Shown here in pieces: positions 1 through 64,000 of a DNA stretch of 64,000 nt. A program made the position numbers and the translations under genes. The notes under the pieces are model-generated. The model had not been told where the DNA came from and did not search any database. It saw only the letters and a program-made list of their open reading frames with translations. Where the stretch lies: assembly GCA_044237845.1 (NCBI GenBank), contig JBIIEL010000001.1, forward strand, positions 86,173 through 150,172, given 5' to 3'. This DNA is from Rickettsiales bacterium. GTDB taxonomy: Bacteria; Pseudomonadota; Alphaproteobacteria; Rickettsiales; UBA3002. Position 1 is the first letter of the stretch. Each line of letters starts with the position of its first letter.

Positions 1-1018
1 GATCATAGAGCAGGTTATATTCGGCGTAGCGGCCGCGTTTGACGAGCTGGTGGTGGCGCTGCTCTTGTGTCCAGCTTTCAAACATATGGCGGCGGATGAT
101 TTCCGGATAGATGTGGGCGAAGGCGCGGCCGACGTCTTGGGTGAAGGCGAAGCCTTGCTCCCAGTTGAGCGGTGCCTCGGCGGCGAGTGCCATGCCGCGC
201 GCGGTGGCTTCTGCCGTGACACCGCCTTTGCCGAAGCGGCCGGAGGTGACGGGCGTGCGGTCGCTGCCGAAGGAATTGAGCCCGAGATAATCGTAAAAAA
301 TGCCGCCCACGCCACGCGCGACGCCGCGATGGGGGATGAAGAAATATTCGTCGCACCACTGCTTAAACGCAGTGTAGAAGTCTTTTGGGTGCTCCGCGTT
401 GGTCTGCTGACCAACGCTGCGCGCAGCGTTGCTGGCTGATGGCTCGCTCGCCCGGCTCGCTTCCGTGCTTGTTCCGCGCGCCACTTTATCTAATGCATCA
501 CACGCCTCTTTGAAGGCGCTGTGGAAATCGGCGGTGTCGGCGTCGTTCTCGAACATCGGATTCAAATCGCCGCCGCCGCCGAACCAGAGGCGGGTGCCGT
601 CGCCCACGGTAATCATGCGCGTGTTGAAATGCGCGGCGGGCACCAGCGGCGAGGCCATGTGCGCAACGAGCGAAATGCCGGATGCCCAGAAGCGTGGGTC
701 GGCCTCCGCACCGGGGATTTCTTTGCGGAACTGCTCTGAAAATTCGCCATGGACGGTGGAGATGTTCACGCCGACTTTCTCGAACACGCGGCCTTTCATC
801 ATACCCATTTCGCCGCTGCCGCCCTCGGGGCGTTGCCAGGGTGTTTTTACGAATTTTCCGGCGGGCTTGCCACGGCTACACAGCTCTGAATCCTCGCTGA
901 GATTGGCGGCGGCATAGTCGGTTTCAATCGCTTCAAACGCGGCGCAGATCTGGTCGCGCAGGTCGCGGAACCAGTCGGCGGCAGTGGTTTTTTTCGTGTC
1001 TAAGCTCTCGGTGGTCAC
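1..1018 (-). CDS. hemF: oxygen-dependent coproporphyrinogen III oxidase, partial (C-terminus beyond left window edge)
   Basis: My own reverse-strand translation is open to the window edge, which is why it is absent from the ORF track. It reads VTTESLDTKK..WQRPEGGSGEMGMMKGRVFEKVGVNIS..LWFGGGGDLNPMF..WCDEYFFIPHRGVARGVGGIFYDY..KRGRYAEYNLLYD, the HemF signature blocks. Start is GTG at 1018 with aaagga 8 nt upstream. An alternative ATG at 1054 overlaps the trmL stop (TAATG). Confidence 0.85.
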   Translation of the reverse strand, partial: MTTESLDTKKTTAADWFRDLRDQICAAFEAIETDYAAANLSEDSELCSRGKPAGKFVKTPWQRPEGGSGEMGMMKGRVFEKVGVNISTVHGEFSEQFRKEIPGAEADPRFWASGISLVAHMASPLVPAAHFNTRMITVGDGTRLWFGGGGDLNPMFENDADTADFHSAFKEACDALDKVARGTSTEASRASEPSASNAARSVGQQTNAEHPKDFYTAFKQWCDEYFFIPHRGVARGVGGIFYDYLGLNSFGSDRTPVTSGRFGKGGVTAEATARGMALAAEAPLNWEQGFAFTQDVGRAFAHIYPEIIRRHMFESWTQEQRHHQLVKRGRYAEYNLLYD

Positions 1019-1053
1019 GGCGTATCCTTTCGTTCGTAGGCAATGTAACCGCA

Positions 1054-1530
1054 TTATGATGCATCTGGCCATCTCCATTGTTGTTGCCGGCAGGCTTCGG
1101 CGACGAGCATCCCCGCCGACATGGCCATATTGAGCGAGCGCATGCCTGCACGCATGGGGATGGTAAGGGTGGCGTCCATCTGTGCATAAAGTGCGCGGGG
1201 TGTGCCCGCCCCCTCGCTGCCGAGGATGATATAGTCGGTGGGGACAAATTGCGTGCTCGTGTAAGGGGCTTTGCCATCTGTCTCAAGCAGCAATAAGCGT
1301 CCAGGCGCTGCCTGCTCGCGACGATATTGCAAAAACACCTCCCAGTTGAGATGGCGGTGGTAGCGCGCTTTATCGATATAATCCATGCCTGCACGGCGCA
1401 GGCGCGCATGGTCAATCGGAAAGCCGCACGGCTCGATGATATGCACTACGCAGCCCATACAGGCCGAAAGGCGCAGGCACGCGCCGAGGTTCTGCGGGAT
1501 ATCGGGCTGGTAGAGAACGAGGTTTATCAT
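1054..1530 (-). CDS. trmL: tRNA (cytidine/uridine-2'-O)-methyltransferase, SpoU/TrmL family
   Basis: ORF 1054..1566. I trimmed the start to ATG 1530 (MINLVLYQPDIPQNLGACLR). SpoU-type C-terminal knot motif LGSEGAGTP..IPMRAGMRSLNMAMSAGMLVAEACRQ. Confidence 0.8.
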   Translation of the reverse strand: MINLVLYQPDIPQNLGACLRLSACMGCVVHIIEPCGFPIDHARLRRAGMDYIDKARYHRHLNWEVFLQYRREQAAPGRLLLLETDGKAPYTSTQFVPTDYIILGSEGAGTPRALYAQMDATLTIPMRAGMRSLNMAMSAGMLVAEACRQQQWRWPDAS

Positions 1531-1558
1531 GTGAATGGTGAATGTTGAGTGGTGGGCG
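1531..1558. repeat. tandem heptanucleotide run GTGAATG GTGAATG TTGAGTG GTGGGCG
   Basis: Read directly. The run starts at the nucleotide next to the trmL start codon. It is the inverted partner of the run at 1601..1628. Confidence 0.85.
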
Positions 1559-1600
1559 GTAAGCAAGCTGTAACAGAAACAACGCGCTGTGCCAGTATCT

Positions 1601-1628
1601 ACTCACGACTCACCACTCACCACTCACC
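1601..1628. repeat. tandem heptanucleotide run ACTCACG ACTCACC ACTCACC ACTCACC
   Basis: Read directly. Its reverse complement (GGTGAGT)n can pair with 1531..1558 across a 42-nt spacer. It lies 68 nt upstream of petA. Confidence 0.85.
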
Positions 1629-1695
1629 CGTCTTGACACATCCCACTACCGCGAGTAGCAAAACGACAGCGAACATTTTTAAAGTAGAGGGTTCT

Positions 1696-2286
1696 ATGGG
1701 TTCCAATCACGCCTCGGGTGGACACCAACATCATGCCGGATGCAGTCATGGCGCTGCTGCTGCGCCCGCCACTCCGGCGGATCCCTCGCGCCGCGACTTC
1801 CTGACGCTGACCGCGCAGGCCATGGGTGCGGTGGGCGCAGGCGCGCTGCTCTGGCCGCTGGTCGACAGCATGAACCCCAGCGCGGACGTGTTGGCGCTGG
1901 CGAGCACGGAAGTCGACCTCACTCCAATTGCTGAGGGGCAGGAAATTAAAGTGATGTGGCGTGGCAAGCCGGTCTTCATCCGCAACCGCAGCCAGAAAAA
2001 TATCGACGAGGCGAACGCGGTGGATATCGCCACGCTGCGCGACCCGGAGACGGATGCTGCCCGCGTGAAAAAAGGCCATGAGCGCTGGCTGGTGATGGTG
2101 GGCGTGTGTACCCATCTGGGTTGCGTGCCGCTGGGCAATGGCGCCGGTGAGAATGACGGCTGGTTCTGCCCCTGCCACGGCTCGCATTATGATTCTGCCG
2201 GCCGCATCCGCAAAGGCCCGGCACCGAAAAACCTGGTTATCCCGCCCTACGAATTTGTGAGCGAGAGCAAGATTAAGATTGGATAA
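1696..2286 (+). CDS. petA: ubiquinol-cytochrome c reductase Rieske iron-sulfur subunit
   Basis: ORF 1549..2286 trimmed to ATG 1696, which has gtagaggg upstream. Tat-like RRDFLT. Rieske boxes CTHLGCVP and CPCHGSHYD. Confidence 0.9.
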
Positions 2287-2378
2287 GTCGTGACGGGTGA
2301 TAGGTGGCATGTGACAGGTAAAAAACGTTGCACATACCACAGGCCACCCGCCACATGGCACTAAAAACGGAGTTTTGA

Positions 2379-3818
2379 ATGGCACATGCACCCACTGAAG
2401 AAAAACCCGGCGTTGTTGGTTGGATCGAATATCGCCTGCCGATTTTTTCGGCGCTGAATAATGCGTTGGTGTCGTATCCCACGCCGCGGAATTTGAACTA
2501 TTGGTGGAATTTCGGCTCGATTGCTGGGCTGTGCCTGGTTGCGCAAATCCTCACCGGCCTGTTCCTCGCCATGCATTACGCGGCCAACACCGCCGTGGCG
2601 TTTGATTCGGTAGAACATATCATGCGCGACGTGAATTACGGCTGGCTCATCCGCTACATGCATGCGGTCGGCGCCTCCATGTTCTTCATCGCGGTCTATG
2701 TGCATCTCGCGCGCGGGCTGTATTACGGCTCCTATAAGCGTCCGCGTGAACTGCTGTGGTTCATCGGCGTGATCATTCTGCTCGTCATGATGGCCACCGC
2801 GTTCATGGGCTATGTGCTGCCATGGGGGCAAATGAGCTTCTGGGGCGCCACGGTGATTACCAACCTGTTCTCAGCCTTTCCGATTGTGGGTGAACCGATT
2901 GTAAGCTGGCTGTGGGGTGGTTTCTCGGTCGATAACCCGACGCTGAACCGCTTCTTTGCGCTGCATTTCCTGCTGCCATTCGTGCTGGTCGGCATCGTGA
3001 TGCTGCATCTCGTGGCGCTGCACCAGCATGGCTCCAGCAACCCGACCGGCATCGACGCCAAGGGCCCGCAGGATAAAATTCCGTTCCACCCGTATTACAC
3101 CAGCAAGGACTTCCTCGGTTTCGGCGTGTTCTTCCTCGTGTTCGCGGCATTTGTATTCTTCGCGCCGAACTATCTCGGCCACCCGGATAACTATCTGCCC
3201 GCCGATCCGCTGGTGACCCCCGCGCATATCGTGCCGGAATGGTACTTCCTGCCGTTCTACGCCATCCTGCGCGCGATTACGTTTGATATCCCGCTCTGGC
3301 TGGTCGGCTTTGCGGTGATCGGCCTCGGCCTGATGCTGCGCTATGTGGATGTGGCACGTGCCATGCTGCCGAAACTCATCGGTTCATTCCTGCCGAAAAA
3401 TGCCTGCAAACCTTCCTGCCTGTGGCTCGCGCTGACGGTCGGTGTGGTGCTGATCCTCGGCGGGTTGATGGGCGGCATGATTCCGAGCAAACTCGGCGGC
3501 GTACTCGCCATGTTCGGTGCGATTGGCGTGCTGTTCGCGCTGCCATGGCTCGATAGCTCGCCTGTGCGCAGCTCGGATTACCGCCCGATGTATAAATGGT
3601 TCTTCTGGCTGTTCGTGGTGAATGCCGTGGTACTTGGCTATTGCGGTAGCCAGCCTCCGGAAGGGATTTTCCCGATTCTCTCGCTGCTCTGCACCGGCTA
3701 TTATTTTGCGCATTTCCTGCTCGTGATGCCGCTGGTGGCGCGCCTCGAGAAGCCACTGCCACTGCCGACATCGATCACCGCGGCGGTGACGGCTAAGAAC
3801 GCTAACGCACATCACTAG
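2379..3818 (+). CDS. petB: cytochrome b
   Basis: 479-aa ORF with WNFGS, the heme-ligand His context and [13 protein letters not shown]. It follows petA directly. It contains an extra hydrophobic segment of about 68 aa (see findings). Confidence 0.95.
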
Positions 3819-3828
3819 GAGTCGCCCC

Positions 3829-4599
3829 ATGAAACTATTTTCTCGTATTTCCATGGTGGCGCTGATGCTGGTTGCAGGTGCCGCCGCCGCTGCGGGCGAC
3901 GCTCATGCGCCCAAGCTGAAACAGATGGACTGGCCGTTTGACGGCGTGTTTGGCAAAATGGATAAGCCCTCCGTGCAGCGCGGCTTGCAGGTCTATAAAG
4001 AAGTCTGTGCCTCGTGCCACAGCCTGAAGCGCGTGGCCTTCCGGTCGCTGCAAGATATTGGCTTGAGCGAGGCGGAAGTGGCGTCCTTCGCCGCGGGCTA
4101 CACGGTGCAGGACGGCCCGAACGATGCGGGCGAAATGTTCGATCGCCCCGGTCGTCCGTCGGATAAATTCCCGCGTCCCCATGCGAATGACAACGCGGCG
4201 CGTGCCGCCAATAATGGTGGGTTGCCGCCGGATCTCAGCCTCATCGTGAAGGCGCGCCCAGACGGGGCGAATTACCTCTATTCGCTGCTCACCGGCTATG
4301 GCCATACACCCCCAGAAGGCATGAGCGTGCCAGAGGGAACGCATTACAACCCGTATATGGCGGGCGGCATTATTAAAATGGCGCAACCGCTGAAGGACGA
4401 TACCGTTACCTATCAGGACGCCAACACCAAGGCGACTCTTGACCAACAGGCGAAGGACGTGGTGAACTTCCTGCAATGGGCCGCAGAACCGGAGATGGAA
4501 GCGCGCAAACGCATGGGCATCAAGGTCATGCTGTTCCTTGGCATCATGACGGGGTTCTTCTATGTGCTCAAAAAGCGCATCTGGAGCGACCTGCACTAG
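3829..4599 (+). CDS. petC: cytochrome c1
   Basis: Signal peptide, CASCHS heme-binding motif, C-terminal TM anchor. Third gene of the bc1 operon. Confidence 0.9.
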   Translation: MKLFSRISMVALMLVAGAAAAAGDAHAPKLKQMDWPFDGVFGKMDKPSVQRGLQVYKEVCASCHSLKRVAFRSLQDIGLSEAEVASFAAGYTVQDGPNDAGEMFDRPGRPSDKFPRPHANDNAARAANNGGLPPDLSLIVKARPDGANYLYSLLTGYGHTPPEGMSVPEGTHYNPYMAGGIIKMAQPLKDDTVTYQDANTKATLDQQAKDVVNFLQWAAEPEMEARKRMGIKVMLFLGIMTGFFYVLKKRIWSDLH

Positions 4600-4616
4600 T
4601 AGAGCCTGCGCATAGC

Positions 4617-4707
4617 GGACCATCTGCGTCGTCGGAACCTGTTTCGCAATGCTCACGTAGCGCTGCTACGCGGCGCTTGCAAAACAGAACCCTCCTAGCA
4701 TCTGGCC
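4617..4707. repeat. REP/MITE-like imperfect palindromic element, about 90 bp, copy 1
   Basis: Central hairpin CGTAGC-GCT-GCTACG at 4656..4670. It shares ATCTRCGTCGTC...ACGTAGCGCTGCTACGCG...CTCCTAGYATCT with the element at 14981..15081. It lies directly after the petC stop. Confidence 0.7.
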
Positions 4708-4758
4708 CACTCTTCGCACGCTTGGCAGGCGTGAAGAGAAAAAGAGAGAAGGTCGCTT

Positions 4759-5547
4759 ATGGAATTTCTATCTGCCGCATTTCTGGGAATCGTTGAGGGG
4801 TTGACGGAGTTTATTCCGGTTTCCTCGACCGGACATCTCATTCTGTTTGTGGACCTGCTCGGCTTTCAAGGCCCGCCCGGCCATGTGTTCGAGGTGGTGA
4901 TCCAGTTCGGGGCGATTCTTGCGATTTTAGTGTTATACTGGAAGAAGTTCTGGAATGTGCTGGTGACGCTACGGACGCAGCCTTCGCAGCGCTTTGTGGG
5001 GAATATTCTGCTCGCATTTCTGCCCGCGATGGTGATCGGTTTCTTCGTGCATGATTTTATCAAGGCGGCGCTGTTTAACCCCACGGTGGTGGCGTGGGCG
5101 CTGATTGCGGGCGGCATCGCGATTCTTGCGATCGAAAAATATAAACCCACGCCGACGGTGACGAGCACGGAAGAGATGCCCACGATGACTGCGCTCAAAA
5201 TCGGCTTTATTCAGTGCCTCTCGATGATTCCGGGCATGTCGCGCTCCGGCGCTACCATCATGGGCGCGCTGCTGCTCGGCGTGGAGCGCAAGGCGGCGGC
5301 GGAGTTTTCGTTCTTCCTCGCCGTGCCGACCATGTTCGCCGCCGGGGTCTATGACCTCTATAAAAGCGGCGCCCATATCGACGCCGCCGGGGCACAGCTG
5401 ATTGCGGTGGGGTTCATCGTGTCGTTCCTTGTCGCGCTGCTGGTGGTGCGCTGGCTGGTCGGCTTCGTGCAACGCAAGGGTTTCGGCCTGTTCGCGTGGT
5501 ATCGCATTGTTCTGGGTGGTATTATTCTCGGATTGCTCTATATCTAG
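4759..5547 (+). CDS. uppP: undecaprenyl-diphosphate phosphatase
   Basis: 262 aa. EGLTEFIPVSSTGHL and PGMSRSGATI motifs of BacA/UppP. Confidence 0.9.
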   Translation: MEFLSAAFLGIVEGLTEFIPVSSTGHLILFVDLLGFQGPPGHVFEVVIQFGAILAILVLYWKKFWNVLVTLRTQPSQRFVGNILLAFLPAMVIGFFVHDFIKAALFNPTVVAWALIAGGIAILAIEKYKPTPTVTSTEEMPTMTALKIGFIQCLSMIPGMSRSGATIMGALLLGVERKAAAEFSFFLAVPTMFAAGVYDLYKSGAHIDAAGAQLIAVGFIVSFLVALLVVRWLVGFVQRKGFGLFAWYRIVLGGIILGLLYI

Positions 5548-5565
5548 CGCAACAGGAGAAGTTTT

Positions 5566-6495
5566 ATGAAACCGATTGCCCGAATTTTTGCCATCCTCAC
5601 CCTTGCAGCGCTGCCGGCCTATGCGATGGATCAGGCGGCGGAACATACCGAGCATCTGCATCACAGTGCGCCGCCGATGGAAGGCAGCGCCAAGCGCAAC
5701 TACCATCAGCCGCTAGAGCTGGTGGAGGAGGTTGAGCCGCCGTCGGAAGATCATCCGGAGCCGGTGGAGCGCCTGCGCAACCGCTCGGTGAAGCTGGAGG
5801 CCGAAGTGCTGTCGACTGCGTTGCTTTCCGCCCGCAAGCCGACCGAAATCCGCTTCCGCCTGACCAATAACGGCAAGCCACTCACCGAAGAAGGGCTTGA
5901 AACTGTGCATACGAAGAAACTGCATGCGCTGATTGTCGACCCGACATTGACGGATTACCAGCATCTGCACCCCGAGGCGACGGATACGCCCGGCGAATAC
6001 CGCGTGATGCTGACGCCGAAAACCGACCGCAGCTACGCCATGTGGCTCGATCTCAAACCGCAATACGCACCACAGTCATATCTTAAGCTTGCGCTGCCGG
6101 GCATCAGCCAGGGCAAGGCGAAGGTTGACAAAAGCGCGCTGCGCGAAGCAACGGTGGGCGGCTATACCTTCACCCTAACCTTTGACGACGAAATCGTGAA
6201 AGAAAACGTGCCTGCGATGGGGCACCTCACGGTGACGGATAATGACGGTTCGCCCGTCGATCGCCTGCAGCCGGTGATGGGCGCGTTCGCGCATATCGTG
6301 GGCTTTTATGGCGACCGCAGCGGCGTCGCCCATATGCACCCGATGGGCGCCGAGCCGAGTGACGATGACGCGCGCGGCGGCCCCACGCTCGACTTCCATT
6401 TCGCCCCCAAGCGCAAAGGGTTTGTGAAGCTCTTCGCGCAGGTGAACATCGACGGCGAGGAGTTGTTCGTGCCGTTTGGGGTTGAGGTGAAGTAG
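5566..6495 (+). CDS. secreted hypothetical protein with two tandem His-rich domains (possible metal binding)
   Basis: Signal peptide MKPIARIFAILTLAALPAYA. There are two internally similar halves ending in HALIV..DYQHLHP and AHIVGF..GVAHMHPMG. Starts 18 nt after uppP. I do not recognise a family. Confidence 0.6.
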   Translation: MKPIARIFAILTLAALPAYAMDQAAEHTEHLHHSAPPMEGSAKRNYHQPLELVEEVEPPSEDHPEPVERLRNRSVKLEAEVLSTALLSARKPTEIRFRLTNNGKPLTEEGLETVHTKKLHALIVDPTLTDYQHLHPEATDTPGEYRVMLTPKTDRSYAMWLDLKPQYAPQSYLKLALPGISQGKAKVDKSALREATVGGYTFTLTFDDEIVKENVPAMGHLTVTDNDGSPVDRLQPVMGAFAHIVGFYGDRSGVAHMHPMGAEPSDDDARGGPTLDFHFAPKRKGFVKLFAQVNIDGEELFVPFGVEVK

Positions 6496-6522
6496 GCGTT
6501 TTCTCCCCTCACCCGGTGAGTA

Positions 6523-8070
6523 TTACCGCCGCTTCAGCAGTGCTTTCAGCGCCGCGAATTCATAGGCCTTGAGGGCCAGCACCGCCAGCCCATAGACCGC
6601 GATGCCGATGGTGATGACAGCAGTGAGCGCAAAGGCTTTGCTGAAAATATTTTCCTCGTAATAGCCCGCGAACAGCGGCTGGGCGACGAGCAGCGCTGCC
6701 ATCATGATACCAGTGGCGCCGAGCATTTTGATGAGGCGCGATTTCAGCGCGGCATCTGGCGTGAACAGGCTGCGCCTGTGCAGAATATACGCCATCAGCG
6801 CGAGGTTCACCCAGCCTGCAATAGAAGTGGCCAGCGCCATGCCGACATACTGCATATCCGCCACGAACACGAGCGCGAGGTTGAAAAATAAGTTCACCGC
6901 CACGCAGGTGACGGCGATTTTAAACGGCGTTTTGGTGTCGTGGTTGGCGAAAAACCCCGGCGCGAACACCTTCACCGCGAGGAATGCGGGCAGCCCCACG
7001 GCAAAGGCCATCAGCGTCGCTTTGGTGGCGAGCATGTTGGCATGCGTGAAGGCGCCATGCTGATAGAGCACGCGGATGATCGGCTCGGCAATCACCATCA
7101 GCGCCCCGGTGCAGGGGATGCCGATGAGCAGCACGATCTCAAGCGCGCGGTTGAGGCTATCCTTTGCCGCTTCCGCATTGCCGCTTTTGATTTGCTTACT
7201 CAGCATCGGCAGCAGCACGGTGCCCACGGCCACGCCAATCATGCCGATCGGCAGCTCGGTAATGCGATCCGCATAATAGAGATACGACACTGCATCCGGG
7301 ATATGACTCGCGATAATGACATCGATGAGCAGGTTGAGTTGCTGCACACCGGAGCCGAGCGCGGCAGGCGCCATCAGCAGTAACATGGTTTTGACGCTCT
7401 TTGTCAGGCGGGGAGCAACAAACGGCGGCAGCATGTCGTTGCGGGTGCAGATCATCACCAGCCAACCGAGCTGCACCATCCCTGCGATGAACACGCCATA
7501 GCTGAGTGCGTGGGCGGGGGTTTCGCTCCACTCGTTCAGGAACAGCATCGCCCCGATCATGCAGAGATTAAGCAGAATCGGGTTCGCGGCGGGCCCGGCG
7601 AATTTGCCCATGGAGTTGAGCACACCACCAAGCAGCGACACCAGCGAGATGAATAAAATATACGGGAAGGTGATTTGGCTCAGCACCACGGTGAGGTCGA
7701 ATTTCTCCGGCGTATCGGCGAATCCCGGCGCGAAGAACGGCGTGATCCACGGCATAAAGACAATGAACAGCGCGTTGAGCACCAGCAGCACCACGAGCAG
7801 CACGGCCATCACCTCGCCCGCGAAGCGTAGGGCGTCTTCGCGGCCACGCTCGGTGAGGATGCTTGAGAAACTGGGGATGAAGGCGGCGTTGAACGCGCCC
7901 TCGGCAAAGAGCCTGCGGAAGAAATTCGGCAGCTTGAAGGCGACAAAAAACGCGTCGGACAGCCAGCTCGCGCCAATGAGGTTGGCCATGAGAATGTCGC
8001 GCACAAAGCCCGTGATGCGCGAGAGTAGGGTGAAAAAGCCAATCGTGGCGGTAGATTTGACGAGTGACAT
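6523..8070 (-). CDS. murJ: lipid II flippase MurJ
   Basis: 515 aa. N-terminus TLLSRITGFVRDILMANLIGASWLSDAFFVAFKLPNFFRRLFAEGAFNAAFIP is typical MurJ/MviN. Polytopic membrane protein. Confidence 0.9.
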   Translation of the reverse strand: MSLVKSTATIGFFTLLSRITGFVRDILMANLIGASWLSDAFFVAFKLPNFFRRLFAEGAFNAAFIPSFSSILTERGREDALRFAGEVMAVLLVVLLVLNALFIVFMPWITPFFAPGFADTPEKFDLTVVLSQITFPYILFISLVSLLGGVLNSMGKFAGPAANPILLNLCMIGAMLFLNEWSETPAHALSYGVFIAGMVQLGWLVMICTRNDMLPPFVAPRLTKSVKTMLLLMAPAALGSGVQQLNLLIDVIIASHIPDAVSYLYYADRITELPIGMIGVAVGTVLLPMLSKQIKSGNAEAAKDSLNRALEIVLLIGIPCTGALMVIAEPIIRVLYQHGAFTHANMLATKATLMAFAVGLPAFLAVKVFAPGFFANHDTKTPFKIAVTCVAVNLFFNLALVFVADMQYVGMALATSIAGWVNLALMAYILHRRSLFTPDAALKSRLIKMLGATGIMMAALLVAQPLFAGYYEENIFSKAFALTAVITIGIAVYGLAVLALKAYEFAALKALLKRR

Positions 8071-8130
8071 CGGGCGACAACCTTGTAAAATACGCGCTCA
8101 CCATGCCATCTGTGAAAGCCTAACGCAACC

Positions 8131-9051
8131 ATGCAACTCATCCGCCATTTGCCAACCGAGCACGACGCCGCGACTGCGGTGGCGATTGGCAATTTCGATG
8201 GGCTTCATCTAGGCCATCGAGCGGTGATGGACGCCATGCTGCGCGCCGCTGAGGCAAAAGATTTGATTCCCTCCGTACTCACCTTCGAGCCGCACCCGCG
8301 CCGGTTTTTTGGCCGCGCCGAACACGCCTTCCGCCTCGAACGGCTTGGCACCAAACTGCAACGGCTGCGCGAGGCAGGCGTGGCGCGGGTCTTCATGCCG
8401 CGCTTTAACGCCGCCTTCGCCGGGCTCAGTCCGGAGGCGTTTTTAAATGATATTCTTTTGAAACAGATCGGCGCGCGGGTGGTGGTGACGGGGGAGAATT
8501 TCGCCTTCGGTGCCAAACGCGCGGGCGACAGTGCGATGCTGCGCGCGTGGGGAAAAGAAAACAACGTCGAGGTCATCACCGCGCCGCCGGTGATGGTGGC
8601 GGGGGAAATCTGTTCCTCCAGTGCAATTCGTGCGGCGCTCGCCGAGGGCGACATGGCGCGCGCGGCACAATTTTTGGGGCGGGAATACACGCTTTCCGGC
8701 ACGGTGGTGCATGGCGATGGGCGCGGCAAAACCATCGGTTTTGCAACGGCGAATGTGGCGTTGCCGTCGCATCTCAAGCACCCGGCGCAGGGAGTTTATG
8801 CCGTGCGGGCGACGGTGCGCGGGCGGTGTTATGACGGCGTCGCGAATTTTGGCGTGAAGCCGACCCTGCACGCCAACGCCGCGCCGACGTTCGAGGTACA
8901 TCTGTTTAACGTGGCGGCGGATTTTTACGGCGCGCATATGGATGTTGCCCTCATCGCCCGCATCCGCGCCGAGAAAAAATTCGATTCGCTCCCTGCCCTC
9001 ATCGCCCAGATCGGTGAGGATTGTGCGGCGGCGAAACGGGTGCTAGGGTGA
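8131..9051 (+). CDS. ribF: bifunctional riboflavin kinase / FMN adenylyltransferase
   Basis: 306 aa. GNFDGLHLGH nucleotidyltransferase motif and GKTIGFATANV kinase region. Confidence 0.9.
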   Translation: MQLIRHLPTEHDAATAVAIGNFDGLHLGHRAVMDAMLRAAEAKDLIPSVLTFEPHPRRFFGRAEHAFRLERLGTKLQRLREAGVARVFMPRFNAAFAGLSPEAFLNDILLKQIGARVVVTGENFAFGAKRAGDSAMLRAWGKENNVEVITAPPVMVAGEICSSSAIRAALAEGDMARAAQFLGREYTLSGTVVHGDGRGKTIGFATANVALPSHLKHPAQGVYAVRATVRGRCYDGVANFGVKPTLHANAAPTFEVHLFNVAADFYGAHMDVALIARIRAEKKFDSLPALIAQIGEDCAAAKRVLG

Positions 9052-9055
9052 GCGC

Positions 9056-9541
9056 ATGAACAAAACCCCCACCCGCCAACTGACGCTGATTGTGTTGCTG
9101 ACCTTCGCGCTCGACCAGCTTTCTAAGCACTGGCTGCTTTATGATGTTGGGATGATTGCGCGGCCGCCGATCGTGGTGACGGATTTTTTCAGCCTCGTGA
9201 TGGTGTGGAACAAGGGAGTTAGCTTCGGCATGTTCTCGCGCACGGGGCATGATTTCATGCCCATGGCGTTGACGGTAATGGCTCTGGTGATCTCAGGCAT
9301 TCTGGCGCGCCTCGCGCTCACGACCGAAAAGCGCATCGAGCGTATTTCCTATGCGATGGTGATTGGCGGGGCGCTCGGCAACGCGCTCGACCGTATCCGC
9401 TTCGGCGCGGTGGCGGATTTCTTTTATTTCCATATCGGCGAGCTCGGCTGGCCGGCCTTCAACGTGGCGGATAGCGCCATTTGCATCGGTGTATCTCTGC
9501 TGTTGCTTACGATGTTCAGAAATTCTAAGGTAGTGGCATGA
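9056..9541 (+). CDS. lspA: lipoprotein signal peptidase II
   Basis: 161 aa with 4 TM segments. WNKGVSFG and FNVADSAICIG motifs. Confidence 0.9.
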   Translation: MNKTPTRQLTLIVLLTFALDQLSKHWLLYDVGMIARPPIVVTDFFSLVMVWNKGVSFGMFSRTGHDFMPMALTVMALVISGILARLALTTEKRIERISYAMVIGGALGNALDRIRFGAVADFFYFHIGELGWPAFNVADSAICIGVSLLLLTMFRNSKVVA

Positions 9542-10155
9542 GAATGAGCGTTCGTAGTTCGAAGTTGAGGGTACAGTGGGCGGTGTTGGCGCTGCTTGCA
9601 CTCGCCGCATGCGACAGTGGATCACTGGGTGATACGCTTGGCATGAACCGCGAAGCGCCGGATGAATTCACTGTCGTCTCGCGCCCATCGCTTGCGGTGC
9701 CGCCGGAATTTACCCTGCGCCCACCCCGCCCGGGTGAGCCGCCACGTGGTGCATCCGCGAATGAAGTTGCACGCAGCGTGCTGACGGGTAAAGACACCCC
9801 CCTCACGCCCGATAAATTGGAACAACCCAAAGGCGAAACTGCGGTGACGCCGGTGGTGACGAGCGATGCGCCGAGTGGCGCCACCAGCAGCTTTCTCAAA
9901 CGCATGGGGGTGGACGGGGCGGATAGTGCCATCCGCGACAAACTGGCGGCCGATGCTATAGCCCCCGCCGCGCCGAAAGCGGGTGAACGCAGTACCTTGT
10001 TCGACTGGTTTGATGACGGGGGCGAGCCAGTCATCGACGCGAAAAAAGAAGCTGAACGCCTGCGTATTAACAAAGATGCCGGCAAGCCCGCTAACGAGGG
10101 CGAGGTGGCGGTAGAGAAACAAAAAAAATCGACTGTAGTCGATAAGCTTTTCTAG
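9538..10155 (+). CDS. lipoprotein (DUF3035-like, commonly follows lspA in alphaproteobacteria)
   Basis: Lipobox LLALAAC. ATGA overlap with lspA. Low-complexity Pro/Ala/Lys-rich mature part. Confidence 0.65.
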   Translation: MRMSVRSSKLRVQWAVLALLALAACDSGSLGDTLGMNREAPDEFTVVSRPSLAVPPEFTLRPPRPGEPPRGASANEVARSVLTGKDTPLTPDKLEQPKGETAVTPVVTSDAPSGATSSFLKRMGVDGADSAIRDKLAADAIAPAAPKAGERSTLFDWFDDGGEPVIDAKKEAERLRINKDAGKPANEGEVAVEKQKKSTVVDKLF

Positions 10156-10251
10156 AGCGTCTTCTGCGCATGGGCATCCTCGGCGCCTTTCCCGCGCCTT
10201 CTGTTCCTGAGGCGACACGTACTTGTCTTTCTGCACACGCCTTGCTAAGAA

Positions 10252-11676
10252 TTGCCCATGCGCTATCCCCCTATTGTTCGGTTTTTTACCCCCGCTGCAA
10301 TCGGGCTGATGCTGCTGGCAGTCTATTTTTATCATGCGCAGAATCCGTCGCGCCCGCGTGACCTGCGCGCGGCGATTCCAGTCACGCAGTTCACACTCAA
10401 AAATGGTTTGCAGGTGGTGGTGATGGAGAATCACAACATCCCGATCGTGACGCATCTGATGCTAGTGAAAGCAGGCGGGGCGGATGATCCGCGCGGCAAA
10501 ACCGGCATGGCACATTATCTTGAACATCTCATGTTCACGGGCTCCAAAAATTATCCCGAAGGCACCTATGACCGCGCAATTGCACGCATTGGCGGCGAGC
10601 ATAACGCCTTCACCACCAAGGATTACACGCTCTATTATGCGACCATCGCGCGCGAGCATTTGCCGCAGGTGATGGCGATGGAGGCCGATCGTTTCGCAAG
10701 CCCGACCTTTGATGCCGCAAAAGCTGCGCGTGAGCTGAAGGTGATTACCGAAGAACGCAACATGCGGGTGGAGAATAATCCCGCCGCGCAGATGGCCGAG
10801 CAGCTCGATGCCATCACGTTTTTAAACCATCCGTATCAGCGGCCGAATATCGGCTGGGCGGAGGATATGGCGACCTTCACCCTCGCCGATGCGCAGGCGT
10901 TTTTTGCGGCGCATTACACCGCGCGCAACATGCTGCTGCTGGTGGCGGGGGATGTGACGGCGGCGGATGTAAAACGCGACGCCGAGAAATATTACGCCGC
11001 GCTGCCGAGCGGCATCGCCACCCCGCGCATCTGGCCGGAGGAGCCGCCGCTGCGCCTTGAGCGCCACGCGACGATGCATGATGCGAAGGTGCGCGAGCCC
11101 CGCCTCGTGCGGCAATATATCGCGCCGAGTGTGGTGAACGGCGCGCGCGATCAGGCGCTGCCGCTCTCGGTATTCGCGCAGTATCTCGGCGGCGGCGCGG
11201 GCAGTGTGCTTTACGAACAGTTGGTGGAAAAAGAGAAACTCGCGAGCAGTGTTTCGGCGAGCTATGACCCGTTTAGCATCGGCCCAGCGCTGTTCACGAT
11301 TCATGCCACGCCTGCTGCGAGGGTGACGCCCCAACAGCTCGAACACGCGCTCGACCGCGCGCTCGACGGAGTGAACACAGGCGCACCGGATGCGGCGGCG
11401 GTAATGCGCGCAAAAACACGCCTCAAAGCCGAGGTGATTTTCGCGCAGGATGGGCTGTCGTCGTTTGCCACCACCATCGCCGATCTTTATGCGCTGGGGC
11501 TGGATGAGCAGTATTTTTACGCCTGGCCGCATCTGGTGGAAGCGGTGACGCCGGCGCAGATGCAGGAAGCCGCCCGCATTGTGCTCGCGCCCTCGCGCCG
11601 GGTGACGGGCTATCTGCTGCCCGCGGAGACGCAAGCTGCGCCTACGCCAGCGATGGAGGTGACTCATGCGCCATAG
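10252..11676 (+). CDS. M16 (pitrilysin) family zinc peptidase, active-type subunit
   Basis: HYLEHLMF (HxxEH zinc motif). 474 aa. Confidence 0.85.
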   Translation: MPMRYPPIVRFFTPAAIGLMLLAVYFYHAQNPSRPRDLRAAIPVTQFTLKNGLQVVVMENHNIPIVTHLMLVKAGGADDPRGKTGMAHYLEHLMFTGSKNYPEGTYDRAIARIGGEHNAFTTKDYTLYYATIAREHLPQVMAMEADRFASPTFDAAKAARELKVITEERNMRVENNPAAQMAEQLDAITFLNHPYQRPNIGWAEDMATFTLADAQAFFAAHYTARNMLLLVAGDVTAADVKRDAEKYYAALPSGIATPRIWPEEPPLRLERHATMHDAKVREPRLVRQYIAPSVVNGARDQALPLSVFAQYLGGGAGSVLYEQLVEKEKLASSVSASYDPFSIGPALFTIHATPAARVTPQQLEHALDRALDGVNTGAPDAAAVMRAKTRLKAEVIFAQDGLSSFATTIADLYALGLDEQYFYAWPHLVEAVTPAQMQEAARIVLAPSRRVTGYLLPAETQAAPTPAMEVTHAP

Positions 11677-13033
11677 TCTTCTCGCTGCGCTTTCTGCGTT
11701 GGTGTGGCTTGGCTTTGCTGCCCCCGCGCAGGCCGCGATAGAGGTGAAAACAGCCAGCATCGGCCATGGGGTTGAGGCGTGGTATGCGACGAACAAAGCG
11801 GTGCCGGTGGTGGATGTGGTGCTGAGTTTCGAAGGCGCGGGCGCGGCGCATGATCCGGCAGAAAAGGGCGGACTTGCAGCGTTTTCGGCAGCCATGCTCG
11901 GCGAAGGCGCGGGTGCGATGAGTGCGCAGGATTTCGCACGCGCGCTCGATGAACACGCCATCACGCTCGACTTCCGCGCCGACGAAGACCGCCTCACCGT
12001 GCATGTGTATTGTTTGCGCGAACATGCGAAACGTGCAGGCGAATTGCTGGCGCTGGCCATCAGCAAACCGCCGCTGGCCGAAGCGGATAGGACGCGGGTG
12101 AAGGGACAGGTTGCCTCGCTGCTGACGCGGCTTTCCGAACGCCCGGGCTATCTCGCCGAGCGTTTGCTCGCCGCACGCGCCTTTGCAGGCCACCCCTATG
12201 CGAACCCGAATTATGGGACCGCAGCGAGTGTCGCCAGCTTGACAGATGCCGATGTGCGGCAGTTTCTTGCCACACGACTGACGCGGAAAAACCTGCTGAT
12301 CTCGGCGGCGGGGGATGTGGATTCTGCGCTGCTTGAGGAGATGTTGCAGCCGACGGTGGAGGCGCTCGCGGAGGGTGACGCGGCGGATTTCGCCCTCGCG
12401 CCCGCGACACTGCAAGGCGGCGGTGAACTGCTGCGCGCGCAAAAAGATGTACCGCAAACGGTGGTGCAATTTGCCGCGCCGGGCATCGCGCGCGACGATA
12501 AACGCTTCTACGCTGCTTATTTGCTCAACGAGATTTTAGGCGGCGGCAGCACGCTGGTTTCGCGCTTAGGCAACGAGCTGCGGCAGAAAAAAGGCCTGGT
12601 CTATGGCGTGCATACCGGGCTTGAGGCGCATCGCGTCGGTGCGATCCTCGGCGGTCAGCTCGCGACACGTAACAGCACGGCGGATGCCGCGCTCGCCGAG
12701 GTCAAACGCGTGCTGGCCGATATGCGCGAGCACGGGGTGACGGCGGAAGAATGCAGCGATGCCAAGGGCTATGTGCTCGGCCATTTTCCGCTGCAGATGG
12801 AAAGCGCGGGGGATGTTTCGCGCACGCTGATGATGATGCAGCGGCATCATCTCGGCGAGGCGTATCTCACCGAACGCGCGGAGCTGTTTAGCGCGGTGAG
12901 CTGTGCTGACATTAACGCCGTCGCGCGGGATTTGCTGGCGCCGGAGAAGTTCCTCTTCGCCGTCGTCGGCGGCACGGACGACAAGGGCGCACCAGCTCCC
13001 ACACAAGCCCCTGTGCATGGGGACGCGCGGTAG
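11666..13033 (+). CDS. M16 family peptidase, non-catalytic-type subunit
   Basis: 455 aa with a signal peptide. M16 fold-like sequence without HxxEH. Overlaps the preceding M16 gene by 11 nt. Confidence 0.8.
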   Translation: MRHSLLAALSALVWLGFAAPAQAAIEVKTASIGHGVEAWYATNKAVPVVDVVLSFEGAGAAHDPAEKGGLAAFSAAMLGEGAGAMSAQDFARALDEHAITLDFRADEDRLTVHVYCLREHAKRAGELLALAISKPPLAEADRTRVKGQVASLLTRLSERPGYLAERLLAARAFAGHPYANPNYGTAASVASLTDADVRQFLATRLTRKNLLISAAGDVDSALLEEMLQPTVEALAEGDAADFALAPATLQGGGELLRAQKDVPQTVVQFAAPGIARDDKRFYAAYLLNEILGGGSTLVSRLGNELRQKKGLVYGVHTGLEAHRVGAILGGQLATRNSTADAALAEVKRVLADMREHGVTAEECSDAKGYVLGHFPLQMESAGDVSRTLMMMQRHHLGEAYLTERAELFSAVSCADINAVARDLLAPEKFLFAVVGGTDDKGAPAPTQAPVHGDAR

Positions 13034-13095
13034 CATCTGTGATTAACGATGGATTCGCGCTTTCGCTCGTCTGCCGGTAGGGGTAGACTCACCCC

Positions 13096-14970
13096 ATGAG
13101 CCTTTCCGTTGCCAGTCCGCTTGAATCAACCACGCCGCGCGAGGCGTTGGTGATTCGCCGTTTGCCGACGGTGCTTGTCAACCAGATCGCGGCGGGGGAG
13201 GTGATCGAGCGCCCGTCCTCCGTGGTGAAGGAGCTGGTCGAAAATGCGATCGACGCCGGCGCGAGCGATGTGGATGTGGTGCTCGAGAATGGCGGGGTGA
13301 GCCTCATCCGCGTGCGCGATAACGGGCGCGGCATGAGCGCGGCGCAGCTGCCGCTGGCGGTGGAGCGCCACGCGACGAGCAAGCTGCCAGACGACGATCT
13401 GCTCGCGATTCATTTTATGGGTTTCCGCGGCGAGGCGTTGCCGTCCATCGGCTCCATCGCGCGGCTCTCCATCACCTCCCGCGCGCGCGGCAGTGCGGAT
13501 GCATTTGCGCTGACGGTTGAAGGCGGTGCGGTCGGCGCAGTCACCCCCGCTTCGCTCGGCGAGGGAACGCTGGTCGAGGTGCGTGACTTGTTTTACGCCA
13601 TTCCCGCGCGGCTGAAATTTTTGAAATCCGCGCGCACGGAAATCACGCAGGTGGTCGATATCATCGAGCGCCTCGCGATGGCGCATCCGGATATTCGCTT
13701 TCGCCTGAGCCATGATGGGCGCACGGTGCGCGACTTTCCGGCGCTCACACACGATTGGCTGAGCGCGGCGCCGCAGCGCTTAGAGAAAATTCTAGGCGCG
13801 GGATTCGCCGCCAACACGGTGGCGATTGATGCGGTGCGCGAGGGTATGCGCCTCACCGGGTTTGCGGGGCTGCCCACGTTCAACAAATCGACCTCACAAT
13901 CGCAGTATCTGTTTGTGAATCGCCGCCCGGTGCGCGACCGGCTGCTGCTCGGCGTCATCCGCGCGGCCTATCAGGACTACCTTGCGCGTGACCGCCACCC
14001 CGTCGCGGTGCTGTTCCTTGAGGTGCCGACGAGTGAGGTGGATGTGAACGTGCATCCCGCCAAGGCCGAAGTGCGCTTCCGCGACAGCCAGATGGTGCGC
14101 GGCCTGCTGCTCGGTGCCATCCGTGCGGCGATCGGCGCGACCTCGCAGCGCTCCAGCACCACGGTGGCGGAAGAGGCGCTGGGGGCGTTTCGGATTGAAG
14201 GGGGCATCGCCCCCTACGCGACTTCGTCGCTGACCCCACTCTCGCCAAGCGGCTCGCCATGGGAGGCTACGCACGATAATCACGAACGCTTGCAAGCGCT
14301 GCAGTCGCCGCTCTGGGGGCGGGATTATCTGCCGCCACAGCATCGCGCGCAGCAGCAGCCCACGACTCACCACTCACCACTCACCACTCACTACCCCCTC
14401 GGTGCCGCCGTCGCGCAGCTGCATAACACCTATGTCGTTGCCGAGACGAAAGACGGGTTGGTGCTGGTCGATCAGCACGCGGCGCATGAGCGGATTATGT
14501 ACGAGAAATTCAAGGCCGAGATGAACGCGGCAGGAGTGGCGCGGCAAATGCTGCTGCTGCCGGAAGTGGTGGATCTGAGCGACGCGCAGGCCGCGCGCAT
14601 CACCGCGCGGATGGAGGAATGGGCGCGGCTCGGCCTCGTGCTCGAAGGCTTTGGCGACACCACCGTGCTGGTGCGGGAGGTGCCAAGCATTCTGGGCGAC
14701 AGTGACGTGGCCGGGTTGGTGCGCGACCTCGCAGATGATTTGTCGCTCTATGAAGACGGGCTGGCGCTCGCCGATAAGCTCGAAGCCATCCTCAGCACTA
14801 TGGCCTGCCACGGCAGCGTGCGCGCCGGGCGGCCGCTACGCATCGACGAAATGAACGCCCTGCTGCGGCAGATGGAAGCCACGCCCTTCAGTGGCCAGTG
14901 CAACCATGGACGACCGACTTATGTCGCGCTCGCGAAGGCGGATGTGGAGCGGCTGTTTGGGCGGCGGTAA
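13096..14970 (+). CDS. mutL: DNA mismatch repair endonuclease MutL
   Basis: NQIAAGEVIERPSSVVKELVENAIDAG ATPase motif. C-terminal QHAAHERI and FSGQCNHGRPT. The linker carries two repeat elements. Confidence 0.95.
   Translation: MSLSVASPLESTTPREALVIRRLPTVLVNQIAAGEVIERPSSVVKELVENAIDAGASDVDVVLENGGVSLIRVRDNGRGMSAAQLPLAVERHATSKLPDDDLLAIHFMGFRGEALPSIGSIARLSITSRARGSADAFALTVEGGAVGAVTPASLGEGTLVEVRDLFYAIPARLKFLKSARTEITQVVDIIERLAMAHPDIRFRLSHDGRTVRDFPALTHDWLSAAPQRLEKILGAGFAANTVAIDAVREGMRLTGFAGLPTFNKSTSQSQYLFVNRRPVRDRLLLGVIRAAYQDYLARDRHPVAVLFLEVPTSEVDVNVHPAKAEVRFRDSQMVRGLLLGAIRAAIGATSQRSSTTVAEEALGAFRIEGGIAPYATSSLTPLSPSGSPWEATHDNHERLQALQSPLWGRDYLPPQHRAQQQPTTHHSPLTTHYPLGAAVAQLHNTYVVAETKDGLVLVDQHAAHERIMYEKFKAEMNAAGVARQMLLLPEVVDLSDAQAARITARMEEWARLGLVLEGFGDTTVLVREVPSILGDSDVAGLVRDLADDLSLYEDGLALADKLEAILSTMACHGSVRAGRPLRIDEMNALLRQMEATPFSGQCNHGRPTYVALAKADVERLFGRR
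14229..14274. repeat. dispersed in-frame element, copy in the mutL linker
   Basis: GCTGACCCC..CGGCTCGCCATGGGAGGCTACGCAC. Its 24-nt core is 22/24 identical to 47173..47196 and matches the reverse complement of 40941..40961 apart from a 3-nt indel. Confidence 0.75.
14362..14393. repeat. tandem heptanucleotide run (ACCACTC)n inside mutL
   Basis: ACGACTC ACCACTC ACCACTC ACCACTC AC is read in-frame as [11 protein letters not shown]. Same unit as 1601..1628. Confidence 0.85.
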
Positions 14971-14980
14971 TTGCTGCATG

Positions 14981-15081
14981 AAAATGGGCGATCTACGTCG
15001 TCCTCGTCGTGCTCGGTCAGTTACGTAGCGCTGCTACGCGCCTTCCCTGCGCGCGCCGACTCCTAGTATCTCACCCATTTT
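14981..15081. repeat. REP/MITE-like imperfect palindromic element, about 100 bp, copy 2
   Basis: Ends AAAATGGG...CCCATTTT. Central hairpin CGTAGC-GCT-GCTACG at 15024..15038. Lies directly after the mutL stop. Confidence 0.7.
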
Positions 15082-15097
15082 GACGCAGCGAAAAAGC

Positions 15098-15406
15098 CTA
15101 AAGAGGCGCAGATGACCTTTTTCTGTGTGTACGATTATAGCCGACCTGAGGTTCGTTTGACTTATTGGCCAGTATCAATTCGCTTTCTTTCCTAGTTACT
15201 TCATCTTTACTTTTTGACTCAAAAAGAATCTCTTTCCTGAGAGAGAAGCTTGATAACTCTTCCTTAGTAAAATCACTCTCTACTGTAGCGTTATCCCATG
15301 ATCCAAAATAGCGCATTGAGTGACCGCTTCCGCCAATATCTTTGCCGATGTAAATTTTGCCATTAGGGAACGTCAATTTATAAACGACATAGGCGAATTT
15401 TTTCAT
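15098..15406 (-). CDS. stand-alone GIY-YIG nuclease domain protein (I-TevI/Seg-like catalytic domain only)
   Basis: This is the AT-rich 3' part of ORF 15098..15679, starting at ATG 15406. It reads MKKFAYVVYKLTFPNGKIYIGKD...MRYFGS...RKESELILANKSNEPQVGYN. These parallel I-TevI blocks GIYQIKNTLNNKVYVGS, the Arg region, and ERENFWIKELNSKINGYN. 102 aa with no DNA-binding domain. Confidence 0.55.
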   Translation of the reverse strand: MKKFAYVVYKLTFPNGKIYIGKDIGGSGHSMRYFGSWDNATVESDFTKEELSSFSLRKEILFESKSKDEVTRKESELILANKSNEPQVGYNRTHRKRSSAPL

Positions 15407-15413
15407 AGTGATA

Positions 15414-16985
15414 CTAATGCCGAAAATGCCGCGTGCCGGTGAAGAGCATGTCGATGCCGTGCTTCTCGGCGGCGGCGATGACTTCCCCGTCGCGCACCGA
15501 ACCGCCGGGTTGGATGACGGTGGCGATGCCGGCCTCGGCGGCCAGTTCCACGTTATCCGCGAAGGGGAAGAAGGCGTCGGACGCGAGCACGGCGCCGCGC
15601 GGGTCGTGCCCGTGGGCGCGGGCTTTTTCAATCGCGATGCGCACGGAATCCACCCGCGACATCTGCCCGGCGCCGACACCGATCGTCGCGCCGTTTTTGA
15701 CGAGCACGATGGCGTTTGACTTCACATGTTTCACCACTGTCCAAGCGAGCAGGGAGTCGCCAGTCGCCAGTCGCCAGTCGCCAGTGTTTTGCGTTGCGAC
15801 GCGCCAGCCAGCGGGCAATCCTTTGCTGGTGACTGGTGACTGGTGACTGGCGTCTTTCTCCTGCACCAGATAGCCGCCGCTGATGGCCTGAATCACCCAG
15901 TGCGAAAGCGGCGAGGCGTGCGTTTCGGCCGCAGCGACGAGCAGGCGCAGGTTCTTTTTCGCCGCCAGGGCACTTCGTGCCTCTTCCGTAAAGTCAGGTG
16001 CGATAATGACCTCTAAAAACAAACTACCGATGGCTTCGACCAGCGCCGCATCCACCGCGCGGTTGAGGGCGAGAATGCCGCCGAAGGCGCTGACCGGGTC
16101 GGAGGCCAGCGCATCCGTAAACGCATCCACCAGCGTCGCGCCGGTGGCAACGCCGCAGGGGTTGGCGTGTTTGATAAGAACTGCAGCGGGGGTGGCAATT
16201 TCATTGACGATGCCCCATGCGGCTTCAGCATCCGCAAGGTTGTTGTAGCTGAGTTCTTTGCCCTGCAATTGCTGCGCGTTGGCGATGCCGCCCTTAGCAT
16301 CCAGCCGCTGATAGAGCGCCGCGGCCTGATGGGGGTTTTCGCCGTAACGCAGCGTGGTGGCCAGCGACGCATCGAGCAGGTAGGGCGGCCATGGAGAATC
16401 CGTCGCTGCGCCGGTGAGCCAGCTCGCAATCAGCGTGTCATAGGCCGCGGTGCGGGCGAAGGCCTTGGCGGCCAGTGCCGTGCGCAGTGGCGCGGCCACG
16501 GCGTTTTTATTTTCCTGCATCGACTGCATCACGCGGCCATAATCGGCCACATCCACAATCACCGACACGCTGGCGTGGTTTTTGGCGGCCGAGCGGATCA
16601 TGGCGGGGCCGCCAATATCGATGTTTTCGATGAGCTCGGCGACCTCGTTCGTGCGATTCAGGGTGGTCTCGAACGGGTAGAGATTGACGACCAGCAGGTC
16701 GATCATGCCGATATTGTGCGCGGCGGCGGATTCCATGTGTGACGGCGTATCGCGTCGCGCCAGCAGGCCGCCATGGACGACGGGGTGCAGCGTCTTCACG
16801 CGGCCATCCATCATCTCGGGGAACTGGGTGACCTCGCTGACATCGCGCACGGGAATGCCCGCTTTGCGCAGTGCGTCTGCCGTGCCGCCGGTGGAGAGGA
16901 TTTCCACCCCCGCACCCACCAGAAACTGCGCGAAGGGAATGAGGTCGGATTTATCCGAAACGGAAATGAGCGCGCGGGTGATCAT
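15414..16985 (-). CDS. purH: bifunctional AICAR formyltransferase / IMP cyclohydrolase
   Basis: 523 aa. [30 protein letters not shown], and the C-terminal FTGTRHFRH. Confidence 0.95.
15755..15852. repeat. heptamer-armed hairpin element inside purH: (AGTCGCC)x4, 43-nt spacer, (CTGGTGA)x3 CTGGCG
   Basis: Read directly. The arms are complementary if G:U pairs are allowed on the + strand. The element is translated in-frame as [31 protein letters not shown]. Confidence 0.85.
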
Positions 16986-18874
16986 GCGGCGATTCCTGTG
17001 TCGGGGGTGTATTCGCTCACGCTTTCGGTGAGCAGCAGTGGGATGCGGCTGCGCTCGCCGTTTTTGGCGGCGGCGATGACCGCGCGTAGGGCTGCGAGCA
17101 CGGCGAGGCGATCCATCTGCCGCGCGCGGGCGAGGCGAATAAGCGGGTGGCGCGTGGCGAGCATACTCTCGGCGTCGTGGAAAAGTTCCTCGAACAGTTT
17201 TTCGCCCGGGCGCAGGCCGGTAAAGGCAATCGCGATATCCTCGTTCGGGCGCAGGCCAGCGAGGCGGATCATCTGCTCCGCAAGGTCGACGATTTTCACC
17301 GGCTCACCCATATCGAGCACGAAAATCGGCGCGCGGTTGGTCTCACCAAGCCCCAGCACCGCCGCTTGCAGCACCAGCTGCACGGCCTCGCTGATGCTCA
17401 TGAAATAGCGTGTCATCTCTGGGTGGGTGACGGTGACGGGCCCGCCGCGCGCGATTTGTATTTGAAACAGCGGCACCACGGAGCCGGTGGAGTTGAGCAC
17501 ATTGCCGAAACGCACAGTGACAAAGCGCGTGGCGGCGCCCTCCTCCGCCAGCGTGTGGCAGTAAATTTCCGCGGCGCGCTTGGTGGCACCCATCACGCTC
17601 GTCGGGTTCACGGCCTTATCCGTCGAGATTTGTACCATGACGCCGACGCCATGCGCCACGCACGCATCTGCCACCTGTTTGCTGCCGAGAATATTGGTGA
17701 GCACGGCCTGATCCGGGTTGGCCTCAGCCAGCGGCACATGCTTGATAGCGGCGGCGTGGAACACAATTTCTGGCCGCGCACTGGCGAAGGCGCGGGTGAG
17801 TTGCTCGGCGTCGCGCACATCGCCAATGAGGCTGCTGCGCGGTGTGGTGGGCGCGATGTCGCCGACCGTTTGGTCGATGAGGTAGAGCTGGTATTCCGAC
17901 TGCTCGAACAGCGTGAGATGTGCGGGGTTCATGCCGATGATTTGGCGCACCAGCTCGCTGCCGATGGAGCCGCCAGCACCGGTGACAAGCACGCGTTTGC
18001 CCTCGACCAGCGCGCGCATGGCAGGGCGGTCGAGCACCGCTTCGGGGCGGCCGAGAATGTCTTCCACCGCCACGGCGCGGATGTCGTGCACCCGGTCGCC
18101 GGCCTTGAGTTCGCTGAGCGAAGGCAGGCGCGAAAGCGTGAGCTCGTGCGCGGTGGCGACCGCAAGCAGCGCTTCATATTCCACGCGGTTGATGGCGGCA
18201 GTGGCGATAATCATGCGTGCGGGGCGACGGCCTTTGCGCTCGAGTTTGCGCAGTACATAATCAATATCCGCCGTGCTGCCATAGATGCGCACATGCTGGA
18301 TTTCGCGGCCGTGCTGGCGTGGATCGTTGTCGATCAGCCCGACGACGCGGTAAGGGAAATCGACGCTGCGGGTGGATTCGCGGATGAACATTTCCGCCTG
18401 CGGTGTCGCGCCGATGAGCAGCACATCCACCTGCGCGCTGCCGCGGCCAAGCAAGCGGTCGATCAGCGCGCGGTCATGCAGCAGGCGCCAGCCGACACGT
18501 GGGCCCATGAGGCAGAGCATCGCCGTCATCCAGTGAATGAAGGGCACCGAGCGCGGCACATGTTCGAGCCGCATGACGGTGAACAGCGCGATGTAAAAAA
18601 GCAGCAGCGCAACGCTGGCGCCGCGTGCGATGACCATCAGATCGGTAAGCGAAGTATAGCGCCAGAGATGGCGGTACGCGCGCCAATAGAGCAACGCGCC
18701 GAGGGTGAGGGCAACAAACACCAGCGTGCTTTCGATGAGGTAGCTCTGTGCGTGCTCCCAAGTGCGATTCCCCAAACGCAAATAGAGCGCGAGGATAAAA
18801 CTCGCCCCCGCCATCGACGCATCATGCAGGATGGCGAGGAAATTCAGCGGCGGGAGTTTGAAGCGTGGGTGCAT
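16982..18874 (-). CDS. polysaccharide biosynthesis protein, membrane-anchored NDP-sugar 4,6-dehydratase (CapD/PglF/WbpM family)
   Basis: 630 aa. N-terminal TM helices, Rossmann VLVTGAGGSIGSEL, and a CapD-like C-terminal half. Confidence 0.85.
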   Translation of the reverse strand: MHPRFKLPPLNFLAILHDASMAGASFILALYLRLGNRTWEHAQSYLIESTLVFVALTLGALLYWRAYRHLWRYTSLTDLMVIARGASVALLLFYIALFTVMRLEHVPRSVPFIHWMTAMLCLMGPRVGWRLLHDRALIDRLLGRGSAQVDVLLIGATPQAEMFIRESTRSVDFPYRVVGLIDNDPRQHGREIQHVRIYGSTADIDYVLRKLERKGRRPARMIIATAAINRVEYEALLAVATAHELTLSRLPSLSELKAGDRVHDIRAVAVEDILGRPEAVLDRPAMRALVEGKRVLVTGAGGSIGSELVRQIIGMNPAHLTLFEQSEYQLYLIDQTVGDIAPTTPRSSLIGDVRDAEQLTRAFASARPEIVFHAAAIKHVPLAEANPDQAVLTNILGSKQVADACVAHGVGVMVQISTDKAVNPTSVMGATKRAAEIYCHTLAEEGAATRFVTVRFGNVLNSTGSVVPLFQIQIARGGPVTVTHPEMTRYFMSISEAVQLVLQAAVLGLGETNRAPIFVLDMGEPVKIVDLAEQMIRLAGLRPNEDIAIAFTGLRPGEKLFEELFHDAESMLATRHPLIRLARARQMDRLAVLAALRAVIAAAKNGERSRIPLLLTESVSEYTPDTGIAA

Positions 18875-18878
18875 GCAA

Positions 18879-21800
18879 TCATGCCCCCGTGATCGCCTGT
18901 ACCTGACGCAGTGCCACGATCAGCATCGGGTAGTCGAGCGCGGGTTGTGCGCGCAGGTCGCCGATGAAATTGCTGTGGCGGTTCAGAGCCTCTGCATTCG
19001 CTTTCTCCCACGCGGCGGCGATGTCGCCCTTGCCACGGCCGAGGCGCGTGATGGCGCTTTCGGTAAGGCGGCGTTGCGCGGCATAGAACTCCACCCCGAG
19101 CGATTTAACAGCGAGCTGCTGCCAGTAATTATCTGCCGAGAGCTGCGCCGCACTGTCGCGCAGCCAGCCGAGTTTCAGCATGTCGCCGAACGCGAAGTAG
19201 ATACGACCCACTTCGGCGAGCGGCTTCTTGCTGCGGCGGGCGAGGTCGATCATGTCGCACGCGGCTTTCATCACCTCGAGCGTAGCGATGCGGCGTGCCA
19301 GTGGCTGCGGCACGCCGGTCTCGGTGAGCGCGGTCACCTGCGCATCAAATGCCGTGCGGGCATGGGCATTCATCAGCTTATCTGCCTGTTTTTCGAGGTC
19401 GCGAATGCCGGGCGCATAGGCCGCCACCACGTCCGCAATCTTCATCGGCTGCGGGATGTTGGCGAGGAACCAGCGGCTGTTATGCTCAATGAAGCCGGTG
19501 AGCTTCGCAAACAACGCGGCCTGATGGGCAGCGTTGATTTTACCATCCAGCGCCTCAATTTCTGCCCAGAGCGAACGCAATGAGAACGCATCGCGCGTGG
19601 CGATATACGCCTGCGCAATATCCGCTGCGGGAAGTCCCGTCGCCTGCATCAGGCTATGTGCGAAATAAAAGCCGGTGCGGTTGACGATGGAGTTGGTCAC
19701 CATCGTCGCCACAATCTCGCGGCGCAGGCGGTGTGATTTGATGTCAGCGGCGAATTCCTTCTGCATTGCGGTCGGGAAATAACGCAGCAGATCGGCCTCG
19801 AAATACGGCGCATCGAGCAGTTTGGAATCCTTGATGTCGCGGAAGAAGGCCATCTTCGCATAAGCGAGCAGCACCGCAATTTCCGGCCGGGTGAGGCCGA
19901 GTTTCGCGCTCTTCATCTCCGCGAGTTGCTTGCTGTCGGGCAGCGCTTCCACTTCGCGGTTGAGGAAACCCTCGCGCTCGAGATGCGTCATGAGTTGCGA
20001 GGCTGGCTCAAGCAGCGCCGTACCCTGCATCTGGCCAATCGACACGGCTTGCGTTTGCAGACGGTTGTCGAGCAGCACGAGGTCGGACACATTATCCGTC
20101 ATCTTTTTGAGCAGCGCGTCGCGTGCTTTGAGCGTGATGCGCTTGGCGGCCATACTGCCGACGAAGGCGATCTTGATATTCACCTCGTGGTCGGAGCAAT
20201 CCACCCCGCCGGAATTGTCGATCGCGTCGGTATTGATGCGGCCACCGGTACGTGCGTACTCAATACGCCCGCGCTGGGTGAAGCCTAGGTTCCCGCCCTC
20301 GCCAAGGATTTTGGCGCGCAGCTCGTTGCCGTTGATGCGGAGCGCAATGTTCGCACGGTCGCCCACCGACTCATGCGTTTCGCTCGTCGCTTTCACATAG
20401 GTGCCGATGCCGCCGTTCCACAATAAATCGACCGGCGCTTTGAGGATGATGCGAATCAGTTCGTCCGGCGTGGCCTTGCTCACTTTGGTGCCGAGGACGT
20501 TCTGCATTTCCGGCGTGAGGGTAATGGATTTCGCCGCGCGCTCGAAAATGCCGCCGCCTTTGCTGATGAGCTTGGCGTTGTAATCCGTCCAATTGCTGCG
20601 CGGCAGCTTGAACATGCGCGCGCGTTCGGCGTAGCTCGCCGCCGCGTCCGGTGTTGGGTCGATGAAGATATGGCGGTGGTTGAACGCCGCGACGAGGCGC
20701 ATGTTTTTGTTGAGCAGCGCGCCGTTGCCGAATACGTCGCCCGACATATCGCCGATGCCGACACAGGTAAACGAGCGATCTGGCTGGCCAACTGCGGTGT
20801 CGTGTCCGTGCTCAAAACTCACGTACTTCGTTGTACGCTCAAGTTTCTGCGCGCGGCCACTCCTAGCATTTGGCTCAGCCATATCGCTCGCCACGCTTTT
20901 AGCGGCAGCGTCGTAATTCAGCACGACGGGGCCGATATCGCGCCCCATTTCGCGGAAGTGACGCTCGACCGACACCCAGCCACCACGCGCGGTGATGCCC
21001 ATGACTTTGTGGTCATACCCGACCGAGCCGCCGGACGCGAATGCATCCCCCAGCCAGAAACCATATTCGGCCGAGATGCCGTTTGCGGTATCGGAGAAAG
21101 TCGCCGTGCCTTTATCTGCCGCGACGACGAGATATGGATCGTCATTGTCGTATCGTACCACATTTTGCGGCGGCACAATTTTGGTGCCGACGATATTGTC
21201 GGTAATATCCAGCAGGCCGCGCAGGAAAATTTTGTAGCATTCCACGCCCTCGGCCTGAAACGCGTCGCGCTCCGCCGGTGGTTGACGGAGAATGAACCCG
21301 CCCTTCGCGCCCTGCGGTACGATGACGGCGTTTTTCACCTGCTGCGTTTTCATCAGCCCCAGCACTTCGGTGCGGAAATCTTCCGGACGATCCGACCAAC
21401 GCAAGCCTCCGCGCGCAACCGAACCGCCACGCAGATGCACACCTTCCATCCGCCGCGAGGTGACGAAGACCTCGACATGTGGAATCGGCAGCGGCATTTC
21501 CGGCACCGCGCTCGACTGAATTTTCATCGAGAGATAGGATTTAGGCGCACCGGTTTTATCCGTCTGGTAGAAGTTGGTGCGCAAAGTCGCCATCATCAGC
21601 GCGAGGAACTGGCGGATGATGCGGTCTTCCGCAAGGTTGGTGATGGATTCGAGCGCGGCCTCGATGCTCGCTTTCAGTTTCGCCGAAGCGGTCTCGCGCC
21701 CCTTGCTGGCGGCGGGGTTGAAGCGCGCGGCGAACAGGTTCACAAGTGCGCGTGCGAGTTCGGGATGGTTGCTGAGCGCACCGGCGATGAAGCTCTGGCT

Positions 21801-23834
21801 ATACGGGAAGACGAGCTGCTGCATGTAGCGCGCATAGGCCCGCACAATTTCCACCTCGCGCGAGGTGAGTCCGGCGGAGAAAATGAGCGCGTTGAAGGCG
21901 TCGTCATCCGTTTTGCCGCGCCAGATATTGCTGATCGCTTCCTCGATCCGCGCCTTGTTTTCGGCGAGGCTGAGGGCACCTGCACCGGCGACGCGCAGGG
22001 TGAAGTTGCGCAGCAGCACGGGCTTCAGCGGCGTGTGCGGGGTGATGGTGTAGGGCGTTGCGTCGATCACCGTCGCGCCCATATGTTCTAGGCTGGGGAT
22101 GATCGCCGACAGCTCGGAATTCATGTCGTGCGTGAAGCAGTTGAGATGCAGATGGTCGCCCTGTGCGCCCGTGGGGCGGAACAGCGCCACGGCGAGCCCG
22201 TCGCCCGATTCGCAGCTGAGCACGTGGCGAATGTCGTGCGCGGCGGCTTGCGCGTTGGTGCTGTTGATATAAGCCGCCGGGAATGCGGTGGCGAAGCTTT
22301 GGAAAATCGCCGGGCCTTTCACGTCGCCGAACAGGCTGTTGATCGCATCGCGCAGCGCATCGGTGAAAATGCTGGCGCGGCTTGAGATTTGATATTCGAG
22401 CTCGCCTTCATCCACGTTCGGGATTTTGCCCGGCGTGGTTTCGATCAGCACATGCAGGCGCGCCAGCGGCGACTCGGTAATCTGCGTGTAGAACGTGCTC
22501 GAACGCCCGGCATAGGCGCGCTCCAGAATGCGGATGATTTCTTCGCGAAGGCTGGAGGAGAAACGTTCGCGCGGCACATAGACCATCGCGCTGACGAAGC
22601 GGCCGAACTGATCCGGGCGGACGAAGAGTTTCACCTGCGGTTTTTCATCGAGCGAGACGATGCCCATCACGGTTTGGAAGAGGCGGTCTTCGTCGAGCTG
22701 GAACAGTTCGTCGCGCGGCAGGAATTCGAGAATAGCCTTGAGCGATTTGCCCGAGTGGCTGGATGGGTTGAAACCCGCACGCTTCATGATGCTCGCCGAT
22801 TTCCGGCGCAGGAACGGAATGTTCTGCGTTTCGCGGTAATACACGGTCGAGGTAAACAGGCCGAGCATGCGCAGCTCGCCCGCGAATTTGCCCTTCGCAT
22901 CGAAACGACGCACCACGATCAGATCCATCGGCGTGTGGCGATGCACCAGCGAGAAGGCGGATGCTTTGAGCACGTTGATGATATCGTGCGCGATGGGATG
23001 TGCTGCGTCCTCCACGCCCGTCACGTCGCTATCCGGCGGCAGTTTATAGATGCCAAGCGCGGAGGATTTATCGAGCGCGAGCTTCTCGCCCTTCGCCGCG
23101 AAATGCGCCATGCCGAGGAACACGAAATGGTTGCTCGCCAGCCAGTTGAGCAGGTCGCGCATCTCGGCTAGGTCTTCCGCCGCGACGCCAGGCAGCGTGC
23201 GTTTATATTCTTCGGCAAGCGCGGGCACGCGGTCGCGCATCGCCCGCCAGTCGGCCACCGCAGCGGCAACGTGATCGAGCACATGCTCCATTTTCGCTGT
23301 GAGCTGCTTGGGCGACAGCGTCGTCGGCAGCGGCGAGAGCTCAACATAAATCAGCGATTCGGCGTTGCCGTTTTTCCCGGCCACAGCGTTGCCCTTGGCG
23401 TCGCGCGCGGTGGTGAGAATGGGGTGGCAGATGAGGTGGATGGAGAGGCCGAGTGAGGTGAACAGCCCCGTCAGCGAATCCACCAGAAACGGCATGTCGG
23501 TGTTCAGCGCCATCACCTGCGTGCGGGTGAGGCTGCGCGCGCCGTCTTTCACCGTGATCGGCAGCACGCTGATTTTGGGGGCCGCTTTGCCCGGGCGGGT
23601 GGCGTAGAATTTCTCCGCGGCGAGCGCGATGTCCGCCGAGCGTGCAGGGGTTTGGCTGTCGAGGTTGAGCAGGGTCGAATGCGCGTAGAAGTTCTCGATA
23701 AACTGTTTGCGCGCCGGGCTGGTGCCCTTCGGCGCTGCCGCCACAATCGCCGCGATGCGCTGCTGGTGGAGCGAGCTGTAATTGCCCTCGCGTGCGCTTT
23801 TACGTTGGGTTGCAAGCGATGCAGAAACAGCCAT
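18879..23834 (-). CDS. gdhZ: NAD-specific glutamate dehydrogenase, large (about 180 kDa) form
   Basis: 1651-aa ORF. The central catalytic region (PQGAKGGFIL.., GPDMGT-like context) and overall architecture match the giant NAD-GDH family. Confidence 0.9.
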   Translation of the reverse strand: MAVSASLATQRKSAREGNYSSLHQQRIAAIVAAAPKGTSPARKQFIENFYAHSTLLNLDSQTPARSADIALAAEKFYATRPGKAAPKISVLPITVKDGARSLTRTQVMALNTDMPFLVDSLTGLFTSLGLSIHLICHPILTTARDAKGNAVAGKNGNAESLIYVELSPLPTTLSPKQLTAKMEHVLDHVAAAVADWRAMRDRVPALAEEYKRTLPGVAAEDLAEMRDLLNWLASNHFVFLGMAHFAAKGEKLALDKSSALGIYKLPPDSDVTGVEDAAHPIAHDIINVLKASAFSLVHRHTPMDLIVVRRFDAKGKFAGELRMLGLFTSTVYYRETQNIPFLRRKSASIMKRAGFNPSSHSGKSLKAILEFLPRDELFQLDEDRLFQTVMGIVSLDEKPQVKLFVRPDQFGRFVSAMVYVPRERFSSSLREEIIRILERAYAGRSSTFYTQITESPLARLHVLIETTPGKIPNVDEGELEYQISSRASIFTDALRDAINSLFGDVKGPAIFQSFATAFPAAYINSTNAQAAAHDIRHVLSCESGDGLAVALFRPTGAQGDHLHLNCFTHDMNSELSAIIPSLEHMGATVIDATPYTITPHTPLKPVLLRNFTLRVAGAGALSLAENKARIEEAISNIWRGKTDDDAFNALIFSAGLTSREVEIVRAYARYMQQLVFPYSQSFIAGALSNHPELARALVNLFAARFNPAASKGRETASAKLKASIEAALESITNLAEDRIIRQFLALMMATLRTNFYQTDKTGAPKSYLSMKIQSSAVPEMPLPIPHVEVFVTSRRMEGVHLRGGSVARGGLRWSDRPEDFRTEVLGLMKTQQVKNAVIVPQGAKGGFILRQPPAERDAFQAEGVECYKIFLRGLLDITDNIVGTKIVPPQNVVRYDNDDPYLVVAADKGTATFSDTANGISAEYGFWLGDAFASGGSVGYDHKVMGITARGGWVSVERHFREMGRDIGPVVLNYDAAAKSVASDMAEPNARSGRAQKLERTTKYVSFEHGHDTAVGQPDRSFTCVGIGDMSGDVFGNGALLNKNMRLVAAFNHRHIFIDPTPDAAASYAERARMFKLPRSNWTDYNAKLISKGGGIFERAAKSITLTPEMQNVLGTKVSKATPDELIRIILKAPVDLLWNGGIGTYVKATSETHESVGDRANIALRINGNELRAKILGEGGNLGFTQRGRIEYARTGGRINTDAIDNSGGVDCSDHEVNIKIAFVGSMAAKRITLKARDALLKKMTDNVSDLVLLDNRLQTQAVSIGQMQGTALLEPASQLMTHLEREGFLNREVEALPDSKQLAEMKSAKLGLTRPEIAVLLAYAKMAFFRDIKDSKLLDAPYFEADLLRYFPTAMQKEFAADIKSHRLRREIVATMVTNSIVNRTGFYFAHSLMQATGLPAADIAQAYIATRDAFSLRSLWAEIEALDGKINAAHQAALFAKLTGFIEHNSRWFLANIPQPMKIADVVAAYAPGIRDLEKQADKLMNAHARTAFDAQVTALTETGVPQPLARRIATLEVMKAACDMIDLARRSKKPLAEVGRIYFAFGDMLKLGWLRDSAAQLSADNYWQQLAVKSLGVEFYAAQRRLTESAITRLGRGKGDIAAAWEKANAEALNRHSNFIGDLRAQPALDYPMLIVALRQVQAITGA

Positions 23835-24066
23835 GGTAACACTCCTGATATTTCAGTTTAAATCCCTACGCCTCCTTACGCCGACTTGGGCAAAAAGTGA
23901 AAGGAAAAAACGCAAAAAGTGAGGCTGCTCGTTATGTGTACATGCCGAAGTTCATCCTCAGCGCGTCACCCCGTCGCACGATGGGGCCCACCTGTTACTT
24001 GCTCCGTCGGCATGTGTGACAGATGGACCCCGTGGTAAACACGGGGTTACAGGCTCTGGAAGCCAC

Positions 24067-24711
24067 CTACCAGCTCAGTCCGTGGCGGCTGTTGTGCTGA
24101 CGGTTGAGGCGAATCATCACCTCGAGATTCGCGGCGCGGCTTTCGTCTTTCAAGAGTGCGAGGCCGCGATGTGGTTCGCATCGCCACTGATGCGCTTGTG
24201 CTAGTATTTCCGGCAGGGCGCGGTTTTCAAACAGATAGGCCAGCACTTCCTGAAATTCCTGGCTGTCGGTTGGGCGTTCGAGTCGTAATTCAAGCGTTTT
24301 ACGAATATGATGGCGGGCAAAACGCGCATCCTCCGCCGTGTAGGGCACAATCGCATTCGCAATTTCCGACCAGCTTCCCGGCGTGCTGTCGATGAGGGCA
24401 CGAAAATGCCGATCCGCACGGTGGGGGCAGGCCGCATCTTCCGTGAGCAGCTGCGCCATGCGAATGACAGTGAGCGCCGCCTCGGTCGCGGCAGTATCTG
24501 TGCGGGAAGGCAATGGCTTAGCGCTGTCGCAGAGATGTGGGTTAGCATAAGAAAGCAGGGCAACCGCATCGCCTGCGGTGGGCGTGGCAAGGGCGCGTGC
24601 GGCTGCGGCGACGTGATCCACGGGGGCTTCGTATTGCGGCGCCGATGGCGGCGGGATATGTACTATTGCCGGGGGAATATCCGCCCCCACGGCAGAGAAT
24701 TGCTCGACCAT
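24067..24711 (-). CDS. hypothetical protein
   Basis: 214-aa ORF with a GC3-rich, coding-like codon pattern. No motif recognised. Preceded by a CtrA-type box and TATACT ending 6 nt before the ATG. Confidence 0.5.
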   Translation of the reverse strand: MVEQFSAVGADIPPAIVHIPPPSAPQYEAPVDHVAAAARALATPTAGDAVALLSYANPHLCDSAKPLPSRTDTAATEAALTVIRMAQLLTEDAACPHRADRHFRALIDSTPGSWSEIANAIVPYTAEDARFARHHIRKTLELRLERPTDSQEFQEVLAYLFENRALPEILAQAHQWRCEPHRGLALLKDESRAANLEVMIRLNRQHNSRHGLSW

Positions 24712-24733
24712 GGGTTGAGTATAGCGGGAATTA

Positions 24734-24749
24734 GTTAAGAAAGCGTTAA
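24734..24749 (-). promoter_or_regulatory. CtrA-type box TTAA-N7-TTAAC, then N10 and TATACT
   Basis: Sense strand reads AATCTTAACGCTTTCTTAAC-taattcccgc-TATACT, with the -10 at 24723..24718. The ATG at 24711 lies about where transcription would start, so the mRNA may be leaderless. Confidence 0.5.
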
Positions 24750-24784
24750 GATTCCGCTGACGTGTTAACTAGATTACAGATTCC

Positions 24785-25711
24785 CTACGCGCCGACCCCA
24801 TCCCAGAACAGGGCGGCGAGGTTTTTGCCGTAGAGTTTTTCGGCGGCGCGGAGGCCGGTGGGGGAGGTGACGTTGATCTCCGTCAGCCAGTCGCCGATGA
24901 CGTCGATCCCGGCGAGTACCAGCCCCTCGGCAATGAGAAACGGCGCGAGCGCGGCGCAGATTTCTTCCTGCTTCGGCGTGAGGGTGGCGGCGACGGGCGC
25001 GCCGCCCACGCGCATATTGGCGCGGATGGAGCCTTCCATAGGCACGCGGCCAAACACGGCTTCCACCTTGCCGTTGATGAAGAGAATCCGTTTATCATCG
25101 CGTGCGACTTCGGGCAGGAATTGCTGCCACATCAGCGGCTCGCGCGACTGCTCCGACCATTGCTCGAGCAGCGTGTCGATATTGCTATCCCCGGCCGCGA
25201 GTTTGAACACGCCGCGCCCGCCATAGCCATAAAGCGGCTTGGCGACCACGTTGCCGCAGGATTTGATGAAGGCGTGGATTTCCGCACTGTCGAGGCTGAT
25301 GAGCGTTGGCGGCATAAAGCGCGCAAAGGCGAGGCTCGATAATTTCTCCGGCGCGTTGCGAACGCCTTCGGGGTTATTTAAAACAAGAACCTCTGGCGGA
25401 AGCTGCTCTAGCAAATGCGTGGCGGTGATGTAGCCCATGTCAAACGGCGGGTCTTGCCGCATCAGCACCACGTTCATTTCAGCGAGGGGGCGGCGCACGG
25501 CCTCGCCCAGCTGCCAACAGGGGGTTTGGCTGAAGTCGAGCGTGATGGGGGCGAGCGGGGCGGTGAGGGTTCCCTCGCGCCAGCTTAACATCGGCGCTTC
25601 GTAGAAATAGACCGTATGGCCGCGCTTCGCCGCCTCTTCTATCAGCATGCAGCTGGTGTCCGTCGCGGGGTTTAGCCGCGCGGGGTGGTCCATCTGGATG
25701 GCGATTTGCAT
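24785..25711 (-). CDS. gshB: glutathione synthetase
   Basis: ORF 24785..26137 trimmed to ATG 25711 (MQIAIQMDHPARLNPATDTS). ATP-grasp C-terminus (RILFINGKVEAVFGRVP..SIRANMRVGG). The start overlaps the upstream stop by 1 nt. Confidence 0.9.
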   Translation of the reverse strand: MQIAIQMDHPARLNPATDTSCMLIEEAAKRGHTVYFYEAPMLSWREGTLTAPLAPITLDFSQTPCWQLGEAVRRPLAEMNVVLMRQDPPFDMGYITATHLLEQLPPEVLVLNNPEGVRNAPEKLSSLAFARFMPPTLISLDSAEIHAFIKSCGNVVAKPLYGYGGRGVFKLAAGDSNIDTLLEQWSEQSREPLMWQQFLPEVARDDKRILFINGKVEAVFGRVPMEGSIRANMRVGGAPVAATLTPKQEEICAALAPFLIAEGLVLAGIDVIGDWLTEINVTSPTGLRAAEKLYGKNLAALFWDGVGA

Positions 25712-26421
25712 TAGTAGCCGCCGCTGGCCGGGCTGTTGGGGCTGACTTCGATCTGGTCGAGCGGGGTAAGGGTGCCGCTGGTATCGCTCGTGCTGCTGCC
25801 CATGGGCCGTGGCGATGGCGTACTCGGCGTACCTGCCGGCGCGAGGTTGGTCTCCGGATTCACCTGAAGATGGCTGACCACACGTTTCACGCCCTTGGTG
25901 GTGCGGCAAATGCTCATCACGCGGTCGAGCTCGCCCTGGTCTTTCACGCGGCCGATGATGTAGGCCACGCCGTTTTGCACGTCGATGGAATAGTTGATGA
26001 CCCAGACATCTTTGGTGATGAGCAGCCGCGCCTCGATATTGCGTTTGACCAGCGAATCGCCCGCCGTCGAAATAATATTCGCGCTCGGGTCGACCACCAG
26101 CTCGTTGATGACTTCTTCGACGCCCTTGGCTTTCCAAGCGAGGGCGACCGCATCCGCCGCTGCTTGCTCGTTATCCACCGTGCCGGTGAGCATGACGCGC
26201 GCGAAGCGGGTGTTGATGTTCACATCACCCACCAGCGCACCTTTGTCGGCGGTAGTGAATTGTTTGATGATATCGGCGTAGAGCAGTTTATCGTCAACCT
26301 TGCGGCCGGCGCTGCGATTCTCGGCCGCGGAAATCGCCGCTTCGGTGCCGGCGCTGATGACGAGCGACGCGCAGGCATTGAGCAGGAAAGGAAGGGCGGC
26401 AAGCAGCAGAAAACGGCGCAT
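25711..26421 (-). CDS. BON domain-containing lipoprotein (OsmY-like)
   Basis: Lipobox LLNAC. Two BON-like repeats (VNINTRFARVMLTGTV.., VQNGVAYIIGRVKDQGE). Confidence 0.8.
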   Translation of the reverse strand: MRRFLLLAALPFLLNACASLVISAGTEAAISAAENRSAGRKVDDKLLYADIIKQFTTADKGALVGDVNINTRFARVMLTGTVDNEQAAADAVALAWKAKGVEEVINELVVDPSANIISTAGDSLVKRNIEARLLITKDVWVINYSIDVQNGVAYIIGRVKDQGELDRVMSICRTTKGVKRVVSHLQVNPETNLAPAGTPSTPSPRPMGSSTSDTSGTLTPLDQIEVSPNSPASGGY

Positions 26422-26430
26422 AAAAACTCC

Positions 26431-26790
26431 TCAGGAAAACGCATTCGGTAGATGCTTCGGCCAGTGATACCACGCGATGAGGCAAACGTCGAACCGAACT
26501 TCACACTGGGCATATCGCGGGTGACTGGCGAGGTAGTGCTGTGCTGCGCGCACCACACGCGACTGGTTTTTGGCGTGGACGGCATGGGCGGCGTTGTCCG
26601 CATCCGCGCGGGCCTTCACCTCGACAAACACCAGCCGTCGACCGCGTTTCATAATCAGGTCGATCTCGCCCACCGGGGTTTTGTAGCGCATGGCGAGGGG
26701 GAAATAACCTTTGAGCATGAGGTAGAGAAGTGCCAGCCACTCCGCCACCAGACCGCTTCTGTGGCTGCGGCGATGTTTTTGGCTCGTCAT
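26431..26790 (-). CDS. yraN: YraN family endonuclease-like protein (UPF0102)
   Basis: 119 aa. GEIDLIMKRGRRLVFVEVKAR motif. Confidence 0.8.
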   Translation of the reverse strand: MTSQKHRRSHRSGLVAEWLALLYLMLKGYFPLAMRYKTPVGEIDLIMKRGRRLVFVEVKARADADNAAHAVHAKNQSRVVRAAQHYLASHPRYAQCEVRFDVCLIAWYHWPKHLPNAFS

Positions 26791-27626
26791 GCCCCGTCCT
26801 TAATCGCCAGTGCGCGGGCATAGACATCGCTTTTGGCGCGGCCGGAGTTTTTGGCGACCTCAGCCACGGCATCCTTCAGGCGCTGGGTTTTCATCGCCTC
26901 GGTGAGGGCGGCATCAATTGCATCGTCGTCCATCGCGGCGGCGGGGGAAGCACCTGCGACTACAATCACGCATTCTCCCCTTGCAGGGGTGGCGGTGTAA
27001 TGGGCGAGGAGTGCGCTAAGCGGCGCGCGGCGGCATTCTTCGTAGAGCTTGGTCAGCTCGCGCGCGACGGCGGCGGGGCGATCACCGAACGCGGCCTCTA
27101 GGTCGGCCAGCGTGTCGGTGAGGCGGTGGGGCGCTTCATAAAACACCAGCGTCGCGGGGATAGTGGCCAGCGACGCAAGCGTCGCCCGCCGCGCGGTAGC
27201 CTTGCTCGGCAAAAACCCGGCATAGAAGAATTGCTCGGCGGGAAGTCCGGCGATAGTGACGGCGGACAGCAGCGCGCTCGCACCGGGAATGGGGGTGACC
27301 CGGATGCCCGCGGCGATGGCAGCGGCAACGAGCCGCGCGCCGGGGTCGGACAGCAGCGGCGTGCCGGCGTCGGAAATCAGCGCCACCCGATCCCCCGCTA
27401 GCAGTGCGGCGAGGAGGGTTTCGGTTGCTTCCGCCTCGTTATGCGCGTGATAGGACATGAGTGGCATTTTGATGCCGTAATGGTGCAGCAGCCCGCCACT
27501 CACCCGTGTATCCTCGCAGGCGATGCGGTCGGCGGATTTGAGGGTTTCGAGCGCGCGCAGCGTGATATCGCCCAGATTGCCAATGGGTGTTGCGACCAGA
27601 AACAGTTCGCCTTTTTTTTCGGTCAT
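26787..27626 (-). CDS. rsmI: 16S rRNA (cytidine1402-2'-O)-methyltransferase
   Basis: LFLVATPIGNLGDITLRALETLKSADRIACEDTR. 279 aa. ATGA overlap with yraN. Confidence 0.9.
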   Translation of the reverse strand: MTEKKGELFLVATPIGNLGDITLRALETLKSADRIACEDTRVSGGLLHHYGIKMPLMSYHAHNEAEATETLLAALLAGDRVALISDAGTPLLSDPGARLVAAAIAAGIRVTPIPGASALLSAVTIAGLPAEQFFYAGFLPSKATARRATLASLATIPATLVFYEAPHRLTDTLADLEAAFGDRPAAVARELTKLYEECRRAPLSALLAHYTATPARGECVIVVAGASPAAAMDDDAIDAALTEAMKTQRLKDAVAEVAKNSGRAKSDVYARALAIKDGA

Positions 27627-27630
27627 ATCG

Positions 27631-27661
27631 GTGAATGGTGAGGAGTGAGGAGTGAATAGTG
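27631..27661. repeat. tandem heptanucleotide run GTGAATG GTGAGGA GTGAGGA GTGAATA GTG
   Basis: Read directly. Lies 4 nt upstream of the rsmI start codon. The TCAC-containing strand is the rsmI sense strand. Confidence 0.85.
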
Positions 27662-27755
27662 CTAGTCGCTTGTTTGGCTTTCTTCAATTCCTCATTTCCA
27701 CTTCGTCGTGCAACATGGTATGGATCATGCAATGATCCGCGCATGTGAGGAACAA

Positions 27756-28997
27756 ATGAAAAAAATCTACATCATTGCATTCGGCGCGCTGCTATTGATG
27801 GTGTTGTTGGCGCTGCCCGTACTGGCGCAAGAGATTCAGCATGCGCCAATCAGTGGGCGTGCGTTGATGCCGGATGCCGCGGTGGTCGGTGCGCGGGGAA
27901 ATGCGTTGGGGCAGGGACAATCGGCGTCAGCTGGGTTGCTGCCAGTGCAGACGAAGAAAACCGTGAAGGTTGCCCTGTTGCTGCCGCTGACGGGGCGCAA
28001 CGCGACGATGGGTCAGGCGCTGCAAAATGCGGCTAGCCTCGCGCTGTTTGATAAATACGCACAGCTCTCGCGCAAGCAGCAAGAAACCAAGGTGGAATTG
28101 CTGGCAAAAGATACTGGTGATTCGCCAGAACTGGCGCGTGCCGCTATGCAACAGGCGCTTGATGCCGGCGCGGCAGTGGTTATCGGCCCGGTTTTCTCGG
28201 ACACAACAGAGGTGGTCGCGCCGATGGCGGCGGCAAAACAGATTCCGCTGCTCAGTTTCTCGAACAAACGGGCACGGTCGATGCCGGGAACCTACATGCT
28301 TGGATTCTCGCCGCAGGAGCAGGCGTTTAAGATTGTAACCTACGCTATTGAACATAAGCGTAAACGCATCGCCATTCTCGCGCCGAAAACGATGCTGGGC
28401 GACGAGGTGATCGCGGCGGCGCGCACTGCTGCGAATAATGCTGGGGTGAAAATTGTCGCCGAGCAGCAATATGCACCGCAAGGGGCAGGGCTTGAAAAAA
28501 CGCTCGCCGCACTCGTGCCCGAAGGCAGTCCACCGAACTTCGATGCGCTACTGATTGCCGAGGGTGGTGCGCCGCTCGACACCATCATGCGGGCGCTCTC
28601 GACACGGCGGGTGACACCGCTCAATGTACAATTTCTGGGCATCGGGCTGTGGGACGATGTGGCACTGCGCCGTCGGGTGAATCTCGATGGGGCGTGGTTC
28701 GCCTCGAGCCCGCCAGAGATGACAGAGCAGTTTGAAACCCGTTTCCAAGAGACATATGGGTATGCCGCGCCACGCATTTCAAGCCTTGCCTATGACGCGG
28801 TGGCGCTCGCGGTGGCGATTGCAGTGACGGGACGGCCCTATACGGGTGAGGTGCTGCATCACACGCGCGGGTTCACCGGTCCCGCCAACGGCCTCTTCCG
28901 TCTGATGCCGAGTGGCGCGGTGGAACGTGGCCTCGCCGTTATCCGCGTTGAGGGCAGCGCGCTACGCACGTTGGAGCGTGCGCCCACCGGGTTCTAG
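27756..28997 (+). CDS. periplasmic Leu/Ile/Val-binding-fold protein (penicillin-binding protein activator LpoA-like)
   Basis: ORF 27708..28997 trimmed to ATG 27756 with gaggaa upstream. Signal peptide MKKIYIIAFGALLLMVLLALPVLAQ. Type-1 periplasmic-binding fold pattern. Divergent from rsmI, as is common in proteobacteria. Confidence 0.7.
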   Translation: MKKIYIIAFGALLLMVLLALPVLAQEIQHAPISGRALMPDAAVVGARGNALGQGQSASAGLLPVQTKKTVKVALLLPLTGRNATMGQALQNAASLALFDKYAQLSRKQQETKVELLAKDTGDSPELARAAMQQALDAGAAVVIGPVFSDTTEVVAPMAAAKQIPLLSFSNKRARSMPGTYMLGFSPQEQAFKIVTYAIEHKRKRIAILAPKTMLGDEVIAAARTAANNAGVKIVAEQQYAPQGAGLEKTLAALVPEGSPPNFDALLIAEGGAPLDTIMRALSTRRVTPLNVQFLGIGLWDDVALRRRVNLDGAWFASSPPEMTEQFETRFQETYGYAAPRISSLAYDAVALAVAIAVTGRPYTGEVLHHTRGFTGPANGLFRLMPSGAVERGLAVIRVEGSALRTLERAPTGF

Positions 28998-29004
28998 CCC
29001 CCGC

Positions 29005-29039
29005 AAAAGAAAAACCCTCCCCCGCAGGGCGGGGGAGGG
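29005..29039 (-). terminator. intrinsic terminator (10-bp GC stem, then TTTTTCTTTT on the minus strand)
   Basis: CCCTCCCCCG-cagggc context-CGGGGGAGGG with the A-run on the + strand. Lies downstream of the K-rich gene at 29067. A near-identical copy is at 29853..29887. Confidence 0.75.
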
Positions 29040-29066
29040 TACTCTATTGCTTTGTGGATGGGCTAA

Positions 29067-46806: not shown

Positions 46807-47553
46807 TCACCCCGCCTTTTGCCAGACGAGGGTGACCCAGTCACCCAGCGTGAGGCGGGAGGTTAGCTCGAGGCTAAGCGATTGATAGGCGCCGCGGATT
46901 TGCGGTTCCTGCCAGAGGAAAATGCCCGAGAGAATGAGCACCCCACCCGGTGCGAGATGGCGCTCGGCATCGCCCGCGAGGGCGAGCAGCGGCGCGGCGA
47001 GGATGTTCATGGTAATGAGATCGAACGGCGCGGCGGCGGTGATGGCCGGGTGGGCAAACCCCTCGGCATGGATAGTATATATTCCTGAAGGGGGTCTTAT
47101 CCCGTTGACTCGTAAACTCGTCCTTTCCGCTTCGCTCCAAGACGCGCCAAGAGGCGCTGACCCCCGCCCTTCGGGCTCACCATGGGAGGCTACGCAAGGT
47201 GCGTCACCCTGTGCATAATCACTTATTTTTATGCCGTTTTCATGGGCATTGATGCGCACTATTTCAATGGCTTGTTTGGAGTTATCCACTGCCACCACGA
47301 AACATTTGAATAGCCGTATTATGGAAAATGCAAGAATGCCCGAACCGCAGCCGATATCGCAGGCGATGCGGGGGCAAAAGAGGGTGGGGTCGATGGATTC
47401 GAGCGCGGCGAGCACCCCCGCCGTGGTGGGGTGCGATCCATCGCCGAAACCATCCGCCCCGGCGGAAAGGGTGAGGGAGTTGTGGGTGTCCATCCGCCCC
47501 TCATAGCAGAGGATGTGGGTGCGATGGAAATTTTCTGTGTAGGCTTCCTCCAT
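46807..47553 (-). CDS. class I SAM-dependent methyltransferase, PrmA (L11 methyltransferase)-like, short form
   Basis: GDGSHPTT and DIGCGSGILA motifs, DLITMNILA. It lacks the usual PrmA N-terminal domain and carries an in-frame insertion of about 45 aa. Confidence 0.7.
   Translation of the reverse strand: MEEAYTENFHRTHILCYEGRMDTHNSLTLSAGADGFGDGSHPTTAGVLAALESIDPTLFCPRIACDIGCGSGILAFSIIRLFKCFVVAVDNSKQAIEIVRINAHENGIKISDYAQGDAPCVASHGEPEGRGSAPLGASWSEAERTSLRVNGIRPPSGIYTIHAEGFAHPAITAAAPFDLITMNILAAPLLALAGDAERHLAPGGVLILSGIFLWQEPQIRGAYQSLSLELTSRLTLGDWVTLVWQKAG
47156..47196. repeat. dispersed in-frame element, copy in the PrmA-like gene (read antisense to the other two copies)
   Basis: GCTGACCCCCGCCCTTCGGGCTCACCATGGGAGGCTACGCA. 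Translated on the minus strand as CVASHGEPEGRGSAP. Confidence 0.75.
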
Positions 47554-47676
47554 CCCGAGCCGCCGCGCATGCGCAGGGGGTGCGGGGGTGGCCCCCGCCT
47601 ATAATTTCCCTGTGGATAGTAATCTTCGCTTAACCTTTGCGGCGTACACTAAGCTTATCCACTAAGGGAGGATGCT

Positions 47677-47811
47677 ATGCAACCACAACCCACGCCGTAC
47701 AACGCCGCCATTCAGGGCGAGCTGTTCGCCAAAGCCCTGCTGCCGCGCCGTCTGCCGGTGCTTAAATCCGGCCCCGAGGATGAGGCCGCCCCCGCACCAA
47801 CGCGGCATTAG
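47677..47811 (+). CDS. possible small protein (44 aa)
   Basis: ATG 47677 is preceded by aagggagga. The frame is strongly GC3-rich (MQPQPTPYNAAIQGELFAKALLPRRLPVLKSGPEDEAAPAPTRH). It is too short for the ORF track. The overlapping listed ORF 47672..47914 is Arg/Pro/Cys-rich and looks out of frame. Confidence 0.3.
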   Translation: MQPQPTPYNAAIQGELFAKALLPRRLPVLKSGPEDEAAPAPTRH

Positions 47812-47848
47812 GGCGCCTGTATTATCGCTCTTCACGGGGCGACCCATC

Positions 47849-47869
47849 AATCTTCACGAAACTGTCACA
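47849..47869 (+). promoter_or_regulatory. TCAC direct-repeat operator, site 4
   Basis: AATCTTCACGAAACTGTCACA, then 21 nt (containing TTGAGG), then TATAGA at 47891..47896. A further TTCAC lies 22 bp upstream at 47831. Confidence 0.6.
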
Positions 47870-47926
47870 TTTCTTGAGGGATTGGTGTGCTATAGAGGCG
47901 CATCACATCGATAAAGGAGCGCCGCT

Positions 47927-49087
47927 ATGGCTGATGAGAAGAAACAATTTACGCAAGAACAGGCGCGGCAATTATATGACGTTGCGCATGTTGTTTCCCC
48001 CGAGAATGAAATGGATACCACCGAGGGATTGGGGATTTATGCGACCGACTGGGTGCGCATTATGGGCGCGGATGCACGCGCTGCTCAATATGAGGGCTGG
48101 CTAGAATCTGGATTTGGCGCGTCGTCGGATCGTGAAGTTTTTGACGAAGCAATTCTGAAAGAAGCGACGGGGCTTGGCCAAATGCAGCTGAAGCGAAAGG
48201 CAGATAAGCTTGAGAACTTTGACCCAAAATCCGCACAGTTATTGCTGACAAAAGGCACTGAGCAGGATGGACTTGTTTTTTTCCACACGAATGATTTTTA
48301 CACAGAGATACAAAAACCAAGGGTGCCATTCAGCATGACCGAGGCACATGAGTTTGCGGCATATCGGGGAGAACAAGGCTGGAACTATAAATTTAGCAAA
48401 GCGCAGTTGATGGTCGATGCTGCTAAAGCGCCGCAGCCATTCGCAACTGAGGACGCACAGTTCTTTTTAGAGAATGCCACCTTACACCAGAAAATAACCG
48501 ATTCGGGTCGATCCCTTACCTACCCATCGGGAGCGGTGGTGGAGATTGATCGCGATGTTTTTTTGCAGCAGTTGGGGTTGCCTGCGAGCACGCAGGATAT
48601 TCCGAATCTGCTCGCAGCAGTGGTGGGCTGCGTGGATGACGAAACATCTCCCCCTGAGAGAGTGACGAGAATATGGAACGGGCAGCAATATTCCGTGAAT
48701 CAGCATAAACAGAAAGTGCTGCTCGACAGAAGCCTGTTGCAGGAACAGGCGGCGGTAATGCCAGAGATATCTGCGCAGGAGAAAACCCTCGCAACGGCAC
48801 TGGCAACCAGCGGCATTCAGGTCGGCGATACATTTGTAGTGCCGCAGGACGCGCTGGTGGAAGCGCTCGATAAGGCAGGGCTTCCCTTTGTGGAGAATTA
48901 TGGGGGTGCGCTGCTTTCCTATGATGACGAAACGAAAAACTTCACCTTCAATGCGGTACGCTTGCGGGAGATTGCCGGGCTACAGATTGATAGCGCGCTG
49001 TTGGATGCCTACAGCATTCAAGAGACAAACACCGTAGGTGCGCCAACGCATCACGCGATCAGCCGGTTTGGCGCAGGTTACGACTAG
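47927..49087 (+). CDS. hypothetical protein (orphan, 386 aa)
   Basis: aaaggag upstream of the ATG. No signal peptide and no recognised motif. Composition looks AT-richer than the backbone. Confidence 0.6.
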   Translation: MADEKKQFTQEQARQLYDVAHVVSPENEMDTTEGLGIYATDWVRIMGADARAAQYEGWLESGFGASSDREVFDEAILKEATGLGQMQLKRKADKLENFDPKSAQLLLTKGTEQDGLVFFHTNDFYTEIQKPRVPFSMTEAHEFAAYRGEQGWNYKFSKAQLMVDAAKAPQPFATEDAQFFLENATLHQKITDSGRSLTYPSGAVVEIDRDVFLQQLGLPASTQDIPNLLAAVVGCVDDETSPPERVTRIWNGQQYSVNQHKQKVLLDRSLLQEQAAVMPEISAQEKTLATALATSGIQVGDTFVVPQDALVEALDKAGLPFVENYGGALLSYDDETKNFTFNAVRLREIAGLQIDSALLDAYSIQETNTVGAPTHHAISRFGAGYD

Positions 49088-49090
49088 AGC

Positions 49091-50077
49091 CTAAGCCGCT
49101 TCTTCGTTCGTTTCGTGGGAGACGAAAGCGTCGTCCCAGGTGCCTTGTGTGGCGGCTTTGGCATATTCGGTCACGCGGTTTTCGAAGAAGTTGGTGTGCT
49201 CCACGCCATTGAGCATATCATCGAGCCATGGCAGCGGGTTTTTCTCGATCTGGTACATCGGCTGCAGGCCAAGCTGGCCGAGGCGGCGGTCGGCGATATA
49301 GCGGATATAGCTTTTCACCTCGTTCGGCGTCAGCCCCTGCACCAGCCCCACGCCGAAGGCGAGGTCGATGAAGGCGTCTTCATGCGTGACAATGGTGTTG
49401 CAGGCGACATAGAGTTTGCTGCGCAGCTCGTCCGTCCAGACTTCGGGGTTTTCGTCGCAGAAGGTTTTGAACAGGCGGATGATCGACTGGCAGTGCAACG
49501 TTTCGTCGCGCGCGCTCCAGGTCACGATTTGCCCCATGCCCTTCATTTTGCCGAAGCGCGGGAAGTTAAGCAGGATCGCGAATGAAGCGAAGAGCTGCAG
49601 CCCCTCCGTAAACGCACCGAACACCGCCATGGTGATGGCGATCTCTTCTTTGCTGTTCACGTTGAACTGCTGCATGTAGTCGTATTTGTCCTTCATTTCC
49701 TTGTATTTCATGAAGGCCTGATACTCGGTCTCCGGCATGCCGATCGTGTCGAGCAGGTGGGAATACGCCGCGATGTGAATCGTCTCCATGTTCGAAAACG
49801 CGCTGAGCATCATCTGCACTTCGGTGGGTTTGAACACCTGCGTGTAGTGCTTCATGTAGCAGTTGTTCACCTCGATATCCGCCTGCGTGAAGAAGCGGAA
49901 AATCTGCGTCAGCAAATTCTTCTCAGCGGGATCGAGGTTCTTTTTCCAGTCGCGCACATCGTCGGCCAACGGCACTTCCTCGGGCAGCCAGTGAATGCGC
50001 TGCTGCATCAGCCACGCGTCATATGCCCACGGGTAGGCGAAGGGTTTGTAGATCGGTTTGGCGTCGAGAAGGGACAT
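49091..50077 (-). CDS. nrdB: ribonucleoside-diphosphate reductase beta subunit
   Basis: Di-iron ligand contexts NMETIHIAAYSHL and SARDETLHCQ. I prefer ATG 50077 (ggag upstream) over the TTG at 50095 used by the ORF track. Confidence 0.9.
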   Translation of the reverse strand: MSLLDAKPIYKPFAYPWAYDAWLMQQRIHWLPEEVPLADDVRDWKKNLDPAEKNLLTQIFRFFTQADIEVNNCYMKHYTQVFKPTEVQMMLSAFSNMETIHIAAYSHLLDTIGMPETEYQAFMKYKEMKDKYDYMQQFNVNSKEEIAITMAVFGAFTEGLQLFASFAILLNFPRFGKMKGMGQIVTWSARDETLHCQSIIRLFKTFCDENPEVWTDELRSKLYVACNTIVTHEDAFIDLAFGVGLVQGLTPNEVKSYIRYIADRRLGQLGLQPMYQIEKNPLPWLDDMLNGVEHTNFFENRVTEYAKAATQGTWDDAFVSHETNEEAA

Positions 50078-50166
50078 GATGCGCTCCGCAGGCAAGGTGT
50101 TTGGGGGGAAATCTAGTGTAATTCGGTCGTCAGTTAAAGTGGTAAAGACGCGTCTTGCACAGTTAT

Positions 50167-50688
50167 CTACTGCGTGGGCTGTGCCCAGGGGTTGACTTTT
50201 CCGGCTTTGGCTTTGAGTGCAGCAGCCTCCTCGGCGATGCGCATTTTTTCAATTTCGCGGTAATGTTTCTCAAGCGACACTTGCTTGCAGCCACCGCGTT
50301 GAATTTTGCTGTCGACATCTGCAACCACGGCTTGCTGCGCATCGACGATATATTTGGCGTAATAATCGACGATGTTTTGCGGTGGTGGCGCGCTGACTTT
50401 GGCAACATAGGCGGTGAAGAAGGAATCGCCATATTCCTTGGTAACGCGAGCGAGGGCTGCTTTCTGGTAAGCGATTTGTTCTTCACCCAGGCTGTATTCT
50501 TCCTCGCAACTTGCATAAAGCATCGCACCCGCAACCAGTGTGATGAATTTTGCCTCAAGCGCCGCAACGGTGGGGTCCGCACGCAGATCATCGATCGAGC
50601 GTACGGCAACGGCGGCTTCTGCCGCCGAAGCAGCGAGAAACAGCGCGGCGCAAGCAAAGCTACGTGCGGCTATTGACAGGCGAGACAT
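50167..50688 (-). CDS. secreted hypothetical protein encoded between nrdA and nrdB
   Basis: Signal peptide MSRLSIAARSFACAALFLAASAAEA. 173 aa. Overlaps the nrdA 3' end by 19 nt. AT-richer than its neighbours. Confidence 0.5.
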   Translation of the reverse strand: MSRLSIAARSFACAALFLAASAAEAAVAVRSIDDLRADPTVAALEAKFITLVAGAMLYASCEEEYSLGEEQIAYQKAALARVTKEYGDSFFTAYVAKVSAPPPQNIVDYYAKYIVDAQQAVVADVDSKIQRGGCKQVSLEKHYREIEKMRIAEEAAALKAKAGKVNPWAQPTQ

Positions 50689-52466
50689 TCTTCGTACGTC
50701 GTCGACTGCTTAGCTTTGAGCGACATCTCGAGCTGGATCTCGGGCACTTTGTTGCTCACTTTATCCGACCGCTGCAGCGATGCCGAGCGGCAGTAGTAAA
50801 GCGACTTCACGCCCTTCTTCCACGCCATGTAATGCAGCATATGCAGGTCGCGCTTGTGAATGTTCGCCGGCAGGAAGAGGTTGATCGAGCTCGCCTGACA
50901 GATGAACGGCGCACGGTCGCCCGAATGCTCGATCACCCAGCGCTGATCCATTTCATACGCGGTTTTGAACACCAGCTTCTCGTTTTCGTCGAGGAAGTCG
51001 AGATGCTGCACCGAGCCTTCAAGCGTGGTGATGGACGACCAGACTTCCGGCGTGTCCTGACCCTTCTCAGCCAGCAGTGCTTTCAGATATTTGTTGCGCA
51101 CGGGGAAAGAACCCGAGAGGGTTTTTTGCGTGAAGACGTTCGCCGCATAGGGCTCAATTCCCGGGCTCGCATTGCCGGTGATGATGGAGATCGAAGCCGT
51201 CGGCGCAATCGCCATTTTGTTGGAGAAACGCTCCATTGCTCCGGCTTCTGCTGCATCCGGACAAGCGCCGCGCTCATGGGCGAGTTTCACCGATGCCGCG
51301 TCCGCTTGCTCACGAATATGGGCGAACATTTTCTTGTTCCAGACCTTCGCCATGACCGATTCAAACGGGATCATTTTCGATTGCAGGTAGGAGTGGAAAC
51401 CCATCACGCCGAGGCCGACGGAACGCTCGCGCATCGCGGAATATTTCGCGCGCTCCATGCTATCCGGCGCGGTGTCGATGAAATCTTGCAGCACGTTGTC
51501 GAGGAAGCGCATGATGTCTTCGATCAGCGTCGGGTGGTTCTTCCACTCGTCGTAATATTCGAGGTTGAGCGAGGACAGGCAGCACACCGCGGTGCGGCTT
51601 TTGCCGAGATGGTCGTAGCCCGTTGGCAGCGTGATCTCGGAGCAGAGATTGCTCATTTTCACGGTGAGGCCGAGCTGCTTGTGATGCTCCGGAATCGCCT
51701 TGTTCACGGTGTCGATGAAGAGGATATAGGGCTCGCCGGTTTCGATGCGGGTGGTGAGCAGCTTCGCCCACAGGTCGCGCGCGCTGACCGTCTCAACCAC
51801 ATGCTTGTCTTTCGGGCTGAGCAGATTCCATTTCTCGTTTTTCTCGACTGCTTGCATGAACGCATCCGTCACCGCCACGCCGTGGTGGAGGTTGAGCGCT
51901 TTGCGGTTGGTGTCACCACCGGTCGGGCGGCGCATGTCGATGAATTCTTCGATCTCGGGGTGCGAGATATCGAGGTAGCAGGCGGATGACCCACGACGCA
52001 GCGAGCCTTGCGAAATCGCGAGTGTCAACGAATCCTGCACGCGGATGAAGGGGATCACGCCCGAGGTTTTGCCGTTGCGGCCGACTTTTTCGCCCAGCGC
52101 ACGCAGGTTGCCCCAGTAGGAACCGATTCCGCCGCCGCGCGACGCGAGCCAGACGTTCTCGTTCCAGAGATCGACAATTCCTTGCAGCGAATCTTCGGTT
52201 TCGTTGAGGAAGCAGGAGATCGGCAAGCCGCGCTTGGTGCCGCCGTTGGATAGAATCGGCGTGGCGGGCATGAACCACATCTGGCTGATATATTCGTAGA
52301 TGCGCTTGGCGTGCGCTTCGTCGTCGCCATAAAAACTCGCAACGCGGGCGAACAGATCCTGGTATTTTTCCTCTGGCAGGAGATAGCGGTCGTCGAGCGT
52401 CGCCTTTCCGAAATCGGTGAGGTATTTATCGCGGCTGTAGTCGACGGTAATGGGTCTGGTCGTCAT
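50670..52466 (-). CDS. nrdA: ribonucleoside-diphosphate reductase alpha subunit (short form)
   Basis: 598 aa. PATPILSNGGT, catalytic NLCSEI, C-terminal redox pair YEECLACQ. Confidence 0.9.
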   Translation of the reverse strand: MTTRPITVDYSRDKYLTDFGKATLDDRYLLPEEKYQDLFARVASFYGDDEAHAKRIYEYISQMWFMPATPILSNGGTKRGLPISCFLNETEDSLQGIVDLWNENVWLASRGGGIGSYWGNLRALGEKVGRNGKTSGVIPFIRVQDSLTLAISQGSLRRGSSACYLDISHPEIEEFIDMRRPTGGDTNRKALNLHHGVAVTDAFMQAVEKNEKWNLLSPKDKHVVETVSARDLWAKLLTTRIETGEPYILFIDTVNKAIPEHHKQLGLTVKMSNLCSEITLPTGYDHLGKSRTAVCCLSSLNLEYYDEWKNHPTLIEDIMRFLDNVLQDFIDTAPDSMERAKYSAMRERSVGLGVMGFHSYLQSKMIPFESVMAKVWNKKMFAHIREQADAASVKLAHERGACPDAAEAGAMERFSNKMAIAPTASISIITGNASPGIEPYAANVFTQKTLSGSFPVRNKYLKALLAEKGQDTPEVWSSITTLEGSVQHLDFLDENEKLVFKTAYEMDQRWVIEHSGDRAPFICQASSINLFLPANIHKRDLHMLHYMAWKKGVKSLYYCRSASLQRSDKVSNKVPEIQLEMSLKAKQSTTYEECLACQ

Positions 52467-52547
52467 GTCTCACACCTTAAAACGTTTTTTGTTTCCTCAG
52501 CCCGATTATGCAATGCTTCTTCAGTTTCGCATCAGGTTCGATCGATT

Positions 52548-52562
52548 ACTACATCTTGTGGT
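52548..52562. promoter_or_regulatory. NrdR-box-like palindrome, proximal
   Basis: ACTACATCTTGTGGT is the exact reverse complement of 52702..52716. In the 16-nt frame CCACAAGATGTAGTAG, 11 of 16 positions fit acaCwAtATaTwGtgt, including the conserved C, A, AT, T and G positions. Confidence 0.45.
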
Positions 52563-52701
52563 CTAACTGTCTAGAGAGAAAATTTTTTAACAGGTGAAAT
52601 TTTTTCGTTGATTATTATTTTATATTTGTTTTTCAGCCTTTTAATTTTCTTGTTCAAGGTGGTATTTCGGCACTAGTGCTTCAAAACCGCGTTTTTTAGC
52701 A

Positions 52702-52716
52702 ACCACAAGATGTAGT
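52702..52716. promoter_or_regulatory. NrdR-box-like palindrome, distal
   Basis: ACCACAAGATGTAGT. Lies 139 bp from the proximal copy, with a very AT-rich stretch between them. Confidence 0.4.
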
Positions 52717-52935
52717 AGGTAAAAATACATCAGTGCGGCATTTTTTTACCACGCCGGGTTAACCCCATGACGCAGCGGGAGGAACAACCTAGCGACCTGC
52801 CGCGTGGGGTCAATCGGGAAATCTCAGGGGATAATAACCTTTGAAACAGGATTAAAATCCAGCGGCTTGTAGTGATTATTCTATTCTCCACACGCCATGC
52901 ACAGACTTATCCACCCCCGCCACCGCGCACCCCGC

Positions 52936-52956
52936 AATTGTCATGGAATTGTCACA
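52936..52956 (+). promoter_or_regulatory. TCAC direct-repeat operator, site 5
   Basis: AATTGTCATGGAATTGTCACA, then 21 nt, then TAATAT at 52978..52983. The ATG at 52990 is 7 nt after the -10, so the mRNA may be leaderless. Confidence 0.55.
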
Positions 52957-52989
52957 CAAAATCAGGCGGTCTCGGGGTAATATGGGGGC

Positions 52990-54108
52990 ATGCAGGATTT
53001 TTACGGGATAGAGCCACCACCGAAAGAAACGCCGCCGCCGCGTCGTCTACACCAAGCGGTCAGGCACATTATCGGCGAGAAGGCGGATGCGCTGCGGGAG
53101 TTGATTGCCAAAACCCGCGCGCCAAAGGCGCTGGCACCGCTGCTGGTGAACAAAGAATATTACGACGACATCGACGCCAAAATGGCGCGCACATGGCGGC
53201 CGACGGTGAAAGATGCGGTCGCCTACATGCGGCAGATGGGTAATAAGACCTATTACGAGCACTGGAAATATCTGGGTGAAGAAGGGCGGCGAGAAAAGTT
53301 CGACGATACTCACATCGGCCATGAAATTTCGCACCTCGCCGGCCATTTCGCACATACGATTCAAGGCGAACATTTCGGCGTCGCCTTTGAAGCGGGGCTC
53401 ACTTACGGCATTTCACGCAGCATACAAGAAAATGCCAGCACGCAGGCACGTAGAGATATTGACGTTAATGTCTCGCGCTGTTTCAGTATTGCTGAGCAGT
53501 GGCAGAAGGGGCCCGCCGAGCGCGCTGTGAAGCGAGATGAGGCGGTTTACTTCGCAGCCGGACTTTATCTGCGTGAGAAAATGGAAATGTTCTTGCAGAC
53601 CGGGATGCTTGACCGCCCCTATCGGGAACAGAAAAAATTCTGCACTGACTATGCGCATCGCAACCATGTGCCGCTAAGGCTTACAAACGGCAAGAATGGT
53701 GGCGAAGTGATGGATATGCTTGCATCCGCCCCCTACGACCTCATCAAGCTCAGCCGCGAGGAGTGGCGGGCGATTACGGCGGTGGCGACCGGGCTCGCGG
53801 AGCCTGAGGACACGCCGTATCCTCAGCGCCTCACCGCCATCAAGCAAGCGCTGGTGCATACGGGGCTGTTCCACGACATGAAGCCGGTGTTTGAAAAAGC
53901 TGCGGAGAATCACGAAGCCAATATCCGCAGCTATAATGCGAAGCTGGAAGAAAAAAACCAAGCTACCCCTGAAGAGGCGCCGCAGAAGCTTGCCGAAGTA
54001 CGCGGGGTGGATAGGGAAATGCACCATGCGGCACGCGCCCGCCGTGACGCGCCAGAGAAATTTACCGATCGGGTGACGACGGGCGAGTCTGTGCCGCAGC
54101 GTTTCTAG
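52990..54108 (+). CDS. hypothetical HExxHxxG protein (putative metallopeptidase-like)
   Basis: 372 aa. THIGHEISHLAGHFAH. No signal peptide. Lys/Glu-rich C-terminal third. Confidence 0.6.
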   Translation: MQDFYGIEPPPKETPPPRRLHQAVRHIIGEKADALRELIAKTRAPKALAPLLVNKEYYDDIDAKMARTWRPTVKDAVAYMRQMGNKTYYEHWKYLGEEGRREKFDDTHIGHEISHLAGHFAHTIQGEHFGVAFEAGLTYGISRSIQENASTQARRDIDVNVSRCFSIAEQWQKGPAERAVKRDEAVYFAAGLYLREKMEMFLQTGMLDRPYREQKKFCTDYAHRNHVPLRLTNGKNGGEVMDMLASAPYDLIKLSREEWRAITAVATGLAEPEDTPYPQRLTAIKQALVHTGLFHDMKPVFEKAAENHEANIRSYNAKLEEKNQATPEEAPQKLAEVRGVDREMHHAARARRDAPEKFTDRVTTGESVPQRF

Positions 54109-54146
54109 TCGCCGGCCGCAACCTTATTTGATACACGCAAAAAGAA

Positions 54147-54172
54147 AAGGCTCGAACCGAAGTTCGAGCCTT
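54147..54172. terminator. bidirectional intrinsic terminator
   Basis: AAGGCTCGAAC-cgaa-GTTCGAGCCTT, flanked by an A-run on the left and TTTCC on the right. Lies between convergent genes. Confidence 0.7.
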
Positions 54173-54204
54173 TCCGTGCTTCCTGCCTACGGGGGGAAGT
54201 TTGA

Positions 54205-54948
54205 CTAGAGACCCGCGAGGGTGCCATTCGCATAGCGAACGGTGTTCCACGTGTTGTAGCCCACGGGGGTGTAGTTCACGAGCAGGCCGTTGCCTTCGAT
54301 CGCAGCGCGGTAGTTGCCCGAGCAATCGCCCACTGCCGTCGGCGTGCTATGGGTGCCGTCGCTGCGGACGCTCATCATGTAGTTTTTGTAGCTACAGCCA
54401 CCGGTGCCGTCATACGAGGTGAAGATTACTACGTCTTCGCCCGGCATGCGGTAGGTGTTGCTGATACGGATCGGTGCAGGCTGGTTGTTGGCCACCAGTA
54501 CCGGTGCGCCGTTCAGCGTCACGGTGTAGTTGCCCATGGCACCGATGCGGCTTTCGTTCACCGCGAGGTTACCGAAACGTACTGGCACCGCGCTGATGCG
54601 GTTGGTTTGCACCGGAGCGTAACCATAATGGTAGCCATTATAAGCATAGCCTGCCCAGTTACCACGATACGCACCACGCCATGCCACCGCGTTGGTGTCT
54701 TTCAGGATGCGGTAGGTATCCGAGTCTAGCGCGCCAGTGGCAGGCAGACCTGCGTGCGCTTGGAAATCGGCGATTGCGTTGGCGGTTTGTGCACCGATCA
54801 CGCCATCGCGTGGGCCAACATCGTAGCCCAGGTTTGCCAGACGCGTTTGTGACAGGCGCACCGCGCTCGAATCCGCCGCGTTAGCCGCGCCGAACGAAAG
54901 GGTGAGTACCAGGGTAGCAAGTGCAGTGGTGCGCAGAAGAGTTTTCAT
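54205..54948 (-). CDS. secreted peptidoglycan-binding domain protein
   Basis: ORF trimmed to ATG 54948 with aggag upstream. Signal peptide MKTLLRTTALATLVLTLSFGAANA. PG_binding_1 LANLGYDVGPRDGVIGAQTANAIADFQAHAGLPATG. Confidence 0.7.
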   Translation of the reverse strand: MKTLLRTTALATLVLTLSFGAANAADSSAVRLSQTRLANLGYDVGPRDGVIGAQTANAIADFQAHAGLPATGALDSDTYRILKDTNAVAWRGAYRGNWAGYAYNGYHYGYAPVQTNRISAVPVRFGNLAVNESRIGAMGNYTVTLNGAPVLVANNQPAPIRISNTYRMPGEDVVIFTSYDGTGGCSYKNYMMSVRSDGTHSTPTAVGDCSGNYRAAIEGNGLLVNYTPVGYNTWNTVRYANGTLAGL

Positions 54949-55031
54949 TGGCAGGCTCCTATAAAGTTGATTTTTTGGTTCGTTTGCCGAGCCGCTGATT
55001 CGGCCCATAAAGGCGAATATACGCCCAAAAG

Positions 55032-55047
55032 GTTAACGAACCGTTTA
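55032..55047 (-). promoter_or_regulatory. CtrA-type box TAAA-N7-TTAAC, then N10 and TATATT
   Basis: Sense strand reads TAAACGGTTCGTTAAC-cttttgggcg-TATATT (-10 at 55021..55016), upstream of the PG-binding protein gene. Confidence 0.45.
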
Positions 55048-55130
55048 CAGAAGGTTGCATTTGTGCGAACCCGCCCAACTATTTTTGAGAATGGTTGTTT
55101 TTCAGTTGGTTGCTCGACAAAAAAGTTCTG

Positions 55131-56660
55131 CTAAGCAGCGGCCAAAAACCGCCCCTGCGGTTGCTGGCGGTAGGAAAGCGCCTCGGCGAGGTGAATGCGG
55201 GTGACAGACGCGCTTTGCTCCAGGTCGGCAATCGTGCGCGCGACGCGCAACACGCGAGTGAGCCCGCGCATAGAGAGGTTGAGGCGCGCTGTGGCGTCCT
55301 CCACCAGCGCGCGGCAATCGGCATCGAGCGGCACCACGCTATGCAGCGCCTCGCCACTCACCTCGGCATTGGTGCGCGCGGGGGAGCCCATGGCGGCGAA
55401 ACGTGCGGTTTGGCGGGCGCGGGCGGCGGCGACGCGTTCGCGTACCGTGTCACTTGATTCCGCCATCGCAGGGGTGAGCATGGAGAGCGTATCGACCGCC
55501 GGTACATCGACATGTAAATCGATGCGGTCGAGCAGCGGGCCGCTGATGCGCGACTGGTAATCGTCCGCGCAGCGCGGCGCTTTGCCGCAGGCGCGCCCGG
55601 CGTCATCGAGGTAGCCGCAGCGGCAGGGGTTCATCGCCGCGATGAGTTGGAAACGCGCAGGGTAGGTGACATGCGCCTCGACGCGCGCAATGGAGATCTG
55701 CCCGGTCTCAAGCGGCTGGCGGAGCGATTCCAAAACGCCGCGCGGGTATTCCGGCAGTTCGTCCATGAACAACACGCCGTGATGCGCGAGCGAAATTTCC
55801 CCCGGCACAGCGCGGCGACCACCGCCCACCATGCTGGCCATGGAGCTCGAATGATGCGGGTCGCGGAACGGCCGCGTGCTCGTGAACTCGCCCTTCACCA
55901 GCTTGCCTGCGACACTCGCGATGAGGTTGGTCTCGAGCATTTCCTCCGCCGTCATCGGCGGTAGAATGCCCGGCAGGCACGAGGCGAGCATGGATTTGCC
56001 CGAACCCGGCGGCCCGATCATCAGCAGATTATGGCCGCCCGCCGCCGCGATTTCGAGCGCGCGCCGCGCCATCGCCTGCCCACGCACCTCGGCGAGGTCA
56101 TGCGTTTTTTTCGGTGCGGCAAAAATTTTGGCTTCGGGGCGGGCGAGCACCTGTTGCCCCTTGGCATGGTTGATGAGTGCCAGCAGCGACGGCGCGGCGA
56201 GAATATCGAGATCGCCCGCGAAGGCCGCCTCCGCGCCATTCTCCAGCGGGCAGATGAGCCCCTTATTTTGCGCGGCCGCCGCGAGCGCCGCAGGCAGCAC
56301 CCCCGCCACCGGCTGCATCGCACCATCCAGCGCCAGCTCGCCGAGTGCCACAAACCGCTCCACCGCATCCGCCGGCAGCATGTTAAGCACCACGAGCAGC
56401 GCGAGGGCAATAGGCACATCGAAATGCGAGCCTTCCTTCGCAACATCCGCCGGGGCAAGGTTGATGATGACGCGCTTGGCTGGCAGCGCCACACCCATTG
56501 AGGCCAGCGCGGCGCGCACCCGCTCGCGCGATTCGGCAACGGCCTTATCCGGCAGGCCCACGATGGTAAACGCCGGCAGCCCCACCCCAATATGCGCCTG
56601 CACCTCGACCGCGAGTGTCTCGATGCCTTGGAAGGCGACGGTATGTACGCGTGCGACCAT
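55131..56660 (-). CDS. yifB: YifB/ComM family Mg-chelatase-like AAA+ ATPase
   Basis: ORF trimmed to ATG 56660 (MVARVHTVAFQGIE). Walker A GPPGSGKSMLA. Lon-like N-domain. Confidence 0.9.
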   Translation of the reverse strand: MVARVHTVAFQGIETLAVEVQAHIGVGLPAFTIVGLPDKAVAESRERVRAALASMGVALPAKRVIINLAPADVAKEGSHFDVPIALALLVVLNMLPADAVERFVALGELALDGAMQPVAGVLPAALAAAAQNKGLICPLENGAEAAFAGDLDILAAPSLLALINHAKGQQVLARPEAKIFAAPKKTHDLAEVRGQAMARRALEIAAAGGHNLLMIGPPGSGKSMLASCLPGILPPMTAEEMLETNLIASVAGKLVKGEFTSTRPFRDPHHSSSMASMVGGGRRAVPGEISLAHHGVLFMDELPEYPRGVLESLRQPLETGQISIARVEAHVTYPARFQLIAAMNPCRCGYLDDAGRACGKAPRCADDYQSRISGPLLDRIDLHVDVPAVDTLSMLTPAMAESSDTVRERVAAARARQTARFAAMGSPARTNAEVSGEALHSVVPLDADCRALVEDATARLNLSMRGLTRVLRVARTIADLEQSASVTRIHLAEALSYRQQPQGRFLAAA

Positions 56661-56762
56661 GGTTTGTTGTGTTCCTTCGTTTGGCTTTACCACGTACTTC
56701 TCCACGCGTCATTGCGAGGAGCGTATTCGACCCTGTTAGCCATAACAGCCGACGGATTCTTT

Positions 56763-58792
56763 TCAATTTAGAACGCCAATTTCCTCTAATACATATTGAA
56801 AAAGAAGCATGGAGCCATTAAATGACAGATGATCACCATTAGAATATAAGATATTCTTCTCCGTAATACTTGAACAGTAATGTGAATCGCAGAATATTTT
56901 CTTGGGATCAATTACCACTAGCCCAGAGAACTTCGTTGCAACCTCTCTAATTGCAGCGTCCGACAGCTACTGTTCTTCTAAAACTGCACTGAGGGGTATT
57001 CTCATTAGTTCATTCCGCTGCTCATGAGAGCGGCCAAGGCTCAATTGCTCAATTCGATTTAATCGCATTATCGGATTCCAGCCATTAGCAGGAACTCCGG
57101 CCACTATCACTACTTTATGGTTCAGCTCACGCAATGAACGCACTGTTTTCTCAAATGACTCTACCTGTTGCTTGTAGCGAACATTTATTGAAGTGTTTGA
57201 ATCGTAGGCCATAACATATTCATCGCGATGCTCAACCCCTCCGATGGTGTTATCGAAGCCCTTTCCATTTATATAAAGCGGAAACCTTGAATGCAGGATA
57301 ACAAAAGATGGGGGCAAAGAACTCAACAATTTCAGCCTCTGTGACTGATAGTCTGAGTTGCACCTATCGGAAGCTATGCCGTTAACGTAAGCAGTCATTC
57401 CCAATAAAAATGGACACCCACTTGCCGAAAGATCAACCAACTCAAACAGACCCTTACCGGCGAAATGGCTGGCAGCTTCAGTTAAAACACGCGCATGACT
57501 GTCGCCTGCAATAACCACTCGAATATCGGAAAAATGACTGCCTATTCTACACGCTTTTAATGGGTCTCTGTATGAGCACTCAACGCCGTCACGCACAATG
57601 CCACCAAACTCTTTGGGGGCCTCTCCCCCTTCGACCCAATGAATTTTTGCGGCACCACCGACTTTAAGATGCCCAAAAAGGCCGACCATAAAAAATGCCA
57701 TGCTACCAACGATCGCACAGAAGAATATCTGGTTGCGACTAAATCTACCTTTTGTTCGAAAAGGCCTCTCGACAAATCTCCACGAACAATACGCAAGAAT
57801 TATTGAGGAGATGCACATAATTATAAGAATTAGTGGGCTAGGCTCATCCAAACTAAGATGTCTTGCAAATACCAATAACGGCTGATGCCACAAGTATGCG
57901 CTGTAGCTAATCAGACCCATCCCAACAAACATCTTCGTCGCGAACACTTTCCCTACCCAAGTGTTCGGTGTTGCAAAGAGAATTAAAAGTGCCGCCCCTA
58001 ATGTGGGCACGAGTGCATAAAAGCTAGGAAAAGGCGTGGATTTGTTGAATGCAAAGATTGCGTAGAGAACCATAACAAGTCCAAGCAAGCTACCAAGCTG
58101 CGACTTCTTTTTACATAATTCATGATTTCTATGGCGTGAAAAGTAGAATGCTATGAGCGCACCAATCGCCAGCTCCCATCCGCGTGTTGGCAATAAGAAG
58201 AAAGCGGCCGCGGGCTTGTTGTATGCGCTCCAATGCGCAAGTCCTAAACTTACCAATGCGCAAGTCCTAAACTTACGAGTGCCAACATAATCAATATGGG
58301 CACTACCCATTGCTTTGCGTAACGCCACATAAACAATAGGAAAAGTGGAAAGAGAACGTAATATTGCTCTTCTACCGCCAAGCTCCAAGTATGCAACAAC
58401 GGTTTCAGTTCCGCAGCCGTATCAAAATAGCCGCTCTCCCGCCAAAACAAAATGTTCGACGCAAATGCGGAAACGGCAATAAGACTTTGAGAAAAGTCTT
58501 TCAGGTCGCTTGGCAGTAGCCATACCCACGCCAATGGGACACACACGGCCATTACGAGAAACAATGCGGGCAGTATACGTCTTGCGCGGCGCTCATAAAA
58601 GCGTAGTAGCGAGAAAGTGCCCGCGCTTTTTTCCAAGAGAATTATTGAGGTGATGAGATAGCCGCTAATCACAAAAAAAATATCCACGCCGACAAAGCCG
58701 CCGCTAAACGTATCGAATCCGGCATGAAAAAGGATTACGGGAAGCACTGCGAGAGCACGTAGTCCATCTATCTCACGTCTATAGGTAATCAT
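56763..58792 (-). pseudogene. acyltransferase-3 / SGNH (OafA-like O-acyltransferase) gene, disrupted twice
   Basis: ORFs 58250..58858 and 56967..58388 both encode ..ALVSLGLAHW. Removing one copy of the 23-bp duplication at 58231..58276 fuses them. After the TAG at 56969..56967 the same frame continues as LSDAAIREVATKFSGLVVIDPKKIFCDSHYCSSITEKNILYSNGDHLSFNGSMLLFQYVLEEIGVLN to the TGA at 56765..56763 (SGNH block V, DxxH). The region is AT-rich. Confidence 0.8.
58231..58276. repeat. perfect 23-bp tandem duplication (CAATGCGCAAGTCCTAAACTTAC x2)
   Basis: Read directly. The length is not a multiple of 3, so it shifts the frame of the acyltransferase gene. Confidence 0.95.
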
Positions 58793-58907
58793 GGCAACAA
58801 CGATTATGGGTGAGATCCGCGCAAGAAAAAGGCAGGGCACTCTACTTTCGTGCTGCATTTTGTCAAGAGCTTGCGCAAGAAAGCCCGCCGCTAAGCTGCT
58901 GGAACTA

Positions 58908-58941
58908 CTAGCCTCTGGCCTCTGGCCTCTAGCCTCTTGCG
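58908..58941. repeat. tandem heptanucleotide run CTAGCCT CTGGCCT CTGGCCT CTAGCCT CTTGCG
   Basis: Read directly. Intergenic, between the acyltransferase pseudogene and the histidine kinase gene. Confidence 0.85.
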
Positions 58942-58979
58942 AAGAAAAATGACCCTGCTAACGCAATTGCAAGGATTTC

Positions 58980-58995
58980 TTAGCGTTTTCTTAAC
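58980..58995 (+). promoter_or_regulatory. CtrA-type box TTAG-N7-TTAAC, then N10 and CATAGT
   Basis: TTAGCGTTTTCTTAAC-ctgtgatagg-CATAGT (59006..59011). The ATG at 59020 follows 8 nt later. Confidence 0.4.
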
Positions 58996-59019
58996 CTGTG
59001 ATAGGCATAGTGGGAAACG

Positions 59020-60762
59020 ATGGAGAAGATCGACACAGAGGATATGGCGATTGCGCCCGAGGCGTTGCCCGGCGCGCGGGGGCGGTTGCCCAAAGCAAAA
59101 ACGCTGATCGCGTTCTCGGCGCTGATTATGCTGCTGTTTTGTGTGTTCGTGGCCTATCAGGCGAGCAAGGCTTATACCCGTGCGATCGACGACGGTAAGG
59201 AAAATGCCACGCGCCGGGCGCAAATTCTCGGCGACCAGATCGAGCTGTCGTTACTCTCGGTCGATCTCACGCTGCGGCGTGCGGTGGATCGGCAATATTT
59301 CAACACGATGTTCGGTGGCAATCTGCCGCACGATATTGAAAATAATTTCCGCCTCTGGGTGCAGGAAGCGCCGCAGATCGTGGCGCTGATGATGGTGAAC
59401 GCGCAGGGCGTGATCGAGGTGGCGGCGAATAACCCGGGCTATGACCAGTGGTATCGCTACACCGAGACCGCCATCAGCGACCCCGCTTTCACCGTGATGA
59501 AAGCCGACGATGCGCCGGATTTTTATGTCGGCCAGCATCGCACAAACATTCCCGGGCATCCGAAATTGTTGGTGATGAGCCGGCGCATTACCAAGCTCGA
59601 TGGCAGTTTCGGTGGGGTGGTGATTGCCGCTGTTGACCCACGCATTTTCATCGATTTCTTCGCCGCAATTGACCCACAGAAGGACCGCTATATGGCCCTG
59701 ATGCTGACGAGCGGCGATGTGCTTTATAGCGGCCCGCAGGATGAGAAAAATCACGACGCAGCGCTCGACTTTATCAGCGAAAAAGCGCGTGCCGCCACGC
59801 AGGATGATGCGGTGGTTGCCGACAGCAAAAATATCGATGGCGCGGTGGTGATTTACGCCTACGCCAAGCTCACGAAATTAGCGCTGGTCGGCGCGGTCGT
59901 GATCGATGAGGAGGATTTCCTCGGCGGGTGGCGCAAGGCGCGGGTGAAGGATATTTCCTTCCTCGCCATCTTCACGATTTTTGGTTCGGTGCTTTCCTAT
60001 TTTGCGCTCAACATGGCCAAGCAAATTGCGCGGGTGGAAAATTCCGAAGCGGCGGCGATACTGGCATCTCAAGCAAAATCCGAATTCCTTGCCAATATGA
60101 GTCACGAGCTGCGCACGCCGCTCAATGCGGTGATCGGTTTCTCGGAGATGCTCGGTGCGGGTTATTTCGGCGCGCTGAACGAGAAGCAGAAAGAGCGAAT
60201 TCAGGATATTAATCTCTGCGGAACGCATCTGCTGCAGCTGATTTCCGACATCCTCGAATTCAGTAAAGGCGAGGCGGGGAAACTCGAACTGCATGATGAG
60301 CCGCTTGAGGTGGCACAGTCGATCGAGGAGTCTCTGCGCATTGTGGGCGAGCGCGCGCGGGCGAAGCATATTGCGCTGGATAGCGAGATCGCTGCGGGTG
60401 TGTCGCTGCTGCGCGCCGATAAACGCAAGCTGCGGCAGATTTTGCTCAACCTGCTTTCTAACGCGATTAAATTTACGCCGGTCCATGGCACGGTGACGGT
60501 GAGCGCGCGGCTTGACCATCATGGCCAGATGGTGCTGTCGGTCACCGATACTGGCATCGGCATCGCGGAAGCGGATATCCCGAAGGCGCTCGCCGTGTTC
60601 GGGCAAGTGCACCGGAACCATAGCCACGAAGGCACCGGCCTCGGCCTGCCGCTGTGTAAGATGTTCACCGAGCTCCATGGCGGCAAACTGCAGCTCAGCA
60701 GTGAAGTGGGCGTGGGCACCACCGTGCGGATTATTTTCCCCGATAGCCGGGTAATTCGCTAA
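59020..60762 (+). CDS. sensor histidine kinase with a periplasmic sensor domain
   Basis: 580 aa with two TM segments flanking a loop of about 270 aa. H-box SHELRTPLNAVIGFSEML. N and G boxes LLSNAIKFT and GTGLGLPLCKMFTELHGG. Confidence 0.85.
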   Translation: MEKIDTEDMAIAPEALPGARGRLPKAKTLIAFSALIMLLFCVFVAYQASKAYTRAIDDGKENATRRAQILGDQIELSLLSVDLTLRRAVDRQYFNTMFGGNLPHDIENNFRLWVQEAPQIVALMMVNAQGVIEVAANNPGYDQWYRYTETAISDPAFTVMKADDAPDFYVGQHRTNIPGHPKLLVMSRRITKLDGSFGGVVIAAVDPRIFIDFFAAIDPQKDRYMALMLTSGDVLYSGPQDEKNHDAALDFISEKARAATQDDAVVADSKNIDGAVVIYAYAKLTKLALVGAVVIDEEDFLGGWRKARVKDISFLAIFTIFGSVLSYFALNMAKQIARVENSEAAAILASQAKSEFLANMSHELRTPLNAVIGFSEMLGAGYFGALNEKQKERIQDINLCGTHLLQLISDILEFSKGEAGKLELHDEPLEVAQSIEESLRIVGERARAKHIALDSEIAAGVSLLRADKRKLRQILLNLLSNAIKFTPVHGTVTVSARLDHHGQMVLSVTDTGIGIAEADIPKALAVFGQVHRNHSHEGTGLGLPLCKMFTELHGGKLQLSSEVGVGTTVRIIFPDSRVIR

Positions 60763-61676
60763 GCCGCTTCAGGTTTCGGCAGGGCTTTTGCGGCGGCGAG
60801 TTTGGCGGCTTCCATGACGAAATGGGTCATCTTCTCGAGCGCGCGGGCTTCGATCTGGCGGACGCGTTCGCGGCTGATATTGTAGCGCGCAGAAAGCGTT
60901 TCAAGCGTCGCCGGTTCCTCGACGAGCTGCCGCGCCTCGATGATCTCACGCTCGCGCTCGTTCAGGCTGGCGATGGCTTTCATCATCAGCGAGCGCTTCT
61001 GCATGAAGTCCTGATGCTCGCCGAGTTTTTCTTCGTGGCTTGCTTCCGGGTCGGCTAGGAAATCGCCGAATTCCGCGCTGCCATCCTCACCGTTCATGGG
61101 GGCGTTGAGATGCTGGTCATGCGCGCCCATGCGCATATCCATGTCGATCACGTCCTGCTCGTTTACGTTCAGCTCGGTGGCGATGGTACGAATTTCGTCC
61201 GGCGAGAGCGCCTTGCCGGAATCCACATCGCGCAGGCGCTTTTTCATTTTGGTGAGGTTGAAAAACAGGCGCTTCTGCGCGGCGCTGGAACCCATTTTGA
61301 CGAGTGACCAGGAACGCAACACGAATTCCTGAATCGCCGCGCGGATCCACCACATGGCGTAGGTCGAGAGGCGAAAGCCGCGCTCCGGCTCGAATTTCTT
61401 GACCGCCTGCATGAGGCCGAGATTGCCCTCGGCGATGAGCTCCGTCATCGGCAGGCCGTAGCCGCGATAGCCGGAGGCGATTTTGGCGACGAGGCGCAGA
61501 TGGCTGGTGACGAGTTTGTGCGCGGCCTCGTAATCGGCATATTCCGTCCAACGCTTGGCGAGCATATATTCCTCGTCGGCGTCGAGCATCGGGAATTTCT
61601 GGATTTCCTGCAAGTATGCGCGAAGGCCTGCGTCGGGCGAAATGCTGGGCAGTGCAAAGCTGCGGGTGGTTGCCAT
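60759..61676 (-). CDS. rpoH: RNA polymerase sigma-32 factor
   Basis: 305 aa. RpoH box AQKRLFFNLTKMK. Regions 2 and 4 are recognisable. Confidence 0.9.
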   Translation of the reverse strand: MATTRSFALPSISPDAGLRAYLQEIQKFPMLDADEEYMLAKRWTEYADYEAAHKLVTSHLRLVAKIASGYRGYGLPMTELIAEGNLGLMQAVKKFEPERGFRLSTYAMWWIRAAIQEFVLRSWSLVKMGSSAAQKRLFFNLTKMKKRLRDVDSGKALSPDEIRTIATELNVNEQDVIDMDMRMGAHDQHLNAPMNGEDGSAEFGDFLADPEASHEEKLGEHQDFMQKRSLMMKAIASLNEREREIIEARQLVEEPATLETLSARYNISRERVRQIEARALEKMTHFVMEAAKLAAAKALPKPEAA

Positions 61677-61716
61677 GGGGTTACCTTGCCGGGTTTTTTG
61701 TTTTTTATGTAGGGAA

Positions 61717-61745
61717 AAATTACCCCAAAACCCTTAATTTGTCAA
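61717..61745 (-). promoter_or_regulatory. sigma-70-type promoter TTGACA-N17-TAATTT for rpoH
   Basis: Sense strand reads CTTGACAaattaagggttttggggTAATTT. The -35 lies within the last codons of rluD. Confidence 0.45.
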
Positions 61746-62771
61746 GCTGGCCAGCGCGTTTTCCAGCGCGATCAGGTCATCCGGCAGGGGGCAGGTGAAC
61801 TCCATGAATTCGCCTGTGTTTGGGTGGGTGAGCACCAGCTCCTTCGCGTGTAGCGCTTGGCGGTTAAGCGCTTGAAGTGCTCCAGCAACTTCCTCCGGCA
61901 CCTGCGTGCCACCGGACTTTAAACGGTTGAGGCGCGTGGCGGTGCTGGCGCCATAGACCGGGTCGCCAATGATGGGGCATTTGGCATGCAGCAGATGCAC
62001 CCGGATCTGGTGCGTGCGTCCGGTATCGAGGTCGCAGATGACTTTGGTGGCGAGCGGGGTGATGGAGCCGGGGCAGCGAAACAGCGTTTCGGTGGTGTAG
62101 TGGGTGACGGACTCGCGCCCGCCTTCCACAATCGCCATTTGCTGACGATGGCGGCGATGCCGCGCAATCGGCGCGTCGATCGTGCCCTCGCGCGGGTTGA
62201 GCACGCCCCAGGCGAACGCCACATAGCGCCGCTTCATTTCTCGCGACTTTAGTTGGGCGGAGAGATGCTGATGCGCCGCGTCGTGCTTCGCAATCGCGAG
62301 CAGGCCGGACGTGTCTTTGTCGATGCGGTGAACGATGCCCGGGCGCGCGACGCCGCCAATGCCCGAGAGCGATGCGCCGCAATGGGCGAGCAGCGCGTGC
62401 ACCAGCGTGTCGCCATGCGTGCCCGCGGCCGGGTGCACCGTCATCCCCGCCGGTTTGTTGAGCACGATGATGTCGTCGTCCTCATAGACAATATCGAGCG
62501 CGATGGCAGAAGGGGTGAGGTCGAGCTGCTTGATTTCCGGAATGGTGAGGAGGAAGGTTTCCCCCGCGCGGACTTTGTGGGTGGCAGAAAGTCGCCAGTC
62601 TTTCGGCGCTTTTTCTTTCTGGAGACTGGAGACTGGAGACTGAAGACTGACCGCGCCTTCCTCGATCATCGCCTGAAGTCGCGCGCGGGAAATCTCCGGC
62701 AGCATGGCCGCCAGAAATTTATCCAGCCGGGTGCCGGCATGGTCTTCCGTCGCGGTGAGTGTGTGGGTCAT
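61734..62771 (-). CDS. rluD: 23S rRNA pseudouridine synthase, RluD-type
   Basis: S4 domain followed by HRIDKDTSGLL. 345 aa. Carries an in-frame heptamer run near the S4 domain. Confidence 0.9.
   Translation of the reverse strand: MTHTLTATEDHAGTRLDKFLAAMLPEISRARLQAMIEEGAVSLQSPVSSLQKEKAPKDWRLSATHKVRAGETFLLTIPEIKQLDLTPSAIALDIVYEDDDIIVLNKPAGMTVHPAAGTHGDTLVHALLAHCGASLSGIGGVARPGIVHRIDKDTSGLLAIAKHDAAHQHLSAQLKSREMKRRYVAFAWGVLNPREGTIDAPIARHRRHRQQMAIVEGGRESVTHYTTETLFRCPGSITPLATKVICDLDTGRTHQIRVHLLHAKCPIIGDPVYGASTATRLNRLKSGGTQVPEEVAGALQALNRQALHAKELVLTHPNTGEFMEFTCPLPDDLIALENALASLTN
62591..62650. repeat. heptamer element inside rluD: GTCGCCAGTC, 18-nt spacer, then (CTGGAGA)x3 CTGAAGA CTGACC
   Basis: Read directly. 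The short left arm pairs 10/11 with GACTGGAGACT. Translated as SLQSPVSSLQKEKAPKDWRL. Confidence 0.8.

Positions 62772-64000: not shown

Follow-up and report, generated by a model that had tools for sequence, protein, structure and literature searches.

The locus described here raises the question of why a short stretch of one bacterial genome should contain so many tandem repeats of a single unit length, seven nucleotides, and what could make and keep them. The stretch, 64,000 nucleotides long and hereafter called the window, comes from an uncultured freshwater alphaproteobacterium; the nearest PurH matches are from Alphaproteobacteria MAGs, and its cytochrome b is closest to those of Azospirillum and Tistrella. 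Tandem Repeats Finder and period scans revealed nine period-7 arrays at eight loci, each of 3.4–4.4 units, placed beside start codons and in frame within housekeeping genes, and several of them are paired as hairpins. The arrays and their associated elements are as follows.

1531–1554, minus strand: array CATTCAC (GTGAATG on the plus strand), 3.4 units; C-rich arm, 0 nt before the trmL ATG at 1530
1555–1600, no strand: 46-nt spacer (loop) between inverted arms; partly alignable by eye, in the same orientation, with the spacer of relative L275
1601–1628, plus strand: array ACTCACC, 4.0 units; inverted partner of 1531–1554
14361–14391, plus strand: array CACCACT, 4.4 units, in frame in mutL (residues 422–432), at the end of the interdomain linker
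15755–15785, minus strand: array ACTGGCG (sense; AGTCGCC on the plus strand), 4.4 units, purH residues 401–411; pLDDT <50 at 403–406
15786–15825, minus strand: 40-nt spacer encoding native PurH sequence; loop of the in-gene hairpin
15826–15850, minus strand: array CCAGTCA (sense; CTGGTGA on the plus strand), 3.6 units, purH residues 379–387; pLDDT <50 at 381–383
27631–27655, minus strand: array TCACTCC/CATTCAC (GTGAATG/GTGAGGA on the plus strand), about 3.6 units; 4 nt before the rsmI ATG at 27626
27688–27704, plus strand: decayed inverted partner arm TTCCTCATTTCCACTTC, by direct reading; plus-strand fold z −2.2
41474–41500, minus strand: array ATTCACN (GTGAATN on the plus strand), about 3.9 units; 15–16 nt before the mnmC ATG at 41458
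58908–58937, plus strand: array GCCTCTG, 3.9 units, outlier unit, between divergent genes
62590–62600, minus strand: partial inverted partner arm GACTGGCGACT (sense), encoding DWRL, inside a 12-residue RluD insertion
62619–62649, minus strand: array CAGTCTC (sense; CTGGAGA on the plus strand), 4.4 units, rluD, encoding SLQSPVSSLQ in the S4 domain region; unchanged in strain X4

Abundance and authenticity of the arrays

To begin with the numbers, exact runs of about three heptamer copies occurred six times in the window compared to 0.01 in 200 dinucleotide shuffles, and no exact runs were found at periods 5, 6 or 8–12. Under a relaxed criterion (at least 12 of 14 matches), the nine arrays at period 7 stand against a shuffle mean of 0.23 (maximum 1 in 100 shuffles), while period 6 was at expectation (3 versus 2.8) and period 5 was depleted. 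Applied to 1.53 Mb of other genomes, comprising 80 purH loci, the same criterion gave only 7 arrays, i.e. 4.6 per Mb versus 141 per Mb in the window. The period is strictly seven even within open reading frames, where seven is the least convenient period, and the copy number varies little, with a preference for about four units. The initial annotation, made from the letters alone, had described related heptamer repeats at eight loci and proposed a comparison with shuffled sequence; the loci were all recovered, the count in the window was far above that of dinucleotide-shuffled sequence, and the units are indeed related: seven of the nine match GGNGANT when read on the G-rich strand, or ANTCNCC when read on the C-rich one, with the GTGAGGA unit at 27638 fitting less well and GCCTCTG at 58908 being an outlier. 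Its gene assignments (trmL, mutL, purH, rsmI, mnmC and rluD) were confirmed by NCBIfam, as was the identity of petA, and its in-frame translations, including SLQSPVSSLQ, are correct.

Several candidate identities of the unit were considered and rejected. CcrM GANTC sites, primase recognition triplets and RSS-like heptamers each match only some of the units, and a sigma-54 box in the trmL/petA spacer was discarded along with them on the same ground. A replication-strand bias was likewise rejected, as five arrays are G-rich and four C-rich on the plus strand, whose GC skew is positive over nearly the whole window. Scans of the window for tRNAs and Rfam families gave no matches.

Since the source is a metagenome assembly and repeats are prone to mis-assembly, the arrays might conceivably be chance clusters or artefacts. 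An independent Logan contig of the source run is identical to the window over 13000–16107, without any differences, and the mutL array was reproduced without gaps in a second sample (X2), so that the arrays have been recovered by two assemblers from two samples. In strain X4 (approximately 93% identical) the rluD array is unchanged, its spacer beside the partner arm having indels that net −9 nt; three of the four array regions are unalignable in the assembled contigs of X4 though their flanks align. Moreover, the reading frames are intact, and orthologous arrays are present in independent genomes (see below). Taken with the nine arrays observed for 0.23 expected, these shuffle counts, re-assemblies, frames and orthologous arrays already refute the notion of chance or artefact, to which we accord practically no probability. 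The arrays are not an assembly artefact.

Hairpins, reading frames and start codons

An aspect that the initial annotation did not recognise is that the arrays occur as inverted pairs folding to hairpins. Two pairs are clear, trmL/petA (−46.1 kcal/mol, z −4.8, minus strand) and purH (−75.1 kcal/mol, z −8.9 on the plus strand, and −54.4 on the sense strand); at rsmI and rluD the partner arms are decayed, and the arrays in mutL, before mnmC and at 58908 are single. The inverted arms are often 12–150 nt apart, the pairs span 96–98 nt, the loops are often A-rich, and DNA or RNA could fold into a hairpin of 20–30 bp.

Four of the nine arrays (44%) are coding and lie in frame in housekeeping genes. 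In PurH, the peptide HQSPVTS is an exact insertion of seven residues (21 nt, three units) relative to all orthologues, and the two array-encoded peptides are the only parts of the structure model with pLDDT <50, the rest being confident. The rluD array sits where 12 residues are inserted in comparison with E. coli RluD, and is separated from its partner arm by an 18-nt A-rich loop. These observations, together with the position of the mutL array at the end of a linker, agree with the earlier proposals that the repeats are tolerated in frame in housekeeping proteins and their linkers and that three units, 21 nt, keep the frame. The further proposal, that the TCAC-containing strand is the sense strand of the host or adjacent gene, is trivial inside genes because the opposite strand, (GTGGTGA)n, contains TGA and a run of three units passes through every one of the seven codon phases. 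An antisense RNA in purH, suggested by an asymmetry between G·U and A·C pairs, was considered and rejected as inconsistent across species.

With a unit that is not a multiple of three, and with arrays in open reading frames as well as in promoter regions, the window has the classical layout of phase-variable genes. It could thus be imagined that the arrays are contingency loci in which slippage by 7 nt switches genes through frameshifts or changes in promoter spacing. However, the hosts purH, mutL and rluD are single-copy housekeeping genes, whose inactivation by a frameshift would come at a cost, the arrays have only 3–4 units, the frame is intact in all assemblies seen, and the arrays in the orthologues of relatives are in frame too. 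We therefore judge this explanation to be extremely improbable.

The intergenic arrays show a consistent placement. Each of the four intergenic regions that bear arrays is a divergent promoter region (p about 0.03 by length), including that of the outlier array at 58908–58937, which is flanked by a minus-strand gene (58250–58858) and a plus-strand histidine kinase gene (59020–60762). Direct reading confirmed that C-rich arms abut the start codons of trmL, rsmI and mnmC, at distances of 0, 4 and 16 nt, and that there is no Shine-Dalgarno motif (GGAG, GAGG or AGGA) upstream of these genes on the sense strand, as had been claimed. The decayed partner arm on the rsmI side (27688–27704) lies 3 nt before a GTG (27708) and 15 nt before an ATG (27720) of the next plus-strand gene. 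At petA the array (1601–1628) is 67 nt upstream of the ATG at 1696 and 4 nt upstream of a TTGACA box (1633–1638), which was read directly from the sequence and is conserved in L275; a promoter/terminator scan of 1400–1800 gave no matches. Because this box is a likely −35 element, the petA-side array is probably outside the petA leader.

Arrays in relatives and in other genomes

Orthologous sites in related genomes show what persists and what does not. In L275, with 81% PurH identity, the trmL/petA pair is at the same positions, with its C-arm directly against the ATG of trmL; which arm has the GGTGAGT and which the GGTGAAT variant is reversed between the two genomes. The 81% relative and the window also share an array in mutL, equal in site and length, which in the relative (locus L081) consists of a different and unrelated unit (GGAACCT). 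The purH hairpin occupies one and the same site in four species, but its distribution on the PurH tree is patchy and the nearest relatives lack it; a relative (L271) has an AATCCCC array in purH. Array density varies within the clade, from the 141 per Mb of the window to zero in 63 kb of three relatives. For the regions upstream of rsmI and mnmC, no syntenic locus was found among those fetched via YchF homologues. Across these comparisons, the sites of arrays are retained in related genomes and the sequence of the unit changes.

Among PurH relatives, very similar peptide modules (HQSPVVS-KEK..-DSRLTTH) occur at different sites, and twice in one protein, P0056. The same clade also carries a genuine dispersed palindromic element that is inserted in frame.

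Rickettsia palindromic elements are reportedly in-frame selfish DNA in protein-coding genes, an observation said to be that of Ogata et al. in 2000. These elements and REP/REPIN sequences resemble the arrays of the window in being small hairpin repeats, in frame, in surface regions of housekeeping proteins, and passengers. It could accordingly be argued that the arrays are copies or footprints of a MITE, a REPIN or an element of the Rickettsia palindromic type, with heptamers as terminal inverted repeats and inserting in frame: the pairs are of REPIN-like size, A-rich loops are frequent, the PurH modules appear at different sites in relatives and twice in P0056, arrays are also found on viral contigs, and the clade has a palindromic element of its own. 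Known elements of this kind, however, share a dispersed consensus of 100–150 nt and are mobilised as units, whereas the arrays here have only a 7-nt motif in common and overlie native sequence. The purH spacer is native coding sequence, so that the net gain in PurH is 8–9 residues and not about 32; by inspection, neither spacer similarity nor a shared consensus between loci is evident, target-site duplications are not evident either, the units vary between loci, and unpaired arrays exist. No transposase or RAYT gene was identified among the annotated part of the window's ORFs. A mobile element is, on this evidence, a very unlikely source.

The initial annotation regarded the repeats as a lineage-specific family. 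This was not borne out: three copies of TCACCAS are present in more than 120 metagenome contigs (30–72% G+C) as well as in 67 IMG/VR contigs, and numerous further heptamer arrays lie at these loci. Among 289 intergenic-like arrays drawn from 187 such metagenome and viral loci, the ATG of a long ORF came no more than 30 nt after the C-rich strand in 47 cases versus 9 for the G-rich strand, and a stop codon preceded the G-rich strand in 71 cases versus 34 for the C-rich strand. In about half of the cases the C-arm was separated from the ATG by at most 8 nt, too little to accommodate a Shine-Dalgarno motif. Pairs were inverted in 41 cases and direct in 15, with the G-arm first in 36 of the inverted pairs; the order on these contigs was stop codon, G-arm, C-arm and ATG. 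On one phage-like contig the complete module lies between two genes of the same direction and stops 5 nt short of the ATG. For L261, an array-rich viral contig, the phage database gave no match, and in the plasmid search the only match was a conserved gene.

The cyanobacterial STRR1 unit is reportedly CCCCAGT, as Mazel et al. are said to have described in 1990, and we take the unit type of the window to be one base away from it. The strict cyanobacterial units (CCCCAGT, TTGGTCA and CAACAGT) were not matched, being one or two bases off, and the host is alphaproteobacterial. Heptamer arrays have been described in Xanthomonas, Burkholderia, Geobacter and Beggiatoaceae (PMC4692102, PMC4679880, PMC2700814). 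In the Alphaproteobacteria, of which the initial annotation was aware of no equivalent, our literature search likewise found no report. The STRR of heterocystous cyanobacteria and the GGGGA(C/T)T arrays of Nostoc/Anabaena (Rehm et al. 2015, PMC4692102) resemble the arrays here in that 7-nt units stand in tandem at numerous loci, which are mostly intergenic and close to start codons, and the Nostoc type AGTCCCC/AATCCCC (PMC4692102) is one base from AGTCACC, AGTCGCC and AGTCTCC of the window. The host, however, belongs to another phylum, four of the nine arrays here are in frame in housekeeping genes, and inverted pairs are frequent in the window but few in Nostoc (PMC4692102). Since the units of the window have at most GG, and not GGGG, with tracts of three or more G being absent, a three-tetrad G-quadruplex is impossible and the quadruplex reading given for Nostoc does not transfer.

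The arrays of GGGAATC in Xanthomonas campestris and X. citri, a high-G+C proteobacterium, also have about four units each, and 70–75 of them form close convergent (inverted) stem-loop pairs (PMC4692102). In the 50 bp upstream of ORFs their G-rich strand is antisense, and immediately after stop codons it is sense (PMC4692102), which is the polarity seen at trmL, rsmI and mnmC and at the 187 metagenome and viral loci. Unlike those of Xanthomonas, the intergenic arrays of the window are all between divergent genes, 44% of the arrays are coding, and the unit lacks a G3 tract. Geobacter metallireducens has four-heptamer elements (GGACCGG in four copies, 49 elements) as well as five copies of MTYCTGA (Aklujkar et al. 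2009, PMC2700814); there, a longer conserved, BLAST-alignable element surrounds the repeats, whereas the loci of the window share only the heptamer motif. Direct repeats of TAACTGA, in marine Beggiatoaceae, some cyanobacteria and Bacteroidetes (MacGregor 2015, PMC4679880), are similar to ours in comprising 2–6 units directly upstream of start codons and in being patchy across phyla, and AGTTATC, the rotated reverse complement of TAACTGA, is an AT-rich version of AGTCACC of the window. They differ in that one unit predominates throughout the genome and that inverted pairs are rare, with one indirect repeat. The arrays of the window are thus a further case of a known kind of heptamer array and are not unique to the lineage.

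Origin and possible role

The explanation that we consider the most probable is that the arrays belong to the STRR, or long-SSR heptanucleotide, kind, slippage having produced and homogenised them and selection having filtered them. Slipped-strand replication in a 7-nt register would create, resize and homogenise the arrays, and exchange between the two arms would keep them alike. Judging from E. coli, 7-nt loops are probably too long for MutS/MutL repair. Within genes, the survivors would be arrays that are stop-free in all seven phases, that change the length by a multiple of three (three units, 21 nt) and that are limited to surface loops or linkers, the in-gene copies being presumably tolerated passengers. 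Between genes, selection would leave the C-rich arm beside the start codon, with the G-rich arm more distant from it, and the copies in leaders may additionally shape translation initiation that does not depend on a Shine-Dalgarno motif. The strict period, the narrow copy number, the strong folds of the pairs, the exact 21-nt insertion and the turnover of units all favour this explanation. Slippage alone, however, leaves unexplained why the period is seven, why the arrays stop at about four units and why a motif is shared within the genome; these three features point to a trans-acting reader or a process of fixed size. Gradual concerted evolution does not readily account for the complete change of the mutL unit at unchanged length, and among the assembled contigs compared no copy-number polymorphism was observed directly.

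A functional alternative, which is compatible with an origin by slippage but which we hold to be appreciably less probable than not, is that the intergenic arrays are cis-elements, so that the module of stop codon, G-arm, loop, C-arm and ATG controls expression and the in-gene copies are spill-over. In one version, an OB-fold protein such as S1 or a cold-shock protein binds a C/A-rich unstructured leader in place of a Shine-Dalgarno motif, each domain contacting about one heptamer; binding of these proteins and translational control have been proposed for the TAACTGA repeats (PMC4679880). In the other version the start codon is hidden in the hairpin and freed when the hairpin opens (translational coupling), or the hairpin serves in RNase III processing. 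Such a role would fit the lack of a Shine-Dalgarno motif at all three genes with start-proximal arrays, the polarity of 47 versus 9 with its short C-arm–ATG distances, the complete module on the phage-like contig, and the restriction of intergenic arrays to divergent promoter regions; the four-unit preference and the common motif would suit a protein reader. The retention of the trmL/petA architecture in the 81% relative points the same way and could reflect function rather than mere persistence. In addition, heptamers at Nostoc recF/recO alter reporter output (bioRxiv 10.1101/2022.06.06.494920). On the other hand, the units differ at orthologous sites, the petA-side arm is upstream of the likely −35 box and hence outside the leader, and close relatives are array-free in 63 kb, so no essential role is indicated. 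The polarity could equally result from selection against G-rich arms beside start codons, where these would resemble Shine-Dalgarno motifs or bring in GTG or TGA. In RNA runs, only 6–7% of sampled words were present.

A bolder version, which we put forward as a rather unlikely one, is that the arrays are the cis-part of a conserved heptamer-reading system common to cyanobacteria, Xanthomonas, this alphaproteobacterial clade and their phages. If so, a multi-domain OB-fold protein or an RNase would read about four GGNGANT/ANTCNCC units, and the module from stop codon through G-arm, loop and C-arm to ATG would either replace Shine-Dalgarno-led initiation in a general way or act as an intercistronic processing site. 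The presence of the reading factor would then distinguish array-rich from array-poor sister genomes, and in-gene hairpins, such as the purH one that four species have at one site, would represent spill-over or else regulated sites.

Whatever their origin, heptamer arrays are a long-noticed and unexplained feature of some bacterial genomes, and the present clade offers closely related array-rich and array-poor genomes, as well as conserved array sites with turned-over units, in which to study them. As some arrays are inside conserved genes, alignments of orthologues date gains and losses exactly. The arrays add peptides with a seven-residue period to housekeeping proteins, and stop-free arrays upstream of a start codon could, hypothetically, mislead gene callers. 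The clade thereby allows one to ask what makes the 7-nt register and what selects the polarity of G-arm and C-arm at start codons.

Heptamer arrays in the window

The period-7 arrays are carried by a contig from a lake-water metagenome whose host is an uncultured alphaproteobacterium with a G+C content of about 59%. PurH shares 76% identity with its counterpart in the nearest species-representative genome (an Alphaproteobacteria MAG) and about 55% with the enzyme of named genera. Tandem Repeats Finder gave a period-7 array at every locus where the initial annotation had listed heptamer runs, and a relaxed period scan found exactly nine in the window.

Period-7 arrays in the window (position, unit, copies)
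1531-1554, GTGAATG, 3.4
1601-1628, ACTCACC, 4.0
14361-14391, CACCACT, 4.4
15755-15785, AGTCGCC, 4.4
15826-15850, CTGGTGA, 3.6
27631-27655, GTGAATG / GTGAGGA, about 3.6
41474-41500, GTGAATN, about 3.9
58908-58937, GCCTCTG, 3.9
62619-62649, CTGGAGA, 4.4

Neighbouring and host genes (NCBIfam)
1054-1530, - strand, trmL
1696-2286, + strand, petA
13096-14970, + strand, mutL
15414-16985, - strand, purH
26787-27626, - strand, rsmI
true start 41458, - strand, mnmC
61734-62771, - strand, rluD

Six exact runs of about three copies were observed at period 7 against 0.01 in 200 dinucleotide shuffles, and there were none at periods 5, 6 or 8-12 in the window. By the relaxed criterion the nine arrays compare with a shuffle mean of 0.23 (maximum 1). 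The density was 141 arrays per Mb, as opposed to 4.6 per Mb in other genomes (7 arrays by the same criterion in 80 purH loci, 1.53 Mb). Since a Logan contig of the source run reproduced 13000-16107 exactly, a second sample reproduced the mutL array and a strain about 93% identical carried the rluD array unchanged, the arrays are not assembly artefacts. Chance or artefact as their origin is excluded by the shuffle counts and by this agreement of contig, sample and strain. The arrays showed no replication-strand bias in the window.

As described initially, the distances from the C-rich arms to the starts of trmL, rsmI and mnmC are 0, 4 and 16 nt, and no purine-rich Shine-Dalgarno motif lies upstream of these starts. 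All four array-bearing intergenic regions of the window lie between divergent genes. Divergent from mnmC is a 658-residue ORF (41589-43565, + strand) whose codon bias is good but which matched no NCBIfam family.

Hairpin pairs and arrays inside genes

The pairing of arrays into hairpins had been overlooked. The arrays at 1531-1554 and 1601-1628 (trmL/petA) are inverted copies 46 nt apart, and those at 15755-15785 and 15826-15850 (purH) are inverted copies 40 nt apart. Folding of the purH pair gave, for the + strand, a 29-bp stem without interruption (-75.1 kcal/mol, z -8.9) and, for the sense strand, -54.4 kcal/mol with a mismatch at every seventh pair; the trmL/petA pair gave -46.1 kcal/mol (z -4.8). 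The rsmI array has a decayed partner arm at 27688-27704 and the rluD array a partial one at 62590-62600, and none was found for the mutL, mnmC and 58908 arrays.

Within PurH, the peptide HQSPVTS is an exact 7-residue insertion (21 nt, three units) relative to 16 orthologues, and the second array brings a net gain of 2 residues. An AlphaFold2 model built from 64 homologues (mean pLDDT 89) predicts pLDDT below 50 only at residues 381-383 and 403-406, within the two array-encoded peptides. The mutL array closes a disordered interdomain linker directly before the conserved YPLGAAVAQL, and in rluD the array borders on 12 residues that are inserted relative to the E. coli protein. The spacer between the purH arrays still encodes native PurH sequence and inspection of the loci shows no shared consensus, both of which make a mobile-element origin very improbable. 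Phase variation by the arrays is likewise very improbable, given that the host genes are housekeeping genes and the arrays are always found in frame. The initial annotation had also noted that the TCAC-containing strand is the sense strand; within genes this is forced, because three heptamers bring all seven codon phases into the reading and TGA lies in the GTGA strand.

Other repeats were observed as well. A second dispersed family is built on an element some 75-80 nt long and rich in G+C, GCGTAGCCTCC..GAGCC...GGGGGTGATACCCCC, in which a short GGGGG/CCCCC hairpin occurs; the family has a further copy elsewhere in the source metagenome.

Copies of the second family
Window, 14194-14273, mutL linker
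Window, 40600-40670 and 40938-41000, inside mnmC
Window, 47150-47200
Window, 47540-47600
Relative L081, about 10800-10900, purH
Relative L275, trmL

Across the clade the element is found inserted in frame within housekeeping genes, where it contributes peptides to PurH and TrmL of relatives, CVASHGEPLAEGVS..GVIPPS among them; Rickettsia palindromic elements behave in a similar way. Where ORFs 56967-58388 and 58250-58858 meet, in the part of the window with the lowest G+C content (0.52), a 23-nt unit, CCAATGCGCAAGTCCTAAACTTA, is directly and perfectly repeated (x2) at 58230-58276. Tandem duplications with periods other than 7 occur at 23419-23460 (21-22 nt x2, large NAD-glutamate dehydrogenase gene) and 27331-27382 (24 nt x2.2, rsmI). 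A lower-G+C stretch at 29067-30200 (- strand), into which T-rich repeats of period 9, 10, 21 and 27 (TRF) fall, holds three tandem paralogous small genes whose products have a signal-peptide-like start (MKNITKVIALT...) and a lysine-rich tail with repeats.

Arrays in relatives, metagenomes and viral contigs

PurH ranges from 512 to 604 residues in a clade of uncultured Alphaproteobacteria that share 65-88% PurH identity with the window. Many of the additional segments resemble the translation of heptamer arrays (HQSPVTS = (CACCAGT)3, DSRLTTH = (GACTCAC)3, TGDWRLA = (ACTGGCG)3) and occur at five recurrent sites; their heptamer origin was seen in DNA for loci L082, L270 and L271 and deduced from the peptide for the other homologues. 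The hairpin [CAGTCNC]n - native spacer - [ACTGGCG]n is present in the DNA of four species (window, L270, L271 and L082), is patchy on the PurH tree and is missing from the nearest relatives (P0002, P0003 and P0004).

In GCA_964530085.1, a syntenic relative (PurH identity 81%), the trmL/petA pair occupies the same positions. In both genomes the C-arm runs up to the trmL ATG and the G-arm adjoins a conserved GTGTCAAGA (complement of TTGACA), with the GGTGAGT and GGTGAAT variants swapped between arms. The mutL array has the same site and length with unrelated units (CCACTCA vs GGAACCT), and the purH pair is missing. No period-7 arrays were found in 63 kb of three other relatives (YchF identity 88-90%). 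From the shared sites, the changed units and the array-free 63 kb it follows that array sites persist, that units turn over and that, inside the clade, array density is a trait of the lineage. The window, L270 and L271 count as array-rich genomes and L272-L274 as array-poor. Two relatives carry a gene pair for a Fic / MazE-like antitoxin at different places (L081, 20564-21205; L274, 13319-13954); the pair is missing at the syntenic position of the window.

TCACCAS x3 was found in more than 120 metagenome contigs (G+C 30-72%) and 67 IMG/VR contigs, and these loci hold 224-278 further period-7 arrays per Mb with diverse units. Adjacent arrays were inverted in 41 pairs and direct in 15, with the G-rich arm first in 36 of the inverted pairs. 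Among 289 intergenic-like arrays, the start (ATG) of a reading frame of 100 or more codons lay within 30 nt downstream on the C-rich strand in 47 cases and on the G-rich strand in 9, at 8 nt or less from the C-rich array in about half of the former; a stop codon lay upstream on the G-rich strand in 71 cases and on the C-rich strand in 34. The phage-like contig L261 carries the module stop codon - (GGGTTCA)n - loop - (CTGAACC)n - 5 nt - ATG between co-directional genes. This IMG/VR contig (68% G+C; positions 1-7400), without a match in the phage database, bears 14 heptamer arrays within 13 kb; most of them are hairpins of (GGGTTCA)n and (CTGAACC)n that occupy such gaps to 5 nt before the ATG.

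Known heptamer systems and probable origin of the arrays

Xanthomonas genomes hold 183-186 GGGAATC arrays each, with four units preferred, 70-75 inverted pairs and the G-rich strand antisense, at most 50 bp upstream of ORFs, and Nostoc has GGGGA(C/T)T arrays (Rehm 2015, PMC4692102). Geobacter metallireducens has 49 four-heptamer elements, genic and intergenic (PMC2700814), and in Nostoc heptamers extend over start codons and change the output of reporters (bioRxiv 10.1101/2022.06.06.494920). The window's C-rich units AGTCACC, AGTCGCC, AGTCTCC, ACTCACC and ATTCACC are one base from Nostoc AGTCCCC / AATCCCC.

The initial annotation was upheld in its observation and supported in part in its interpretation. 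We consider the arrays to be, on balance, probably simple-sequence arrays of the STRR kind (short tandemly repeated repetitive sequences of cyanobacteria). Slippage in a 7-nt register would create them and homogenise their units, and mutual exchange would keep two inverted arms alike. Selection within genes would demand stop-free phases, three-unit steps and surface loops, and selection near start codons would favour the C-rich arm. The period of 7, the four-unit mode and the motif shared within one genome are not accounted for by slippage. In view of these features a trans-acting reader may exist, and the leader copies may have a cis-regulatory role; this is a tentative and less probable proposal, compatible with the STRR reading.

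No report of heptamer arrays in Alphaproteobacteria was found in the literature search, and as far as that search went the present arrays are the first clear alphaproteobacterial case of a kind already known. What distinguishes them is the occurrence of hairpins within genes at conserved sites, and of sister genomes with and without arrays.
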